Source: a virus
IMG/VR virus record: IMGVR_UViG_3300036770_004917
Location: 1 to 64,000 of that record
DNA: 64,000 bases
Reading direction: 5' to 3' (one strand)
Below, piece by piece: positions 1 to 64,000 of this stretch. The notes below the pieces were generated by a model that was not told the origin of the DNA, made no database searches, and worked only from the letters and a program-made list of their open reading frames with translations. Numbering within the stretch: position 1 is the stretch's first letter; each line of letters starts with the position of its first letter. The translations under genes and the position numbers were made by a program.

Positions 1-210
1 CGACCCCCGGCGACGGAAATCGTCAACTAAAGGTTCCCCCTGGAACCCCCTCCAAAGTGTGGGGTCTTCGGTGATAGATTTTTTCCGTTGAAGAGATAAA
101 CATCTCCTTGACTCAACGGGAATGGGTCGATTAACTTCGATTCGAAAATCCAGAAGTCGAATCACGCACACGCGCGAGACTAGATTCATGTATTCACGAA
201 AGGGGATGAG

Positions 211-651
211 GTGGTCTTCAATAGAAACCACGATATTCCTGCACCAAATTTCACTACAGACCTAGCGTTTGGCGAAAAAGGCGAGGATGTCGTTCGTGAC
301 TTCATTAATGACATCGCCAGCGGCTCTCTTGAGGTGAAAACCGACAGATATCGGAACGGTCGTATGGTCATAGAGACACAACAGAAGCCTAATGCATCAC
401 AAGTGTGGGTTGATTCCGGAATCAATGTCACTACTGCCAAATGGTGGGTCTACCAATACAATCTAGATGGGGCATTTCACGTGATTGCCGTAGACCGAAT
501 AAAGCGTTACCTGCGAGCCAACAGAAACAGGTTTAACGACGAGGCGAAAATTTCTCTCGGCAATCCCAACGACAATCCCGCACGAGGATTTTTGCTGTAT
601 CCCAATGACGTATTGGACCTTCTGACCAATCGCGAGTATGACGCAGGGTAA
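211..651 (+). CDS. Putative PD-(D/E)XK-fold nuclease-like phage protein
   Basis: 146-aa ORF with GExGE and LEVKTD motifs typical of restriction-endonuclease-fold phage proteins; GGGGA..GAGG upstream of the GTG start. Confidence 0.55.
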   Translation: MVFNRNHDIPAPNFTTDLAFGEKGEDVVRDFINDIASGSLEVKTDRYRNGRMVIETQQKPNASQVWVDSGINVTTAKWWVYQYNLDGAFHVIAVDRIKRYLRANRNRFNDEAKISLGNPNDNPARGFLLYPNDVLDLLTNREYDAG

Positions 652-668
652 AATAGAAAGATGCCCAA

Positions 669-1028
669 TTGGGCTCCCACCTAGAAGGAGGGGCTATGTT
701 TCGCTTCAAGCCCAAGACGCTCAAGATTGGTACATGCATGACGAGGATTCCACGGCATGTCCGCATAGAGCACCACCATACGGTGGAGATGGTTTGCGGT
801 TCCTGCACTATGGTTACTCACGATGTCTACCGCTTTGAATTACCTAGTCACCCAAATCAAAAAACGCAAAAATTGTGGCGTAGAAACAAAATCCGCAGCG
901 GCAATTTTGCTCTCCTTGCAAGATGTAGTTTATGTTACGAGATACGCCCATTGGATGCGCTGGCCAACCAGTGGCTATACGATGTGAAGGCAATATCTCA
1001 AAGCGAGTACCTGTCGTGGGCACAGTAA
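669..1028 (+). CDS. Hypothetical Zn-binding protein (two CxxC)
   Basis: CGSC and CSLC pairs; AGGAGG precedes an internal ATG near 696, so the true start is probably downstream of 669. Confidence 0.5.
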   Translation: MGSHLEGGAMFRFKPKTLKIGTCMTRIPRHVRIEHHHTVEMVCGSCTMVTHDVYRFELPSHPNQKTQKLWRRNKIRSGNFALLARCSLCYEIRPLDALANQWLYDVKAISQSEYLSWAQ

Positions 1029-1032
1029 ATAA

Positions 1033-1106
1033 GCCTCAGTAACTCAATCGGATAGAGTACCGGCCTTCTAAGCCGTTAGTTGCAGGTTCGAGTCCTGCCT
1101 GGGGCG
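1033..1106 (+). tRNA. tRNA-Arg(UCU), no encoded CCA
   Basis: Cloverleaf: acceptor GCCTCAG/CTGGGGC, D stem ACTC/GAGT, anticodon loop CTTCTAA, T arm GCAGG-TTCGAGT-CCTGC. Confidence 0.95.
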
Positions 1107-1107
1107 C

Positions 1108-1518
1108 TCAAAGATTTTCGAACTTCCATACCTGTTCTGGGCAGAAGTTCACTACCGCAGAACCAACGAGCGCCGTGATTAGTTCGGTGTCACCGCCAGC
1201 CCCAACAATTGCCCAGATAACGTCTGGACCAGTTGCACCATCGCGAAGCGACTGACAAACAATGTAGCCAGTGTCAATCATGTCGCTGTCGGGAACATAG
1301 ATTGTTCCTGGGTAATTCAACTCAATATCCAAAATGAATTCATCTTCGGTTGTCCATGTTGGCTCGGGAATTGTCGGTGCTGGAGTCGCAACCGGTACTT
1401 CGGTCGTAGCGGTGGTCTCATCCGTGGTATCCGGAGCATCGGTGCTGTCCACGTATACAGTCTTGGTGCCGCCGCATGCAGCAAGAAAGAGTGCGCCAAT
1501 AATCAACAGCCGCTTCAT
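1108..1518 (-). CDS. Lipoprotein with DUF732-like domain
   Basis: Signal peptide and lipobox LAAC; Thr/Pro linker; C-terminal G..VC..L..G...A...FCP pattern seen in actinobacterial DUF732 proteins. Confidence 0.75.
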   Translation of the reverse strand: MKRLLIIGALFLAACGGTKTVYVDSTDAPDTTDETTATTEVPVATPAPTIPEPTWTTEDEFILDIELNYPGTIYVPDSDMIDTGYIVCQSLRDGATGPDVIWAIVGAGGDTELITALVGSAVVNFCPEQVWKFENL

Positions 1519-1624
1519 TGTATGCCTTCCGTTTTGACAAGGGCCGCATGCCCGAGCAGAGTCAATCTAGCATTTAATTGCACAACAATACATAAGAAAA
1601 TGAAGTTTTTCTACACTAATAGCA

Positions 1625-1840
1625 CTACGCTCTTTGGCGAATAAGTTCCTGCATTAATGCTATTTCATTCGTTTGTGTTTGTATTATTGAGTAGGAAAGC
1701 GACATTACGTCATGGTCGTCTGTTGTGCGAAGAACGTCATGAGCCATAACCAGAGCCATCTTGTGGTGTTCAATCATCTCTCTGAGAAATTTCACTTCCT
1801 CGGGAGCGAGGTTTGTAATTCCAGAAGTTCGTTTCATCAT
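1625..1840 (-). CDS. DUF305-like (ferritin-like) small protein
   Basis: FLREMIEHHKMALVMA...IIQTQTNEIALM pattern; start taken at the ATGATGA overlap with the upstream nuclease stop. Confidence 0.7.
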   Translation of the reverse strand: MMKRTSGITNLAPEEVKFLREMIEHHKMALVMAHDVLRTTDDHDVMSLSYSIIQTQTNEIALMQELIRQRA

Positions 1841-2241
1841 TTCGTTTTGAACTCTGTCCAGGTTTTGTCGCCAATTCCAAAGTACTCGCGTGCATATCCG
1901 GCGCCAATGATGTCCTTGTTGAGGCATGCAGTGGCTGGGGAGGTGATGTCGCCAGACGAATAGATTTCAGCCAACACCCGACCATATTTTTCGTTTTTGT
2001 CGACTACCGTTTTAATGAATACGGTTTCGTGGTTATGTAGCCAATCTTTTGTGAATTCCTTGGCTTTTAGCCCCATCGCTTTCTCGGCAGCATCTTTTGT
2101 TCGTGATTCAGGCGTATTGACTCCATACAGGCGAACGCGAATCTTATGATGAACGCTGAAACCGAGGTCGACCATCAGGTCTACTGTGTCTCCGTCAATG
2201 ACATTAAGAACTTTCCCGGTGTACCAGTATGGGTCAATCAT
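1837..2241 (-). CDS. Thermonuclease (SNase-like)
   Basis: VIDGDT, VRLYGVNTPE and KYGRVLA motifs. Confidence 0.9.
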   Translation of the reverse strand: MIDPYWYTGKVLNVIDGDTVDLMVDLGFSVHHKIRVRLYGVNTPESRTKDAAEKAMGLKAKEFTKDWLHNHETVFIKTVVDKNEKYGRVLAEIYSSGDITSPATACLNKDIIGAGYAREYFGIGDKTWTEFKTK

Positions 2242-2256
2242 TTTCTACCATCTTTC

Positions 2257-4215
2257 CTAGATAAATCGTTCGCGACGCTTCTTTGCCTCTTCTGCACGAC
2301 GCTCCTGCATATCGGCAGAACCCGAGTTGCGGGTACTTGGGGTCTTGGGATTTACCGGAGGAAGGCCGTACGTTTCTCGGTACGCATTCACTTCTTCCTC
2401 TGTTTCAAGTTTGTCGTAACCCTGACCCTTTCCGGTGCGACGACGCTCTTCTGCTTCAATGCGACCCTCCATCGAATCCGCAGAGCCCGTCATTCCACTT
2501 GGGCGCGAACCAGGTTTTGGAGTATTGGCTTCTGCCCTGCGTTCTTGCGTGTCCGCAGAACCAGCCCTGGATGAACTTGGCGAAGACATGGATGGCTTCC
2601 GTCTATCACGATTCTTATCTGGAGCAACATCGCCCTCACGAGTAATTTTCGGGCGTGATTCTCTTGCTTTTGCCTCACGACGCTCGCGGTAATAGTCACT
2701 GATTTTTTTGTCATCTTCGCGAACCATATCTGGTGATATGTACGTTCCGTCAGCGGCAATTTTTCCACCATTGGGCAAACGACCAGGGTTCCAATTCGTC
2801 TTCTGTCCAGGCTTGAGTTTTCTTGTCTCGCCATCAATGAACTTACTGAATGCCTCGCCATCAAAACCTCTAGACGTTAGGTTCTCCCTAATGGAACCAC
2901 GTTCGCGAGTATCGGCGGAACCAATGTCCGTTTGCCAACGCTTGACAATTTTGCCCTGCCTCTGCCGACGGCGCTTATTGGTGTCTTCTTGTTCGGTCGA
3001 CCTGGCGTAGTCAGTTCCTTCTTGAATCGTTCCATCACCATCGGCATCACGTGCATTGGGGTCATAGTTTGCGGAACCCGACGCACCAGCCCCTGCTTGG
3101 CTTCCGACTGTTCCGCCCTGCCTGTTGGCGACAGTGCCTCCCTGCTGAGCAACGGGAGCACCGAGCGCTTTAATGTGGAAATCATAAGCGTCAAGAGATT
3201 TTTTGCCCTTACCCGCTTCCTTGTAGCGGCGATATCTAGCAAGTAGATTTTGGCCCTTTTCTGCGAGTTTCTTTGCTGACTCAATGGTCTGAGGAACAGG
3301 CTCGCCCCATGCGGCTGCAGATAGCGCAAGTCTGGTTGGGCGACCCTTTTCGTCCTTCATTGGGCCACGAGGATTAGTGAAGAAACGAGTCAAAAACGAG
3401 CCCTTGCGGCGCATCTTCTCTGGCGTGTCTGCAGGTCCCTTGACTCCAGGCTTAAGGTTGGAGCCTTCCGTTTTATTGAAGTGCTTTCTGCCAGCAGCAG
3501 TTAGGCCACCCTTTGGGTCACGAAGAACGGGTTTCTTCGCTGCCTTTTCTTCAATCTTGATGTCGAGCGAAGTGTAGCCACCCCTCGATGTGCGTCGCTT
3601 CATTAAACTTTGTTTAAACGATTCGGCTTCATCGCCGAACATCCACTTTGCTTCTTCGTCAGTGAGTTCTTCGTTTTCGGGGAAAAGAGAATCAACCTCA
3701 TCGTCGCTCATTGAATCCATCCAACTGGAAATTCTATTTTCCTCGCGAACCTTTGCGGCCTTCTCTTCTGTTTGGTTTTGTTTTTCTTCCGTGATTGGAC
3801 CACCAACAACCCATGCGCGACAAGTACGTTTGGCAGCACACTTAAAATCAAATGCTTCGCAATACCCAAGTTCGCCAGCAGAATCTATTGCTGCCCACTC
3901 GTCTGGACGCTCTCCCTCGGTAACGCCAGAACTAATGCAGTCTTTCATTTGTGGGGTGACAATGAACATGACGCAATTCCCGCATAGTTGCTTCTTGGCG
4001 GAAGCAACGTCAACATTCCATTCAGCGCCAATTTTCTCCCAGTAATCCTCGTTGGGCTCGGACGGATTGAGCGGCCCATACATTGCAGAATCGATGGCGG
4101 TTTTTCGATTCTTAAGGTTTACGGCAATATCCTTTGTAGCGATAGGACACGAATCCTCAACCTTGAACGATAATTCGCCATTGAGAATCTGCTCATAAAT
4201 AGAATTGTCCATCAT
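2257..4215 (-). CDS. Multidomain head-associated protein (Cys-rich domain, DUF6321-like segment, KALG..DADGDG tag, GSAD repeats)
   Basis: 652 aa; CP.AT...CGNC...GYC...C...TC..W; DPKGGLTAAGR...PTRLAL; DADGDGTIQEG; four GSAD(T/S/M)xE repeats. Confidence 0.75.
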   Translation of the reverse strand: MMDNSIYEQILNGELSFKVEDSCPIATKDIAVNLKNRKTAIDSAMYGPLNPSEPNEDYWEKIGAEWNVDVASAKKQLCGNCVMFIVTPQMKDCISSGVTEGERPDEWAAIDSAGELGYCEAFDFKCAAKRTCRAWVVGGPITEEKQNQTEEKAAKVREENRISSWMDSMSDDEVDSLFPENEELTDEEAKWMFGDEAESFKQSLMKRRTSRGGYTSLDIKIEEKAAKKPVLRDPKGGLTAAGRKHFNKTEGSNLKPGVKGPADTPEKMRRKGSFLTRFFTNPRGPMKDEKGRPTRLALSAAAWGEPVPQTIESAKKLAEKGQNLLARYRRYKEAGKGKKSLDAYDFHIKALGAPVAQQGGTVANRQGGTVGSQAGAGASGSANYDPNARDADGDGTIQEGTDYARSTEQEDTNKRRRQRQGKIVKRWQTDIGSADTRERGSIRENLTSRGFDGEAFSKFIDGETRKLKPGQKTNWNPGRLPNGGKIAADGTYISPDMVREDDKKISDYYRERREAKARESRPKITREGDVAPDKNRDRRKPSMSSPSSSRAGSADTQERRAEANTPKPGSRPSGMTGSADSMEGRIEAEERRRTGKGQGYDKLETEEEVNAYRETYGLPPVNPKTPSTRNSGSADMQERRAEEAKKRRERFI

Positions 4216-4388
4216 TAGTCCTCGCCGTTACTAAACTTGCCGGGCTTTTTCTTTTTTCTTTTCGACTGCATATCTTCGGAGTCAAGAATCTCCTCAATAT
4301 CATCAGCGCTACCGCGATAATTTTTGAGATGCTTAATCTCGGACCAGTCGTAATCGTCTTCGTCAAACGATGATGTATTTCTGGGCAT
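4215..4388 (-). CDS. Hypothetical small charged protein
   Basis: ATG at 4388 preceded by GGAAGAAAG; stop overlaps the next start; the ORF-track start at 4412 abuts the terminator U-tract. Confidence 0.5.
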   Translation of the reverse strand: MPRNTSSFDEDDYDWSEIKHLKNYRGSADDIEEILDSEDMQSKRKKKKPGKFSNGED

Positions 4389-4412
4389 GTCTTTCTTCCA
4401 CTTGTGTTGCAT

Positions 4413-4455
4413 AAAGGAAAGACCCCCGGCCCGGCTTGCGCCGAAACCGGGGGTC
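4413..4455 (-). terminator. Rho-independent terminator after the major capsid gene
   Basis: GACCCCCGG-TTTCGGC-GCAA-GCCGGG-CCGGGGGTC hairpin followed by TTTCCTTT. Confidence 0.85.
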
Positions 4456-4495
4456 CATACCTACTTCACTGGACTTTTCTATCCAGCGTCACCTA

Positions 4496-5803
4496 TCAGG
4501 CGGGCTCGGCGTCGAAGTCCACCTTGACGAAGGCCTCAGGACGCTTGACGGCGAGAGCCAGACGCTGTTCGGCCAGAACGACGATTGCGTTACGGACGAA
4601 GAAGTCGGCGTGCTGCTCGCTGATGCGGATGCTGGCCTGCTCGCGGTCGTACAACTGAGCGCCGGTTCCGAATGCGCCGACGAGTGCGGTGCCTTCGGGG
4701 ATGGCGGGGGTCTCAACCACGGGGATGCGCCACAACTTGGGCTCGCCACCGAGGGCCACGGACACTGCAACGAGGTACTGACCGTTGCTGTCCTTGGCGA
4801 GTTCGATGTCTTCCCAGTCGTTGGGGTGCATTACGACGCCAGTTGGCTCGTAGTAGGCGAGGAAGGACAAGGTTGCGGCGCGACGAATCGCATCGGCCTT
4901 GGTGTCCGGTACTGGGGTGGTGGCGCCATCGGACCAGGCGTATTCCTGGATGCCGGTGGTGCTGAGTACGCCAGTGAGGTTCTCGCCAGTGCCATCGCCG
5001 CTCAGAATCTGAGCGTCTTCCTGGAGGCGCAGACCGTACATCAACTCGTTGTCGATGATGCTACGAAGTTGTGGCTCATCGGCGAGTACGTTGCGGTGGG
5101 CTGCTTCCCAGTGGGCGATGGTGCGGACGGGAGCCTGCTCGCCTACGAAGGTGAAGGATGACTGGGGCTTGGCACCGAAGGCAGTACCGGCGCCATTGCG
5201 CTCGGCAACGGCAGCGGCATTGTTGGTGAAGCCGGTCATGCGGAAGTATTCAATGACGGCCGCGGTCGTGGTGCGAACTGGGAACAGGTCGCGAACGCGC
5301 TTGGTGCGCATTGGGGGAACCACGATGGGGTCACGCTGAATGGTGCCGAATGAACCAGGGGTGCCGGTGGGTAGACCCGAGTACATGTCCTTCACGTTGT
5401 AGCCACCAGCGGTGAGTACGGTATTGGTGACGTAGGGGGCGCTCATGTTTGCGCCATTACGTCCACCCTGAAGGGACTTGAACTCCATTGAGTTGATGAA
5501 CTCGTCGCCGACTGACTTGAAACTGGCGCGGGGGAATGCTCCACCAGCGGCAGCGGCTGCTGCTACTGAATTGGCTCCACCGTTGTTCCAGGTGTCGACT
5601 TCGCGGAGACCTTCGAGGCCATCGATGAGGCTCTTGATTTCCTTGATGTCGCGCATGTTCTTGTCGAACGCACTCTTCTGTTCAGTGCTTACGACGACGG
5701 TGCCATTCTCAATCTTGAATGAGTCGGCGATTGACTTGTTGTCTGCCATCTTTTGACGAAGTGCGCTCTGCAGTTCGTTTAGGCGGGAAGTGTCTTCTGA
5801 CAT
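4496..5803 (-). CDS. Major capsid protein (HK97 fold)
   Basis: N-terminal coiled-coil delta-like domain; VAE...KP, IAHW, L.GDG.GENL.G, VVMHP.DW, LW.IPVV, F.RN...LAEQRL...VKRPEAF; GGAG SD. Confidence 0.95.
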   Translation of the reverse strand: MSEDTSRLNELQSALRQKMADNKSIADSFKIENGTVVVSTEQKSAFDKNMRDIKEIKSLIDGLEGLREVDTWNNGGANSVAAAAAAGGAFPRASFKSVGDEFINSMEFKSLQGGRNGANMSAPYVTNTVLTAGGYNVKDMYSGLPTGTPGSFGTIQRDPIVVPPMRTKRVRDLFPVRTTTAAVIEYFRMTGFTNNAAAVAERNGAGTAFGAKPQSSFTFVGEQAPVRTIAHWEAAHRNVLADEPQLRSIIDNELMYGLRLQEDAQILSGDGTGENLTGVLSTTGIQEYAWSDGATTPVPDTKADAIRRAATLSFLAYYEPTGVVMHPNDWEDIELAKDSNGQYLVAVSVALGGEPKLWRIPVVETPAIPEGTALVGAFGTGAQLYDREQASIRISEQHADFFVRNAIVVLAEQRLALAVKRPEAFVKVDFDAEPA

Positions 5804-5956
5804 TTTAACTCCAGTTGTTTGGTGGGTTTGTTGGGTGTGCTTTCATTAATGGCTTAGGTAAGCACCCAGCCCTTAAACTCATAGACTAATGTACATCACC
5901 GATTTGCTGGTGCATTGCAACAAATTCGATTTAGTTCAATATTTATGAGAGATTTT

Positions 5957-6142
5957 TTAGTCGCCCTTTCGGGGAATTTCATTGACGTCATTAAGTAATG
6001 TTTCGTACAATTTTTTGTTCTCTTCACTATCGTCAACGGCAGACGAGACAAGAGAAAATGAGTACAGAATTGCGCGTTTCTTTTGGTCATCGGTGTATGT
6101 TCCGTTTGGCCCCATCGCTCGTTGTTGCATTTCATTCACCAT
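5957..6142 (-). CDS. Hypothetical protein
   Basis: 61-aa co-oriented ORF overlapping the upstream small ORF. Confidence 0.4.
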   Translation of the reverse strand: MVNEMQQRAMGPNGTYTDDQKKRAILYSFSLVSSAVDDSEENKKLYETLLNDVNEIPRKGD

Positions 6143-6314
6143 CCGCTGGGGGTGTCATATATACGCGAATAATTTCCCCATCTTCATCCATTACGGTTGC
6201 CTCCATTATTGGGCTATTCGGTTCATTGGAATTAGCCCTAATGAATGTGGGAACGAAGCCATTATCTTTCTTTTTTGTCCGTCTGATGCGTGAAGATTTT
6301 GATTGTTTACTCAT
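6132..6314 (-). CDS. Hypothetical protein
   Basis: 60-aa co-oriented ORF with AAGAGA upstream of the ATG. Confidence 0.4.
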   Translation of the reverse strand: MSKQSKSSRIRRTKKKDNGFVPTFIRANSNEPNSPIMEATVMDEDGEIIRVYMTPPADGE

Positions 6315-6450
6315 TGGTTGTCTCTTTTAATTGCTGATTTGTTAACTCTCAAAATTCGTGACTTCTTGGGTGATGGGGTATTGAGTGCTCCGATTTCATT
6401 TAATGAAATTGAAAAAATATCACCAAGGCGCTTGCTGCTCTCCATCTGAA

Positions 6451-9400
6451 TCACTCCCATGGTCCGAATGTCTCATCTGCCAAAATTTTAGTAACGGCAT
6501 CTTTGGCCGTATAGTAACGAGTGTTTTCATCCTCAATATTACCAATTTTGTAGTACAAATATCGTGGAATTTGATGTTCGTTGCCGTTGGAGAAGTCGTA
6601 GACAGTGACGTTTTCCATTTCCATTCTAATCAGTTCTTGCATTAACTGATTGTGGCGTTTAGTAAGTCCATTCCTCAGCGATGAGGATGTTAGTGTTTCT
6701 GCTTGACGAAGAACATCAGCGATTTCATTTCGCAATTGTTCGTACTTATCCCACCCGTCGATGGCAACCTCCGCCCATGCGTGTCCATACCTGATACCCA
6801 TTGCCTCACCACCAGTCCCCAGTGGGATGCCATGAACAATGCGGATTTGGTCGTCAGAGAAATTGAATTCTGGCCCCCTGAGTCGCTGCGCCATAGTGAC
6901 TGCCATTTCGTAACAATCACCATCCCCATCGATTGGGTTTGAGCCATATGCTGATTTAAACCTATTGTCAAAGTTCTTGGATGACCTGGTACTGGCATAA
7001 AGCAACTTTTCAAGAACCGCCGCACGGTTTGGATACATTTCGGCGAACGAATATTCACGCCGGTCGCCATTTGCATTTGTTACGGAAGCAATATAGCCAA
7101 ACATTCTGTCTCTCAAAAACAGAGAAGCGGACTCGGCAAAGTCCTCTTCATATCTCTCCGATTCTCTCGCATATTGAGTTATAAATCTCTGACCAATACG
7201 TGGACCATGAGAACCATCGATGGATGGTGCAATATCTCGATAACTTGTCCCTGGGACGGATGTGGGCTGTTTTGCCAATCCACTGTCAGTTATGACAGCA
7301 AGCGGCACATTGCTCTGTCCAAACAAAATGCCATGCGACTCGTCTCCCTCCATTGCTGGAACCCAGTCGTCCGTAAGTGAACTGAACGCGTACTTGTTGC
7401 TATATGAGATTTCCCTATCATCAATCGCCGTCCGGAAACCAAGTGAGAAATCAACTGAGTGACCAAACTCATGCAACATTATGTCAACGTAGGGTGATTG
7501 CTCTGACGTTTTCCACATAACAATTGAATTGGCGTCGGGGTATGCTGTTCCTGAAACACGAGTGGCATCTATCCCATCTATGTTTCCAGCAAATGCGTCC
7601 GACTTGAAGATTATGTTTGGTCTCGGTATGCGCGGATTGATGTCGGCAATTGTTGTGTGGAAATTTTCCAGCGCAAGAACTATTGGTGCAATTTTTCCAG
7701 AATCACCAGATGGTGGGCGTATGTCATCAAAGGTGAAGACACCGATACCATTTTCATTAACTCTTGGGCTTGCTGCCCCCATACGACTCTTGATGGAGTC
7801 AAGTTCTGCCGCATCATCGATTTCAATAAGCGTCAATGAACCATCGGCATTGCGCACAACTACGGCATTGCTAATACCGGACATTTTGGCACCAGCAGGT
7901 ATGTCACTTACGAATAGGGCCTCGCCTGTTCGTAGCGTAGAAACATCGGCTTGGTGGAATATCTTTTCAGTTCTTCGTGTGGCAAGAATATTGCGGCGAT
8001 TATCTGTGCGCACGATGTCTGGTGGATTTGGTTTAGAACTATCAAATGCGTCTACTGCGAACAAGTGACGAGCAGAGACGCCAAGTCCGTCGTCACTTGG
8101 AACCAATGAATCCAATGAGGCAACGGCAAGCAGGTCTTGCTTGTACTTATCTAATTTATTTCTTTCACCCTTGGGGAAATATCCATCCGGTATGTCTGCT
8201 TCGGTCAATCCATCCAGAAGCGCTTGTGGATTAGCGAGGAACGCGTCTTTGGCGGAGGCATCCATGTATGCCCTGGAGCCATCTTCAGAAATCCGGAGTT
8301 GTGGGGTTAGCGAAGTAATGGAGCGAGTACTACGTCGTGAAACGATGGAGCGAGTTATATCGCTTGCGGTAACTGGATTTTGGCGTCTTTGCATTCCCCC
8401 AGTTGACCGACCCGACCTAGTGGCGGAAATATTACTCATGAATTGTGCCCTACGAACATCTTGCTCAAGGTATGCAAGATTGAATACTCCATTTGGCGTA
8501 TTTGTAATACGACTACTACGAGTACTGCGTAGTGGATTTGCGGGTTGCGTATTTAGGCTATCTATGAAGTCTTGCACCGTTCCAGGCCACTCATATATGG
8601 CCTTTTTTATCCCTTTGTATGTAGAATCTTGATTCACAAGCATAATTTTTTTCAAATCTTCCCCAGCATCGGTGCGGAGTTGATGCATGAGTTGGTTTGC
8701 CCCATATGTATCTAGCCACCATCTCGCCACCCTGTCTCTTTCATCAGCATTTAGACCTATATCGGGGTGGTTGGTGATGACCGAAACCATTGCTAATGCA
8801 TTGGCCCATTCTCCATGTCTGTCAAATCCGCGACCAGTACCCAGGTGTCCAATTACGTCATGGATTCCGTCAGTTCCTTCTAAATTATTAATAGCCCTGC
8901 GCGGATTCTCCAAACTGTCAAGTAGGTATGGTGCAAAGTCGGCGAATTTTGTGTATTTGATTTTTTCTGGTCCAGCACCAACCTCGTCAAGTTTGTCCAA
9001 TACTATTTTATATAGCGACTCTCTAGCAACGCTAATTGCTTCACCTATACTTGGGTCCCAGTCGCGTTCAAATTCCTGAGCCTGCTCAATAATGTTTCTC
9101 ACGGCATCAGCCGATGGTGCTTCTACATATGTCCAATCACGTCTATCGGGGATTATTGAATTGAAAATTGGGTGTGGCTGAGATGTGATTACTGGAATAC
9201 CGTTAGAACTCACACGAATTGATAATGACTCTGCTATTTTTTTACCAGTTTCACCAATTGATATGTCTGGTTCAAGGTCATCAATCTTTTGCCTGATATA
9301 GAATCTATGATTTCTTTGCTCCGCGTAGTAGCGGTCGAGCACATCTCGGGGGACGGAACTTCCAGCGAGAATATTTTTTGCTATCTCTGCTTCGCGTTCA

Positions 9401-12400
9401 TCCAACTCCAGATTTTTAATTATTTCATCTTCGGTTTGCTCAGCAAGTAGGTAGGTGTCTGTTCTTGACCTGGTTGACTGAGTGTCCCTTCTCGCCCTGT
9501 CCTCGTCAACTAGGCGGTTGATTCTATCCAACGCATCTTCGTCGTCATTGCCAGATTGACGCTGTGAGTCAGATGAACGTCGACCACCACCACCAGACTG
9601 GTTTGAAGAAGTACGGCGCCTAGGGTCTGAAGGTGGACCGAAAGCCTTTTCCCATTCTGCCATTTTTTCATCAATGAAGTCTTGTTCTGGCGGGTTGGGG
9701 TCTATGTAAATTTTCGTACCAGGTGTTCCACGGAAACGCATAACCTGTGGACCGACAATAAGTGTTGATTGGATTTCGTCATATTCGTTGGCGAATACGA
9801 GTTTCACGCCTGACTCAATTTTTGCCTTTTCCCCATCGGCGAGATTCAGTGGCTGGAATCTCTGCTTTTCGTCTTCCGTCATTGGTCGGTTCTTGTAAGT
9901 CCTAAACAAAGAACTACGAGTTGAGCGCATTGAGGAAAGTTCCCCCTGCGACGAAATAACTGGGGTCTTGTCACGCTTGCCGGGCTGCAACCTTCCTGTT
10001 GCTGGCTTGCGATTCTTGTCGTCAAGAAAATCACCATGAAGGATGTTTTGCAATTGTGGAAGGCTCTGAGCAACCTCACGGTTTTCGCGTAATTCATCCA
10101 GCGCTTGCGAGTGTAGGGCATCTAGTTCTTCATATTTTCTTGCCGCAGAACTTGCTTCTCTCCATGCCTGAATCGCCGAGAGACTTTTCATGAAGTCTGG
10201 TTCTGCCTCACGTATCTTTTTGAATCTGTCAACGAATGAGCGCTTGTCATCCGCCCTGGCAGACTCAATGAGAAGCATTGAACGATTGGTCATGCCAGGA
10301 ACGCGGAACTTGTTTATTTCATTTGATGCAGAATCCCTCAGGGACTCAATGAAGTCGGCAAACTCCTGCCGTTCTGGTCGTTCTAGTCGCATGTCAAGCA
10401 GTTCGCGATACATTGACGACATATCCTGAATTAGTTGTGTCTTTTCAGAACTGGAGAGGCGTGACGGACTGGACAATCTGTCGCTCAACTCGCCAATATG
10501 TGTCGCAGCACCATACGAGGTGGTGCGCGACATGGACCTTGTTCCAGCAAGACCACGGTCACGAAGGTCTTTGGAAATCATTGATGTTGGTCCATCCCAG
10601 ACGGCGCCCCTTAGCGTGGCGTTGTCAAGCCTGAGTTTGCCTAATGGCAATGAACCAAGGTGCGCATTCGTTAGGTCTGCACCACGGAGGTCGATTGCGC
10701 TGGTACGTAGTGCTTCGGGGTCAAATTTTGCACCAGAGAAATCTGCTTGCCGGAGGTCTGTTCTCCTCATGTCCAGCACGCCGCGAATTTTTACTCCACG
10801 GAAACTCGCACGACGCAATGTGCTGCCACCAAATGACACATCCTGAAGGGTTGAACCAGTAAACCGTGCGCCGTCCATCCATGAATCTGTCATTTTTACA
10901 TCTGACAAAGATTGTTTTATTGCGGAAAAACGGTCCATGTATGATTTAGTGATTGTGGAGCGCCGAAGAGCCAACCACCCAGAGTCAGAGATTTTGGAAG
11001 CAGTAGCATCTAGTCCAGAAATTGGGCTCCCATCCGATGGCGCCTCGGGAATGTCAATTGCCCTTATGCCAAGTGCAATCTGGCGTGCCTTGGCATAGTT
11101 GCTGTCGGCCCTATTGATTGGGGTTGTGCTTTCAGCGTTTACCTTGAATGAATATTTTCCATTTTGGTTTACAACCTGACCCTCTGGAAGCGAAGCAATA
11201 AACTGCTGTATTTGCGGAGAAAATTTTGTTCTATCTGTCCATGAAATACCGGAACCAAGCATTTGTTCTGGCGTAAGTCCAGAATTGTTGAGGTCCGCTA
11301 GGTCAAAATCAACTCTCTCCAATATTGCATCACGCAAATTGATTCCACCCACTGTGGCTTTGGAGAAATCAACACCGCGCATCGATGTTTCGCCAAAGTC
11401 AACATCGACAACTTCACTGCCTTCAAACGCCACCCTCTCAAGGGAAGTGCGTCGCATGTCGCTTCCTCTTGGGATTTGGGTATTCCGAAACGAAACCCCC
11501 CTAAGTATGGAATTACGCAAAACAATAGGATTAGATGTTTTTAGATTATCTGCCGTAACAGAGAAAAAGTTTGCACTAATCCATTCTGAATCAGATAGGT
11601 CGACATCGCTCCCCAAAATCACATTCGATAGTTCTGAATGAGATGTGCGTTTGCCGATTATGTTTTTTCTCAAAATTGTTGCCTTTTTATTAGGCGGTGA
11701 CTCAATCACGAGCCTTTCCGGCAAATTTCTATTTTGAGAAGACCGAGTGGAATTTCCATAGTTAAATGATGAACTGCGAGTTGAGGCAAGAACAGAGCCA
11801 GACACCCTCTGGGCCATTTGCTCTTCCCAGTATTTCTCTACGGCACGAGAACCATCTTTCCCAAAAAACTCATCGAATACCTTACGATTTATGATGTCAA
11901 ATGTTCCATCTTCGCGCCTTACTGCAGCGAGGCTTGCGTTCCCTTCACCCTGTGAATTGTCCCAAAGGTAAAACTCGTCCATATAGCCATTGGTAATCGC
12001 TTTGCGGACTTTGTATTGAAGTTCGGCAGCATACTGTGAAGCGAGATTTGTGGGAAGTTTGACTCCGCCCTGTTGTCCGCGAGTAGCCATTCTCTCTTCG
12101 GCAATACTTGTTGGGACATGGACATAATGGCCGATAACCCTGTATCCGTTATCTCGCCCAATCAACATCTGGTCAACACGCGTGCCTGTTCCGGTGACTG
12201 TATAGTCACGACCTTGCGCTGCAGCCTGTCGCATCCCATACAGCGCCCATTGGGTTGACCAGCCATGTACGGCGCTCGCCCCACGACCACCATCCCAGTC
12301 GGGATGCATTGTCTTAATTATGTCGGGGTCAATGTCGACTGCTGTATCAGCACCCGGAACGCCTGACAAAATTCCGCTTGTGCGTAGTGTTGTTTTGCCA

Positions 12401-14742
12401 GAGCCTGTTGTTCCGCCAATAAACCACATTGTCGGCGTAGATGATGCATTTTCTCCAGTTGCGCGAGCGAATAATGAGTCCAGTGCGAGTTGGCCCAACT
12501 CTCCATTGCGCCGCGCCTCCTCTGCTCTGGCGAGAGCCTCCGTTACATCGGTGTTGTAACGTGACCTAGTAGAAATGCGCTGATTACTTACGAATTGGTC
12601 GACTACATCTGGCGGCAGCCTCAGCAACATCCTGTCCGGAGAGTCGGCAATGTACGTCGGGTTATTGAGTAGCCAGTCATGGGCCTCTTTTTCTGATTTG
12701 GACATTGGCCCGAGAAGCAGATTACTTACACTTCGCGTTGAAAATGAGCGTGCGCGTTCCGACAATTGGGACTGGTTTCGCTCACCAACGAATGTCATAA
12801 ATTCATTTACGCTCATGCCTAGGACATTTGCCATATTGGCGATGGCTGTATTATCAACACGCATTCGCCTGCCTGGGTCATCATCGGTAAATGCAGCAAA
12901 TGACTCAGCAAACCACTCTATTCGTGCAGTTTCCGCATATTCACTTATTCTACGAGCAGAGGCTCTCTCCTGTTCAGAACCCCAAGTTACGGACCGGTAG
13001 AGCGCTTCTGAGAATTTTGCCGATGCATCATTGCCACGACCCTGTTTCAGATTCTCTTGTAGTTCCGAATATAGGGAAATCAGGTAGTCGCGAGCAGGGC
13101 CACCCTGTTTGGCGGCCATAAATTGCCAAGCGTGTGCAAGTTCGTGTCGTATCAATGAGTCGAGGTCTTCGTCCCTAAACATTGAGTCACGAACACGACC
13201 GGTTACTGGGTCAGGAAATGCGCCGGAGTTAAATGCTATGAATCCCGTTGGTGCGTAACCCCCGATTACGCTCTGCCACATACGTGGACCTGCAGTGAGG
13301 TCAATAAATCCCATATTGTCAATATCTGGCTCATACCCAGTCACAACAATTGGAGGCATGCCATAGCGTCTAACCGCATTGCGGACACCTGGATTCCTGA
13401 ATAGTTCATCCTGGATAATTTTTCGTACCAGCAAAGTCGCTTCGTAGTCTGGCTCAGCGGCAGTGATTCGCTCGTAAATCCGTTTTGCATTTTTGCGTGT
13501 GTATGGACTGTTCTTGAGCGCTTGCATCAACTCTTCGTTAGAACCTGGAACTAGTTGGGCAACAAGGTCATTTAGTTCACCGGCGCCCAAGAATTCATAT
13601 TCATCATCCACTGCATCAAGGGCCTTCATTAGTGTTGATGCGTCCCTCTTGCCCATTCTTTCCGAGCCACGCGATATTTCTAGGTCAGCATCGCCAAATG
13701 CAATACGCCCGTCCTCCATGACGGTATTCTGCGTATAAGTTGGTTTCTTTTTACGCGGACTCAAAACATCGCGCAGTTTGGACAAGAGTGGGTCTTCTCG
13801 TTCGGTCGGAACGTCATTTGGGGTAACCCCTATTATCTGGGAAAGAACATTTTTGTCAATTGCGCCGTCAACAGATAGTCCACTTCGTCGATTCTGTTCG
13901 TTGGCGAGTGCCGTTGTTCCAATCAGATTCTGTACACGGCGTCCAGTCCCCTCAGGAATAATGAATCGTGGAATGATGGGGCGTTCAAGTGGGAGTCCTT
14001 CAAAAACGATTCCATCTTTGTCGGCATCTATTGCCCCAGTTACATCAATAAAAACAAATCCGCTCGGCGCAGCGCGAAGCCCACGGCCAATTCGTTTGCC
14101 AACCTTTGGTCCAAGTCCCTTTACCTGCATTGAGTCAGCGCCATGAAGGTCGTCATAAAGTGACTTTTTGCGAGACCTCATTGTTTTTGGTTGATTACGC
14201 TTGACTACGTCCGCGATAAATCGCTCTGTACGTTTTTGCATATTTCGGCGACCAAGGGCAGTGCGGCCTGTCCTATTTGCCAAATCTGTCATATTGGTGC
14301 AGGGCATCCAGATTGTTCTGCCAGAACGGGAAATTCTCCTACTGACGCCAATGCATCCAAGTTGACGCGACCTATCACGTGCGGCCTCGATGTCCGTAAA
14401 GACATCTGGGTCTTCATCGCGTGGTGCGGCCGGTTGATATTGCTTACCAACTACGCCAGAGACAAGTCCGCCACCAGCGAGGGTATCAATTGCGACGATT
14501 CCACGAGAACCGAGATTCTCCCATTGGCGCTGCATGTTGTTGTTGCCGCGCTGTTGACGGCGTGGTGCAGAAATAGGCCCCATGGCAGATGGGCTACTAG
14601 GGACAATTTTGGCCAAAGATTCTGCGCTTGAACATGGACGCCAAACTCCATCGCTCGTCTGATGAGCGCCAGAGCAGCCAAGTTTCTTTGCCTCACGTAG
14701 GGCCTTCATCTTTGCTGCGGTAGTTGACGTAACCGCGTTCAT
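6451..14742 (-). CDS. Giant polyvalent protein A (2763 aa): GC..G..W.PC repeats, tag, zincin, zeta-like P-loop kinase, two pentapeptide blocks, HDxxGH domain, second zincin, transglutaminase/papain-like domain
   Basis: HELAH..EYA..EWFAESF; GGTTGSGKT..IDPDIIK; pentapeptide periodicity; HDVIGH..FDRHGE; HEFGH..YA..EDFAES; GDCYE..VHG..GHAW; 9 exact STRS. Confidence 0.85.
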   Translation of the reverse strand: MNAVTSTTAAKMKALREAKKLGCSGAHQTSDGVWRPCSSAESLAKIVPSSPSAMGPISAPRRQQRGNNNMQRQWENLGSRGIVAIDTLAGGGLVSGVVGKQYQPAAPRDEDPDVFTDIEAARDRSRQLGCIGVSRRISRSGRTIWMPCTNMTDLANRTGRTALGRRNMQKRTERFIADVVKRNQPKTMRSRKKSLYDDLHGADSMQVKGLGPKVGKRIGRGLRAAPSGFVFIDVTGAIDADKDGIVFEGLPLERPIIPRFIIPEGTGRRVQNLIGTTALANEQNRRSGLSVDGAIDKNVLSQIIGVTPNDVPTEREDPLLSKLRDVLSPRKKKPTYTQNTVMEDGRIAFGDADLEISRGSERMGKRDASTLMKALDAVDDEYEFLGAGELNDLVAQLVPGSNEELMQALKNSPYTRKNAKRIYERITAAEPDYEATLLVRKIIQDELFRNPGVRNAVRRYGMPPIVVTGYEPDIDNMGFIDLTAGPRMWQSVIGGYAPTGFIAFNSGAFPDPVTGRVRDSMFRDEDLDSLIRHELAHAWQFMAAKQGGPARDYLISLYSELQENLKQGRGNDASAKFSEALYRSVTWGSEQERASARRISEYAETARIEWFAESFAAFTDDDPGRRMRVDNTAIANMANVLGMSVNEFMTFVGERNQSQLSERARSFSTRSVSNLLLGPMSKSEKEAHDWLLNNPTYIADSPDRMLLRLPPDVVDQFVSNQRISTRSRYNTDVTEALARAEEARRNGELGQLALDSLFARATGENASSTPTMWFIGGTTGSGKTTLRTSGILSGVPGADTAVDIDPDIIKTMHPDWDGGRGASAVHGWSTQWALYGMRQAAAQGRDYTVTGTGTRVDQMLIGRDNGYRVIGHYVHVPTSIAEERMATRGQQGGVKLPTNLASQYAAELQYKVRKAITNGYMDEFYLWDNSQGEGNASLAAVRREDGTFDIINRKVFDEFFGKDGSRAVEKYWEEQMAQRVSGSVLASTRSSSFNYGNSTRSSQNRNLPERLVIESPPNKKATILRKNIIGKRTSHSELSNVILGSDVDLSDSEWISANFFSVTADNLKTSNPIVLRNSILRGVSFRNTQIPRGSDMRRTSLERVAFEGSEVVDVDFGETSMRGVDFSKATVGGINLRDAILERVDFDLADLNNSGLTPEQMLGSGISWTDRTKFSPQIQQFIASLPEGQVVNQNGKYSFKVNAESTTPINRADSNYAKARQIALGIRAIDIPEAPSDGSPISGLDATASKISDSGWLALRRSTITKSYMDRFSAIKQSLSDVKMTDSWMDGARFTGSTLQDVSFGGSTLRRASFRGVKIRGVLDMRRTDLRQADFSGAKFDPEALRTSAIDLRGADLTNAHLGSLPLGKLRLDNATLRGAVWDGPTSMISKDLRDRGLAGTRSMSRTTSYGAATHIGELSDRLSSPSRLSSSEKTQLIQDMSSMYRELLDMRLERPERQEFADFIESLRDSASNEINKFRVPGMTNRSMLLIESARADDKRSFVDRFKKIREAEPDFMKSLSAIQAWREASSAARKYEELDALHSQALDELRENREVAQSLPQLQNILHGDFLDDKNRKPATGRLQPGKRDKTPVISSQGELSSMRSTRSSLFRTYKNRPMTEDEKQRFQPLNLADGEKAKIESGVKLVFANEYDEIQSTLIVGPQVMRFRGTPGTKIYIDPNPPEQDFIDEKMAEWEKAFGPPSDPRRRTSSNQSGGGGRRSSDSQRQSGNDDEDALDRINRLVDEDRARRDTQSTRSRTDTYLLAEQTEDEIIKNLELDEREAEIAKNILAGSSVPRDVLDRYYAEQRNHRFYIRQKIDDLEPDISIGETGKKIAESLSIRVSSNGIPVITSQPHPIFNSIIPDRRDWTYVEAPSADAVRNIIEQAQEFERDWDPSIGEAISVARESLYKIVLDKLDEVGAGPEKIKYTKFADFAPYLLDSLENPRRAINNLEGTDGIHDVIGHLGTGRGFDRHGEWANALAMVSVITNHPDIGLNADERDRVARWWLDTYGANQLMHQLRTDAGEDLKKIMLVNQDSTYKGIKKAIYEWPGTVQDFIDSLNTQPANPLRSTRSSRITNTPNGVFNLAYLEQDVRRAQFMSNISATRSGRSTGGMQRRQNPVTASDITRSIVSRRSTRSITSLTPQLRISEDGSRAYMDASAKDAFLANPQALLDGLTEADIPDGYFPKGERNKLDKYKQDLLAVASLDSLVPSDDGLGVSARHLFAVDAFDSSKPNPPDIVRTDNRRNILATRRTEKIFHQADVSTLRTGEALFVSDIPAGAKMSGISNAVVVRNADGSLTLIEIDDAAELDSIKSRMGAASPRVNENGIGVFTFDDIRPPSGDSGKIAPIVLALENFHTTIADINPRIPRPNIIFKSDAFAGNIDGIDATRVSGTAYPDANSIVMWKTSEQSPYVDIMLHEFGHSVDFSLGFRTAIDDREISYSNKYAFSSLTDDWVPAMEGDESHGILFGQSNVPLAVITDSGLAKQPTSVPGTSYRDIAPSIDGSHGPRIGQRFITQYARESERYEEDFAESASLFLRDRMFGYIASVTNANGDRREYSFAEMYPNRAAVLEKLLYASTRSSKNFDNRFKSAYGSNPIDGDGDCYEMAVTMAQRLRGPEFNFSDDQIRIVHGIPLGTGGEAMGIRYGHAWAEVAIDGWDKYEQLRNEIADVLRQAETLTSSSLRNGLTKRHNQLMQELIRMEMENVTVYDFSNGNEHQIPRYLYYKIGNIEDENTRYYTAKDAVTKILADETFGPWE

Positions 14743-14749
14743 TACTGAA

Positions 14750-15091
14750 TCAACCTCGCGTTGCTAGGTGAATCTGAATATCATCTTCTGACGCGCCATC
14801 CATGGACATTGCCATCTCCGTGGCTTCGTCAGAGTCAAATGGATATCTCACCATCCACAGGGATGCTTCCTCAAACTCCTGTGCATATTTCTGCATGACG
14901 TCCGCTTGTTTCTGCAGTTGCCACTCTACAACTTCTTCGACTGAGGCATTTTCTGGGAATTCTCCACTACTAGCCATCTTTATGGCCTCAAAGTAGAGTT
15001 CGCTATTTGTTGAAAATGGTGGATACCTGAGCATTGTTCCTAGAACTCGCTCTTGCTCCATCCATAATTTCATGTTTTCCGATAGTTCCAT
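14750..15091 (-). CDS. Hypothetical acidic protein
   Basis: 113-aa ORF packed tightly between two giant genes. Confidence 0.65.
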   Translation of the reverse strand: MELSENMKLWMEQERVLGTMLRYPPFSTNSELYFEAIKMASSGEFPENASVEEVVEWQLQKQADVMQKYAQEFEEASLWMVRYPFDSDEATEMAMSMDGASEDDIQIHLATRG

Positions 15092-15095
15092 GGCG

Positions 15096-18000
15096 TCAGT
15101 CTACTCTCTCTCCGTTATTGAGTTTTTTAACGAGTGCTGGGTCTAGTCTGCCACCTGTTTTTATCGCTTCCTCTACAGCGTCTGTCATCCCTAGGCCACC
15201 AACACCACCGTATGTTATCAATTTCCCACGGTTCATAACCAGCATGACTCCACTATCCATTCTTAATGCATCATAACCAAGGAATGGAGCGAGGTAGTTC
15301 TGTAAGAGTCCATTTGTACCCTCAACGAAGTAGCGCAGTGCATCGAGTGCATTGGCTCGTTCGTCTGGGTTTGATGCATTCCGAACAGCGCTAACAAGTT
15401 GTGAAATAACCTGTCCACCCTTTGTTTGCCAACGTGCATCGCCTTCCGGTATGGATGCGTAAAGCCGTTCTTCCAGTAGTTCAGCAAGTTGTTCAGCGGC
15501 TGCTCCAGTTTTTCTGTTACGCCACTCTCTCGGCAACGACGGGTCCTTGAGCGCAGTAGAAATACCACCACTAACGGCATTCATTTCTCTCTTAATTTGT
15601 TCCAACTCAGACTTACGTATGATTTTTGCATCCGCAGGAAGAATTGCCATAAGGCCACCAGGTCCTGGCTGTGTTCCTTTTTTGCCCCTTTGGTTGTCCT
15701 CGGTGACATATCCTCGCCAACCACCATCGGGTGACGTATTCCCACCCTCAATCCGGACAGCCCAGTATTCTCCAGGACCCTGCATTGTCCCACCGTCTCC
15801 AGTGGTGTGTCTTTGGACGTCGTCCATGTACCGTTCGGCGAATGTATGTCCACCGAAACCACGTCTAATTACTATGTTGCCTGAGTCTTTTGCTAGTTCA
15901 AGAAACTCTTCTTCGGTAACGACCGTTGGACGCTCCTGCATGCCATTGAGGTCCCAGATGCTTCCGAGGACTCTGTCGGCTTTCAGGTTGCTGGCCTTGA
16001 GTTCTTTCTCTAGTTTTTGCCTCTTCTTCTCATCTTTTTTGTCTTCCTTGGACAGTTCCCCGGACCTTGGTGCACGAGTTAGAAGTTCCAAGTCAGCAAA
16101 TTTAGACAAACTATCCTTCGATAGCGTTGGGCTGCCATCGTCGGCAAGGACAAATGCTGGAGTTGGCTGAGTTTTCCTGGTATGTGCCTTAAGGATTTCT
16201 GCAGAATCTCTCTTTTTGCCAGCAAGCAACTTAAGTCTATCCGCCTTAATGCGCTTGAGTATTCTGAGTTCCTTGGCAGTTTTGTCGGCTTCTTCCGCAC
16301 GTCCTCCGTAGGAAACCTGGCCCTTCTTCAGTCTCTCCAGGCGTTCCCTACCTTCTTTTCTCTTCCTGAGGCGCTCATTGTGACGCTTTACCCAACCTTC
16401 TGCATCTGGTCTTATGAACTTGGCAAGTGAGAGTTTGCGCCAGAATGAATCGCCACGAATCGCCGATGCGTCATCGTCAGCAATACCAAGTGCACTCTGT
16501 CCCCAAAGTTGAGATGAGTGGTCAAAATCAAGATTCACATCATCACCAACAATGGGACCATCACCAACAATGGAGTCAGCATTGGGTCGCGGATTACCAT
16601 TTGAGTCATAGATAACTCTATCGTCACCCATTCGCCAGCCGAATGCACTTGAATCCGGCAAGTCATACTTTGATGAACCGGATTTTTGGTCGTGATACCA
16701 CTCAAATACTTCAGGGAGTTCACCAGCATCAAACTTTGCCTTCAACTCCTTGTATTCCTTGGAGTTGTAGCGAATTGCCTTATTGTTTTTCCCCTTTTGG
16801 GTAGTTGCCCACTTGCGGAAAACCTGATTTTTTGCGGCTGCGGCACCAGTAAGTGAACTTGGGCTACCGAGTAATTCTTTACGCATTGAAGATGGTAATT
16901 GCTCAGCAACAAATGCAAGACTGTCGCCGCCCTCTTCGTTCCTCCCATTATTTGAGTTAATTCTCGCACCGGCAAGAACTAGAAGTGCCGACGTCTGGTC
17001 ATCAAGCATTTTGATTTTGTCATTTATGTCCTTGAGTTGCGTTTTCTTCAATCCAGGACTCAACTTGTCATTTGCTTCTATTGCGTCGCGCTTCTTGAGT
17101 AGGAGTTCACGAACTTTTCCATGTGTTGCCGAAAGTCGTGCCAGTCCCTTATCGCTGAGTGCAAGGCGCCACTCGCCAGTAACTGGGTCGCGCTGCGTCG
17201 TAAGGAGTTGATATCTCGCGAGGGAAGCAAACTTCTGTGCCTGCCGTTTATTTTTGGCAGTAACAGTTTTTTCCGCTGTCTCGCCCCATAGGTTGAAATC
17301 GGCTATGTCGCCGAATAGGCCAACGAATTCATTGGTTCTTCCGGCGCCCTCAATCGGCGTCAGTTTGGCACCTCTTGTGGTATCAAGCATCGCAATTTGC
17401 TGAATTTCTCCATTTTCATCAATTGATGCAAAGAGGTTGCCAGCGCCACTAACCGCCTTAATGAGACTCTCCTCCATCTCAATTGCTCGCGACTCAGTGA
17501 GTCTGCGTTGCTCTGGAGTAAGGGATTCCCACAATTGGCCGTCTTGTTCGTCAATTCTTCTATGCCCTGGAGATTTCAGTCCGTCAATTGCGGTATCGCG
17601 CCCGCTGCGGAGAGATGAACCCATGTCGATGTTGGCAATTCTCTGGCGCTCTGAAACACTTCTAGTAGATGGTCCTGCACTCCCGATGCGACGACCCGCA
17701 TTTCTGGCACGACGACGTGCTGCAACTTCACGACCCGCAACACGAATTGATGCATTTGGATTGTTCATCAACTCATCGCTAATTAGTCTTCGACGCTTAA
17801 TCTCAGCGTTGGCGCGCTGTAGGCGTTTTCTTAGTCGCTCAAGTTGTTCTGGAGATGGCGAGAGAACAGAAGAACTGCGTGTTGATGCAAGCATTCTCAT
17901 GTCTGCCTCATCGAGGTCATCTGGACCGGTCATGTAGAAATCAATTGCTTCTTGTGCGTCTTCTACACTTGGGAAGGACCTGTCGAGCCCACCGGCAACT

Positions 18001-21000
18001 TGTTCTGAACCTGAATCAAGTTCAAAAATGTTTTTCCACGTACCATCGGCAGTGCGTTCCTGACCATCGACTGAGTAGGAGCCATCTTCGTTGCGGAGGA
18101 TTTCAAATCTGGCATTGCCGTCATTGCTTCTTCCACGACTCACAACCTCGCCATTGGCCGTGTCGCTATATCGTGGGGTGGTGTTGTCTGACCCGGGGCG
18201 ATTAAAATTAACCAACTTGCTGCTGCGTGTTGACTTTTGCAGACTTGCGCCATATCCAGTACCTGGCTCAAATCCACCAGCAAACATCTGTGCATCCGCA
18301 TCAAACGCTGGAGAATATCTGTAATCATTTCTTGTCGGCATGCGTCGCAAAGAAACACCCTGCTCATTGGCGAAGTTGGTATCATTGGCATTCATTGCAA
18401 ACTGGTTGTATCCACGCTCAAATGCGGCGCTTGATTCATATGAGCGTTTTTCTGAACGAGTACTAAGTAGTAGATTGTTTGCATCTTCTTCTGAGATTTC
18501 TGGCAAATCTTCCTTATCGGCATCCCGTATCTGGCGATAATCCCAATCACGAACATCGTCAAGGAATTGGGGACTGCTGGCATAGTCCTGGAAAGAAGGC
18601 TCACCAGCATCCACGTCTATGCCTTGTTCGTCGGCATATCCGGGAACATTGTTTACGGAATTCAACCAGTTATTGTAATATTCGCTAGATTCTTCAGAGA
18701 ATAGGAATCCATCAATAACGCTACCCTCTGGATACTCGCGTCGTCCAAGGTAAGGAACTCTGTCCTCGTTTTGAGCAACTCCTCTACGGCTGCGCAAACT
18801 GCGAGTAGAAGCACGGTCCGCCGCAGCAGAACGCAGGCTTAGGTTGCCACGCCCATCGTCGTCGCCATTCATGCCATTCCAGGCATTGATTCGCATTACT
18901 TGGATGGCATCCCAGTCACGAACATCGTCGAGGAACTGGGGACTACTTTCGTAGGATGCACGAGATGGCGAGACACCCTTTTCTACGCCCTGCTCTTTTG
19001 CGTATGCCGAATTGAGTCTAGTTAGTCGTGCCCATCTGCTGAAGTTGTCTTCAAAGTCGCCCGACTCTTTGTATGCATCAATGACTGCTGGTTCTGGCTT
19101 TCGGTTGCGTCCCAAGCGAGGAATTCTGTCTTCTTTTTCAAGATTCAAATAACTTGAGCGATTGTTTCTGCGTAGCAACCCTGTTGCCTTACTGCGCTGG
19201 ACAATATCTTTGAATTTTGCAATAAATCGTGGCTGACCGGGAGATGGAATGTCAAACATATGTCCACGTTCAGCCATTTGCTGAGTAACAAAATATCCAT
19301 CACTGTCCGCGACGCTCTGCAATAGTTGTTTCAAATTCCCCAGAGGTTTCCTGTATCGTTCTGGCAGTTGCCCAGCCTCCATTTCGCCATTGAAGACACT
19401 TACCGTCCGGAGTGCCGCATCAAATTCATCGCGAGACATAATTATTGAATCAACGCCACCGATGGCATTTTCCACAGTGTCATACAGTGCTGCGATGCTG
19501 TTCGCATCATCGGAATCGGCAAGAGCCTCAACTTCATCAAGATTAATAAGAATGTCGGCTATTGAGTGAAGGTCGTCGCTGAGGTCCCCAAGTTGCGATA
19601 GCGTCATGCTTACTTCAACGTTCGTGTCATCTTCACCATCGCTACGTGCTGAACGGATTGATGCCAATGATGGGCGCTTTCCTGGGAAATTGAACGAGCC
19701 ATCGTTGGTGAATTCGGAAGCCGGTATCTGGAATGGCACTTCACGTCTAATTGATGCTTGATACTCCATATCGTACTTGTCGAGAATTTGCTTAATTGCG
19801 CCAAACATATTCCTATCGCGCAGCGCAGCAACTACGTGCTGATATTCCAATGAATTCGATGGGCCCTCACTTCTGGAGAGTTCGCTCCACCTATTGGCCA
19901 AGATATTGAAATACTCTTCAAGTAATTGCCTGTCAGACATGCGTTCAAAATCCGCATAGTGAAAACCATCTGCCGGTCGTGCCAGTCGGAGGTCTCCATC
20001 GCGTTGAGCCAATGAAGCGGAGCGTGAACTCTTGATTCCATTGTTTCTGTCAGCCATCGTTCTTCTCGTGGAGAGGAGTTGACGGCCCGGTTCTGCGGAT
20101 GTCAAATACTCAAGAACGTCGTCGTATTCCATGTCCTCTGGGCCGTCTACGTACTCCCGAATGGCTGCCTCGGCATCATCGATGGTTGAATAGGTTCCAT
20201 CGATATTGTTCATGGATAGTCGTGAATCGTTTACTTCCACCCCGGAGAAACCAACCAGATTCCATTTGCCATCTGAGTCGCGCTCTCTTCCGACAATCAC
20301 ATAGTCGCCATTTGGGGTGAGAACGATTTCTGCATCAAAACCGCCCGATGAATCGCTGCCACGCATCACAACCCTACCGTCGACGGCATCCGAGAAGCGG
20401 GGGGTGGTGGAGTTTTTGCGCGAAACCGGACTCATGACCACTGACCTGGTTGACGGTCCGTGCAAATCTTTATCGAATGTGTCGCGAGGCTGACTGAATC
20501 TGAAAATTGATGGAATTAGTGTCCTTGATTCACTGCGACTTACTTTTTCGCCACCCGGCGAAACATCGCTTCCCGAAACATTCACCCGAGCACTGGGCTC
20601 ATATCCTTCGAATCTGTCCGCAATATCTTTTGCCATCTTCTGACGAGCGCTAATGGTATCCACAAACAATTTGCGCATCTGTGGGGGGACTCCAGCATCG
20701 CCCATTTCTTGGTCAATCTTCTGCAGATTCAAATGCTCAACACGTCGCATGGCGACGACTAGGTCATTGTTTGATACGCGGCCGTATAGGTTTGAGATAT
20801 GCTGACCACGAATCGGTGCGCCAGGCATGTAAATCATAGTGGCGACGTCATCCCATGGAGCATCTGGGCTAAATTCTGGCTTCTTGCTTCCACCCTGTGC
20901 CCTATATGGTCCAGCCCCACCGGTATCTACTGTATAAATAACACCAATTGGGTCAACCATCTTGTTATTGCCACCACTCCAAGCATCTCTGACCTGAAGA

Positions 21001-24000
21001 AGCATGTCAATACCCATGTCCTGCTTTGCTTGGGCACGCACTCTGCCTGATGGGCTTGATGTATTTTGGAGATTGTCAACCTTTTCGCTGACCACCCAAG
21101 TGTCTCCGGCCTTGTCTTTGATTATTGCCTTGTGGGGAACCCCTGCACCGGCAACTCTATATACTGCAGCACCAGCAACTTCTGCTTCTGCATGACCATC
21201 AGAACGTCCGCGCTTAGCAAAGAAAATTCGTCCAGTGCTATCGTCCTCGAACCAATATCCCTCATTGAGTCCAGTTGGCCCTGGGATGCGGCGCATTGTA
21301 TTTAGGTCATCCCATGTTGGCAGCGACACACCGCTTACAACCGGCCCACTATATGGCGAGGCGCTGCGGGTTGAGGCGACACCAAAAATTTCCTTGAGGT
21401 CACGAGGTGTGACAATGTCATTGCCAATGCGTATGTAGTTACCAGCGCCCATATTTCGTGCATTTAGGAGATTGCGAATCTCTCCAGAATCAGTGACACT
21501 TGGAAGAATTGTGTCTACCCAGTTGTCCCAATTGTCTGAGCCGAGCGAAGGGGTAGCAACTGAGCGGGCAGACCGCGTTGACTCAGTTTGTGGTTTTGCC
21601 TGCTTTGCAAAATCTTGCACGCGCTTGCGCAATTCATCCTTAATCGCTTTTCCGCGTGGGGTGTTATACCCTTGCAGGTGGTCGAGGACGTGGGCGGTGA
21701 TTGATGCAGCACTCAACTTGCCCCAGGAATCATTCATGGATGTCAATCCCGCAAATGTGCCATAGGATTGGTGCGGACCACCGTTGTTTTGGTCACCCTT
21801 AAGCGGTATCGCTAAGACGTCGGCCCTAATCATTCTTGCAAGTTCATACAATGGCGCTTTAGAAATTTCACGCAATTCTTCTGGGGATAGTGGCTCGCTG
21901 CCGGTTCTGGCGGCCCGTCTTCCACGCTTAATGCTGCGGTCGAACAGAAGTGCGCTAACTGCCCTATTGACCTGGTTGTCGCTGGGCGATGTCTTTCCTT
22001 GCCGGGCAAGCCAAATTCTTGCAACCTGTTCCAAATCAATGACATCGTCGGCCTCCATTTTCAGGAGGTTTGCCAATGTGGGCAATCCGTCTGCATCAAG
22101 AGAGTTAATATCATCATTTGGCACAATGCCGGAACGGAGACTGCGCGGGAATGACTGTCCCAAAAGGTCACGTGGATTGAAGGGCTTAATTCCTTGTCGT
22201 TTATTTCTCTCGGCAATAGCACCTTCAAATCGCGTATCTGGGTTTCCGCCGATTCCCGCCCTGCTGCCTTCGTTGATAATGTCATCAAGTTCTTTGTCTG
22301 ACATCTCTTCGAAGTTGATACCTAGTAGTCGCTTGACATCCATTGGGAGGTCATCTGCACGGCTGGCCCCTTGGCCTGTTGCGCCCGGACCTGTGAATGA
22401 ACGAGCCGAACGAGTCGATGGCACCCTCTGGGCATCTTCGAGGTTTGCCCCATCAAAATACGATTCGCCAGTATCGTCAGGGAATTTGGCATCAGTCAAA
22501 TTTGCATCAGTAAAGTCGCTATCGGAAATTCGTGATTCCGTGAAATCAACATTCTCCAGATTTGCTCTAATAAATTGTGTCCCCGTAAAAGATGAACGGC
22601 CAAAGCCTGCCCCTGCCAGGTTGGCATTTGTGAGGTCTGCTTCGTTAAAACTTGCACCACTCACACCTTGGCCCGAGGTCTCTGATAGATTTGCTCCCGT
22701 CAGATTTGCCCTATTGAACCAAGTATTTGAGATATTGGCTCGGTTGAGATTTGCTCCACTCAGATTGGCCTCAGTGAAAGTTGCACCATTAATATTCGTG
22801 CCTGACAAATCAGCATCCGTCAAGTTTGCCTTATTGAAATTTGCAAAATCAAATGTTGCTTCTCTTAGGTCCGCCCCACGAAGGTTGGCCCCAGTAAATG
22901 ATGCATCGTAGAGATTTGCTCCAGTGAAGTCAACAGATACGAGTTCCGAATCTGACATGTCGGCACTATCAAGGTTGGCGTTTTTGAAATTTAGACCAGT
23001 CAATCGCATTCCGGACATATCTGCGCCACTGAGGTCTCGGTCACCTTGAAGTTCTTCGAGAATCTGCTCTTCCGTTGGTGCTGCGCCCTTCCATTTTGTT
23101 GATTCCAGGCGAGAAGAACGCAGGCTGACTGATTCGCGCCTACGTTGGTCGCGGCTTCTTAGTGTCTTGTCTGGGGCATGCTTACCACCACGCTCGTATT
23201 TGAAACCCTGCTTTTTGATGTCGTTAAGAATGCGCCCAAGGAAGTCGGGGTTCGACTCCAACTCCCGAACCCAGTTGTCGTCTACATCTTTATAGGTATA
23301 GGTTCGGCCGCCATTAAAGGTAACAATTAGTTCCTTGGCATCATCGTCCCATGAGATTTTTTCAACAGCACGCGAACCCTCGGTGTTGATTTGAGTTTTT
23401 CCACCCTTGCCAACCCTGCTTGCACCAGCGCGACGTGCGTTCATTATCGCCCCTCTGGCACGGGCTGGGTCGAGTGGGTTGCGGCTTGCAGTAGCGCCAC
23501 TCGGTACGAATCTTGAAAGCCTTGATGAATCGTCCCCAAGAAGCACCTGAATCTGCTCACTCACGGCAGAAACGTCACTATCGGTCAGTCGACCTGCACG
23601 ACGCAATTTTTCATTTTCTTCGGAACTTCCCTCAAGGAGTGAAGAAATTTTTCTGCCAAGATTTTCGGGAACCGTAAAACGTGGGATGATGGGACGCTCT
23701 AGGGGCGTGCTCTCGAATACGATTCCATCTTTGTCGGCGTCAATTCGGCCAGTTACGTCAATGAACACCAAACCGGCTGGGGCGGCACGAAGTCCACCAC
23801 CAAGGCGGCTTCCGAGACGCTGGCCCAATTTTTTGACCTCAATAAGACCACCAGTAATATCTCTATTTTTGATGAGAGACTTATGGGCGACATCGTTCAT
23901 GCCAACAACCCGCTGTGCTCCCCTGGAGATTGTGGCATCAACCTTCGCTTGCATGTGTCGCGAGGAAATACCGTCAATACGCGAACGTACTAAGCCTGTT

Positions 24001-24467
24001 TTGGGATTAAAACCAATTGCTCCGCTGCGCAGCATGGCTGCGAATGAATAGGAGCCAGAGTCCGATTTAAATGCTAGCGCCTTGAAAGATACGGCATTTT
24101 GTCGGCCACCCAAACCAAATGCGCGTAATTGAAAGTCGCGAGCAGATGGGGTAACGGACCACGCATTAGTGCGATGCGACTCAACGTAGGAGCGCTTTCC
24201 TGGAGTAAATGATGCTCCACTAATAACTGCATCAAGCAGGCCCTTGACAAATGTGGGGCTATCATTTCGCAGGGCTGTTGGTGTTGACTGGATGATTCCA
24301 GAAGGTAGAACTTGCTCTAGCGATTTATGTTCCTGAGAGTTTGCCCAATTCGCCCACTCCTCCGCCTTTCGGTGTGCTCCGTGGGCGGAAAACGTCATTC
24401 CGTCCTTGACGACAATTCCATAGGTAGAATTATCGCTTGCGTCCGTCAGGATGACATATTGCTTCAC
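15096..24467 (-). CDS. Giant polyvalent protein B (3123 aa): tag, KTSC, pentapeptide repeats, HipA/PI3K-like kinase, internal repeats, C-terminal ART-like domain
   Basis: GGAGG SD with GTGA coupling; S.AV..I.WD...ELIVTF..G..Y.Y; A(N/D)LxGA repeats; FFAK..AEAEV..RD..NN..VDTGG; RRG..GPGEYW..GYDA; 9 exact STRS. Confidence 0.85.
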   Translation of the reverse strand: MKQYVILTDASDNSTYGIVVKDGMTFSAHGAHRKAEEWANWANSQEHKSLEQVLPSGIIQSTPTALRNDSPTFVKGLLDAVISGASFTPGKRSYVESHRTNAWSVTPSARDFQLRAFGLGGRQNAVSFKALAFKSDSGSYSFAAMLRSGAIGFNPKTGLVRSRIDGISSRHMQAKVDATISRGAQRVVGMNDVAHKSLIKNRDITGGLIEVKKLGQRLGSRLGGGLRAAPAGLVFIDVTGRIDADKDGIVFESTPLERPIIPRFTVPENLGRKISSLLEGSSEENEKLRRAGRLTDSDVSAVSEQIQVLLGDDSSRLSRFVPSGATASRNPLDPARARGAIMNARRAGASRVGKGGKTQINTEGSRAVEKISWDDDAKELIVTFNGGRTYTYKDVDDNWVRELESNPDFLGRILNDIKKQGFKYERGGKHAPDKTLRSRDQRRRESVSLRSSRLESTKWKGAAPTEEQILEELQGDRDLSGADMSGMRLTGLNFKNANLDSADMSDSELVSVDFTGANLYDASFTGANLRGADLREATFDFANFNKANLTDADLSGTNINGATFTEANLSGANLNRANISNTWFNRANLTGANLSETSGQGVSGASFNEADLTNANLAGAGFGRSSFTGTQFIRANLENVDFTESRISDSDFTDANLTDAKFPDDTGESYFDGANLEDAQRVPSTRSARSFTGPGATGQGASRADDLPMDVKRLLGINFEEMSDKELDDIINEGSRAGIGGNPDTRFEGAIAERNKRQGIKPFNPRDLLGQSFPRSLRSGIVPNDDINSLDADGLPTLANLLKMEADDVIDLEQVARIWLARQGKTSPSDNQVNRAVSALLFDRSIKRGRRAARTGSEPLSPEELREISKAPLYELARMIRADVLAIPLKGDQNNGGPHQSYGTFAGLTSMNDSWGKLSAASITAHVLDHLQGYNTPRGKAIKDELRKRVQDFAKQAKPQTESTRSARSVATPSLGSDNWDNWVDTILPSVTDSGEIRNLLNARNMGAGNYIRIGNDIVTPRDLKEIFGVASTRSASPYSGPVVSGVSLPTWDDLNTMRRIPGPTGLNEGYWFEDDSTGRIFFAKRGRSDGHAEAEVAGAAVYRVAGAGVPHKAIIKDKAGDTWVVSEKVDNLQNTSSPSGRVRAQAKQDMGIDMLLQVRDAWSGGNNKMVDPIGVIYTVDTGGAGPYRAQGGSKKPEFSPDAPWDDVATMIYMPGAPIRGQHISNLYGRVSNNDLVVAMRRVEHLNLQKIDQEMGDAGVPPQMRKLFVDTISARQKMAKDIADRFEGYEPSARVNVSGSDVSPGGEKVSRSESRTLIPSIFRFSQPRDTFDKDLHGPSTRSVVMSPVSRKNSTTPRFSDAVDGRVVMRGSDSSGGFDAEIVLTPNGDYVIVGRERDSDGKWNLVGFSGVEVNDSRLSMNNIDGTYSTIDDAEAAIREYVDGPEDMEYDDVLEYLTSAEPGRQLLSTRRTMADRNNGIKSSRSASLAQRDGDLRLARPADGFHYADFERMSDRQLLEEYFNILANRWSELSRSEGPSNSLEYQHVVAALRDRNMFGAIKQILDKYDMEYQASIRREVPFQIPASEFTNDGSFNFPGKRPSLASIRSARSDGEDDTNVEVSMTLSQLGDLSDDLHSIADILINLDEVEALADSDDANSIAALYDTVENAIGGVDSIIMSRDEFDAALRTVSVFNGEMEAGQLPERYRKPLGNLKQLLQSVADSDGYFVTQQMAERGHMFDIPSPGQPRFIAKFKDIVQRSKATGLLRRNNRSSYLNLEKEDRIPRLGRNRKPEPAVIDAYKESGDFEDNFSRWARLTRLNSAYAKEQGVEKGVSPSRASYESSPQFLDDVRDWDAIQVMRINAWNGMNGDDDGRGNLSLRSAAADRASTRSLRSRRGVAQNEDRVPYLGRREYPEGSVIDGFLFSEESSEYYNNWLNSVNNVPGYADEQGIDVDAGEPSFQDYASSPQFLDDVRDWDYRQIRDADKEDLPEISEEDANNLLLSTRSEKRSYESSAAFERGYNQFAMNANDTNFANEQGVSLRRMPTRNDYRYSPAFDADAQMFAGGFEPGTGYGASLQKSTRSSKLVNFNRPGSDNTTPRYSDTANGEVVSRGRSNDGNARFEILRNEDGSYSVDGQERTADGTWKNIFELDSGSEQVAGGLDRSFPSVEDAQEAIDFYMTGPDDLDEADMRMLASTRSSSVLSPSPEQLERLRKRLQRANAEIKRRRLISDELMNNPNASIRVAGREVAARRRARNAGRRIGSAGPSTRSVSERQRIANIDMGSSLRSGRDTAIDGLKSPGHRRIDEQDGQLWESLTPEQRRLTESRAIEMEESLIKAVSGAGNLFASIDENGEIQQIAMLDTTRGAKLTPIEGAGRTNEFVGLFGDIADFNLWGETAEKTVTAKNKRQAQKFASLARYQLLTTQRDPVTGEWRLALSDKGLARLSATHGKVRELLLKKRDAIEANDKLSPGLKKTQLKDINDKIKMLDDQTSALLVLAGARINSNNGRNEEGGDSLAFVAEQLPSSMRKELLGSPSSLTGAAAAKNQVFRKWATTQKGKNNKAIRYNSKEYKELKAKFDAGELPEVFEWYHDQKSGSSKYDLPDSSAFGWRMGDDRVIYDSNGNPRPNADSIVGDGPIVGDDVNLDFDHSSQLWGQSALGIADDDASAIRGDSFWRKLSLAKFIRPDAEGWVKRHNERLRKRKEGRERLERLKKGQVSYGGRAEEADKTAKELRILKRIKADRLKLLAGKKRDSAEILKAHTRKTQPTPAFVLADDGSPTLSKDSLSKFADLELLTRAPRSGELSKEDKKDEKKRQKLEKELKASNLKADRVLGSIWDLNGMQERPTVVTEEEFLELAKDSGNIVIRRGFGGHTFAERYMDDVQRHTTGDGGTMQGPGEYWAVRIEGGNTSPDGGWRGYVTEDNQRGKKGTQPGPGGLMAILPADAKIIRKSELEQIKREMNAVSGGISTALKDPSLPREWRNRKTGAAAEQLAELLEERLYASIPEGDARWQTKGGQVISQLVSAVRNASNPDERANALDALRYFVEGTNGLLQNYLAPFLGYDALRMDSGVMLVMNRGKLITYGGVGGLGMTDAVEEAIKTGGRLDPALVKKLNNGERVD

Positions 24468-26509
24468 TTGTTACCTCCAAGAATTGCGACCAGAATGTCT
24501 TGTTGCCGCTCGAGAGTGTCCAGCCGTTGCTTTGAAATTGCTGAAATAATGTCGAGGTGCGATGTTTCTGCTTCGCTAAGACGCCCATCTCTTTGTAGGC
24601 GTTGTTTATAGTTTACAAAGTTGAATGCTCGCGCCCGTGTAAGTAATCGTTTAATTTCTTCCAAAAATATACGGCGCTGCTGCGCCTTCAACTCTTTGAA
24701 GTACTGTCCGTATACCCCAGTATTGGAGAGGCTGCCCATCTCGGCGACGGCATTTTTTTGTCTATCTACAATACTAATTTTTGACAATTCAGTTAATTCT
24801 GATGCAAGGTCAGACGTAACTGGAGTATTTTCGTCAGCATTTTTAAAGACATCAATTGTTGCTGGATTCCTGTTATTGGTTCCATTAACAAAGTCGGACA
24901 CGAGTAGCGCCGCCATCTTTTTTGGCGATGCTTCGTTCAGGAGTACGTCCTTGTTGGCGTCACGACCCTGGAAAACATTCTGAACCGAGTCAACGATATA
25001 CGGAGAGCGTTTTCCGCTGCGAATCTGATAAACATCCGGTGACTCAACTCCAAGGTGTTGCTGGAAGTCTGAGGCAAATGAATCATCCAGGTGACTGAAG
25101 TCGGAGCGACCCTGCCGCAGCAAATAGGATTTGCCATTAGCACCAACTAGTCGTTCAAGTCCATTGCCTAGATTGCGTCGCTTAAAGGTGTTGTTTTCCG
25201 ACAAGACTTGCTGAAGTATCTCGGGCGCAATCTTGGCTAGCGAACCACCGGCTGCGATATGAGTAAGCGCCTCTGATATTGAAGTAATTTTGTCTGATAT
25301 TTCCGCGACTGATGAACTGTCTCGCGATTCAAGGAGTTCCGTTGTTGGTTTCTTTGACAGTAGTTCTTTGACCCAGCGTTCTGTTTGGCGTCCATTTTTT
25401 TCACGAATCAATTCGTGTGGGCGGACGATTCCTACGAATTTTTCAGAGTACTTAATGCCATCACCAGTTTCCTCAACCACCTTCTGAAGCCGTGCGGATG
25501 GGTTGGTGCTGTTGTCTATTGATGCCGCCATATTGACTGTACGGCCCAGTTTGCGGCGTTCGCCAACGGTGAGTGGCCGTACCTTTTCTAGGCTTATTAC
25601 TGAACCGCCAGGAAGAACCCAGGACACATTTGTCACGCCAGTATTGGACAGTAACCCGAGTTCATCCTGACCGATGGATGGAACATCATTGATGCGCAGC
25701 AGATACGTTGCGCCCTCCATGTCTCTGTTGTCGGGAATTGCCCTCAATATCTTGGGACTTACCACTGGTTCAAGAACAAATCCATCGCGCCTCACTAGGC
25801 GTGCTGCATTGATATCTGGTGCGCCCATCTCCCTGGCTAGGCGCTCCACTTCGGCGAGTCGGGCAATGGGATTTGCATCAGAAACTCTTGGAATCTGTGG
25901 TCTGCGGGAATCGATGATTGAGTCGCCATACTCACCAGCGCCGAGGGGATTGCCCTCTAGTGACTGGGCGATGGCCCGCTCTCCACGCCTGACCGCCCGC
26001 GCAATTGCGGCGATTGCACGCCCCAGTGGTCCGGGGAGGTCAAACAACTTCTGACCACACGTAGATAGTTCATTATCAGTGAAGCGCCCACCGTACTGAT
26101 ACCCTTCTGGGCACCGTGCCGTCCTATCTCGGGTGCTCATTCTGCCACGGCCGCCACCAGGAAGCCCTGGGGTCAGTGCGGTGAAGATTCCGGAACGAAC
26201 TGGGCTCCTGAGTGGTGAAATATCACCCGGCAGCGCATATGAGCCCGCTGCTTGTAGTGTTTGGCCAATTCGGCCAGTAGAACCAATGAGGCCAACACGC
26301 TTTACGTTGTAAGAGTCACGCAGCCCACCAACATGGCAGAGGGCCTTGAATGAAACAACATTGGGGGTTGACGCTGCGGAGCCGTAAAAAATAGAACCTG
26401 CAGCCAAGGATTTCGAATTGTGGTCCAATATGACACGACGAACGAGAACCTGGCTATTAGGGCAGCACTTGCTCGGCTTTGTCATGTCAATTGTCTTCAT
26501 TTGTCGCAT
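24464..26509 (-). CDS. Cargo-like protein with RCPxG..FTD..C motif and degenerate kinase-like C-terminus
   Basis: 681 aa; RCPEGYQYGGRFTDNELSTC; C-terminal LGVESP.V...SDFV..TNNRN resembling a HipA/PI3K fold without the usual catalytic Asp residues. Confidence 0.7.
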   Translation of the reverse strand: MRQMKTIDMTKPSKCCPNSQVLVRRVILDHNSKSLAAGSIFYGSAASTPNVVSFKALCHVGGLRDSYNVKRVGLIGSTGRIGQTLQAAGSYALPGDISPLRSPVRSGIFTALTPGLPGGGRGRMSTRDRTARCPEGYQYGGRFTDNELSTCGQKLFDLPGPLGRAIAAIARAVRRGERAIAQSLEGNPLGAGEYGDSIIDSRRPQIPRVSDANPIARLAEVERLAREMGAPDINAARLVRRDGFVLEPVVSPKILRAIPDNRDMEGATYLLRINDVPSIGQDELGLLSNTGVTNVSWVLPGGSVISLEKVRPLTVGERRKLGRTVNMAASIDNSTNPSARLQKVVEETGDGIKYSEKFVGIVRPHELIREKNGRQTERWVKELLSKKPTTELLESRDSSSVAEISDKITSISEALTHIAAGGSLAKIAPEILQQVLSENNTFKRRNLGNGLERLVGANGKSYLLRQGRSDFSHLDDSFASDFQQHLGVESPDVYQIRSGKRSPYIVDSVQNVFQGRDANKDVLLNEASPKKMAALLVSDFVNGTNNRNPATIDVFKNADENTPVTSDLASELTELSKISIVDRQKNAVAEMGSLSNTGVYGQYFKELKAQQRRIFLEEIKRLLTRARAFNFVNYKQRLQRDGRLSEAETSHLDIISAISKQRLDTLERQQDILVAILGGNK

Positions 26510-27132
26510 CCACAGTCTTCATCAAAAGGTGCATCCATGACGATGCTTTTGCCCATCATGTCATCGCCTTCAATTTCCCAGTTGGCGTCATCGCGCAGGT
26601 ACTTGCAGAACTCCATTTCCATGTCGGCAAAATCTCGCAGAACCAGAAATGCATGCTTTATGTCATCCTGTGTCACAACGTAGTTTTCCTCAACGTCCAT
26701 CATGTCTTGTTTGATATTGAGGAATTCTGAGAAATAAAAGTCTTCGCTGAGCGACTTCTTGCCACCGAAGCGAGAATTCATTCGTTTTTTCCAGTCGGCA
26801 TCTGACCAAATTGAGCCATTGACGACATTCTTCAGTTTACGACGACAGTTCTTCATGCCGGGGTGATGACAGCCCTCATTCGGCCACAAACCAGTAGTTT
26901 CGTGATGGAGCCAAGCGCAGATATTATTCAGTGGGTACAACTCTGGGTGGTCGGCAAGAATGACCTTGCAGCGTCTAAATCCACCAGGCTTGCGCATAAT
27001 TGGACGCCAGTATCGTAGTAGGCGTTCGAGGTTTCCGCGACGTGGGCCTCGGCCCTTAAGGATGTCTCCGGTAATTCGTTCTTGCGGTAAGTCTAGAATT
27101 ACGTCCTGTGGCGCCTTGTAGTTGTACTTCAT
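26497..27132 (-). CDS. Head-region protein with Cys/His motif
   Basis: LLRYW...PGGFRRC...CAWLH...G.WP motif; AGGA SD. Confidence 0.7.
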   Translation of the reverse strand: MKYNYKAPQDVILDLPQERITGDILKGRGPRRGNLERLLRYWRPIMRKPGGFRRCKVILADHPELYPLNNICAWLHHETTGLWPNEGCHHPGMKNCRRKLKNVVNGSIWSDADWKKRMNSRFGGKKSLSEDFYFSEFLNIKQDMMDVEENYVVTQDDIKHAFLVLRDFADMEMEFCKYLRDDANWEIEGDDMMGKSIVMDAPFDEDCGCDK

Positions 27133-27143
27133 TATTTCCTACT

Positions 27144-27485
27144 TTAATCCTGAATGTTTTGGAACATGGTTTTTAGAATCAACTTACCATTGGATGTTTC
27201 CCAGAATAGGCCATGTACAGATGGCGGCAGTCGTAAAACATTATACTGCAAATAAATGTAGGGAATGAGGTCCCCCTCGAATAGTCGTAGAGACCCATTT
27301 GTCATAAGTGATTCTGTGTCGTCGTACGTCATTCGTCTATCTGCGTATGGGTCTTGTCCTGTTAGTAACTTTCGCACAAATCCAACACATTGGTCAGCGG
27401 TATATTTTGAAGTTCCTAATTGTGGGCCGGAATCTCCAAAAAAATCATTTATTTGTTTTTTGTATTTTTCATCAGTCATTTTCAT
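27144..27485 (-). CDS. Hypothetical protein
   Basis: 113-aa ORF, ATGA-coupled to the upstream zincin protein. Confidence 0.6.
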   Translation of the reverse strand: MKMTDEKYKKQINDFFGDSGPQLGTSKYTADQCVGFVRKLLTGQDPYADRRMTYDDTESLMTNGSLRLFEGDLIPYIYLQYNVLRLPPSVHGLFWETSNGKLILKTMFQNIQD

Positions 27486-30400
27486 GGATTGAAAGCCTCA
27501 CTCATTCTGTCTGATGGCAACCGACCAGAGAAGACCCACTGCATCAATTTATTAAGCACCTGAAGTTCTTCGTTGGTGAGTTCCCGCGTAATGAGGCCGG
27601 AATCAGCAATCTGCGAGAATGGTATGCCCATAAAGTCGGCGACAGCGGACTCGGCTACAAATTCACCAATTGACCATTTTGTACTGCCCAGCCATGTGGT
27701 TGGGTCCGTCAGGGTCGCCTGGTACGACGAATATCCCTGTGCTGGAAGTGAACTAAGTCCAGTGCCCCCTGCGCTGGATTGGACCCCAGCCGGAAGACCT
27801 ATCTTTCTGGCAATATCATTTATTATTTTAATTTCTGATTGATTTAGTGGCGACAGTTCAGTTCTTCCCGTTTTGGGCATAATTTCAAAATTTTCCCATA
27901 AACGGCTTGACATAGTGCCTGAATTAATTGCATTAGCAACTGCAGATAAACTGTCATCTATTCCTGTAAACAATTTTTCGAGAACATCATCAATGGGCAT
28001 TTCCATAAATTCTGAAAGTGAAATGTCGCCAAAACTACTCGGTAGGTCAACGGCATCGGGCTCGGAACGGCTCGACATTGCCTGTTCAATATTTTGAACT
28101 CCCATTTGTAGTTGTTTTTCTGTTTCGCGGACGAGTGACGAGACCCCAATCAGTGCATCAATTAGTGGCTTAACATCTTCCGGTCGCCCACCGCCCATAA
28201 CGTTTCCATCATCTCCCTTGATGTCGGGGAAACCAAGAGTTGACAAAACAATCGCAGGCGATACCTTTCCTAGGGTTAGGCTGTCACTGCCATCTGATTC
28301 AAACATTCTGATTCCGCGCATTATGTTGCGGCGAGCACTTTGTTCTCTTTTTTGAATTGCTGGATTGATGAGAAGTGATGCAATAGCGGGCGTTATTGAG
28401 TCACCTGCCTTGAATTCAAGAATACTGTCCAGTCCGAGTATTCCAGATACTTCAGGAATGCTTGCCTGCATTTTATTTAGCAAATCCGCCATATAGCCGT
28501 TCAATGCAACGGGTTTGTCACCCATGAAAATTGGTTGACCAAGCCACGACTCCATTTGTTGAATAAATTGTTCAACCATTTCGGCTTTTGCCTGTTTTAC
28601 CAAATCATCAAAATTGCTTTTGCCAATAGAATCTGGATTCTTGGCCATAAAACCCGCGACACTAAATGGCCCAATTGCCCCCATTGCCCGAGCAGCGTCA
28701 TATCTACCGACTCCTGGCGGCTGCATCTTTATTATTTCTATTGCTGATGTGATAGTTGATGTTAGGCCAACCAAAGACTCTGATGTTCCGTTTAACTTTT
28801 GAAAATCAGGAATCAATCTCCCTGCTGTACCTCCTGTAGTCAGCATGAGAATGTCGCGCCTCAGTAGTTCAGGGCTATTTTGTGCGTATTCTCGTATTTC
28901 GTCCTTGAAAACATCTGTATAAAATGCCTCGATAGGTAGTTGCTTCTGCAACTCCTTAAATGTTTCTGGAGTAAGTCCTGCCTCTTTTTGCCTGTCTATA
29001 TACCTTTGAAGGTATTCGTCGCGAAGTTTTTGTGCTTTTTTGCGATTACTTTCCAATATTCTCAGGAAATGCAAACCATGTGCCGACTCGTGAACTCCAA
29101 CCAACTTGGAGTTCACTGTCAGCCATTTGTCCAGTAGTTCTTCGCCATTGGCGAGATGCATTTTTAGTCCTGGAGAGTTAAGAGAGTTTTGGTACGCCTC
29201 TCTTGTTTTGCGTAGCGATTTCAGAATATCCGCAATACTGCCTTGCTGAATTGCTCTTAATGTTCGTGAAACAAGTAGGTCTTTATCAAATGAAGAGTCA
29301 ACTTGTGCGATTGCATCAGCGGAATTGTTGACCACATTCCATATTGTCTGCAGCAAATCCTGTCCAAGTGCCGAAGATGGAACTTGTGATTCCGCTCCGA
29401 TTAAATTATTCCCCTGAAGTAGTTGGTTTATGATTTCAGACATCGACGCAATTCCAGGTTCAATATCCAATCCATATTTGTATTGGAGCGCGTTCATTAT
29501 TTTTGACTTATCCGGCATTTCATTCAAGTCATCTCTTAGTGCTTTGCTTATGGCATATGAAAGTGCAGTAAAGTTGCGCTTATCTTGCTTCATCAGTAGT
29601 CCGAGAAGGTATATACGTGAATTTTGCTTATCTGTTTCAGCCGAATAACCAATAGTCATTAATGGTTTTCTATTTTTTTTGGGTAGCAAGCGCGGTCCCT
29701 CATCGCTGAACTTTTGACTAAACTCCCAATCTTTTGCCCCCAGCGGAACAGACGTATAGCCACCTGCCCCTTGGGCGGCGATACGTGGGTCCATTGACCT
29801 CAGTCTCCACGTAACCTCGTTCCTACTGGCATCATCGCCAAACATCAATAAAAACTGATTAATATATGCCAGTTCCCATGGTTTCAAAGAATCACTATCC
29901 GCTTTTGAATCCAAGAATTCAATACTTGAGCGAGCCTTGTCGTTTGGACTTAGTCCGAAAGATGGGATGAGTCTTTTCAGAATATCCATTGCATCTTTGC
30001 GTGTCTTTATTTTTTTGCCGTCGTTATGACGGCGTGAAACAATCCCGGCGACGTCATCTATCGCACTTAGCATTTCTTCGCGCGTAGCGGAACGGTCTGC
30101 TGCCTTATCGGCTCGCCTGGTGGTAATGCTCCTCAGGCTCGTATTTGTAGAACTATCCGGCAGAAAATCAAACCCTGGTATGAATGGGCGCATTGTTGGT
30201 AGTCCATCATCCACAAAACCATCACCGTCACCATCTACTGATGGTTTTCCGCTCAGAAGTGGTCCGAGAGCCTTGAATCCGACAATACCCCTCATGTTAA
30301 AAACTGATTTCCGTGAAAGAACTGTCTTCTCCATCGGAAGCGAACCAGTTGAAGCAATTTTTCTGCGGAACTCATCGGCACGAATTCTGTAGTCTTTTCT

Positions 30401-30736
30401 TTTGACTTCTTCCTCACCCAAACTCGTGATTATCTTTGCGCCAACGAGCAAATCATCACCTATCGGCTGTGTTTTTTTGAGAAATATTCTGTTCCACTTG
30501 TCTCGTTCTTCTGGGGATGAGCCAGGAGACCATAGAAACTTATGAAATTTAGAAAACTTAAGTTCTTGTATTGTCGGCGTTGTAGTAATGAAATGGAAAA
30601 ACTTAACAAAATCAATTTGTCCATCCGGGGAAACGACGGCGCCATCAAGCATCTGCTCACCATATGGCCGCAGAAGGTAATAGACCTTATTCCCTTCGTA
30701 TGCCCCAACGAGAATGGCTTTTGTTTTTACAGCCAT
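27482..30736 (-). CDS. Tagged zincin-like metallopeptidase protein (1084 aa)
   Basis: AAGGAG SD; FKALG..DGDGDGFVDDGLPTMRPFIP tag followed by SLRS; HESAH with a distant EFVAES. Confidence 0.8.
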   Translation of the reverse strand: MAVKTKAILVGAYEGNKVYYLLRPYGEQMLDGAVVSPDGQIDFVKFFHFITTTPTIQELKFSKFHKFLWSPGSSPEERDKWNRIFLKKTQPIGDDLLVGAKIITSLGEEEVKRKDYRIRADEFRRKIASTGSLPMEKTVLSRKSVFNMRGIVGFKALGPLLSGKPSVDGDGDGFVDDGLPTMRPFIPGFDFLPDSSTNTSLRSITTRRADKAADRSATREEMLSAIDDVAGIVSRRHNDGKKIKTRKDAMDILKRLIPSFGLSPNDKARSSIEFLDSKADSDSLKPWELAYINQFLLMFGDDASRNEVTWRLRSMDPRIAAQGAGGYTSVPLGAKDWEFSQKFSDEGPRLLPKKNRKPLMTIGYSAETDKQNSRIYLLGLLMKQDKRNFTALSYAISKALRDDLNEMPDKSKIMNALQYKYGLDIEPGIASMSEIINQLLQGNNLIGAESQVPSSALGQDLLQTIWNVVNNSADAIAQVDSSFDKDLLVSRTLRAIQQGSIADILKSLRKTREAYQNSLNSPGLKMHLANGEELLDKWLTVNSKLVGVHESAHGLHFLRILESNRKKAQKLRDEYLQRYIDRQKEAGLTPETFKELQKQLPIEAFYTDVFKDEIREYAQNSPELLRRDILMLTTGGTAGRLIPDFQKLNGTSESLVGLTSTITSAIEIIKMQPPGVGRYDAARAMGAIGPFSVAGFMAKNPDSIGKSNFDDLVKQAKAEMVEQFIQQMESWLGQPIFMGDKPVALNGYMADLLNKMQASIPEVSGILGLDSILEFKAGDSITPAIASLLINPAIQKREQSARRNIMRGIRMFESDGSDSLTLGKVSPAIVLSTLGFPDIKGDDGNVMGGGRPEDVKPLIDALIGVSSLVRETEKQLQMGVQNIEQAMSSRSEPDAVDLPSSFGDISLSEFMEMPIDDVLEKLFTGIDDSLSAVANAINSGTMSSRLWENFEIMPKTGRTELSPLNQSEIKIINDIARKIGLPAGVQSSAGGTGLSSLPAQGYSSYQATLTDPTTWLGSTKWSIGEFVAESAVADFMGIPFSQIADSGLITRELTNEELQVLNKLMQWVFSGRLPSDRMSEAFNP

Positions 30737-33700
30737 GGCGTCTCCTTGTGCGCGGTCATTGGTGGTGATAGTAGGTCGGCAAAGATGAGTCCATCCTCTG
30801 TGTAAGCAGACTTGGCGCCACGACCGGTTGACGGCTTTCCGAATAGGCGCTTAGCAAGTTTCCGGAGAAATGCAGCCTGCGACTTACTGATGTAGCCTTC
30901 ACTGAGGGCATAATCAATGACCCATCCAGAGGAATCATTCCGTAATGTTTTGCGTAGTTGAGATAATACACCAGCAGTTCCATTTTTCTTGAATGCACCA
31001 CTCAGGTCTCTAGTTAGTTGTTCACCATCAATCTGCTTGCCGATTCCTCGTGCTATGTCGGACGTAAAGCGCGTCCCCGTGCGTTGCGTTTGACGACTAC
31101 TTCGGGTGCTTGTCAATTCTCGTGTGTCCGGACGGGCGATTCGCTTTGCGGCTGCAATGTTTGCGTTGCGGCCACGGCGTCTTTCATCTGACATCGCAAC
31201 AAGTCGGTCAATGGTTTCTGAGAAAGTCTGTTCTTCAATTCTGGAAACACTGTCAAGCATCTCCCTAATGGAGGCACGTTTTTCATCAGACATATCCGAC
31301 CACGCCCGTGGCGTCGGCATATCGAACGTGAGGAGTGCGTCGAGTGCTTCTTCTGAGCCAAGTTCGTTGATTATCTGGGAACGAATTTCGTCCTGCTGCC
31401 TTCTTACGCTGGCAACAGCATCTGATGCAATTTGTTCCATTTCTTTCTGCTGGGCCTTTGTTGCACCACGCAGGATTCCTTCTGCTAGTGCCCGATTTCC
31501 ATCATCTTCGATTTCCCCATCTGGTCCGGCAGATGGGCGTGGGTCAATCCCTAGTTCGGCCATGGCCGGATAGTCATCAGAAAATGCCCTTGGTTCTCGC
31601 GATGAGCGTGTTGAGGCAACCTCACTACGTGCAACGCCGAAAATGTCCTGTGTAGTACGTGGGCGTTCGCGAGTAATGAATCCACTGGTCCTGCGTCCAC
31701 CCCTAGTACGCGCATAGGCGCCATCTGGAATATAGGCACCACTATCTCGGACCTCTTGATAGTTGGCGTCCAGGTCATCGTCAGTTTTCCTAACGAAGTC
31801 GTCAAATTCATCCTTGGACATGTCTGGAACAGAGTCATCTTTGACATAATCGTCTTCCAGTCCCAACTTGGCTTCCTTGATGCCAACCTGATTCTGGTAC
31901 GACTTGGCAAGATTTAGGGCATCAAAAATACCAACATCTATCTCCTGGGTATTGATGGTTAGTTTTTCGCCCTCTGGTAAATCCTGGTTAAACATGTGAA
32001 CTGCCGCCCATCGGTGGTGGCCATCAACAACATATCCATCGTTGGAGGTGATGATTGCTCCCTTGGCCCACCATGCTTCGGCAAACTTGGGCTTACCCTT
32101 ATCCATCACTTGATTGCCGTTTTCGTCAAGGACCGGAACCTGCCCGTCGTATTTGCCGTCGAGCCATTCTTGCCGCAGTTTGAAGAATTCCTTACTACCG
32201 CGCTTGATGCCCTTGCTTTCGGACCACTTCAGGAAGGCGGAATAGGATTCATCAATGCCATTGAGCATTCCGCTGACTTTTTCTGCCTGAATTTCAGACT
32301 GCGATGCGGTGTAATCGTCAGGGCTCACACCATTCTTGGTGGTGACAATATCCTCGCGTCCGGCCTTGCGCCTTAGATGGTCCATGAAGTTTGGAACAAA
32401 ATCAACTTCAGTATCTTTCCAATTTACAAGGTCGTAGAATTCTTTGCGCTCATCTTCGGTCAGGGGGCCCTGGCCTTCCGGGTATTCTCCCTTTGGATTC
32501 GGATGACGCTTCTTTAGTTCGTCAAATCTCTCACGCTGTTCTGGCGTCAGGTCCTCACGCGCCTCCCACGAAGTCTTTACGAGGCCTGCTTTAGCGGCTC
32601 GTGCCCCAACAGTATCGTCACCTTTCAGGCGACCACTGATTTGTGGCATTCTCATGCGCTTGGTGCCAATGTTCTTACCGCAGAAGATATTGCTATTTGG
32701 AACGTACATTCTGCATGCATCAATTTTGTACATTGCTTTTTCTTCTTCAGATAGGTCATTGCGCAATTTCAAATATGAATCAATTTCTTTTTGGAAGTTT
32801 TTTATTCCCTTTTTGAGTTGTTTCGCTTTTGCATTATCACCAAGTTCAACGTTGTATCCCAGCGCCATAAGTGCAACCGCTGACTCTGGTGTCTCCGCTT
32901 TATATACTGGCTGTCCATCCGTAATGCCAGTTTTCCCCTCAACCCTAGATAGGCCAAGAGTTTTGAGTTCATCTTCACCCATTTCGTGAAGTGCTCCGCG
33001 CTTATTCTGTTCAATGCGCTGAATCTCATCAAATCGCTTTTGCGCTGCAGTCGTTGGGACCGCCTCTGCTTGTGGCGATGTCCCTGCTTTTTCTGTCACT
33101 CTAGCCTTTGTGGCCTCGCGCCTGTTTTCGCCGACAGCCTCACGTGCGGTGCGGGAACTTCGCGTCGACCGTGGGGTGGCCCCTCTGTCCTGACCACTTA
33201 TCTTTTGGACATAACCGAAACCTTCCTTTTGTTCGTATAGGTCCTTATATATGTCCCTTGACATGCGTTGCGCCAACGGTATTCCATCTGCGTCTTCTTC
33301 AAAAAGTGCATCAATATGCGATTTCTTTGCGTCCATGTCCATGGAACCAGCACCATCAACGCGCTCAAACATTCGTTCTTTGCCAAGTACGGCAGCCTTA
33401 ATCCCCCAATGCTCCTGATAGGCCTTGCCGATTGCAAGTGCGTCTTGGATTGGGGCATCAATGACCACTGATTTGAGTTTAAGTTTGGCCCGTTCATCCT
33501 GCCCGTGGTTGTAGGCAATAAACGATGCCCATCTGTGGTGGCCGTCAACGACATATCCATCGGATGTTGAGATTATGGAGCCATTCGTAAACCAGGGCTG
33601 GGAGATAATCCCCTGCGTACCGCCCTCTCCGATTGGGTCTCCATCACTATTGAGTTTACGACCCTCCCCATCAATTAGGGGCACCGCAAATGCACTTCCA

Positions 33701-36700
33701 TCGGGCTTTGGTTTTCCGTACAACCACCTATCGCGCATGTCGTAATATTCATCGCTACCATATTCAATTTCTGGGTGAATATCTGCCATGTATGCCTTGA
33801 AGGAATGGTCATGGTTTTTCATACTTGTAACCATTCCGCCAGTCTTGGACATTTGAATTTGCCCTTGCGAAACAGCGAGACTCTCTGGGTCTATCCCATC
33901 CTGGTCGTAGATTACTTCATCTGGATTTTTGTCAGGGTTTACCTTGGCGGACAGTCTCTTGACATACTGCTTGAACTCTTCGGTGAGGTTTGCCTCAGTA
34001 TCGTTCCAGTCGACCATGGAATAAAACTCTTCCATCTCGCCATCTTCGAACGTGCTAGGACTTACGGTGCCATCTTTATTTAACTTGGCATGTTTTGCCT
34101 TTAGTTCATCAAACCGAGTTTTTTCTTCTGGAGTCAACTTGGTTAGATTGCCATCGGCATCGCGTCTTCCGGCTTTCCAATCAACCTTAACAACGCCAGC
34201 CTTTGCAGCACGTGCCGCTGCCGTATCTTCGCTTCGCATGCGCCCAGCAATTTGGGGCATATCTGCGCGCAAGGTGCCAAGTCCGCCTTCGCACCAAAGA
34301 TTTGTTCCACCTGCATATAGTCGGCATGTATCAATAACGGCGGTCAGGTCCCTGTTTTCCGACTTGAGGAATTCGTCTAATTCTTTTTGAAGTTTTGCCG
34401 ATGCTTGCACCAGTAGTGTGGGGGATGGGGCATCGGGGCCGAGTTCGACGTGATAACCAGCAGCAATTAGGGCAGCGGCAGTCTCAAGGTCATTGGCAAC
34501 GAACACTTCCTGGCCATCAATGAGGGCCATATTGCCAGAACGCTCAACCCCAAACTTTTCAAACAATTCGTCATCATCTAGTTGATGGAGGCCACCATTG
34601 TTTTCGGGCTTACCTAATCCAGATACGTCTTTATAAATATCTGCTATTTTTCGCTTTGCGGGCGGTGTTGTTGATGTATTTCCAGACGTGCCACGAACTT
34701 CTCTTGGTGAAGATGCCGACCGAGTACTTATTGAATCGGGGTCAGACACCGAACGTGAAACACGTGACTCAATGTCACTCGCAGTAGTTGAACGTGTCGT
34801 CGTTCTTGCTGAACGAAGACCTTCACTCCTTAGTCTTGCTTTTTCCGCATCGGATAGTTCCCTTGCATGAGCATTCGCATCCGGCATTCTTTCTGATGTT
34901 CTGGCTACGCTAGCAATATGGTTGACTGCTTCCGAAATTAGAATTGGGTTACTGGAGCCGTCACTGTCGTCCTTGAATGTCTCTTCAAGCACTCTCACCA
35001 ACTCGGGCGAGAACCCTGTGTATCTTTCCGTTCCTCGTCCTGCCTCGTTGCCCTTCCATGTAACAATGAGTTCGTTGGTGGAGTCATCATAAGTAATTTT
35101 TTCAATTAGTTTGGAGCGTCGTACATCGATTTGCGTTCTTTGACCCTTGCCCACGCGACTGAGCCCTGATGCACTTGTAGTCCTGCCCTTTTCTACTTCC
35201 CTATTAATTAAATCGACCGTCTTGGGGTTGACGGGCTTGACATCAATTTGCTGACCCGACCCTGTGTCTGGCGTGTCGGTTGTGCTTACTGTTGGGAAAA
35301 CATCCGAATCTGAACTCAATGTTGTTAATCGGCCATTGGTGTAGTAGTCGTTGCGGCGCTTGAGTGATTCGGGAGTATAGATAGACTTCCCACTTACGTC
35401 TCGTGGATTTGGCTCATTTCGTGCTGAGAATCTCCTGGTACTCGCGCCATGCGCGTCGTATCTGAGGCGCTGAAATAGTTTTTCCTCGGGCGATGAATTT
35501 TGGTCAATGTGGGACAGATTTGTGAATGAATCAATATCACTAATATCAAATCCATCAGGATTACCGAAAATTAGTGGTGGTTCACCACCACGAGACTTAT
35601 GGTCTGCTTGTGCTTTTCTTGCCGCAAGAACAAGACGCATTCTATTGAATGGGGCAATAAGGTGTTGTGCCTCTTTGGGCACCTTGTCCATATCTCCGGT
35701 CAAAAGTGCGTCCAGAATTTCATCAAGGTCATTGTCAATAAAACTTTGTCGCAATACATTCTTTAATCTATCGCGTCCACCTATTTCATCAGCGTCTATT
35801 TTGTAATTATTTAACTCAAGTGAGTCAACCTTAATTGCCTCAATGTCACTGGTACGAATTCCTCCACCAATTACCGCTTCGGCAGACGGTCCAGATGAAG
35901 TACTGCGTGATGAGCGAGTAGACGTTGATGGGGTGCCAAATGCCGCGTAGGTGCCACTGGCGACACTGTCGAGAATTCCTATTGTCTCACGCATGTTGTC
36001 AATTTCTGAATTACCAGAATCCGGCCCAGAAACATGAGCAGCAAGAACTTCAGACCTATTGGTTGAGAGCATTGGTGTTGCTTGGCGAGCCCCATCCATG
36101 ATGTCGCCCTTGGTGTAGGCGGTTCGTCGTGCAGTTTCTGGCACCATTATTAGTTCAACTGTCTTACCGCCAGATTTGAATTCCGCGTGCTGACTAAATT
36201 CTGGTCCCTCGGAGAAAAATCTTGCACTGCGCGCCATGCCGTCAGGTGGCAAACTGTCTAGATAGTCTTGAATTTCTTTTTGGCTCATCGCATGTACGAG
36301 GTAACCAAATTGTGAGCGTAGATTATCTGGCGTTGAGTCCGACAAGCCGTTATCGCTTTCAAAGGATTTTTGCAGCGAAGCAGCGAGACTTCCAGGCTTA
36401 TTGTCAAAAATATTCCCAAGAACACCATCACTCAATAAGCCACCAAGTTGTTCTGGGGTTATGGCGACTCGTGGGCGGTCATCAAATGCCTCGTGGTATT
36501 TGAAAACGGCTTCTTCTACTGTCTTTGTCAGTTCGTCGGCAGTTGATGAGAATATGAGTTGTTTTGTTTGGTCGGAAATTTCATTGAATAGATTCCAGAA
36601 GTCTTCATTTTCCACACCGCCATCACGAACTTTCTCAAGTTCATCCCGCAACTTTGAAATTTCTGCCGCTTTTGCTGCGCGCGTCTTGTCGGCCGTGACC

Positions 36701-39700
36701 ATTCTTCCAATTCGACCACTGTTATCGACTGGCTGAAGGAGTGAGCCAGCGTCAGTATTTGTTGACTCGGTGCCAAAGAATGAACTTCCCGATTCCCGGA
36801 ATGCGGCGCCAACCGACGAAGAGCGGGTCGTCTGGAGTAATCTTGCTGACGCGTCGCCACTTGCTCCGCGGGTTGTGCGCTGCGGGATTTCGGTTTTGCC
36901 TATCTCGGTATCCAGTAAGCGCTTTAGGGCACGCTTTTCGGAATCCGCCAAAGAACCGCGCTCTGCTTCCACTGAATCAATTGAATCAGCAAGGTCGCCA
37001 AGAACTTCAGACTTTGTCTTTTGGCGACTTGGCATCAAAACAACAGTTCCATCAGTATCAACCTTCATGACCTCAAGGGTTCCTGGTGGAATGAGGATTC
37101 CGTCAGTGTCTCCATCATGGCCATTTTTGGTATGCATTGCACGCGTTCCCGCAGGCATCGTAACCATAACTCGCTTAGCAGTTGTTGGGTCTGCAAACTT
37201 GAGACCATCAGCAGACTGTCCGTCTATCAGTAGACCGCGAATTGGTCCACTGTGGTCAATTTTTGCACCAGGGGTTAAGTCTCCATCAAGTTCCATTGCG
37301 GCAACAAATGACATATCAGTATCTGTTGTTGAGAGTTCCAGTATGTCCAGAGTTGGTATGACCGTATCGCGAAGTTGATTTTCTAACAGTTCGTCCTGGC
37401 TCTTTGGGTCTGGTGTGCTCATTGTCCCAGCACCATCGCGCAAACGCTGGCGCGCCCTTGCTGATGTATCTATGGCGCTACGGAGGCTCTCAGTATCGCC
37501 GCTTACCGCATCACTTACAGTTAGCCACGCAGGCCTCATTTCCACTGGCTCATCAGACTCAATGACGTCTTTTTGCTCAGCGTTTAGTTTTTCTATTATT
37601 TCATCAATCTTGCGGCGACCAACAAGCGCAGGGTCGGACCTAAGTGTTGCGCTTTCAATTTCTTCTTGTGTTGGCTTGTAGTTGGGATTGAGTTTCCGCT
37701 TTTCCTTCGATGTCATGCCAGGAGTGTCACGAATACTTCCTGGCTCATAGGGGCGTGAGGTGGCATCAAATCCATCCCTACCACCTACGGCATCCCCCGC
37801 ATGGTTGGCTATTTCTCGTGACCAGTGGGCCAACTCGTCGTCATCAACTTCAACTATGTCGTCATAGCCGCGCGACTTCCTCTTATTGATGGCACTATTG
37901 CGAAGTCCCTTTTGCTTTGGCCGCAATGCTGAATCAACGCGACGCATATATTTTCCAGGTTGTGGATTAATGCCGCGTGCTTTGTACTTCTCAACCTCCT
38001 CGTCGCTAAGTTTGGACTTCCTAGTGTTCACGTCAAGAATCTGACGCATGCCCTTAATAGCGAGCCACATGCGGGCCTGCTCATCCGCCGTTAGCGGTTC
38101 AGTTTTGGATTTTTCAATAAGTTTCCTGTATTCGCTTTCAAGTTTTTCGTAACGAGCATCCATTTGCTCTGGAGTCATTTTCCAGTAGGCGTCTTTGGCT
38201 TGCCTTATTTCACCAAGTGGGTCATTGGGGTCTGGCCCACCCTCTTCTGGGCCTAGGCCAAATGCAACATCTACGAAACGACTGATTTCATCGGGGTTTT
38301 GTTCAATGGGGAGGTTATGAATACTCTCTGGTTGCCACTGAGTTTCATCATCAAAGTACATATGGCCCGCAAGGTCCATCCAGCGAAGGTCAACCTGTCT
38401 TGGTTTTGCCGCGCCTGCTTCTGGCGCCTCGCCACCCTGTACTCCATCTCCATAGTTGTTATTAATAACAATATTTATTGGAGCATGAATGTTTACATTT
38501 ATAACCGTTCCACCATTTCCTGGCGGAGCGGTTGGTGGCCCGGTATTTGTTGGTACGTCCGGCACTGGCGGTGAGTCTGGCGTAGGGGGAACTAAATCAA
38601 CTTCTGGAGGAACATCATATGGGATATCTCTGACTTTTTTGGTATTGATATTTTCGGGCAAAAACCACGCAATAGAATCATCAACCTCGGGTCCGCCCAG
38701 GATTCCAAGTTCACGCTGAGCAAAAACTTCAGCCGTTCCTTCAACCAACGCCCGTTGCAATGCCTGGCTAACATCCCCGCCTTCCCGGGCTGCTTTCTCC
38801 GCATCAGCCAGTTCACTCTGATATCGTTTTCCGGCGAAAATGTTAACTAATGATTTCTCAAATCGATGCGCTCCACCTGGTGGGAATTGATACCTATTAT
38901 CTCCCCTAAACATTAGACTAGAAACAGCCTCGGCCCACTGCTTATTTGTCCAGGTTGATGGTGGTTCAATAAAATCAACCAATCCATTTGGCGTATCTAT
39001 AGTAAACTTTCCGTTTTTTTCGTATATGTCAATGATATTTTGCTGCACGGCATGGTATTGCATAACATGACCAAACTCGTGAAAAGCAACATGTCGTGCT
39101 TTTCCGCGCACTGGGTCAAGCCCAAGTGCTGCTTGTAGGCGTGCTGCACTGGTGTCATTTGCGTATCCATCAGCGCCAACGATTTCGGCATATAGCATTG
39201 CGTCGCTAATATCCTCTAAAGCACTTAGTAATAGTGCTCGTTTTTGTGCTTCACTGGCAGCGCCTGGAGCATCTATAAATATTGAACCATCATCAGTAAT
39301 TTTGAACGTGTCTTCATCTACCGCTGCCGCATGCAATGCCATTCCAAGAGCATTAAATGACATCGGTACTTTGATATCGCCATACTCATCATATTGCGCC
39401 ACAGTTGAGCCCTCGACTCCAAGGAATTCCTCGTTTGGCGTAAGGTCGTATGGCATCAAGGCGCGAAGTTCGCCAACTCTTTCTGTTGCATCTGGATATT
39501 TGTCTTGCAGGTAGACGTACGATTTGAGAAATTCACGCTGTGCGGCGTGATGTCTTTCGCGAATTGCCTGAACATACTTTTGGGCTACTTCACGCTCTTT
39601 TGGGTCACTGCTTGTCAGGAATGGCTTTACTTCATCCGGGATAAATTTAGCGATGGCCCTATCCATCATTTCGTTATAGCGCTTAGTATTTGCTGCTATT

Positions 39701-40833
39701 GATTCTGGTGAGAAATCGCCTTCCCATATGAATTCTTCACCGCCAAGACCAGCATCTGCAAATATTCCTCCACCAAGCGTTGGGTCATTTTGTCTTTGTT
39801 CTGCCGCAGATTTGCCAAATAGAAACTTCCTAAACGCCTCATCGGCTTCGGCCTCCCTGCCAGGACCATACTTTTCACGGAATAGTCCGTGAAGCCCCTG
39901 AATGAGGTCAGCATTGGCGGAAGACGATGCTTCATCGGCGGTGACTCCGAATCTCTCAAGCAATCCATCAACTCTGGCATTAAAATCGGCATCGGCGAGT
40001 TGAGTTGCTTCGCGTGGCTGAACTGCGTTTGCCCTGGTTGCCTTGAAACGATTTTGTTGCTCACGCTCATATGGTGTGAGGCTTCTCCCGTATTGCCTGA
40101 CTTCTGCTCCGCGCTCAGCCATTGCATCTAGGCGTCTACCAACACGGAAAGCGGCCCTAACCACGCTCCCCAGTCCAATGGTATTGCAGTTGGACATATC
40201 AATGTCAGTGAATTGGTTGGCGTTCGGCGTCCCAGGTGGGCAACGCAGTTTTCCATTAGCATCAATGATGCCGCCCGCCGCCTGGAATGCCTGAGTTGAT
40301 ACGCGCCCCATTGTTGAGCCAATACTGCGGCCCAATTCCTTAATCCGAACTTCGTTTTCTATTTCGGTAGTCAACTCGCCATCGGAGTCTCTTTTATATT
40401 TACGAAGGAATACGCCAGGACGACTTGAAATTTCTTCTTGTGATTTTTTGATTGCGGCGAGTGCTTCTTCTCGCGTTTTGGGACCAGGTGGGTCAATCCA
40501 GCCAAACTTTGCGCCCTTTGGAGAAGTCAACTCAGCAAACGTGGTTGTCAACTTAAGGATTTGACCGGGCTTTCTTTTGGCCTTGGGGTCCCAGTCAAGT
40601 TTTAGTGTTGGCTCATCATTATTTTCGCCAGTCTCGTCACGTTCAGCACCAGAACCTTCGGCTTTTGCACCTTCTGGTAGGGCCTTAACTGCAATATTGG
40701 CATTGAGGGTCGGACGAGCAGCGGAATGCATCCGTAGTTCTTTGAAATAAAGACAGACCTCATTGACATTGCGGTCGCTGAGACGACCAACCTTGCGGCT
40801 TATGTGCCTATGAGGGATTCCTTTACCCGCCAT
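30727..40833 (-). CDS. Giant polyvalent protein C (~3370 aa): RCPxG motif, zincin, degenerate VIP2-like ART, DUF3626-like domain, KTSC, two tandem ParB-like modules
   Basis: ATG at 40833 with GGAG SD (ORF track starts at 40845); HEFGH..EGTAE; PAGT.A...ILIPPG; RTAYT.GD..EA.IGGGI..DIE; two DGHHRWA; 5 exact STRS. Confidence 0.85.
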   Translation of the reverse strand: MAGKGIPHRHISRKVGRLSDRNVNEVCLYFKELRMHSAARPTLNANIAVKALPEGAKAEGSGAERDETGENNDEPTLKLDWDPKAKRKPGQILKLTTTFAELTSPKGAKFGWIDPPGPKTREEALAAIKKSQEEISSRPGVFLRKYKRDSDGELTTEIENEVRIKELGRSIGSTMGRVSTQAFQAAGGIIDANGKLRCPPGTPNANQFTDIDMSNCNTIGLGSVVRAAFRVGRRLDAMAERGAEVRQYGRSLTPYEREQQNRFKATRANAVQPREATQLADADFNARVDGLLERFGVTADEASSSANADLIQGLHGLFREKYGPGREAEADEAFRKFLFGKSAAEQRQNDPTLGGGIFADAGLGGEEFIWEGDFSPESIAANTKRYNEMMDRAIAKFIPDEVKPFLTSSDPKEREVAQKYVQAIRERHHAAQREFLKSYVYLQDKYPDATERVGELRALMPYDLTPNEEFLGVEGSTVAQYDEYGDIKVPMSFNALGMALHAAAVDEDTFKITDDGSIFIDAPGAASEAQKRALLLSALEDISDAMLYAEIVGADGYANDTSAARLQAALGLDPVRGKARHVAFHEFGHVMQYHAVQQNIIDIYEKNGKFTIDTPNGLVDFIEPPSTWTNKQWAEAVSSLMFRGDNRYQFPPGGAHRFEKSLVNIFAGKRYQSELADAEKAAREGGDVSQALQRALVEGTAEVFAQRELGILGGPEVDDSIAWFLPENINTKKVRDIPYDVPPEVDLVPPTPDSPPVPDVPTNTGPPTAPPGNGGTVINVNIHAPINIVINNNYGDGVQGGEAPEAGAAKPRQVDLRWMDLAGHMYFDDETQWQPESIHNLPIEQNPDEISRFVDVAFGLGPEEGGPDPNDPLGEIRQAKDAYWKMTPEQMDARYEKLESEYRKLIEKSKTEPLTADEQARMWLAIKGMRQILDVNTRKSKLSDEEVEKYKARGINPQPGKYMRRVDSALRPKQKGLRNSAINKRKSRGYDDIVEVDDDELAHWSREIANHAGDAVGGRDGFDATSRPYEPGSIRDTPGMTSKEKRKLNPNYKPTQEEIESATLRSDPALVGRRKIDEIIEKLNAEQKDVIESDEPVEMRPAWLTVSDAVSGDTESLRSAIDTSARARQRLRDGAGTMSTPDPKSQDELLENQLRDTVIPTLDILELSTTDTDMSFVAAMELDGDLTPGAKIDHSGPIRGLLIDGQSADGLKFADPTTAKRVMVTMPAGTRAMHTKNGHDGDTDGILIPPGTLEVMKVDTDGTVVLMPSRQKTKSEVLGDLADSIDSVEAERGSLADSEKRALKRLLDTEIGKTEIPQRTTRGASGDASARLLQTTRSSSVGAAFRESGSSFFGTESTNTDAGSLLQPVDNSGRIGRMVTADKTRAAKAAEISKLRDELEKVRDGGVENEDFWNLFNEISDQTKQLIFSSTADELTKTVEEAVFKYHEAFDDRPRVAITPEQLGGLLSDGVLGNIFDNKPGSLAASLQKSFESDNGLSDSTPDNLRSQFGYLVHAMSQKEIQDYLDSLPPDGMARSARFFSEGPEFSQHAEFKSGGKTVELIMVPETARRTAYTKGDIMDGARQATPMLSTNRSEVLAAHVSGPDSGNSEIDNMRETIGILDSVASGTYAAFGTPSTSTRSSRSTSSGPSAEAVIGGGIRTSDIEAIKVDSLELNNYKIDADEIGGRDRLKNVLRQSFIDNDLDEILDALLTGDMDKVPKEAQHLIAPFNRMRLVLAARKAQADHKSRGGEPPLIFGNPDGFDISDIDSFTNLSHIDQNSSPEEKLFQRLRYDAHGASTRRFSARNEPNPRDVSGKSIYTPESLKRRNDYYTNGRLTTLSSDSDVFPTVSTTDTPDTGSGQQIDVKPVNPKTVDLINREVEKGRTTSASGLSRVGKGQRTQIDVRRSKLIEKITYDDSTNELIVTWKGNEAGRGTERYTGFSPELVRVLEETFKDDSDGSSNPILISEAVNHIASVARTSERMPDANAHARELSDAEKARLRSEGLRSARTTTRSTTASDIESRVSRSVSDPDSISTRSASSPREVRGTSGNTSTTPPAKRKIADIYKDVSGLGKPENNGGLHQLDDDELFEKFGVERSGNMALIDGQEVFVANDLETAAALIAAGYHVELGPDAPSPTLLVQASAKLQKELDEFLKSENRDLTAVIDTCRLYAGGTNLWCEGGLGTLRADMPQIAGRMRSEDTAAARAAKAGVVKVDWKAGRRDADGNLTKLTPEEKTRFDELKAKHAKLNKDGTVSPSTFEDGEMEEFYSMVDWNDTEANLTEEFKQYVKRLSAKVNPDKNPDEVIYDQDGIDPESLAVSQGQIQMSKTGGMVTSMKNHDHSFKAYMADIHPEIEYGSDEYYDMRDRWLYGKPKPDGSAFAVPLIDGEGRKLNSDGDPIGEGGTQGIISQPWFTNGSIISTSDGYVVDGHHRWASFIAYNHGQDERAKLKLKSVVIDAPIQDALAIGKAYQEHWGIKAAVLGKERMFERVDGAGSMDMDAKKSHIDALFEEDADGIPLAQRMSRDIYKDLYEQKEGFGYVQKISGQDRGATPRSTRSSRTAREAVGENRREATKARVTEKAGTSPQAEAVPTTAAQKRFDEIQRIEQNKRGALHEMGEDELKTLGLSRVEGKTGITDGQPVYKAETPESAVALMALGYNVELGDNAKAKQLKKGIKNFQKEIDSYLKLRNDLSEEEKAMYKIDACRMYVPNSNIFCGKNIGTKRMRMPQISGRLKGDDTVGARAAKAGLVKTSWEAREDLTPEQRERFDELKKRHPNPKGEYPEGQGPLTEDERKEFYDLVNWKDTEVDFVPNFMDHLRRKAGREDIVTTKNGVSPDDYTASQSEIQAEKVSGMLNGIDESYSAFLKWSESKGIKRGSKEFFKLRQEWLDGKYDGQVPVLDENGNQVMDKGKPKFAEAWWAKGAIITSNDGYVVDGHHRWAAVHMFNQDLPEGEKLTINTQEIDVGIFDALNLAKSYQNQVGIKEAKLGLEDDYVKDDSVPDMSKDEFDDFVRKTDDDLDANYQEVRDSGAYIPDGAYARTRGGRRTSGFITRERPRTTQDIFGVARSEVASTRSSREPRAFSDDYPAMAELGIDPRPSAGPDGEIEDDGNRALAEGILRGATKAQQKEMEQIASDAVASVRRQQDEIRSQIINELGSEEALDALLTFDMPTPRAWSDMSDEKRASIREMLDSVSRIEEQTFSETIDRLVAMSDERRRGRNANIAAAKRIARPDTRELTSTRSSRQTQRTGTRFTSDIARGIGKQIDGEQLTRDLSGAFKKNGTAGVLSQLRKTLRNDSSGWVIDYALSEGYISKSQAAFLRKLAKRLFGKPSTGRGAKSAYTEDGLIFADLLSPPMTAHKETPWL

Positions 40834-40856
40834 TCCGGGCTCCAATCCCGACTGTA

Positions 40857-42425
40857 TTACTTGTCGTCGCCGACTTCTGTTTGCAGAAGTTCAAACTCCA
40901 CGAGGCTCTTAAGGAACTCTCCTTCAGAGTCACCATCAACAGAGATACTCTTTTCGCCCGCAGCCCATTCTGCTGGAATCAGTTTTTCCATACCGAGTTC
41001 CATTGCGCGCTTCATGATGTGACGCTTGGCAGCAGGAATATCTTTCGCTCTGCCGTGAGCCATAATTGCGTTGCGTAGGTCAGCCTCTCCGGAGATTGGG
41101 AAAGAGCCGTCTTCCATTGCTTCACCAGACTCAGCCATTTGCTGGCGTGTCTCTTCGGAGAAGGCGCGCTTGAGTGAAATTTCTGCAGCCTCGGCCTCAA
41201 TCTCATCAACATCGTCCGGCTCCCACTTGTCCCACCCGAGAACCTCGCCATCCAGGGCAACGTAAACGTCATAGGACTTGCTGTCAAAACCGTCCACTTC
41301 CACCTGATAAGCATCAAAGCCCTCAAACACGCTGGGCTCAACCGCCATGACGGTTCCAGGAACCGACTTAACGGCAATCTCAGCAGCCTCGTTGAAGTCG
41401 ATGAGTTCAATGTCGTCCATAAGTGACTTCTGCTCAAAAATGCTGTCGTCAAGACGATGGAAACCAAGAACCTCTGCAGTTGTTCCGTCAATGAAAACTT
41501 CATTCACGTAGCCAGACTTGGTCTGAACGTCAACGACAAACATGTCTGCTTCTGAGGAATAGCCAGAGTCAATTACATCGCCCTTGAACATTGTTTCAGC
41601 AAGACCCTCGACATGCAACAAGCCGGGCAGACCCTTCTCTGCAACACAACCACCAGGGCAGTCATCGCAGACAGAGATAGAGCCAGGGTAAACCTTGCGC
41701 TCAATTGCGCACATAAACCCATTGAGTCCAATATCGGCTGACTTTGTACCGAGCGAACGGAGGCGCTTCAGGCGGGCTGCTTCAAGGTCTGGAGTCATTC
41801 CAGAAGCAGCAGGACGCATGGGCATTACATCGCCCATCTCATCTTCGTCTTCCTCATCCTCCATCATTTCCTCGTCTTCGTCACCCTCCATCATCTCTTC
41901 GTCCTCTTCCTTGTAGGACATCATGCGCTTGCCCCAGCGCATACCCTTGGGGGTTGCCATTGGCTCCATGTCTTCTTCTTCGTCCATCATGTCGCCGTCA
42001 GCCTCGGGCATGGGCATGCGCATGCGCATACCACCCTTGCCGTTCGCATACATTTCTTCGTCCATCTCTTCGTCCATCATGGGCATACGCATGCGCATGC
42101 CACCCTTCTTCATGGGCTCAAGGTAATCGGATACTGCGGAATCCTCTTCGTCTTCCATATCAACATCCATGCTCATGCCCATTTCTTTCTTGGCACGACG
42201 CATCATGAGCATCTTCTTGTACTCCTCTTCGGACATCTCATCCTCGGGCAGTTCGGCAACTTCGTTAACGGGCACCATCTTGACCTCGACGGCCATTGCG
42301 CCACACTTTCCACATACCTTGGAGCCAGCCTTGTAGCCACACTCTCCACCTGCAAGGCCTTTGGCGCACTTAGCAACCGCACCATCACTGTCAATTTTTA
42401 CGATTGCTTTTTGCTCATAACTCAT
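40857..42425 (-). CDS. Acidic Met-rich scaffold-like protein with Cys clusters, two PepSY-like domains and a DGSFPI motif
   Basis: AAGGAG SD; C..C...CGKC; D/E/M-rich region; EAAEIA...PG.V..VE...Y.VEV...DVYV..DGEVLG; DGSFPI..DL.NAI..GR. Confidence 0.75.
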   Translation of the reverse strand: MSYEQKAIVKIDSDGAVAKCAKGLAGGECGYKAGSKVCGKCGAMAVEVKMVPVNEVAELPEDEMSEEEYKKMLMMRRAKKEMGMSMDVDMEDEEDSAVSDYLEPMKKGGMRMRMPMMDEEMDEEMYANGKGGMRMRMPMPEADGDMMDEEEDMEPMATPKGMRWGKRMMSYKEEDEEMMEGDEDEEMMEDEEDEDEMGDVMPMRPAASGMTPDLEAARLKRLRSLGTKSADIGLNGFMCAIERKVYPGSISVCDDCPGGCVAEKGLPGLLHVEGLAETMFKGDVIDSGYSSEADMFVVDVQTKSGYVNEVFIDGTTAEVLGFHRLDDSIFEQKSLMDDIELIDFNEAAEIAVKSVPGTVMAVEPSVFEGFDAYQVEVDGFDSKSYDVYVALDGEVLGWDKWEPDDVDEIEAEAAEISLKRAFSEETRQQMAESGEAMEDGSFPISGEADLRNAIMAHGRAKDIPAAKRHIMKRAMELGMEKLIPAEWAAGEKSISVDGDSEGEFLKSLVEFELLQTEVGDDK

Positions 42426-42580
42426 TGTTGCGACTCCTTGTAGTTTGGACCACAGCGAACTGTTTTACTCCATTGGGATAGTAGTCGCGGCGACGACCTC
42501 CCGGTGGAAAGGTTAAATATAAATTGTCTCCTGGGTTTAGAGTATACAGCAATTATGTGCTGTCATTTCTGCAACTTTTG

Positions 42581-45500
42581 CTAATCATTCAGGGCAATCT
42601 CTACCTCGTCGCCGTTCTCATTTATCTTAGTAATTGTTCGTGAGTGAACTGGTTCTGCTGTTCTGTTGATGAATGTGGCCATGGCAGCCTTCGCCATTAG
42701 TTCTGCCATTTCGCCAAATAGGGCCATCCTTGCTTCGCCACCCCGCTCCACCTGTCTGTCTAGCGCAACATAAAGTGCTTCAATAATTTCGTCAATTTCG
42801 TCTTGCGTTAAATACAGGGCACCAGCATTGGTTCTCCTGTCGCTCAATTTCCCGGATTTCTGACGGGTCAATGTCTTCTTCAATAAGTTCAGGGCGGCAG
42901 AATGACGCGGGTCATCGGCCTTGCTTATCTCCCTATCAAGCGAATTAAGGAGTTCGTTGAATTTCGTACGCTCTGCACGTATTTCTGCCCTGCCTTCCTT
43001 GACCGAAGACCGAGTGGAGCGAGTACTTTGCATAACCTCATTTTTGCGTGCAGCAAAATATGCATCAATGGCACGACCACGGATGCGTGGTACATATCTG
43101 GTTTTTGGAACAATGTCCATTTCGGGCATTGAGCGGACAAGGGGGGCCCCACGCCCTGGTGCCTTGTCAATGAATTCATCAGTCATTAATTCATTGCGCA
43201 ATTTATTTAGATAATCACGAGTTCCAGATGCCCTATCAATACTATTTTGTACATACTTTTTGCCAATTACGGAAGCACGCGGAGCAAATCCATTGGGTTT
43301 TCCATCCATCGCGTCAACGACAAAATCACTAGTCAGGTAATCATCCAGAATGTCAATTGCGTCATCAATATTTCCGATACCAAAATCAATCCCAGCACCA
43401 TCAGCATCCGCGAATAATTTCTTGACATCGTCCCATACCTGAGAGTGCCGATTGTCCTGATATCTGGTTGAATAAACCGAATCAAGTTCACTCTGGTACT
43501 CCCCTATGATGCTTCCAATTCCTGAAGCAATTCGCTGCCTGCGAACCCTGGCAGCCGTTGGGTTGGACGGGGTGCTGACGGGAGAATCCTCACCTCTAGT
43601 GGGCGATGGTGCTGTCGCTTTTGGTGGTGCAGTAATGTCTACTGGCAATTGGATTCCACTGCGAGTCGGGCGGACGGGAGACTGAACTCTTGATGACCGG
43701 ACAGGAACAGGAGGCAAGTCCAGGTCTTCGTCCTCAAGACCTAGTTCTCGCCGCTTATCAATGGCATCAAGAAGTTTTTGACTTGAGGCCATAATGTCAT
43801 CCCATATCAAGTTAAGGTCGTTGTCGGGTATTTCGCTAACTCCAGTCCTGCGCTTATCTGCTTCAGGCCTTAAGCGGCGCACTACGTCTGCTGCCTGCAT
43901 GTGGTTTAGGTTGCGGAAATCATTGTAGAAGACACTTCTTGACTCATTATCTAGAATATCTCTTGTTTTCATGCCAAGTGATTCCCAAGATTTTGCAAAA
44001 TCCGGAGTTGCGGCAGTGCCAGAACCGTTGCCGTAAATAACACTCTCGTAGTTATCACGACGCTTGAGGTTGTCTTGGACCATATTGAGTGCATCCATAA
44101 CTTCGCGAGCCTGCTTGATGGCATCGCTTTGTCTCAGGCCCTTATCCCCACCACCCTGCACCATGTTCTCTTTAATCCATGACAATTTGTCCAACGGTGC
44201 CATATCCGCATAGTCCGACGGTGCCATTTCTGCAAATGGTGTTCCTGCTTCGTCACCACCCTTTCTTGGCGCCAAAGACCCAACAGCAGAACGTGTTGGT
44301 GTGGAGAATTCCCTAATAGCATCCAACGACTTCCATGTTGCTATTGTTTTAAATTTCTCGTTAGCAAGTGATTGCGCAACTTTCATATTTGAACCTTGCG
44401 CCCAATCAAGAAGTTTTTGGCGACGCTCTTTATTTAGCGAGTAGGGTGCCCCTGAGTTGAACAGTGAGTTCACGTCAGTTCCGTTTGTCTGAGGGAATTC
44501 GGTTGCATCAAATTTTAATTTTGGTGATGATGCTGCATGGTCAAGCAATGCAGCACTTGCCGTGCCATCACTCATATTCGATGAACGAAGAGCAGTTATA
44601 CCATCACGAATAAACTCATACTCTGCTGGCGACATACTGAATGCAGTCTTGAGTCCACCACTCTGTCCACCAGCAATAAGTTTGTCATAGACATCAATCG
44701 CCGAAGTGATTTCGCGATTATTGGCAAAACGCTTTCTCAATTCTGCCAGTTCATCACGAACTATTCCAGCATCATTGTTGTCCAAAATAATGCTAATGGT
44801 ATTTGATGGCGTTTTTGGAAGAGGACGATACATGGGTGCTATTCCATCTGGCAAAAGGCGCGCACTCCTAGAATCCTCTAGTGCATCAACGATGTTAATC
44901 GCGGCAGCAGCCTCTTGATTCGCAAATAGTTTCTTAGCAATTGAGTGAGCCCTGATTGGGTCAACGGGAGCAACCTCGTCCCTGGATGATGCCGAATAAG
45001 CACCTGCAAGATTCTTTATTAGAGATGTTTCCGTAGAACTTAGTTTCACTCTCCGGGCATCTCGTTCAAGGAGTTGGGCAAGCCCTGGGACAAGACCGCG
45101 ACGGCTGCCATCTGGCGATACCGTATAACTGGAATCTTTATCAAGTTGATTTAGCGATGCGTCAACTGTCTTTCTGCTTTTAAGGAAAGTATCAATAACC
45201 TCATCATTCATTCCGCCATAGCGATAAATGCCGCCATTCCTGCCGATAATGAGTTCATTGCGGTTCCCATCGTATGCGACGAATGAAACATTGGAATTAG
45301 CGAACTTGCTTGAGCGACCAGGGAATAATTGTTCCGAATTTCGCAAATCAGTACCCATTTTGACTGTTGCCTTACTCGTTATCCGAGGGGATGCAACACT
45401 CCGAGTTGATGGGGATATCGCCAATACGGCTTGTTCGTCTAGTTCTGTAGCGGTTGTATTAATGACGGCTTGTTTTGCATCGGCCAGTTTTCTCTTGCGA

Positions 45501-48500
45501 CGAACGGAGAGGATTGCATTTTCGAGTATGTCTGATGCAGATTTATTGATGAACGACCTATCTTCATCATCAATGTCTCTTCCATTGATGATTGAGTCAA
45601 CTTCAAGCATGTCAATGTAGGAGCCAACCTGGTCGTTGCTTGCTAGTTGATTGAGTTCTTCTGCTAGTTCTGACGCTGAGGTGCGATTCATTCCTACTGG
45701 GCGAGACGTGCCACGTGGCCCGGTGTCAAATAATGACCGCTCCAATGCTGAGTCATATTCAAGAAGTGACAAGACATCCGCCCAGTCCTCTTCGGTAAGT
45801 CCAAACCTTTCGGCTGCATCGTTATAGCCTGATGCTTGCTTTTTCGCTTTTTTGTATGATGCTGAAGTGAGTGCTGCCTGACGCTCTTCGCGAACAAGGT
45901 GCTGGGCTGCAGCAAATATTTCATTTACTTCGCGTTCAATAGCCAATATTGACTCATCAAGAAATGCTGAACGATTTTCCATTTCGGCATTCGGCCATTC
46001 ATAATTAACGGCATCAAATTGTGCATCTAGTTCTTTCAACTCATCTCGTGAGTCATTCAGTTCATCTAGCAATCCACGAACTCTTCCGACTATTGCGTCA
46101 GTTGAACCTGCGCGGAAATCCTCTACCGTATCTCTCCATACAGCGGGTATCCGAGTACGTCCGCTACGGGTACTTGCTGGACGATTGGCATTAAGAAGTT
46201 GTTGGTCATCGGGGATAACTGCCGATATGGCATTACCACTCACTAGGTCACGAAGGACCAATTTATTAACACCATCTCGCATTCGCCCAACCGAAGCAAC
46301 CGAATATCTAGCGTCACCCTGTGATGCTAGGGATTGCATGAAGTTATCGGGGAGAATGTCACCAGGTTTGACATCGCTGCCAAATGATATATAAGACATT
46401 GAGCCATCACTATTTTGGGATGACAATGGACGACCGAGCGGCCTGAGTTCGCCACCGGCTCTCATTGCCGAAAGACCATTTATGTATTGTTCTTTCGCAT
46501 TGTTGCCTGGGGCGATAGTGCTTCTCGTAATATTGAGCCATTCCCGAGAAGATGGACCTTCTTTGCGTTTTCCGGGAATCTTGGTTGCCCGGCGCTTTTG
46601 CTCCTGTTCTTGCCTGACTTGTTCTGGCGTCAATTTTTTCATGTCACCAGTAACTTTTTTGTCCCCAGTGACATTCCACTTTTTGCGATTCTTGCCGCGC
46701 TTGGAGCGTGTCGATGGGATGTTACTACCTTGTGCTGTATCGTCGATTTCGTCGCCCATTTGTGTTGCGATACTTTGTCCACGGACACTGCGCGTACCAC
46801 CATATTCATACCCTTCGCCACGTGGTGTTGGTGCATCTGTTTCACCCTCCACTCCACGGATAATGTCACCAATCGCGCTTTTTTCTGAATTTCCGAGAAC
46901 ACCAATGGATAGAGTTTTATCCTTCTTCGGGATTTCCTGAACTCCGGTGCGTCTAGCAAAATCAATCTCGTCTTTATCACTTATGGAATAAGCAAGAATG
47001 TCGGCGCCAGTTTCAGCATAGATACGCTCAATTGCATCTATTTGTTCTTCGGTAAACCGAACATCGCCAGCCTCGAAGCCAATATATGGCCTTATCTGCT
47101 CAAGTACTTTTTCGCCTCTTGAATTTATTTTTTCAGTAATATTCCCACGACTCATGCGGAATCGGACCACCCCATCGTCGTAGGCGTTAAGGTAGTCGTG
47201 TTCGTCTCCGTGCTCACCAATAACTGGATAAAGCGTCCCATCTGGATACAGCCATGCTCCAAAAAAGTCAGAATTAATAAACTCATCCACGGTCATGAAC
47301 TTCATCTGTAGCGGTCGTTTTTCCGAACCCAAACGAGCAGAGTCGTCAGCCTTTGCCCTCATCCGTAGTTCATCACCAATTGCTGCCAATATGTTTGCCG
47401 CCCCCTCATCTGGCTTTCCTCTCATATCAACAATCGCTCGTATGTCCTGCTGAAGGTCTCTCAGCATTTCTGGCGTCATTGATGGCGAACGCAGTGGATA
47501 ATCGGCACGACCACTCAGGAATCTAATTTCCCTCAACGTAGCCCTATTCAACTTCCCGTTGTCTAGTGACTTTGTTATATCGTCAAGGAGTTTGACTAGG
47601 GCTGCATTATTAGCGAGGCGTTTTTCTTGCATTTGTTTTGTAATTTGCTCACGCCTCTGCTGCATGTCTGCCTTCATGACGGCCAGGGCCCTTTGTTCTC
47701 TTGGGGAGATATATGAGCGAGTAGAGCGGGTAGAGGATGACGCAAGCCCATCCGTGCCAGTCGTTCTGCCACGCATTCTCTTGAACAGTCGGCCGATTCC
47801 GCCCGGTTCGCGCTCTGTCAGGGAATGGTCTCCCGAATTGGCAAAAATCTCTGGAGCAACGAGTCCGAAAGACCGAAGAAGTTTGCCATTTTTATTCATA
47901 TCCATTATTTCTGACGCACTAAACCAACCGATTTCAGTGTTTTCCCCATCTCCGATTTTCACATCAGATAGGTCTCGTCTGCCAACTTCGTAGACATGGG
48001 TGTCGTATGCCCAATCCGGAGCACGTTGGTCACGGTAGGAATAAACCGGCAATAGCCCCTCCAAGTCACCGCCAACTTCCTCCCTAAATTCCGTCACCGC
48101 TGTCTCCATCGGAATTTCAGAACTGTCCTTATCCTTATGGACACCACCAGGGAATGACCATTGTCCGCCCCCAGAACTCATCCATGGGGCACGTCTGGCT
48201 AGTAGGTATTCATAATCTCCGGATAGCCCCCTACGGCGTCGCACCAAGGCGCCAGATGCGCCATACCGTCCATTGAATTTTTGGCCAGTAATGGAGAAGT
48301 AGTACCCCTCCCCAGTCTCCTGATTTGAGCCGCCACCTCTTGGTGCAAAGAATGGATATGCGGGTGGCTTTAGTTTGCCTGCACGAAGAAGGGAAACTTC
48401 CCTGCTGGATATTCTGTCCGCATAATAGACACCATCATCACTCTGCAGAATTTTGTATTTTTCCCACGGGCTTGCCGTCTTTTCTTCTTCTATTTCCGCA

Positions 48501-54044: not shown

Positions 54045-56094
54045 ACGGGCGACTAAATTCCCAAGCCCGTCGCGCCTCGCCGGAAGCAACCTTTGGTCGG
54101 GTGTTGGCTATTGCGTCAATGAAAATTGACGTAATGGAAGAGCGTAGGGCGGTATTCCGTGCGGATTCTTCCTGAATCCCATATGAGTTGTAGATTGCCG
54201 AACCAACTTGTGAATGAATCCCGTCAATGATTTCTTTGATTCGTGTCATTTGTGATTCAATGTTCACAACAGTGTCCTGTGCAGCGGGAATTCTGTATCC
54301 ATCAGACTTTTCGGAGTAAAGTGCTTGGGAATCACGAATTATTGTTGATAAAACCGGCTTGATGTCTTCGTCAATTTGCTTATGCCATACATCCAGGGAT
54401 AGGACGGAATCAACATCCAGTGAGCCCTGCATTAGTGACTTTCTGGATTTCTGGCCGCCAACCTTCTCTAACACCACGCGCTGCATGCGCTCCAGGACTC
54501 GCTCTATTCCTCTATCGAGGATTTCTGTCCATCTTGAAAGTGATGTTTCATTGGCGTCGTCCTTGGTGGATATCTCATGGCTTGTGGCGCTCATCATGCC
54601 CATGCCCTGAGGCATGCCTCCCTGCATTGGAGGCTGTGGGGCAGCAGCACCCATCGACTCTATGGCCATGGCACCAGCCATCGTGGTTGGGTCTGGTGGT
54701 GCTCCGGCAGCCATATCAGGCGGCATTGCTGCCATATCGCCACCAGGCATTCCTGGAGGCATACCCGGCGCTCCAGGGGGCATTCCTGGTGCTCCTGGTG
54801 GCATTCCAGGACCGCCCGCTCCTGGCATTGGCATTCCGGGCTGTGCAGGCGCCATTGGCTTCTTTGTATTGGCGATTGGGGTGAGGTTGGGATTCATGAG
54901 GAGGCTGTCGGCTAAATCTGCCTCAACATCCTTGCGACCAGTTCCAGTTCTATACTCGTTGACAGAAATCAATCCAGCGCGCAATTCCTCTAGCAGGTAT
55001 CTCTCTACTTCCTGTTTTGCAATAATTAGAACAGGGACACTGGATGTATCAAAATCAACGTAGTGCTCGGGGTCAAGTTCATCAAAGGCGCGCGCAAGAA
55101 CTTCGAGGTGTGGAGACATTGTCTCGTTCCAGAAAACACGAATTTCTTCACTGGCATTCGAAAACGTTCTGCCTGCGGCATTACCAATTACTGATTCTGG
55201 AACGCCAAATGAAGAAAGGATTTCCTCTTTAGTAATTTGGCGCATCTGGATATAGGCGGCATCTCGTGGATTCGATGAGGTATCAACGAAGTCGACGCCA
55301 TCATCGGCAGAAATAACCGTCGTTTGACCAACGCGACCTAAATTACCTCTAAACCTATTGCGTAGTTCGTCTTTATCATCATCATCAATTTCGCCACGCA
55401 AAACAAGCAGGCCACCGGGTCGCCCGTCATTCAGTAAGTAGTTTCTGTTATATAACTTGGCAAGGTTCTCAATTTCAATGGCAATGCCTGCCGACTCCAT
55501 CGGAGTGAGCGAAAGATACGGGTCAATTGGATGCGGCCTACGAATCCAGCAGACATCTTCTGGCTTCATAATAACCTTGTCGCCATTAGGCATTAAAACT
55601 TCGTACCCAGACACAAATGTCTTGGGGTCTGGGATTGGGGATGTTGATTGCGGGGGAAGGAGGTTTAGGCCTATGACTCCACCGTCGCGCCCGCGAACTT
55701 TCTCAATGAATACACCACGTGTGCCGAGCAGTAATTGCGATGAAACCCTATATCTGAATATAAATGAATTTTCACCAATATTTGATTTGGTATTTAGGAT
55801 GTCTAGCAAACTACTATTCTTCGCTGCCTTACCCTTGACAATCATTCCTTCGGGAGAATTGTCTTTACGCAAAATTATTGGCAACCGTGCCTGATTCCCG
55901 GCAATCGCATCAATGCAGCGCGCTACCCACGTAACCTTCTGCATGCCCTCGCGGTATGCCCGTTCAATATCCCATGGGTCGCGGTAGCCCTTGCCAACGT
56001 AGGACGAGTTTTGCGCGACTGTTCCACCAGGTCCAAATGCAGATTTCTGCCCCTGGTTGTCAAGCGACTTATTGTCGGTTTTGTTCCAAGCCAT
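54043..56094 (-). CDS. Portal protein (HK97 family) with Pro/Met/Gly linker and C-terminal helical extension
   Basis: WV..CI..IA...A.LP, L.PM, N.GRPGG.L, EI...FGVP...G...TFSN, G.I..NE.R. Confidence 0.93.
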   Translation of the reverse strand: MAWNKTDNKSLDNQGQKSAFGPGGTVAQNSSYVGKGYRDPWDIERAYREGMQKVTWVARCIDAIAGNQARLPIILRKDNSPEGMIVKGKAAKNSSLLDILNTKSNIGENSFIFRYRVSSQLLLGTRGVFIEKVRGRDGGVIGLNLLPPQSTSPIPDPKTFVSGYEVLMPNGDKVIMKPEDVCWIRRPHPIDPYLSLTPMESAGIAIEIENLAKLYNRNYLLNDGRPGGLLVLRGEIDDDDKDELRNRFRGNLGRVGQTTVISADDGVDFVDTSSNPRDAAYIQMRQITKEEILSSFGVPESVIGNAAGRTFSNASEEIRVFWNETMSPHLEVLARAFDELDPEHYVDFDTSSVPVLIIAKQEVERYLLEELRAGLISVNEYRTGTGRKDVEADLADSLLMNPNLTPIANTKKPMAPAQPGMPMPGAGGPGMPPGAPGMPPGAPGMPPGMPGGDMAAMPPDMAAGAPPDPTTMAGAMAIESMGAAAPQPPMQGGMPQGMGMMSATSHEISTKDDANETSLSRWTEILDRGIERVLERMQRVVLEKVGGQKSRKSLMQGSLDVDSVLSLDVWHKQIDEDIKPVLSTIIRDSQALYSEKSDGYRIPAAQDTVVNIESQMTRIKEIIDGIHSQVGSAIYNSYGIQEESARNTALRSSITSIFIDAIANTRPKVASGEARRAWEFSRP

Positions 56095-56096
56095 AA

Positions 56097-56306
56097 TTAA
56101 TCAGAGCCCAGCAGATATCCGTATATTCCGCAATTTACACCTGCCACGATAAGGGCCAAAGGGGGCAACAAAAGACCTGCTCCAATGGCTGTGAGCAATA
56201 CAAACAATACCATTAAAAAATGAGCGGAAAAGGAACGAGTCACGATACGCTCCCTTTGTAGATGAACTCTTAACCGAAGTAGTAATTTTGCGATAATTGT
56301 TTTCAT
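56097..56306 (-). CDS. Small membrane protein preceding the portal
   Basis: 69 aa with two hydrophobic segments; ends 2 nt before the portal start. Confidence 0.65.
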   Translation of the reverse strand: MKTIIAKLLLRLRVHLQRERIVTRSFSAHFLMVLFVLLTAIGAGLLLPPLALIVAGVNCGIYGYLLGSD

Positions 56307-56382
56307 ATGGTATGGTTCTTGTGTGCCTTAAAGTGATTCACGAGATGCAATCTAATACATCGCGGGCCGTCCGGAGTGGAAG

Positions 56383-57687
56383 ATGACTGACTGGAATAAA
56401 GTTCTCCAATTTTTGGAGCCAAAGCAACCATCGTTCTGCCCGGAAGAACCGTCACTCACGCAAAAAGTTTTCCTCCGAACATATTCGCTAGAAGCATTAT
56501 TTGGCGGAGCAGCAGGTGGTGGGAAATCGTCAGCATTATTAATGTCAGCGTTGCAATATGTAGATGTTCCTGGCTATTCTGCAATTATTTTCCGTCGTAC
56601 ATATGCCGACTTGGCCCTTCCTGGAGCCATCATGGACCGGTTCATTAATTGGATGTCCACCGTCGATGATGTTCGCTGGAACGCCAATAATTACACCGCA
56701 ATATTCCCTTCTGGGGCACGACTTTCCTTTGGTTACCTAAATAACCAACAGGACTTCTTGCGCTATAAGGGTGCCGAATTCCAGTTTATCGGCATGGACG
56801 AGGTGACCGAAATCAGGGAATCGGACTACCGATATATGTTCTCTCGTCTACGTCGCCCGGCTTCAGGCCCACTGGCCCAAGTCCCCCTCAGGATGCGCTC
56901 AGCCTGCAACCCTGCACCAAACTGGGTGCGCCAGAGATTCATCGTAGAGGGGCAAAGCGAGGGTCGCATTTTCGTACCATCAAAATTGTCCGATAACCCC
57001 GGCATTGACGCCGACTCTTATCGCACGGCACTGCAGGCACTGGACCCACTTGAGCGTCGCCGCCTAGAAGAGGGCGACTGGTGGGCCACTACCCTCGGGT
57101 CGATGTTCCAACGAGAGTCAATTGTGATTATCGACCAGACCGATATCCCCAAAATTACATCATCGGCCCGTGCCGTCAGATTCTGGGACCTTGCCGCAAC
57201 GGAGCCTTCTCACTCAAATCCCAACCCCGACTGGACCGTTGGTACATTAATGTTATTCGATGGCGGAATTGCGTATGTCCTTGACGTACGTCGTGCGAGG
57301 GTACGAGGCGAAAAGGTGGAGGAATTGATTGCTCAGACCGCCTACGAGGATGGGCATGCCGTGGCAATTCGCATGGAGCAAGAACCCGGGTCATCGGGCA
57401 AGGGGCTAGTTGACCAATATGCTCGGTACGTTCTTCCGGGATTTGATTTTATGGGAATCAGGTCAACGGGCGACAAGGTAACCAGGGCGCGACCATTTGC
57501 GGCTGCCGTGGCCAACGGCAATGTTAGGTGCGTCCGTGGCCCCTGGCTCACCGACTGGCTTGATGAGTTATCCACCTTTCCTGAAGCGTGCGACCACGAC
57601 GACCAGGTAGACTCTGCCGTCGGTGCATTTACACATCTTGCTGGTTTGGGGTTGCCCCAACGCAAGCGAGTGGGTATCATCGTCTGA
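56383..57687 (+). CDS. terL: Terminase large subunit
   Basis: Walker A GGAAGGGKS, Walker B IGMDE, ACNP, RNaseH-like FWDLA...HDDQVD. Confidence 0.95.
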   Translation: MTDWNKVLQFLEPKQPSFCPEEPSLTQKVFLRTYSLEALFGGAAGGGKSSALLMSALQYVDVPGYSAIIFRRTYADLALPGAIMDRFINWMSTVDDVRWNANNYTAIFPSGARLSFGYLNNQQDFLRYKGAEFQFIGMDEVTEIRESDYRYMFSRLRRPASGPLAQVPLRMRSACNPAPNWVRQRFIVEGQSEGRIFVPSKLSDNPGIDADSYRTALQALDPLERRRLEEGDWWATTLGSMFQRESIVIIDQTDIPKITSSARAVRFWDLAATEPSHSNPNPDWTVGTLMLFDGGIAYVLDVRRARVRGEKVEELIAQTAYEDGHAVAIRMEQEPGSSGKGLVDQYARYVLPGFDFMGIRSTGDKVTRARPFAAAVANGNVRCVRGPWLTDWLDELSTFPEACDHDDQVDSAVGAFTHLAGLGLPQRKRVGIIV

Positions 57688-57712
57688 CACGCTTAATACG
57701 GAAGGGGTTCCA

Positions 57713-58198
57713 ATGGATGCGCTAGAGCGCATTGCCGATATTCGGCAAATTTTGAGCAACTGCATTAATGATGTTGTGAATTCACCCGACATGGAGGTCG
57801 GCGGAGTCTGCGAGGTGCTATACGCACTCCGTGAACTCAAGAAAGATTTGGGCCTGCTGGATGGTGAACTTGAGCAGGCGGCAATCGGGAAAATGGAAGA
57901 GAACATTATCCTCCTCCCCTCCGGTCAGCAGGTCGAGCGCCGAACAGGAGCAGACAGGAAAGCGTGGGACCACAAGGGTCTTGCCACAATTGTCGCCAAC
58001 AGAATTTACGAATCATCCATTGACATGGACACCGGCGAGGTCCTATTGTCACCAACGGAGATGATGGCAAAGATGCTTGATTACGCCGCACCGTCATATT
58101 GGCGAGTGGGTGAACTTGGGAAAATTGGCGTGTCGGCTGATTCATATTGCGAAAAATCCGAAGGCAAAGTCAGCATTTCCATAACGTCAAAGAAGTAA
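57713..58198 (+). CDS. Hypothetical protein of the recombination module
   Basis: ATG after GGAAGGGG; ORF-track start at 57623 overlaps terL. Confidence 0.7.
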   Translation: MDALERIADIRQILSNCINDVVNSPDMEVGGVCEVLYALRELKKDLGLLDGELEQAAIGKMEENIILLPSGQQVERRTGADRKAWDHKGLATIVANRIYESSIDMDTGEVLLSPTEMMAKMLDYAAPSYWRVGELGKIGVSADSYCEKSEGKVSISITSKK

Positions 58199-58213
58199 TA
58201 AAAAGGACCAATA

Positions 58214-59038
58214 ATGGCAACCGCCAAGAAGCAACCCCAAACTAAAACGAATGGAGAGAACGAAGTGGACAGCGAGCCAATCGCAGCAACCAACTATCTA
58301 CAAGAGCGCATTGCGGAGGATTCCTATTACTCCGAGCGACGCGCAAAAGATGAACAAAAGCGCAAAGAAGACCTACATCGTCTTCTCGTCGACCTGAGCG
58401 AGCCCTTCCCTCCCGAAGTTGAGCGGGAACTGAGAAAGGGTGGAACATCCCTGACGTACATTCCCGTTAGTGAGGTGATTACTCGTCTGAATCGCTGCTT
58501 CGGGGTGACTGGATGGTCGTCGGAAATCATACGATGCGAGCGTGACCCGCTTGACCCAGACTTTATTGTTGCTCACGTTCGGCTGAGCACCCACAGTGGC
58601 GATATGTACCCGAATGTAACCAAGGATGGTTTCGGTGGGCAGAAAATCAAGCGAACCAAGGCTGGCGAAATTGTTGACCTTGGAGACGAGTTCAAGGGCG
58701 CTGTTTCCGATGCCCTGAAGAAGGCTGCCCAGCAATTCGGCGTTGCCCTGTATCTCGCTCGTTCTGACGAGGCACTCAGTATTGAAATTGAGCAAGATAT
58801 GGCTCAATCACGCCCACAGATTGACCCCAAAGTCGTTGCACTCTGGGAGCAGTTCCGTACATTGAGTGGCACCTTTGGTGCTGAGCAAAAAGCACAGTTG
58901 GGTCAGTTCTGGAACGAGTACGCCAATGGGGCCCCCAAGCCAACATTGGAGACAGCGACGCCACAAATTCTCATGGCGCTTATTGAAGAATGCACGAGGA
59001 TTAGTTTCCCCGGCTCGCAAGTCATCGTTGAAGAATAA
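58214..59038 (+). CDS. Rad52/Rad22-like (Sak-type) ssDNA annealing protein
   Basis: L.YI....V..RLN..FG..GW; K.AVSDALK.AA..FG...YL. Confidence 0.88.
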   Translation: MATAKKQPQTKTNGENEVDSEPIAATNYLQERIAEDSYYSERRAKDEQKRKEDLHRLLVDLSEPFPPEVERELRKGGTSLTYIPVSEVITRLNRCFGVTGWSSEIIRCERDPLDPDFIVAHVRLSTHSGDMYPNVTKDGFGGQKIKRTKAGEIVDLGDEFKGAVSDALKKAAQQFGVALYLARSDEALSIEIEQDMAQSRPQIDPKVVALWEQFRTLSGTFGAEQKAQLGQFWNEYANGAPKPTLETATPQILMALIEECTRISFPGSQVIVEE

Positions 59039-59041
59039 TCC

Positions 59042-59830
59042 ATGAACCAACCCGATGGCATCGGGGGGCCGCCATACACGCCTCCCCCATATCTATCCCC
59101 TTCGTCAATGGGCACATTTCGGCAGTGTCCGCAGAAATTCAAGTTCAATAAAATTGATGGGATTCCTGACCGACCGAGCGAGGCAACGCTCCTTGGAAAC
59201 TTTGTCCATGAAATATTGGAGGAGTTCTATGCTCAGCCAATTGATGAGCGGTCGATTGCTTCGGCAAAGGTATTGGCTGCGGAGGTTTGGGCAAAGTCGG
59301 AGTGGGAAAAGCGGATTGAGGGATTCGTAAAGCCCGAGCAGCACCGCCGCTTTCGTTGGAGTGCATGGTGGTGCTTGGAGAATCTGTGGAAGATTGAGAA
59401 TCCAAAGTCAATTGAACCAATTGGCATTGAACGCGAGGTCAATGGGCTACTCGGCAGTGCGACCGTAAAGGGCTTTATTGACAGGTACGAGCGCATCGGT
59501 GATGGCACGATATGTATTTCCGACTACAAGACCGGCAAGACTCCAAGTAAGTCATGGGTTGCAGACAAGTTTGTTCAGTTGCGAATCTACGCTGCCCTCA
59601 TGTCGCAAGATGTGCCAGATGTTGGCCAACTCAAGTTGCTTTACCTAAAGGACGGTGTATCATTCTCCTACACGATTAATGAGGATAATAATCAAGAAAT
59701 CATCAACTACGTAGATGAAACTTATGCAAGCGTCCAATCGGCGTGCCAAAGTGGAGATTTCCCATATGTCCGGTCACGACTCTGCGACTTTTGTGCCTAT
59801 AAATCAATATGCCCAGGATGGAAAAAATGA
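59042..59830 (+). CDS. RecB/Cas4-like PD-(D/E)XK exonuclease
   Basis: LSPS...CP, G..VH..LE, G.IDR, DYKTG, QL.IY, C..C.....C. Confidence 0.9.
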   Translation: MNQPDGIGGPPYTPPPYLSPSSMGTFRQCPQKFKFNKIDGIPDRPSEATLLGNFVHEILEEFYAQPIDERSIASAKVLAAEVWAKSEWEKRIEGFVKPEQHRRFRWSAWWCLENLWKIENPKSIEPIGIEREVNGLLGSATVKGFIDRYERIGDGTICISDYKTGKTPSKSWVADKFVQLRIYAALMSQDVPDVGQLKLLYLKDGVSFSYTINEDNNQEIINYVDETYASVQSACQSGDFPYVRSRLCDFCAYKSICPGWKK

Positions 59831-60336
59831 CAAATGTAATTAGTGATGACGCCTTTGCGTATTTTGTTGCGGAAGAAGTAAAAAACAAACTCTCTCCGGC
59901 TCAACGAAATACCTTACTTCAGCGTGAAAACTGGGACCGTTGGCAGCGAGCATTGGTCGCCCTGACCGAAAACCTGAAAGACCAGATTCAGCAGATAGCC
60001 GGAGCAGAGGCAGAAGATGAGCGTCGTTTTGAGGGGATAGGCAGCAAGCGAATGCAGAAGGAGATACGTGGGGCATACGCCGACCGTCGCCTCCGCGTTG
60101 AGAGATTCTTGTTCCATGTAAACAAGCGCCTTGATGAAGTAACCAAGATGATTGAAACAGGTGTTGCGCCAGAAGCAAACCCTTGGGAAGTGATTGACTT
60201 CTTTAAGCGTGCGATTTTTGAGCATCGCAAATTGATGGACGAACACGACCTAGAGCCAACACCTATTGATGAGGCTCTATGGGCTGCGCTGTCTGATAAA
60301 TGGCTTTTTGATAAAATAGATACATCACTTCTGTAG
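59827..60336 (+). CDS. Hypothetical coiled-coil protein
   Basis: ATGA-coupled ORF in the operon. Confidence 0.7.
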   Translation: MTNVISDDAFAYFVAEEVKNKLSPAQRNTLLQRENWDRWQRALVALTENLKDQIQQIAGAEAEDERRFEGIGSKRMQKEIRGAYADRRLRVERFLFHVNKRLDEVTKMIETGVAPEANPWEVIDFFKRAIFEHRKLMDEHDLEPTPIDEALWAALSDKWLFDKIDTSLL

Positions 60337-60348
60337 TAAGGGTGTGCA

Positions 60349-60657
60349 GTGCGTAGACGAAGCAAAAAACGCGAAAAAGAGTACGTGATACGCAGGGAGG
60401 TCGTGGAACGGCTCCTATCCGAGCGTCCATACTGCGAAGCCTGTCCAAAATTTGCCAAATATGACGGGAAAGTCTCATACGTACGGCGCGGAAGCGTAGA
60501 TATCCACGAGATTGTTAGACGGTCTCAGGGTGGCTCAATAATAGATGAACCAAACCTTTTGGCCGTATGTCGTGAATGTCATAATCGCATAGGCCGAGAG
60601 CCTCAATTGGCCTTTGACCTTGGTTTGGCTAAACATGGTTGGGAACGAGATAGTTAA
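60349..60657 (+). CDS. HNH endonuclease
   Basis: CEAC...DIHE...RSQGG...NL..VC..CH. Confidence 0.85.
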   Translation: MRRRSKKREKEYVIRREVVERLLSERPYCEACPKFAKYDGKVSYVRRGSVDIHEIVRRSQGGSIIDEPNLLAVCRECHNRIGREPQLAFDLGLAKHGWERDS

Positions 60658-60751
60658 GTCGTCACAAATTTGGGGTGATTGTTCACTACGGGGGCGGCGT
60701 AATGTAGTAAAGTCTATTTGTCGTAACCCACACTAGACACGGAGACACAAC

Positions 60752-61132
60752 ATGAGTTCAGTCCTTACCCTCCAGGTTCCTGGCACGCTTTCAACTTCAA
60801 CTGATGTGAAGGTTGTGGCCCCAGTTTCCGGAAAAATCACCGCTGCCTATGCAGCAGTAACCACCGCCCCCGTTGGTAGCGCACTTACAGCCACGGTGCT
60901 AAACGGCGCCGACACTGCTGTTGCTTTCTCAATTGCTGCTGCCGGAACCACCGATGATGGCACCCTCACTGCTGCCAACTGCTCCTTTGATAAGGGCGAC
61001 GTCATCACTGTTGATGTCACCGCAGTCGGCTCAACCACCGCTGGCGCAAACTTGGTCGTATCGTTGGCCATTGAGGTTGACGCCGAAGAGACCACCCCAA
61101 TCACCATCTCGCCAGACAACCGCTTCGGCTGA
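60752..61132 (+). CDS. Putative virion decoration/structural beta-rich protein
   Basis: GGAG SD; Ala/Thr/Val-rich; GD.I.VDV..VGST.AG..L.V pattern; flanked by its own terminator. Confidence 0.6.
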   Translation: MSSVLTLQVPGTLSTSTDVKVVAPVSGKITAAYAAVTTAPVGSALTATVLNGADTAVAFSIAAAGTTDDGTLTAANCSFDKGDVITVDVTAVGSTTAGANLVVSLAIEVDAEETTPITISPDNRFG

Positions 61133-61209
61133 GCCTGATAGCGGCACCGTCTAGCGGTGCGACAAACGAATACCTTTGGGTGCGTAGTTCCGTTACCTTA
61201 GGAGTCACT

Positions 61210-61234
61210 GACGGGAGGGAGACCTCCCGTCTTT
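61210..61234 (+). terminator. Rho-independent terminator
   Basis: GACGGGAGG-GAGA-CCTCCCGTC then TTT. Confidence 0.7.
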
Positions 61235-61261
61235 GGCATTTTCTGGTGCTACTGTGCGTGA

Positions 61262-61795
61262 ATGGTTCTCATGGGGCTCGACCTCTCTTTGACGTCTACT
61301 GGTATCTCAATCGATGGGAACACGCAAGCCATAGTAAGTAAATTCAAGGAAACCAAACGCCTTGCAGATATCCGTGACCAGTTGTCGCTTATCTTGGTTC
61401 AATTTGGGGTGCAGGGTGTTGTTGTTGAGGGTTACGCATTTGCGGCACGTAATTCCCAATCACACAAGATTGGCGAACTGGGTGGAGTAGTTCGCTTACT
61501 CCTTCATGAGATGATGATTCCTTTTGTTGATGTCCCACCAACAAGCCGAGCAAAATTTGCTACTGGCCGTGGTAATGCAGCAAAGACAGAAGTTATTTCT
61601 GCAGTTTCAGCAAGAACCGGCTTGATTTGGTCCGGCAAGAGTGCTGACGACGAATGCGATGCATGGTTGCTTGAAGAGATGGGCTTGCAGGCCATTGGGT
61701 TGGGCAAGTACCATTGGCCTGAGAGCAATATGACCGCCATCAAGAATGTTGACTGGTCGCCAATTAAGGAAGGTGTTACACATGGGTCTGCGTGA
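61262..61795 (+). CDS. RuvC-like Holliday junction resolvase
   Basis: MGLDLSL..TG, VVEG, K.FATG.GNA.K, D..DA. Confidence 0.85.
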   Translation: MVLMGLDLSLTSTGISIDGNTQAIVSKFKETKRLADIRDQLSLILVQFGVQGVVVEGYAFAARNSQSHKIGELGGVVRLLLHEMMIPFVDVPPTSRAKFATGRGNAAKTEVISAVSARTGLIWSGKSADDECDAWLLEEMGLQAIGLGKYHWPESNMTAIKNVDWSPIKEGVTHGSA

Positions 61796-62129
61796 TAATC
61801 CAATTAGTCAGGTTGAGATTGAATCAGAACTCCTTCGCCTGATTGACATGCTTGAAGAGGAGACTGAGGCATTCGAAAAACTTGCCGAGGATGCTGCCAA
61901 AAAGGAAGCCATCTACAAGGCGAATTGGGCAAAGGAATACCTTGCGGCAAAGGGCTCAATCAAGGAGCGCGAAGCGTGGGCTGACTACAAGTTGGCCGAT
62001 GAACAATTTGATTACAAGATTTCGGAAGCCCTCGTTAAGTCTAAGAGGGAGAAATTACTCTCACTGAGAACGTCCATAGATGCAATGCGTACATTGAATG
62101 CCAACGTGCGCGCCCAGGTCATGCCTTGA
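61782..62129 (+). CDS. Hypothetical coiled-coil protein
   Basis: ATG after AAGGAAGG; helical heptad pattern. Confidence 0.65.
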   Translation: MGLRDNPISQVEIESELLRLIDMLEEETEAFEKLAEDAAKKEAIYKANWAKEYLAAKGSIKEREAWADYKLADEQFDYKISEALVKSKREKLLSLRTSIDAMRTLNANVRAQVMP

Positions 62130-62599
62130 TTCCGTCACGCAGGGAACTCAACTGGCTAAAGTCATGCATCCAGTTGGCCCAAACATTTTCTACCTGTTCT
62201 AAAAGACAATATTTTGCAGTTGTGTTGATGGAAAATGGACGGGTCGCTGGCGTTGGCTACAACGGCTCGCCGCCCGGAATTGGTCATTGCAACGAGGGGC
62301 ATTGTCCACGATACGCACAGAACAGCGAACCTGGCTCCAATTACGATAATTGCATCGCCCAGCATGCCGAGGCCAATGCCTTGCTTTGGTCGGACCCTTC
62401 ACTGCGCTCTGGTGGAACCCTAATTGTGAATGGTCCTCCGTGTTTTGGTTGTGCTAAACAAATTGCTTCTGCGAATATCCAAAGAGTTATCTATCTTGAG
62501 GACTCTTCGTATAGTGATGCTGGACGTTCTTTCAATTTGCTAACTTCTGCTGGGATAGAGTTAGTTCAAGTTAGTCAATCGCTTCTGGAGGCGTCGTGA
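62126..62599 (+). CDS. dCMP deaminase family protein
   Basis: STC, GYNG.P.G..HC, HAE.NA, PC..C. Confidence 0.92.
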   Translation: MIPSRRELNWLKSCIQLAQTFSTCSKRQYFAVVLMENGRVAGVGYNGSPPGIGHCNEGHCPRYAQNSEPGSNYDNCIAQHAEANALLWSDPSLRSGGTLIVNGPPCFGCAKQIASANIQRVIYLEDSSYSDAGRSFNLLTSAGIELVQVSQSLLEAS

Positions 62600-63399
62600 A
62601 TCACAATGTAGACGAATCTTTGTCGAATCTCTTGGTTGATATTGAGACATTGGTTCCATTGGTTGGAAACCCAAGAAGAGGCAATGTTGACGCTATTGCT
62701 GCGTCATACGCCGAATTTGGCCAAGTTAAGCCCGTTGTCATTCGTCCCAATGATGATGGCACTGCGACAATTATTGCCGGTAACCACCAGGTGATGGCGG
62801 CCAAGAAACTTGGATGGACACACATTGCTGCGGTGCAGATGGACGCCGATGATTCACGTGCAATTGCATTTGCCCTTGCGGACAACAGGACATCTGAATT
62901 GGGAAAGACTGACGATTCATTGGTCTCAGAGTTGCTTGGTGGGGTTATAGATGATTACGGTGATTTATTTGACAGGCTTGGTTGGGATGAGTTTGAAATT
63001 GCAGCAATGGAAGAAGAGTCTTTCATGCAAGAACGAACTACAGAATCACGAGAATCGCAACAGTATATTCCTCCGGTGATTCAACCAATTGCCGATATTG
63101 GTGAAGCAATTCTTTCTTCCTTAGTGAAAAAGAACAGTGAAGGGGAATCACAGATAGTTGCCCCTTCAACAGTTGAACATAAGGATGTTGCGGTTCAGGG
63201 TAGCGGTCTTGTAACAAATGCGATGCAAGTTCCCAGTGGGCCTAAGGCAGTCGTTCAGTACACAATTGTTTTCGATGACCCAGAACAGCAGCGCCGTTGG
63301 TATGACTTCATTCGCTGGCTGCGAAATGAGGCAGCCTATGACGGTGAAACGAATGCAGAAAAACTAATATCGTTTATTGATGCGCACTCCGAGTGCTAA
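62596..63399 (+). CDS. ParB/Srx-like N-terminal domain protein
   Basis: NPR, FG...P.V, IIAGNH...AA..LGW, LADN. Confidence 0.85.
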   Translation: MNHNVDESLSNLLVDIETLVPLVGNPRRGNVDAIAASYAEFGQVKPVVIRPNDDGTATIIAGNHQVMAAKKLGWTHIAAVQMDADDSRAIAFALADNRTSELGKTDDSLVSELLGGVIDDYGDLFDRLGWDEFEIAAMEEESFMQERTTESRESQQYIPPVIQPIADIGEAILSSLVKKNSEGESQIVAPSTVEHKDVAVQGSGLVTNAMQVPSGPKAVVQYTIVFDDPEQQRRWYDFIRWLRNEAAYDGETNAEKLISFIDAHSEC

Positions 63400-63400
63400 T

Positions 63401-63610
63401 TCACCATTTTCCAAGAGGGCAACTTGAGCCTTTGAGGCGAACCTTAATCTTCATAAAACACCCACACTCTTTGCAGGTTTTTGTGGGGGTGAATAGGCGG
63501 TCGCATGCGATGCAGATATTCCACCGCTTAACTGCAAAATTGGGAGCATCCATATCTCCATCAATGCCTGCGTCGGAGTAGTCATCTGGTTCAAGCGACA
63601 TTTTTGGCAT
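63401..63610 (-). CDS. Small Cys-rich metal-binding protein
   Basis: R..IC..C...C..CGCFM..K......CP.GKW; start at 63610 or 63601. Confidence 0.7.
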   Translation of the reverse strand: MPKMSLEPDDYSDAGIDGDMDAPNFAVKRWNICIACDRLFTPTKTCKECGCFMKIKVRLKGSSCPLGKW

Positions 63611-63932
63611 CTCCCTCAAGTGTGAATGTTTTGTGCGAAATTTGACCGACGAGCACCTGGATATACGTCGCCATGCCAGCCAAGCCAACGATATCTATCG
63701 GCGGTAGGCCGTCAGCAATGTACTTGACAGTATTGATGAACTCACTACTAGATGCTTCGTTTTTTGTGACAACAGACAGTGCTGCCGAACGTGACTTTGT
63801 GTCAATTTTCAACTCCCAGAGTCGCCCAAGATATGTGGCCCTAACGGCAACATAGAAACACTCAGTCTCAACCTTAGGTATGTCATTGGGGTCAGTGATG
63901 ACAATTAGTTCTTCAGGGTTTGGTGGAATCAT
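63591..63932 (-). CDS. Hypothetical protein
   Basis: 113-aa ORF with GAGGAAAG SD. Confidence 0.55.
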   Translation of the reverse strand: MIPPNPEELIVITDPNDIPKVETECFYVAVRATYLGRLWELKIDTKSRSAALSVVTKNEASSSEFINTVKYIADGLPPIDIVGLAGMATYIQVLVGQISHKTFTLEGDAKNVA

Positions 63933-64000
63933 TTTCTTTCCTCAGGCTGGGGCAACGAAAAAACCAACGAGAAATCCCACCAAGCCCGTGATTACCGCCA

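What the first reader, a model, noticed from the sequence alone, without database searches (positions are those of the whole stretch)
6451..52549. Effector polyproteins segmented by a recurrent S-T-R-S linker: candidate virion-delivered, proteolytically processed effector arrays
Seen: by manual count the four giant ORFs hold about 35 exact STRS tetrapeptides (9, 9, 5 and 12), plus variants SLRS, SIRS, xTRS and tandem STRSTRS/STRSSRS. A rough composition-based expectation is below 1 copy in about 12,600 aa. I found none in capsid, portal, protease or terminase. Codons differ between copies (TCA ACT CGC AGT near 11780, AGT ACC AGG TCA near 6990, TCG ACT CGT TCG near 22410), so selection acts on the peptide. 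Copies fall between recognisable modules, for example flanking the zeta-like kinase, the pentapeptide blocks, the kinase, the Nudix and the ParB modules, and just before the C-terminal transglutaminase-like domain. Known: phage polyvalent proteins and MuF toxins carry such domains, and their zincins have been proposed to release them. Inference: STRS is a standard cleavage site that turns each giant protein into many separate effectors. A phosphorylation or Arg-ADP-ribosylation site is an alternative.
Basis: partly seen in the sequence, partly recalled or inferred. Interest (0 to 1): 0.95.

Follow-up and report, generated by a model that had tools for sequence, protein, structure and literature searches.

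The report
Lineage-specific cut-site code in phage cargo giants
Four giant proteins encoded between the capsid-protease and capsid genes of an uncultured phage are punctuated by the peptide Ser-Thr-Arg-Ser, and related phages carry a different four-residue peptide at the same joints, so it is most likely a co-evolving protease cutting signal, although no cut has been measured.

Summary
There are 35 STRS (9, 9, 5, 12) in the four giant ORFs, against 0.4 expected and at most 6 in shuffles. None occurs in the 16 other ORFs of the window.

The decisive new evidence is comparative. 80 related viral contigs carry a giant ORF after, or fused in frame to, the same S78 prohead protease. Each lineage has its own top tetrapeptide: STRS, SMRS, SSRS, GMRS, GMSS, GFAS, GFSS or GLAS. 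Only the last Ser is constant. The motifs sit in the same alignment columns and at the same module boundaries: 18 of 35 testable boundaries, against 2.9 by chance.

The lineage motif also marks the tape-measure-like tail protein, and in a complete relative a distant giant that bears the same N-terminal tag.

Best reading (0.5): a processing site read by a phage-encoded protease, probably S78, that cuts the tagged giants into modules. Against S78: the capsid protein lacks the motif and a tail protein has it. Arg modification is unlikely, because sister lineages have no Arg.

This scan noted similar cut-site codes in other phage genomes before. My four paper searches on this question found none in print.

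The parts
6451..14742 (-). G1, 2763-aa giant cargo ORF. 9 STRS at 12730-12741, 12562-12573, 11773-11784, 11740-11751, 9913-9924, 9466-9477, 8515-8526, 8320-8331 and 6982-6993.
   Evidence: Pfam: DUF3721, Zeta_toxin 764-892, pentapeptide 1082-1344, weak DUF6782. Weak Transglut_core in the C-terminal module.
15096..24467 (-). G2, 3123-aa giant cargo ORF. 9 STRS at 22407-22418, 21570-21581, 21363-21374, 20442-20453, 18798-18809, 18453-18464, 18222-18233, 17874-17885 and 17658-17669.
   Evidence: Pfam: KTSC 365-407, pentapeptide 492-665. No Cys.
30727..40845 (-). G3, 3372-aa giant cargo ORF. 5 STRS at 35911-35922, 34717-34728, 33157-33168, 31603-31614 and 31099-31110.
   Evidence: No Pfam family; phrog_2859 at 2924-2986.
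42581..52549 (-). G4, 3322-aa giant cargo ORF directly after the protease. 12 STRS at 52103-52114, 50879-50890, 49550-49561, 49523-49534, 48599-48610, 47723-47734, 47714-47725, 46703-46714, 46163-46174, 45398-45409, 43016-43027 and 43007-43018.
   Evidence: NUDIX 1445-1553. Orthologs carry SMRS or SSRS in the same columns.
52552..53934 (-). S78 prohead serine protease, 460 aa, candidate reader of the motif. It is fused in frame to the giant in most relatives.
   Evidence: Pfam PF04586, 52.3 bits against a cut-off of 21. His and Ser align with HK97 gp4. Fused ORFs in relatives.
52555..52561 (-). A AAA AAA heptamer at the protease stop, a candidate -1 frameshift site joining the protease to G4.
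   Evidence: Conserved in 11 of 11 split relatives examined, while the stop position varies. Fused relatives read straight through into the homolog of the G4 N-terminus.
52283..52507 (-). Shared tag in G4 (residues 15-89): GLRAAP..DVTG..DADxDGIVFE..PLERPIIPRF.
   Evidence: The same segment occurs in G1 and G2, and in a distant giant of relative G005.
13894..14118 (-). The same shared tag in G1 (residues 209-283).
23607..23831 (-). The same shared tag in G2 (residues 213-287).
4496..5803 (-). HK97-fold major capsid protein, 435 aa. It has no STRS. S-F-K-S at residues 94-97 (5513-5524) is a motif-like candidate maturation site.
   Evidence: Pfam PF05065. 39% identity to HK97 gp5. Junction alignment of 9 lineages.
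54043..56094 (-). Portal protein, which sets the start of the head module. No STRS.
   Evidence: Pfam PF04860.

Best explanation
STRS is this phage's version of a family-wide, lineage-specific processing site with the general form [S/G]-[T/M/F/L/S]-[R/A/S]-Ser. It lies in polar linkers between the modules of giant multi-domain proteins that are encoded in the head module and share an N-terminal address tag. A phage-encoded protease reads it. The most likely enzyme is the S78 prohead protease, which is translated at the head of the first giant: by direct fusion in most relatives, and probably by a -1 frameshift here. It would cut the giants into separate modules in or around the prohead. I infer the cut to fall before the invariant Ser. 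Shown: enrichment, peptide-level selection, the position of the motif at module joints, concerted change of the motif between lineages, and the physical link between protease and giant. Inferred: that the motif is cut, by which enzyme, where and when, and that the pieces are ejected into the host.
For: Enrichment: 35 observed against 0.4 expected, written in 30 distinct 12-mers.

Gene order is portal, S78 protease, G4, G3, G2, G1, capsid.

From the protease query, 125 stretches were confirmed and 80 loci kept. The giant ORF that follows or is fused to the protease has a lineage-specific top tetrapeptide: STRS, SMRS, SSRS, GMRS (15), GMSS, GFAS (up to 18), GFSS or GLAS, each with an expectation of about 0.05-0.2.

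The same alignment columns carry STRS, SMRS and SSRS. Against relative L007 the motif residues are 48/48 identical while the flanks are 64% identical. Against L008 they are 38/48, with flanks at 45%.

18 of 35 testable module boundaries carry the other lineage's motif within 15 aa. Random placement gave mean 2.9 and max 10 in 5000 trials.

Several cargo proteins of one genome share the motif, while portal and capsid have none.

The flanks are poorer in hydrophobic residues (0.215 against 0.269, p 2e-4). 0 of 35 sites lie in Pfam or PHROG envelopes, against 3.1 expected.

G4's N-terminus is homologous to the region after the protease in fused relatives, and the slippery heptamer is conserved in 11 of 11 split relatives.

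No Trypsin_2, Prp or ClpP family was found in this record or in four relatives, one of them complete.

Precedent: SPN3US gp245 cuts 9 head proteins at one short motif and prefers Ser at P1' (PMC10052503, passages).
Against: No proteomic or biochemical evidence exists for any cut.

The capsid protein, the canonical S78 substrate, lacks the lineage motif. None occurs in the capsid ORFs of the window or of the five relatives scanned. At its junction, in 9 lineages aligned, it has only loosely similar tetrapeptides: SFKS, QFKS, GSQS, QLQS, SSNS, SSYS, QYRT and ASYS.

The tape-measure-like tail protein carries the lineage motif at about the same two places in 5 of 6 genomes. A protease confined to the prohead would not meet it.

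The protease domain is highly conserved while the motif changes. The one column that tracks Arg against Ala/Ser at the third position reflects a single deep split, and the GMSS lineage breaks the pattern.

A global-alignment test of linker conservation was weak (p 0.03). No 3-D model could be made.
Confidence: 0.5

Rival explanations
1. The motif is a cleavage site, but another protease reads it. Candidates are a host protease acting on proteins that leave the virion through the tail, or a peptidase module embedded in the cargo, such as a zincin or a transglutaminase-like Cys domain.
For: The tail tape-measure-like protein carries the motif although it is not a head protein. The capsid protein lacks it. 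G1 has a weak DUF6782 zincin hit, and a weak Transglut_core hit that includes a Cys. Relative G005's distant giant has a weak zincin-like ATLF hit. Iyer et al. proposed embedded metallopeptidases as processors of polyvalent proteins (PMC5512222, passages).
Against: The embedded candidates are sub-threshold and not family-wide. BLAST at E 1e-8 found the G1 C-terminal module in one of the five relatives searched. Closely related phages, with protease domains 84-87% identical, differ in the motif (STRS, SMRS, SSRS). This is easier to explain by a phage-borne reader than by a host enzyme. No Trypsin_2, Prp or ClpP genes were found in five records, but only three families were screened.
Confidence: 0.2
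2. The motif is a recognition site that is not cut. It could be a modification site on the invariant Ser (phosphorylation or glycosylation), or a docking or pausing signal for packaging, unfolding or passage through the tail of proteins that leave the virion.
For: The only invariant residue is Ser. The proteins that bear the motif (tagged giants and the tape-measure-like protein) share exit through the tail rather than residence in the head. Zeta-type kinase modules occur in the cargo.
Against: The position at module joints and in polar, poorly conserved flanks is the classic polyprotein pattern. The motif is often doubled in tandem (STRSTRS, GMRSRSGMRS). A protease is fused to the first giant across the family. 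The three variable positions change chemically: Arg to Ala, Thr to Phe.
Confidence: 0.15
3. STRS is a passive linker, or a by-product of composition or repeated DNA, with no specific reader.
For: The flanks are rich in Ser, Thr and Arg, and x-R-S often repeats after the motif (R at +5 in 15 of 35 sites).
Against: Block shuffles that keep local composition gave at most 6 copies against 35 observed. There are 30 distinct codon spellings. The other orderings of the same residues occur 0-1 times. Concerted lineage-specific replacement at conserved positions needs a reader. 24 giants of other phage families that share the Nudix module use A/P/E-rich linkers and have no such tetrapeptide.
Confidence: 0.02

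Closest known systems
Prohead-protease maturation at a short consensus motif: T4 gp21, phiKZ gp175, SPN3US gp245
   Same: One phage protease and one short motif are shared by many head and ejection proteins. Multiple motifs occur per protein. SPN3US prefers Ser at P1' (PMC10052503, passages). Targeting sequences load cargo into the prohead. The T4 and phiKZ details are recalled, not read here.
   Different: The protease here is S78 (HK97-type), not the T4 type. The known systems mostly remove N-terminal propeptides, whereas these motifs separate modules along 2763- to 3372-aa proteins. The capsid protein lacks the exact motif, and a tail protein has it. The motif letters switch between sister lineages.
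Polyvalent proteins of phages and conjugative elements (Iyer et al. 2017, PMC5512222)
   Same: Giant multi-domain proteins with effector-type domains, encoded among late structural genes and predicted to be packaged. The authors draw the analogy to viral polyproteins and propose release by embedded peptidases. They report assemblin-like peptidases fused to some of these proteins (passages).
   Different: They report the assemblin-like peptidase always at the C-terminus and of limited distribution; here it is N-terminal. In the passages I read, no recurrent linker or cleavage motif and no lineage-specific code is described.
Herpesvirus assemblin release and maturation sites (Ala|Ser)
   Same: The protease superfamily is related, and the residue after the cut is an invariant Ser. 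The GFAS and GLAS lineages would give Ala|Ser. The assemblin site consensus is recalled, not tested here.
   Different: Other lineages have Arg or Ser at the third position. The substrates are cargo giants rather than a scaffold. I claim a resemblance only, not membership.
Viral polyproteins with a cis-encoded protease, as in RNA viruses
   Same: The protease is translated as part of the polyprotein, a repeated short site lies at domain joints, and the site co-evolves with the protease.
   Different: This is a DNA phage, and the products are predicted virion cargo rather than replication proteins. There is no homology.

Membership tests
Peptidase S78 (HK97-type prohead serine protease), for ORF 52552-53934 | Profile match above the curated threshold | tested here: met
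   PF04586, 52.3 bits against a cut-off of 21, residues 18-171. phrog_80 head maturation protease, E 5e-29.
Peptidase S78 (HK97-type prohead serine protease), for ORF 52552-53934 | Catalytic His and Ser present | tested here: met
   BLASTP against HK97 gp4 aligns the GH His with HK97 residue 65 and the Ser of EWSIGYK with residue 114. That these two are the catalytic residues is recalled, not from a call.
Peptidase S78 (HK97-type prohead serine protease), for ORF 52552-53934 | Gene lies in the head module between portal and major capsid protein | tested here: met
   Order is portal, protease, cargo, capsid. About 47 kb of cargo lies between protease and capsid.
Prohead-protease cleavage-motif systems (T4, phiKZ, SPN3US type) | One short motif shared by several head-module proteins, far above chance | tested here: met
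   35 STRS in 4 proteins against 0.4 expected. The same pattern holds with other letters in relatives.
Prohead-protease cleavage-motif systems (T4, phiKZ, SPN3US type) | The major capsid protein is matured at the same motif | tested here: not met
   0 STRS in the capsid. The five relatives' capsid ORFs scanned lack their lineage motif. Only loosely similar S-F-K-S-type tetrapeptides occur at the junction. The true maturation site is unknown.
Prohead-protease cleavage-motif systems (T4, phiKZ, SPN3US type) | Substrates are confined to the head | tested here: not met
   The tape-measure-like protein after the sheath and tube genes carries the lineage motif in 5 of 6 genomes.
Prohead-protease cleavage-motif systems (T4, phiKZ, SPN3US type) | Mapped mature termini at the motif | not testable with these tools
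   This is an uncultured phage known only from an IMG/VR record, and no proteome is available.
Polyvalent proteins (Iyer et al. 2017) | Two to 15 unrelated, conflict-type domains in one polypeptide | tested here: inconclusive
   G1: Zeta_toxin, pentapeptide, DUF3721. G2: KTSC, pentapeptide. G4: NUDIX only. G3: none. Most of the length has no family hit.
Polyvalent proteins (Iyer et al. 2017) | Encoded among phage late or structural genes, consistent with packaging | tested here: met
   The giants lie between the protease and capsid genes. A shared N-terminal tag occurs in G1, G2 and G4.
   No MuF family appears among the Pfam hits of the four giants at E <= 0.01.

The most novel reading that the evidence does not exclude
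A whole family of uncultured phages uses a fast-evolving protease-substrate code. The capsid protease is made as the head of a giant cargo polyprotein, by fusion or by frameshift. Every protein destined to leave the virion through the tail carries the same lineage-specific four-residue cut site at its module joints. This includes the tagged giants, wherever they are encoded, and the tape measure. The code is rewritten in concert at dozens of sites between sister lineages, perhaps to keep processing private during co-infection or to escape host interference.
Probability: 0.3. Interest if true: 0.85.

Novelty: new variant of a known kind. Interest (0 to 1): 0.7.

Why it matters
If the motif is cut, these phages deliver dozens of separate enzymes from a few genes. 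Module boundaries could then be read straight from sequence, which would give a parts list of injected effectors for an uncultured phage family. The concerted switch of the motif between close relatives would be a natural experiment in protease-substrate co-evolution. It would also offer a set of orthogonal protease and site pairs. The motif on the tape-measure-like protein raises the testable idea that one enzyme processes head cargo and tail-lumen protein alike, which is not part of the textbook picture of prohead proteases.

Tried and rejected
Structure test of linker against domain. I built a 15-row alignment of G4 2130-3322 with orthologs and handed it in. No 3-D evidence exists, so I used sequence proxies instead.

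Global alignment of each giant with two distant orthologs. Flank identity was 0.198 against 0.243 (p 0.03). The gap fraction was not significant (p 0.11), and G4 alone went the other way. I give this test little weight, because the modules are shuffled.

Placing the capsid maturation site by alignment to HK97 gp5. Similarity starts only at residue 160, so the site stays unknown.

Specificity residue in the protease. One column is Glu in the lineages with Arg at the third motif position and Lys in those with Ala or Ser. This is one deep split, and the GMSS and GMTS lineages keep Glu, so I do not count it as evidence.

A second protease. Trypsin_2, Prp and ClpP were absent from 5 of 5 records. 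Only three families were screened.

Representative search with G4 900-2099. It gave 222 hits at E <= 0.001. Most of the 150 listed are Nudix matches that lie inside the segment bounded by STRS. About 6 of the 150 run past an exact STRS by more than 15 aa, three of them orthologs. One module's homology starts 12 aa before STRS-1946. This shows one module only.

PDB sequence searches. There was no hit for the protease. G1 gave only pentapeptide and a weak Zeta hit.

The regex printed nothing and was replaced.

Paper searches. Four of them found no description of a punctuating motif in phage giants, and two none of a tape measure cut at a head-protease motif. Supplements were closed and may hold architectures I could not see.
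Full report
OBSERVATION. The window holds four giant ORFs on the minus strand: G1 6451-14742, G2 15096-24467, G3 30727-40845 and G4 42581-52549, of 2763, 3123, 3372 and 3322 aa. They carry 9, 9, 5 and 12 exact STRS, 35 in 12,580 aa, against a composition expectation of 0.40. 2000 whole-protein shuffles gave mean 0.39 and max 4. 2000 shuffles within 30-aa blocks, which keep local composition, gave mean 0.76 and max 6. The other orderings of the same four residues occur 0-1 times, apart from the overlapping TRSS. None of the 16 other ORFs of at least 150 aa has STRS. The 35 sites are written in 30 different 12-mers that use both Ser and both Arg codon families.

CONTEXT. On the minus strand the order is portal (PF04860), S78 prohead protease (PF04586, 460 aa), G4, a 522-aa acidic protein, G3, ORFs of 1084, 211 and 681 aa, G2, G1, and the HK97-fold capsid protein (PF05065). 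The record is an 86-kb linear IMG/VR contig that CheckV rates 57% complete. The nearest cultured capsids, at 46-50% identity, belong to Gordonia and Brevibacterium myophages. Those phages also place extra genes between portal and protease, for example an ADP-ribosyltransferase toxin. Pfam recognises little in the giants. G1 has Zeta_toxin, pentapeptide repeats, DUF3721 and a weak zincin. G2 has KTSC and pentapeptide repeats. G4 has NUDIX. G3 has nothing. Cys is very rare, and G2 and G4 have none.

RELATIVES CHANGE THE LETTERS BUT KEEP THE SITES. The protease query confirmed 125 related stretches in viral contigs, of which 80 loci were kept (43-95% identity). Wherever the locus held at least 400 aa after the protease, a giant ORF follows it. 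In most lineages the giant is fused to the protease in frame, giving for example a 3661-aa or a 4905-aa protein. The commonest tetrapeptide of these giants is lineage-specific. It is STRS in the closest relatives (7-13 copies), SMRS in L026 (7), SSRS in L013 (9) and GMRS in L019-L028 (15). It is GMSS with some GMRS in L014-L018, GFAS in several clades (up to 18), GFSS in L034-L043 and GLAS in L053 and L055 (9 and 7). Each has an expectation of about 0.02-0.2. Only the final Ser is constant.

In a MAFFT alignment of G4 with five orthologs the same columns read STRS, SMRS and SSRS, for example at G4 sites 146, 1946, 2126 and 2381. Within the STRS lineage the motif residues are 48/48 identical to L007 and 38/48 to L008. 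The 10 residues on either side are 64% and 45% identical, below the protein-wide 77% and 66%. Inside each of five longer relatives several different cargo proteins share the lineage motif, while portal, capsid and two conserved mid-size ORFs have none. Concerted replacement at conserved positions, spelled in different codons, calls for a common reader that evolves with the sites.

THE SITES MARK MODULE JOINTS. I cut the four giants at STRS and its close variants and ran BLAST with each segment against the giants of five relatives. Modules recur in other giants and at other positions. For example, the Nudix module sits near the N-terminus of the G002 ortholog. For 35 boundaries the alignment reached within 20 aa of a segment end. 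At 18 of these 35 the other lineage's own motif lay within 15 aa of the projected boundary. Random placement of the same number of motifs gave mean 2.9 and max 10 in 5000 trials. The 141-aa C-terminal module of G4 is preceded by the local motif, within -2 to +4 aa, in 4 of 4 lineages.

The flanks of STRS have fewer hydrophobic residues (0.215 against 0.269, p 2e-4) and more S/T/P/G/R/N/Q (0.54 against 0.43, p 7e-7). 0 of 35 sites lie inside a Pfam or PHROG envelope. Those envelopes cover only 9% of the residues, so 3.1 were expected. I then searched 1.8 billion representatives with G4 900-2099. It placed most of the Nudix-module matches inside the STRS-bounded segment. About 6 of the 150 listed hits cross an exact site by more than 15 aa, three of them orthologs. 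As a control, 24 giants of other phage families that share this module have no enriched tetrapeptide and use A/P/E-rich linkers. No 3-D model could be made.

THE CODE REACHES BEYOND THE HEAD MODULE. Outside the window, a 1470-aa ORF (record positions 79525-83934) lies downstream of the sheath gene, which is 36% identical to the sheath of Gordonia phage Gray. Between the two lie ORFs of 157 and 179 aa, where Gray has its tube and two small genes. It is hydrophobic and rich in Gly and Ala, like a tape measure. It has STRS at residues 44 and 625, with about 0.05 expected. Its orthologs carry their own lineage motif at about the same two places: G003 GMSS/GMRS, G005 GLAS/GFAS, G004 GLAS/GFAS and G006 GLAS. 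G007 has none by my pattern.

In the complete relative G005 I examined 150,000 of 150,897 nt. GFAS occurs 24 times in six frames. 13 are in the protease-fused giant, 6 in a 3154-aa giant about 35 kb away, 1 in another cargo protein, 1 in the tape-measure-like protein and 3 in short frames. The distant giant has RNase_T and GNAT domains. It begins with the same tag (DxDxDG..P.ERP) that G1, G2 and G4 share here, and that follows the protease in fused relatives. So the motif-bearing set is the tagged giants plus the tape-measure-like protein.

WHO READS IT. In favour of the S78 protease:
- It is the only protease family I found.
- It is fused to the first giant across the family.
- In the 11 split relatives examined, the protease ends on a conserved A AAA AAA heptamer whose -1 frame runs into the giant.
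- Fused relatives read from the same GGSKK stretch straight into the homolog of the G4 N-terminus.
- Its His and Ser align with HK97 gp4 residues 65 and 114.
- The first motif of the fused proteins lies at residue 542-618, which matches 460 + 146 here.
- Prohead proteases with one short motif shared by many head proteins are established in SPN3US (PMC10052503, passages).

Against it:
- The capsid protein lacks the motif in every lineage examined, and its junction shows only loosely similar tetrapeptides.
- The tape-measure-like protein is not a head protein.
- The protease domain hardly changes while the motif does.

I therefore put about 0.65-0.7 on proteolytic processing at the motif and 0.5 on S78 as the enzyme.

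ALTERNATIVES. Arg-directed modification is unlikely as the family-wide mechanism, because several lineages have no Arg in the motif. A role for the invariant Ser other than as the residue after the cut cannot be excluded. The embedded zincin and the transglutaminase-like module are sub-threshold and not family-wide. Chance or passive-linker readings are contradicted by the shuffles and by the comparative data.

KNOWN AND NEW. Polyvalent proteins and their likeness to polyproteins are in print. So are rare fusions to assemblin-like peptidases, reported at the C-terminus (PMC5512222, passages). Motif-directed prohead processing is in print too. Four of my paper searches found no repeated, lineage-specific punctuation motif at the module joints of such giants. 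Nor did they find an N-terminal protease fusion or frameshift. The two tape-measure searches found no motif shared with the tape measure. Earlier notes of this scan describe analogous cut-site codes, with other letters, in other phage genomes. I did not test those.

LIMITS. Everything rests on sequence. No cut, packaging or ejection has been observed. Motif patterns for the relatives were chosen after looking at their top tetrapeptides. The boundary test used my own rule for STRS variants. Many G3 boundaries failed that test.

Noticed in passing
window 52555-52561 (minus strand): An A AAA AAA heptamer lies at the end of the protease ORF. Its -1 frame runs into G4. It is conserved in 11 of 11 split relatives while the zero-frame stop moves. 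Fused relatives read through the same GGSKK stretch. This is a probable programmed -1 frameshift.
   Followed up: partly
window 13894-14118, 23607-23831, 52283-52507 (minus strand): A segment of about 60-75 aa (GLRAAP..DVTG..DADxDGIVFE..PLERPIIPRF) is nearly identical in G1, G2 and G4. Weaker copies occur in the 1084-aa ORF (residue 168) and the 652-aa ORF (residue 390). It also heads a distant giant in relative G005. It is a candidate capsid-loading tag.
   Followed up: partly
record positions 79525-83934 (+), outside the window (L104:525-4934): A tape-measure-like 1470-aa ORF carries STRS at residues 44 and 625. Its orthologs carry their own lineage motif at similar places. A protease confined to the head does not explain this.
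   Followed up: partly
window: protease residues 7-11, G2 127-131, 681-aa ORF 53-57, capsid 94-98 and 107-111: The pentapeptide SFKAL occurs in three different proteins, and SFKSV and EFKSL occur in the capsid N-terminal region. EFK[STA]L is conserved in the capsids of all 9 lineages aligned. It may be a second, Lys-based processing or structural motif.
   Followed up: partly
window 40857-42425 (minus strand): A 522-aa protein between G4 and G3 has a Cys-rich N-terminus, very acidic Met- and Glu-rich repeats (GGMRMRMPM) and no family hit. Its counterparts in relatives have EEMY repeats and carry no motif. It may be scaffold-like.
   Followed up: no
locus L117:3692-13153 (relative G005, positions 93692-103153): A 3154-aa giant far from the head module has the tag at residue 48 and six exact GFAS. 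It has RNase_T and GNAT domains and a weak zincin-like hit. The tag-plus-motif system is therefore not tied to the head gene cluster.
   Followed up: partly
proteins P0005-P0032: Giants of 2258-7004 aa from other phage families share the Nudix module of G4 but have no enriched tetrapeptide. Their linkers are APEA/PEAP-like.
   Followed up: partly
window 54043-56094 (minus strand), portal residues about 410-500: The portal protein carries a long Pro/Gly/Met-rich low-complexity insert (PGMPPGAPGMPPG...). It is also seen in relatives' portals as PGMP and GMPP repeats.
   Followed up: no
record positions 66584-68536 and 72136-73278 (outside the window): A class II-like ribonucleotide reductase and a protein with a PAPS-reductase domain lie between the head and tail modules.
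   Followed up: no

Follow-up and report, generated by a model that had tools for sequence, protein, structure and literature searches.

In an uncultured phage, three giant proteins whose genes lie between those for the head protease and the capsid protein carry a common module of about 100 residues. We tentatively favour the view that this junction module marks the mature start of polyvalent cargo packaged in the phage head, serving as an address or anchor that is retained after a cut at its front edge. The DNA analysed here, referred to as the window, is the whole stretch of 64,000 nucleotides from the start of IMG/VR record IMGVR_UViG_3300036770_004917. The anatomy, conservation and synteny of the module and its link to the protease could be read directly from this DNA and its relatives.

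Results

An old module of about 100 residues in three giant proteins

A first-pass annotation of the window had noted three nearly identical segments of about 57 residues and had read them as an N-terminal capsid-targeting tag on otherwise different giant proteins. We confirmed all three, on the minus strand, in a tblastn search of the whole 86,043-b record with 52343-52513 as the query. Besides the self match of copy a (52343-52513, 100%, E 2.2e-35), this returned copy b at 23667-23834 (75%, E 4.2e-26), copy c at 13954-14121 (77%, E 4.5e-26), and a weak fourth match at 30170-30244 (56% over 25 aa, E 1.2e-4). The similarity of the three segments is far beyond chance. As for its length, the 57-residue segment is indeed conserved, but the similarity extends for about 45 residues past it, to ...EGD..EIE.QRRAG...FDE..L (26-row alignment A2), and blastp between paralogues aligns 99-101 aa, so that the unit comes to ~100 aa. 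The copies and their proteins are:

52208..52513, minus strand: long module copy a, aa 13-114 of the 3322-aa protein (profile E 6e-49)
23529..23837, minus strand: long module copy b, aa 211-313 of the 3123-aa protein, starting V-K212-K-L-G (profile E 8.2e-44)
13807..14124, minus strand: long module copy c, aa 207-312 of the 2763-aa protein, starting V-K208-G-L-G (profile E 4.1e-43)
42581..52549, minus strand: 3322-aa cargo protein with a NUDIX domain
15096..24467, minus strand: 3123-aa cargo protein with pentapeptide repeats and KTSC
6451..14742, minus strand: 2763-aa cargo protein with DUF3721, a Zeta-toxin-like kinase (Zeta_toxin/AAA_33) and pentapeptide repeats
23835..24467, minus strand: leader family A, upstream of the K site in the 3123-aa protein (aa 1-211)
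14122..14742, minus strand: leader family B, which includes the DUF3721 match, in the 2763-aa protein (aa 1-207)

Between copies, 42-43/57 residues (74-75%) are identical at a nucleotide identity of only 66-68%, 25-30 of these identical residues are encoded by different codons, and synonymous sites are saturated. The copies are therefore old paralogues under selection, and a recent duplication as their origin is ruled out by the nucleotide identity and the differing codons. In the tree, copies b and c each pair with their positional orthologue in a related genome (G005) and not with the other window copies (support 95/97 and 97/90, respectively). Together with the conservation of residues at low nucleotide identity, this pairing points to long-standing purifying selection on a common function.

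The N-terminal placement held for one of the three called ORFs. In the 3322-aa protein the segment begins at aa 14, whereas in the 3123-aa and 2763-aa proteins it begins at aa 212 and aa 208, after conserved leaders of ~210 aa. These leaders belong to blastp single-linkage groups of 21 (family A, 26-80% identity to the window leader) and 9 members (family B), each counted with the window leader. The description of the proteins as otherwise different was nearly right, except that those of 2763 and 3123 aa share, besides the module, pentapeptide repeats and ~65 aa upstream of the K (blastp). Within each positional series of cargo proteins, a C-terminal region of ~150-350 aa is conserved as well, and either leaders A/B or these C-terminal regions could be the true targeting element.

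Anatomy of the module

In copy a, K14-A-L-G is followed by a Gly/Arg-rich stretch, a DADNDG loop, ERPIIPRF and two predicted helices. In general, a variable leader is followed in turn by a hydrophobic residue with K-x-[LV]-G, the stretch LG.K.G.RIGGGLR.AP, a small domain, two helices and a variable enzyme array. The small domain is built around an invariant D-x-D-x-D-G loop and E-R-P-I-I-P, and eight positions (D37, D39, D41, G42, E46, E51, R52 and P53) are invariant in 26/26 alignment rows. The linear motif D-x-[DN]-x-D-G, which occurs in the long module and also in the short forms described below, is described as an established Ca-binding loop (PMC3123361). The Ca-binding families of Pfam gave no match to the module even at E<=10, and the module had no match in Pfam, PHROG, PDB or by fold comparison with solved structures.

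A structural model of the module reached moderate confidence (pLDDT 70.6), with predicted strands and helices. The first ~19 modelled residues, i.e. the K site and the Gly/Arg-rich stretch, were predicted to be disordered, and the K site and Gly-rich stretch stayed below pLDDT 50 both in this model and in that of the natural single-chain protease-module fusion, the latter being uninformative as a whole (pLDDT 51.5). The Ca-type loop was poorly modelled (residues 45-48 below 50; mean of 49 for residues 41-50).

Distribution and synteny

Searched against 1.84 billion representatives, a profile of the module found 45 matches at E<=1e-3. Nearly all were proteins of ~530-5000 aa; a few were short fragments. 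Of 166 pattern matches in the 185,579 species genomes of GTDB, none was confirmed as the module, and no module-bearing relative was found in the cultured-phage collection. As judged from these searches, the module appears confined to the large proteins of one phage lineage, namely uncultured HK97-type phages with genomes of ~125-156 kb.

Among IMG/VR loci, the module directly follows the prohead protease gene or a conserved p211-p681 gene pair, itself located ahead of the capsid gene, in 44/47 (25 after the protease and 19 after p211-p681, with the capsid gene next in 10 of these). One tagged gene type sits among replication-type genes (AAA_5, SNF2; L019) and not among head genes. The tree showed that the module has moved between gene positions, and it stays constant while the leader in front of it ranges from 3 to ~470 aa. 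Leaders of <=3-11 aa occur in proteins of 1041-1068 aa, the only ones with a truly N-terminal module (L016, L019, L020), leaders of 20 aa with their own ATG in L059-L061, leaders of ~210 aa in two families, and leaders of ~465 aa where the protease itself is the leader. The proteins with 3-20-aa leaders and without a protease fusion keep the full module at ~64-68% identity.

The head-linked distribution, the synteny, the independence from the leader and the movement between genes bear out the first-pass idea of a portable, head-linked unit. That annotation was to be given up if the motif occurred mainly in non-virion proteins; the 44/47 loci at the protease or p211-p681 and the 0/166 in GTDB point the other way.

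The protease and the A7 junction

The protease gene and two further head genes are located as follows:

52552..53934, minus strand: prohead serine protease, S78 domain at aa 18-171 (phrog_80, E 5.4e-29)
52555..52561, minus strand: A7 run at the protease stop; its -1 frame reads K-K-I-I-V-P-G-F... straight into copy a
54043..56094, minus strand: portal protein
4496..5803, minus strand: major capsid protein, HK97-fold

The protease (PF04586) has a C-terminal extension of ~290 aa. We found 10 distinct junctions of the -1 type, reading GGT GGT TCA AAA AAA, in which the 0 frame stops within 1-5 codons and the -1 frame is open into the module. Frameshifting of the dnaX or phage tail chaperone G/GT type is marked by a conserved slippery run where the upstream ORF ends and by a -1 frame that is open into the downstream ORF. 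In addition, PF04586 and the module occur together in a single ORF in four database proteins, and the A7 run is retained in 3/4 in-frame fusion relatives. The copy behind the protease is thus predicted to be joined to it, either by slippage in the -1 direction at a conserved A7 run or in frame.

A candidate cut site in front of the module

The statement that the module always follows a K-x-LG site holds widely. Among 66 tag-bearing database proteins with enough upstream sequence (12 others were 5'-truncated and fall outside this count), K-x-[LIV]-G was present in 55 and a loose variant in 9, while 2 had no site. In 64/66, therefore, a K-x-[LV]-G-like site is placed before the module. Downstream of the module, no conserved K-x-[LV]-G or F-K-[AS]-[LV] was present in the window proteins. 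Similar sites lie in other proteins of the window:

5507..5521, minus strand: A-S-F-K96|S-V-G of the capsid protein, a candidate maturation site at the end of the N-terminal delta-like region
26291..26305, minus strand: N-V-K70-R-V-G of a 681-aa protein, followed by Gly-rich LIGSTGRIGQTLQAAG
40330..40344, minus strand: R-I-K169-E-L-G of a 3372-aa protein, followed by RSIGSTMGR...QAAG

The capsid protein reads ASFK96|SVGD, and related capsid genes have K-S-[VI]-G (4/6) or K/R-F-G-[TS]-V-G (2/6). HK97 gp5 reads TFNK|SLGSD at its known mature end (mature chain 282 aa, full length 385 aa); the end of the capsid delta domain thus resembles the HK97 junction K|S-L-G. The K-R-V-G of the 681-aa protein is kept in 9/9 homologues read; this site resembles the module by eye only and was not detected by the module profile. 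The 681-aa and 3372-aa proteins have a motif RCP.G...FTD...C in common (E 0.004). In total, an HK97-like site is present on seven non-capsid proteins of this phage, and 4/7 window sites have another K-S-[LV] 10-16 aa further upstream. In the head-module proteins, [VILFM]-K-x-[LV]-G was observed 8 times against 2.4 expected, with 7 cases within the first 350 aa, counts that overstate significance because the motif was defined after being seen.

Judged by these likenesses, K|x[LV]G is probably a site of the prohead protease. Since the conserved block lies downstream of the candidate site, it would stay on the mature protein after a cut. The K-x-LG is also kept where the leader measures 3-4 aa; a cut there would serve no evident purpose, and the K may instead belong to a binding peptide.

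Short forms

The module has long and, as sequence comparison indicates, short forms. Two short versions had been proposed in the window:

30167..30277, minus strand: short form in a 1084-aa protein, aa 154-190, F-K155-A-L-G ... DGDGDGFVDDGLPTMRPFIP
2995..3174, minus strand: short form in a 652-aa DUF6321 protein, aa 348-407, I-K349-A-L-G ... YDPNARDADGDGTIQEGTDYAR

The first, annotated at about 30169-30277, recurs as weak matches in orthologous open frames of 1069-1073 aa in two genomes (G004 and G005), but its match to the profile is borderline (E 0.0014-0.0033 among 722 six-frame segments). The second, annotated at about 3013-3174, was not significant against the long-form profile (E 3.8), yet clearly resembles short forms of relatives, such as FDPNAIDGDEDGLVQEGT, which stands directly after the protease in two complete genomes. 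An intermediate form, EK|ALGRALRRG...FNPNAEDADGDGFVQEGTQFARR, also occurs in relatives. The long form is not obligatory, because the two complete genomes hold a single long copy plus short forms.

Discussion

Proposed mechanism

Read in the way that fits best, the module would act like a capsid-targeting signal, though not one of the T4 type; this function, and with it packaging, cutting, docking and metal binding, is what we infer. The cargo would enter the prohead during assembly, one copy as a fusion with the prohead protease (made by the A7 -1 slip or in frame) and the others by means of the module itself and/or their leaders. The S78 protease would then cut after the K, as the HK97 protease cuts K|SLG in its capsid protein. 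The module would stay at the new N-terminus and hold the cargo on a conserved head component (the shell interior, the portal or other tags) until ejection, possibly via a bound Ca ion. That the cargo is packaged in the head is likely, given its position between the protease and capsid genes and the protease fusion. That docking or addressing is done by the module itself is possible, and we put it forward with some reserve.

Alternatives

The module could instead be a pure processing cassette. As a substrate-docking site it would offer K|x[LV]G to the prohead protease without any part in addressing, and targeting would fall to the protease fusion, leaders A/B or the conserved C-terminal regions. 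This would agree with the constant adjacency of module and candidate cut site, with the upstream K-S-[LV] in 4/7 window sites (suggesting a two-cut cassette), with the conserved leader families and C-terminal regions within positional series, and with the physical joining of copy a to the protease by the predicted A7 shift. We consider it rather unlikely, however, since proteins with a 3-20-aa leader and no fusion keep the full module when nothing needs release, and ~80 well-conserved residues past the site are much for a substrate exosite.

Somewhat less likely again is a device for exit or for the host side, threading first into the portal/tail channel at ejection or acting in the host envelope or cytoplasm. 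The module would be the mature N-terminus if the K is cut, its first ~19 modelled residues are predicted to be disordered, and giants of ~300 kDa must pass a narrow channel; moreover, with invariant Ca-loop residues, Ca held in the head and lost in the low-Ca cytoplasm would make a natural release switch. The link to the protease and the capsid-like cut sites point to assembly instead, although both roles are compatible.

The T4 capsid-targeting sequence lies upstream of the site cut by the head protease and is lost on maturation. The first-pass annotation drew an analogy in role to this signal; its portable, head-tied unit is supported, while the analogy in its details is not. A strict signal of the T4 type would direct the protein to the prohead core and then be cleaved away. 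In its favour are a segment shared by packaged proteins that otherwise differ, as known from the T4 internal proteins (PMC3012670), and the adjacent gene for a cognate head protease. We nevertheless hold such a signal to be improbable. The sole conserved cut-like site precedes the module (64/66), with none conserved after it in the window proteins; the module is ~100 aa with predicted strands and helices and not a short peptide; and it starts at aa 208, 212 and 14, internal in 2/3 ORFs. The conserved block thus follows the candidate cut, and the leaders or protease in front of it could themselves do the targeting.

Finally, cargo genes are mosaic and exchange modules, but that the module is a mere leftover of their duplication without a role in assembly is highly improbable, given its fixed place relative to the K site and protein start in 64/66, the 74-75% of residues kept at saturated synonymous sites, and the fixed syntenic slots beside head genes in 44/47 loci.

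Comparison with known systems

The retained module that we tentatively favour resembles the signals of the T4 internal proteins and P1 DarB in being shared by otherwise unrelated proteins that travel in the head and reach the host, head carriage being an assumption for our phage. Like the window cargo, DarB is a giant (given as ~250 kDa). The T4 signal is described as a short peptide at the extreme N-terminus, and both it and the first 30 residues of DarB as able to load foreign proteins (PMC3012670, PMC9024508). In contrast to these short N-terminal signals, our module measures ~100 aa with a predicted small domain and stands behind the candidate cut site, with leaders of 3 to ~470 aa in front; it has no sequence likeness to those signals. 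For the P1 Dar proteins, the available text of PMC9024508 states that no common signal was found, whereas in this phage one is obvious.

Polyvalent proteins string 2 to 15 conflict-related domains on one very large polypeptide in phages with a portal-terminase system, and were proposed to be capsid-packaged and peptidase-processed (Iyer, Burroughs, Anand, de Souza, Aravind 2017, PMC5512222, as available in part). Our cargo content fits this class: a Zeta-toxin-like kinase (Zeta_toxin/AAA_33), pentapeptide repeats, NUDIX, KTSC, DUF3721 and a weak metallopeptidase-like match (DUF6782) in the 2763-aa protein, with the portal and large terminase genes adjacent. The difference is that the protease stands at the N-terminal end, joined by frameshift or in frame. 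MuF families were absent from the Pfam scans of the window proteins, and the main text of PMC5512222 does not contain 'pentapeptide' or 'Zeta toxin'; the module may be among its 40 unnamed domains.

In the phiKZ-like Salmonella phage SPN3US, head-internal proteins that make up a large mass enter the host, and several are cut by the prohead protease; its protease and cut motif differ from ours, and the abstracts report no common module behind the cut (PMC7411985, PMC10052503). Encapsulins, according to the text available (PMC8346489), are HK97-fold shells that load cargo by short Gly-rich peptides ending in basic residues (family 1 consensus SDGSLGIGSLKRS, with N-terminal TVGSL variants; family 2 GPTGLGTSAAR), which bind a pocket including the N-terminal helix that, in family 1, replaces the N-arm of other HK97-fold proteins. 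The module start LG.KLG.RIGGGLRAAP is alike in composition alone and too short for statistics, and we regard it as a lead, not a finding.

With HK97 itself, the phage shares both the protease family (PF04586) and the capsid fold. The HK97 protease reportedly owes its targeting to the C-terminal part of the enzyme (Duda, Oh and Hendrix 2013), and processing of packaged cargo is not known from HK97. The HK97 site TFNK|SLGS (K103|S104) resembles both ASFK|SVGD of the window capsid protein and the [VSIF]-K|x-[LV]-G before every module.

The module and the head-gene block

A conserved junction module occupies fixed places in the head-gene block and, at one gene position, has a physical link to the prohead protease. 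The window's source record spans 86,043 b (IMG/VR, completeness rated 57%), and the genes concerned are arranged as follows.

54043-56094, minus strand: portal, first of the listed head-block genes
52552-53934, minus strand: S78 prohead protease, 460 aa, after the portal
Downstream of the protease, minus strand, in order: 3322-aa, 522-aa, 3372-aa, 1084-aa, 211-aa, 681-aa, 3123-aa and 2763-aa proteins
4496-5803, minus strand: HK97-fold major capsid protein, after the 2763-aa gene
After the capsid gene, minus strand: 652-aa DUF6321 protein

Whereas the protease and capsid genes of HK97 are adjacent, ~47 kb, mostly giant genes, separates them here. Domains found in the giants were a Zeta-toxin-like kinase, pentapeptide repeats, DUF3721, KTSC and NUDIX, together with a weak metallopeptidase match. 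The N-terminus of the 522-aa protein (40857-42425, minus strand) is rich in Cys, and its long middle part is very acidic and rich in Met, with G-G-M-R-M-R-M-P-M repeated; the protein matched the last part of a PHROG head-protease family weakly (E 0.0085) and may be scaffold-like. Just past the large terminase gene, a Rad52/22-family annealing protein adjoins a PD-(D/E)XK nuclease as a recombination pair (58214-59830, plus strand).

The first-pass annotation had described a shared N-terminal tag of ~57 aa in the 3322-aa, 3123-aa and 2763-aa proteins. The three near-identical segments were indeed recovered by tblastn where it had placed them (E 2.2e-35, 4.2e-26 and 4.5e-26). The proposed length captured only part of the unit, because similarity extends ~45 residues past the segment and the module therefore comprises ~100 aa. 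Its N-terminal placement applies to the 3322-aa ORF (aa 14), while the other two copies start at aa 208 and aa 212. Pairwise, the window copies share 42-43 of 57 residues at 66-68% nucleotide identity, and 25-30 identical residues are specified by differing codons; the three modules are old copies under constraint. An alignment of 26 sequences contained 27 invariant columns. The first part of the module reads phi-K-x-[LV]-G-x-K-x-G-x-R-[IL]-G-G-G-L-R-[SA]-A-P-x-G-M-x-F-V-D-[IV]-T-G-x-x-D-[AG]-D-x-D-G-I-V-F-E-G-x-P-(G)-[LM]-E-R-P-I-I-P-R-F, and the second E-G-D-x-x-E-I-E-x-Q-R-R-A-G ... F-D-E-x-x-L. Besides the module, the 3322-aa and 2763-aa proteins are alike only over a 29-residue stretch, and the 2763-aa and 3123-aa proteins in their pentapeptide repeats and in ~65 aa directly upstream of the K site (K-x-[LV]-G directly before the module).

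Shorter versions had also been proposed for two further proteins. Against the long-form profile, that in the 1084-aa protein was marginal (E 0.0014-0.0033 among 722 six-frame segments), and that in the 652-aa protein was not significant (E 3.8), its connection running through short forms in relatives. Two complete genomes carry GGGSKK/ALRSLRR..FDPNAIDGDEDGLVQEGTPFERPATP in frame directly 3' of the protease (a slash marks the mature end or candidate cut here and below), and one of these genomes also encodes an 866-aa protein with EK/ALGRALRRGARRAATGG..FNPNAEDADGDGFVQEGTQFARR. Since relatives supply such intermediate sequences, we regard the long and short forms as variations on one theme.

The ~210-aa leaders preceding the module in the 3123-aa (A) and 2763-aa (B) proteins define two blastp groups (A, n=21; B, n=9; the window's leader is counted in each), whose members are 26-84% identical to the window's leaders. 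Kinship of the leaders with each other, with the C-terminal part of the protease or with the capsid delta domain was not found (no blastp match below E 0.1), except for the ~65 aa just before K over which A and B align. Within a given positional series, conservation covers leader, module and a C-terminal region (~150-350 aa), and the middle varies. Leader B also matches DUF3721 (14626-14712, minus strand, aa 11-39, E 4.4e-9), and a second DUF3721 look-alike, LGCIGVSRRISRSGRTIWMPC, was seen by eye at ~14290-14365 on the minus strand.

No match to the module was obtained in Pfam, either in full-protein scans or for five isolated segments at E<=10, or in PHROGs. An AlphaFold2 model from the 26-row alignment was of moderate quality (pLDDT 70.6). 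Its best hits were at E 0.66 with Foldseek against the PDB and at Z 3.4 with VIA-align against 48,161 chains, and the best ESM Atlas score was 0.77, under the tool's stated noise level; sequence searches against solved structures used the capsid protein and protease as queries. From this absence of a match it does not follow that the fold is novel. The K site and the Gly/Arg-rich stretch were disordered in both structure models (pLDDT <50). The module was not described in the literature searched, which covered the main text of PMC5512222. As far as these searches in Pfam, PHROGs, two fold resources and that literature show, the module represents a sequence family not described before.

The candidate cut site

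The mature HK97 capsid chain (282 aa, from 385 aa at full length) begins SLGSD, and the capsid gene reads TFNK/SLGSD at this end. This resembles ASFK/SVGD at K96 of the window capsid protein, a candidate cut site at the end of its N-terminal region. Related capsid genes have K-S-[VI]-G in four of six cases and K/R-F-G-[TS]-V-G in the other two. A hydrophobic residue followed by K-x-[LV]-G likewise precedes both long and short modules; among 66 database module proteins with upstream sequence, K-x-[LIV]-G was exact in 55, loose in 9 and absent in 2. The hydrophobic residue with K-x-[LV]-G is present once, too, in each of the 681-aa protein (kept in 9/9 homologues) and the 3372-aa protein, close to the start. 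Twelve head-module proteins contained eight occurrences of [VILFM]-K-x-[LV]-G against 2.4 expected from shuffles, an excess that is indicative only, because the motifs were defined after being seen; seven of the eight fall within the first 350 residues.

At four of seven non-capsid sites a second motif, K-S-[LV], stands 10-16 residues upstream of K:

~14160-14170, minus strand: 2763-aa protein
~23880-23890, minus strand: 3123-aa protein
~30300-30310, minus strand: 1084-aa protein
~3195-3205, minus strand: 652-aa protein

Such pairs of K-S-[LV] and K-x-LG may be paired cut sites. In the capsid protein, K-S-V-G and K-S-L lie 13 residues apart.

The 681-aa and 3372-aa proteins have in common only K-x-[LV]-G and, downstream of it in each, a motif R-C-P-x-G...F-T-D...C (24464-26509 and 39346-40845, minus strand; 9/20 identical, E 0.004). 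A Gly-rich first part of the module in these two proteins was unsupported, as the profile listed neither at E<=10. The 211-aa and 681-aa proteins, encoded side by side, are conserved throughout the phage lineage. The N-terminal F-K-A-L of the protease (aa 8-11) was set aside as a candidate for cutting; it is probably structural, because Y-K-[GA] occupies the corresponding position, where the protease domain starts, in Cantare and DalanDe. In the cultured actinobacterial myophage DalanDe (Gordonia), which has a related capsid protein, gene 27 (L052 14943-19844) encodes a 1633-aa 'capsid maturation protease' whose protease domain is placed near its C-terminal third, in reverse order relative to the window's lineage. 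DxDxDG is absent from this protein, and its single K-x-[LIV]-G is close to the C-terminal end.

The joint with the protease

Four database proteins combine PF04586 and the module in a single ORF. In the window the protease gene ends GGT GGT TCA AAA AAA TAA, and from the A7 run at this stop (52549-52570, minus strand) the -1 frame is open through K-K-I-I-V-P-G-F-A-E-L-G-L-D-A-E-S-K/A-L-G into the 3322-aa ORF. The A7 is kept at ten distinct junctions in relatives, where the 0 frame meets a stop in 1-5 codons and the -1 frame stays open. It is kept as well in three in-frame protease-module fusions, where the -1 frame stops at once, so that either layout could yield both free protease and protease-cargo. 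One further locus (L017) has an in-frame fusion without A7. A more distant sublineage (portal 80-83% identical) also does without it, and there the tagged protein (4980 aa) starts from an ATG of its own and has a leader of 20 aa. The literature searched contained no report of a protease-cargo frameshift in such phages. A structure model of a natural fusion (L024:8606-10303, 29-row alignment A3) was unusable for docking (pLDDT 51.5, pTM 0.22).

Distribution and genomic context

A word-indexed search returned 46 module proteins, and a profile search of 1.84 billion representatives gave 45 matches at E<=1e-3, of which 41 were at E<=1e-10. Apart from a few short fragments, nearly all were proteins of ~530-5000 aa, with the module starting near residue 10-25, 200-226 or 450-470. 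GTDB species genomes gave 166 pattern matches and no confirmed relative, and tblastn with the N-terminal 150 aa of the 3322-aa protein found no match in 50,697 cultured phage records. The best cultured matches of the capsid protein were in actinobacterial phages (~46-50% identity).

Linkage to head genes, which the first-pass annotation had proposed to examine by such a search, was borne out. With the window's head proteins as tblastn queries, 44 of 47 IMG/VR loci with the module adjoined the protease or the 211-aa and 681-aa pair: the module directly followed the protease in 25 and homologues of the pair in 19, with the capsid gene next in 10 of these 19. No head gene was seen at the other three (L016, L019 and L020). 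The tagged 1068-aa gene of L019 sits among AAA_5, DUF1599 and SNF2 genes. L016 and L020 belong to the window's phage lineage, because both hold a gene that has a counterpart, 88% identical, at 66.6-68.5 kb of the window's record; in these two loci an extra tagged protein of ~1050 aa (L016 9296-10369, L020 7957-9876), whose leader is no longer than 3-11 residues, lies near that gene, and no such tagged gene was found near 66.6-68.5 kb of the window's record.

A 137-kb record (terminal repeats, 100% complete) and a 156-kb record (98% complete) each had one long and one short match, a 125-kb record had two long copies, and two partial records had three long and one short, the same as the window. 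In a tree of 26 modules, the copies of the 3123-aa and 2763-aa proteins each paired with a positional orthologue in another genome (support 95/97 and 97/90) and not with each other, and the post-p681 copies of one sublineage were nested within the post-protease clade. On this topology, copies of the module have been swapped among gene positions.

Function of the module

The module directly follows a sequence that looks like the capsid maturation site of the S78 protease family. The strongest argument for a common function of the module itself is that it is the sole constant: the preceding element may be as short as 3 residues or as long as an entire protease, and what follows is variable. Its features fit the role of an address or anchor. 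Because of this fit, and because the module would be retained after the likely cut, the best account is that the giant cargo proteins would be loaded into the head, cut at K after loading and then held by the retained module, possibly through calcium; we would put its chances a little below even.

The module could instead be a pure processing cassette. We consider this unlikely; if correct, it would define S78 recognition logic on non-capsid substrates, which is not described in the literature searched. That the module serves as an exit or host-side device seems somewhat less likely still. By analogy with encapsulin targeting peptides, the module might be a retained label whose Gly/Arg-rich LG.KLG.RIGGGLRAAP docks on the inside of the HK97-fold shell and whose DxDxDG domain acts as a calcium switch, holding the giant cargo in the Ca-rich head and releasing it in the Ca-poor cytoplasm at ejection; we regard this as a long shot. 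The first-pass annotation had likened the tag to T4 internal-protein targeting, but in its strict form the analogy fails, since the module follows rather than precedes the likely cut and would stay; we rate a removable T4-like signal as the least probable of these readings.

Comparison with known systems

To our knowledge, very few signals for protein entry into phage heads have been mapped, T4 and P1 DarB being examples, neither of which, as far as we know, can be picked out by sequence in different cargo proteins. Throughout the present lineage of uncultured phages, which are abundant in aquatic settings, as many as three giant cargo proteins of a genome are marked by one conserved, easily recognised module, placed exactly at the head-protease joint. 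If it is an address or anchor, it would provide a simple rule predicting the proteins that such phages inject, a testable model for loading, cutting and holding 300-kDa multi-enzyme chains, and a candidate tag for filling HK97-type shells with proteins. Were the encapsulin-like label true, encapsulin cargo loading and phage cargo packaging would come under one mechanism, with a short transferable tag to load chosen proteins into HK97-type capsids.

The window giants belong with the polyvalent virion-delivered proteins of Iyer et al. 2017 (PMC5512222) and differ from them in the head protease at the N-terminal end and in the shared module. In function, the closest kin of the system are the capsid-targeting signals of T4 and P1 DarB (PMC3012670, PMC9024508) and the protease-processed ejection proteins of giant phages (PMC7411985, PMC10052503).
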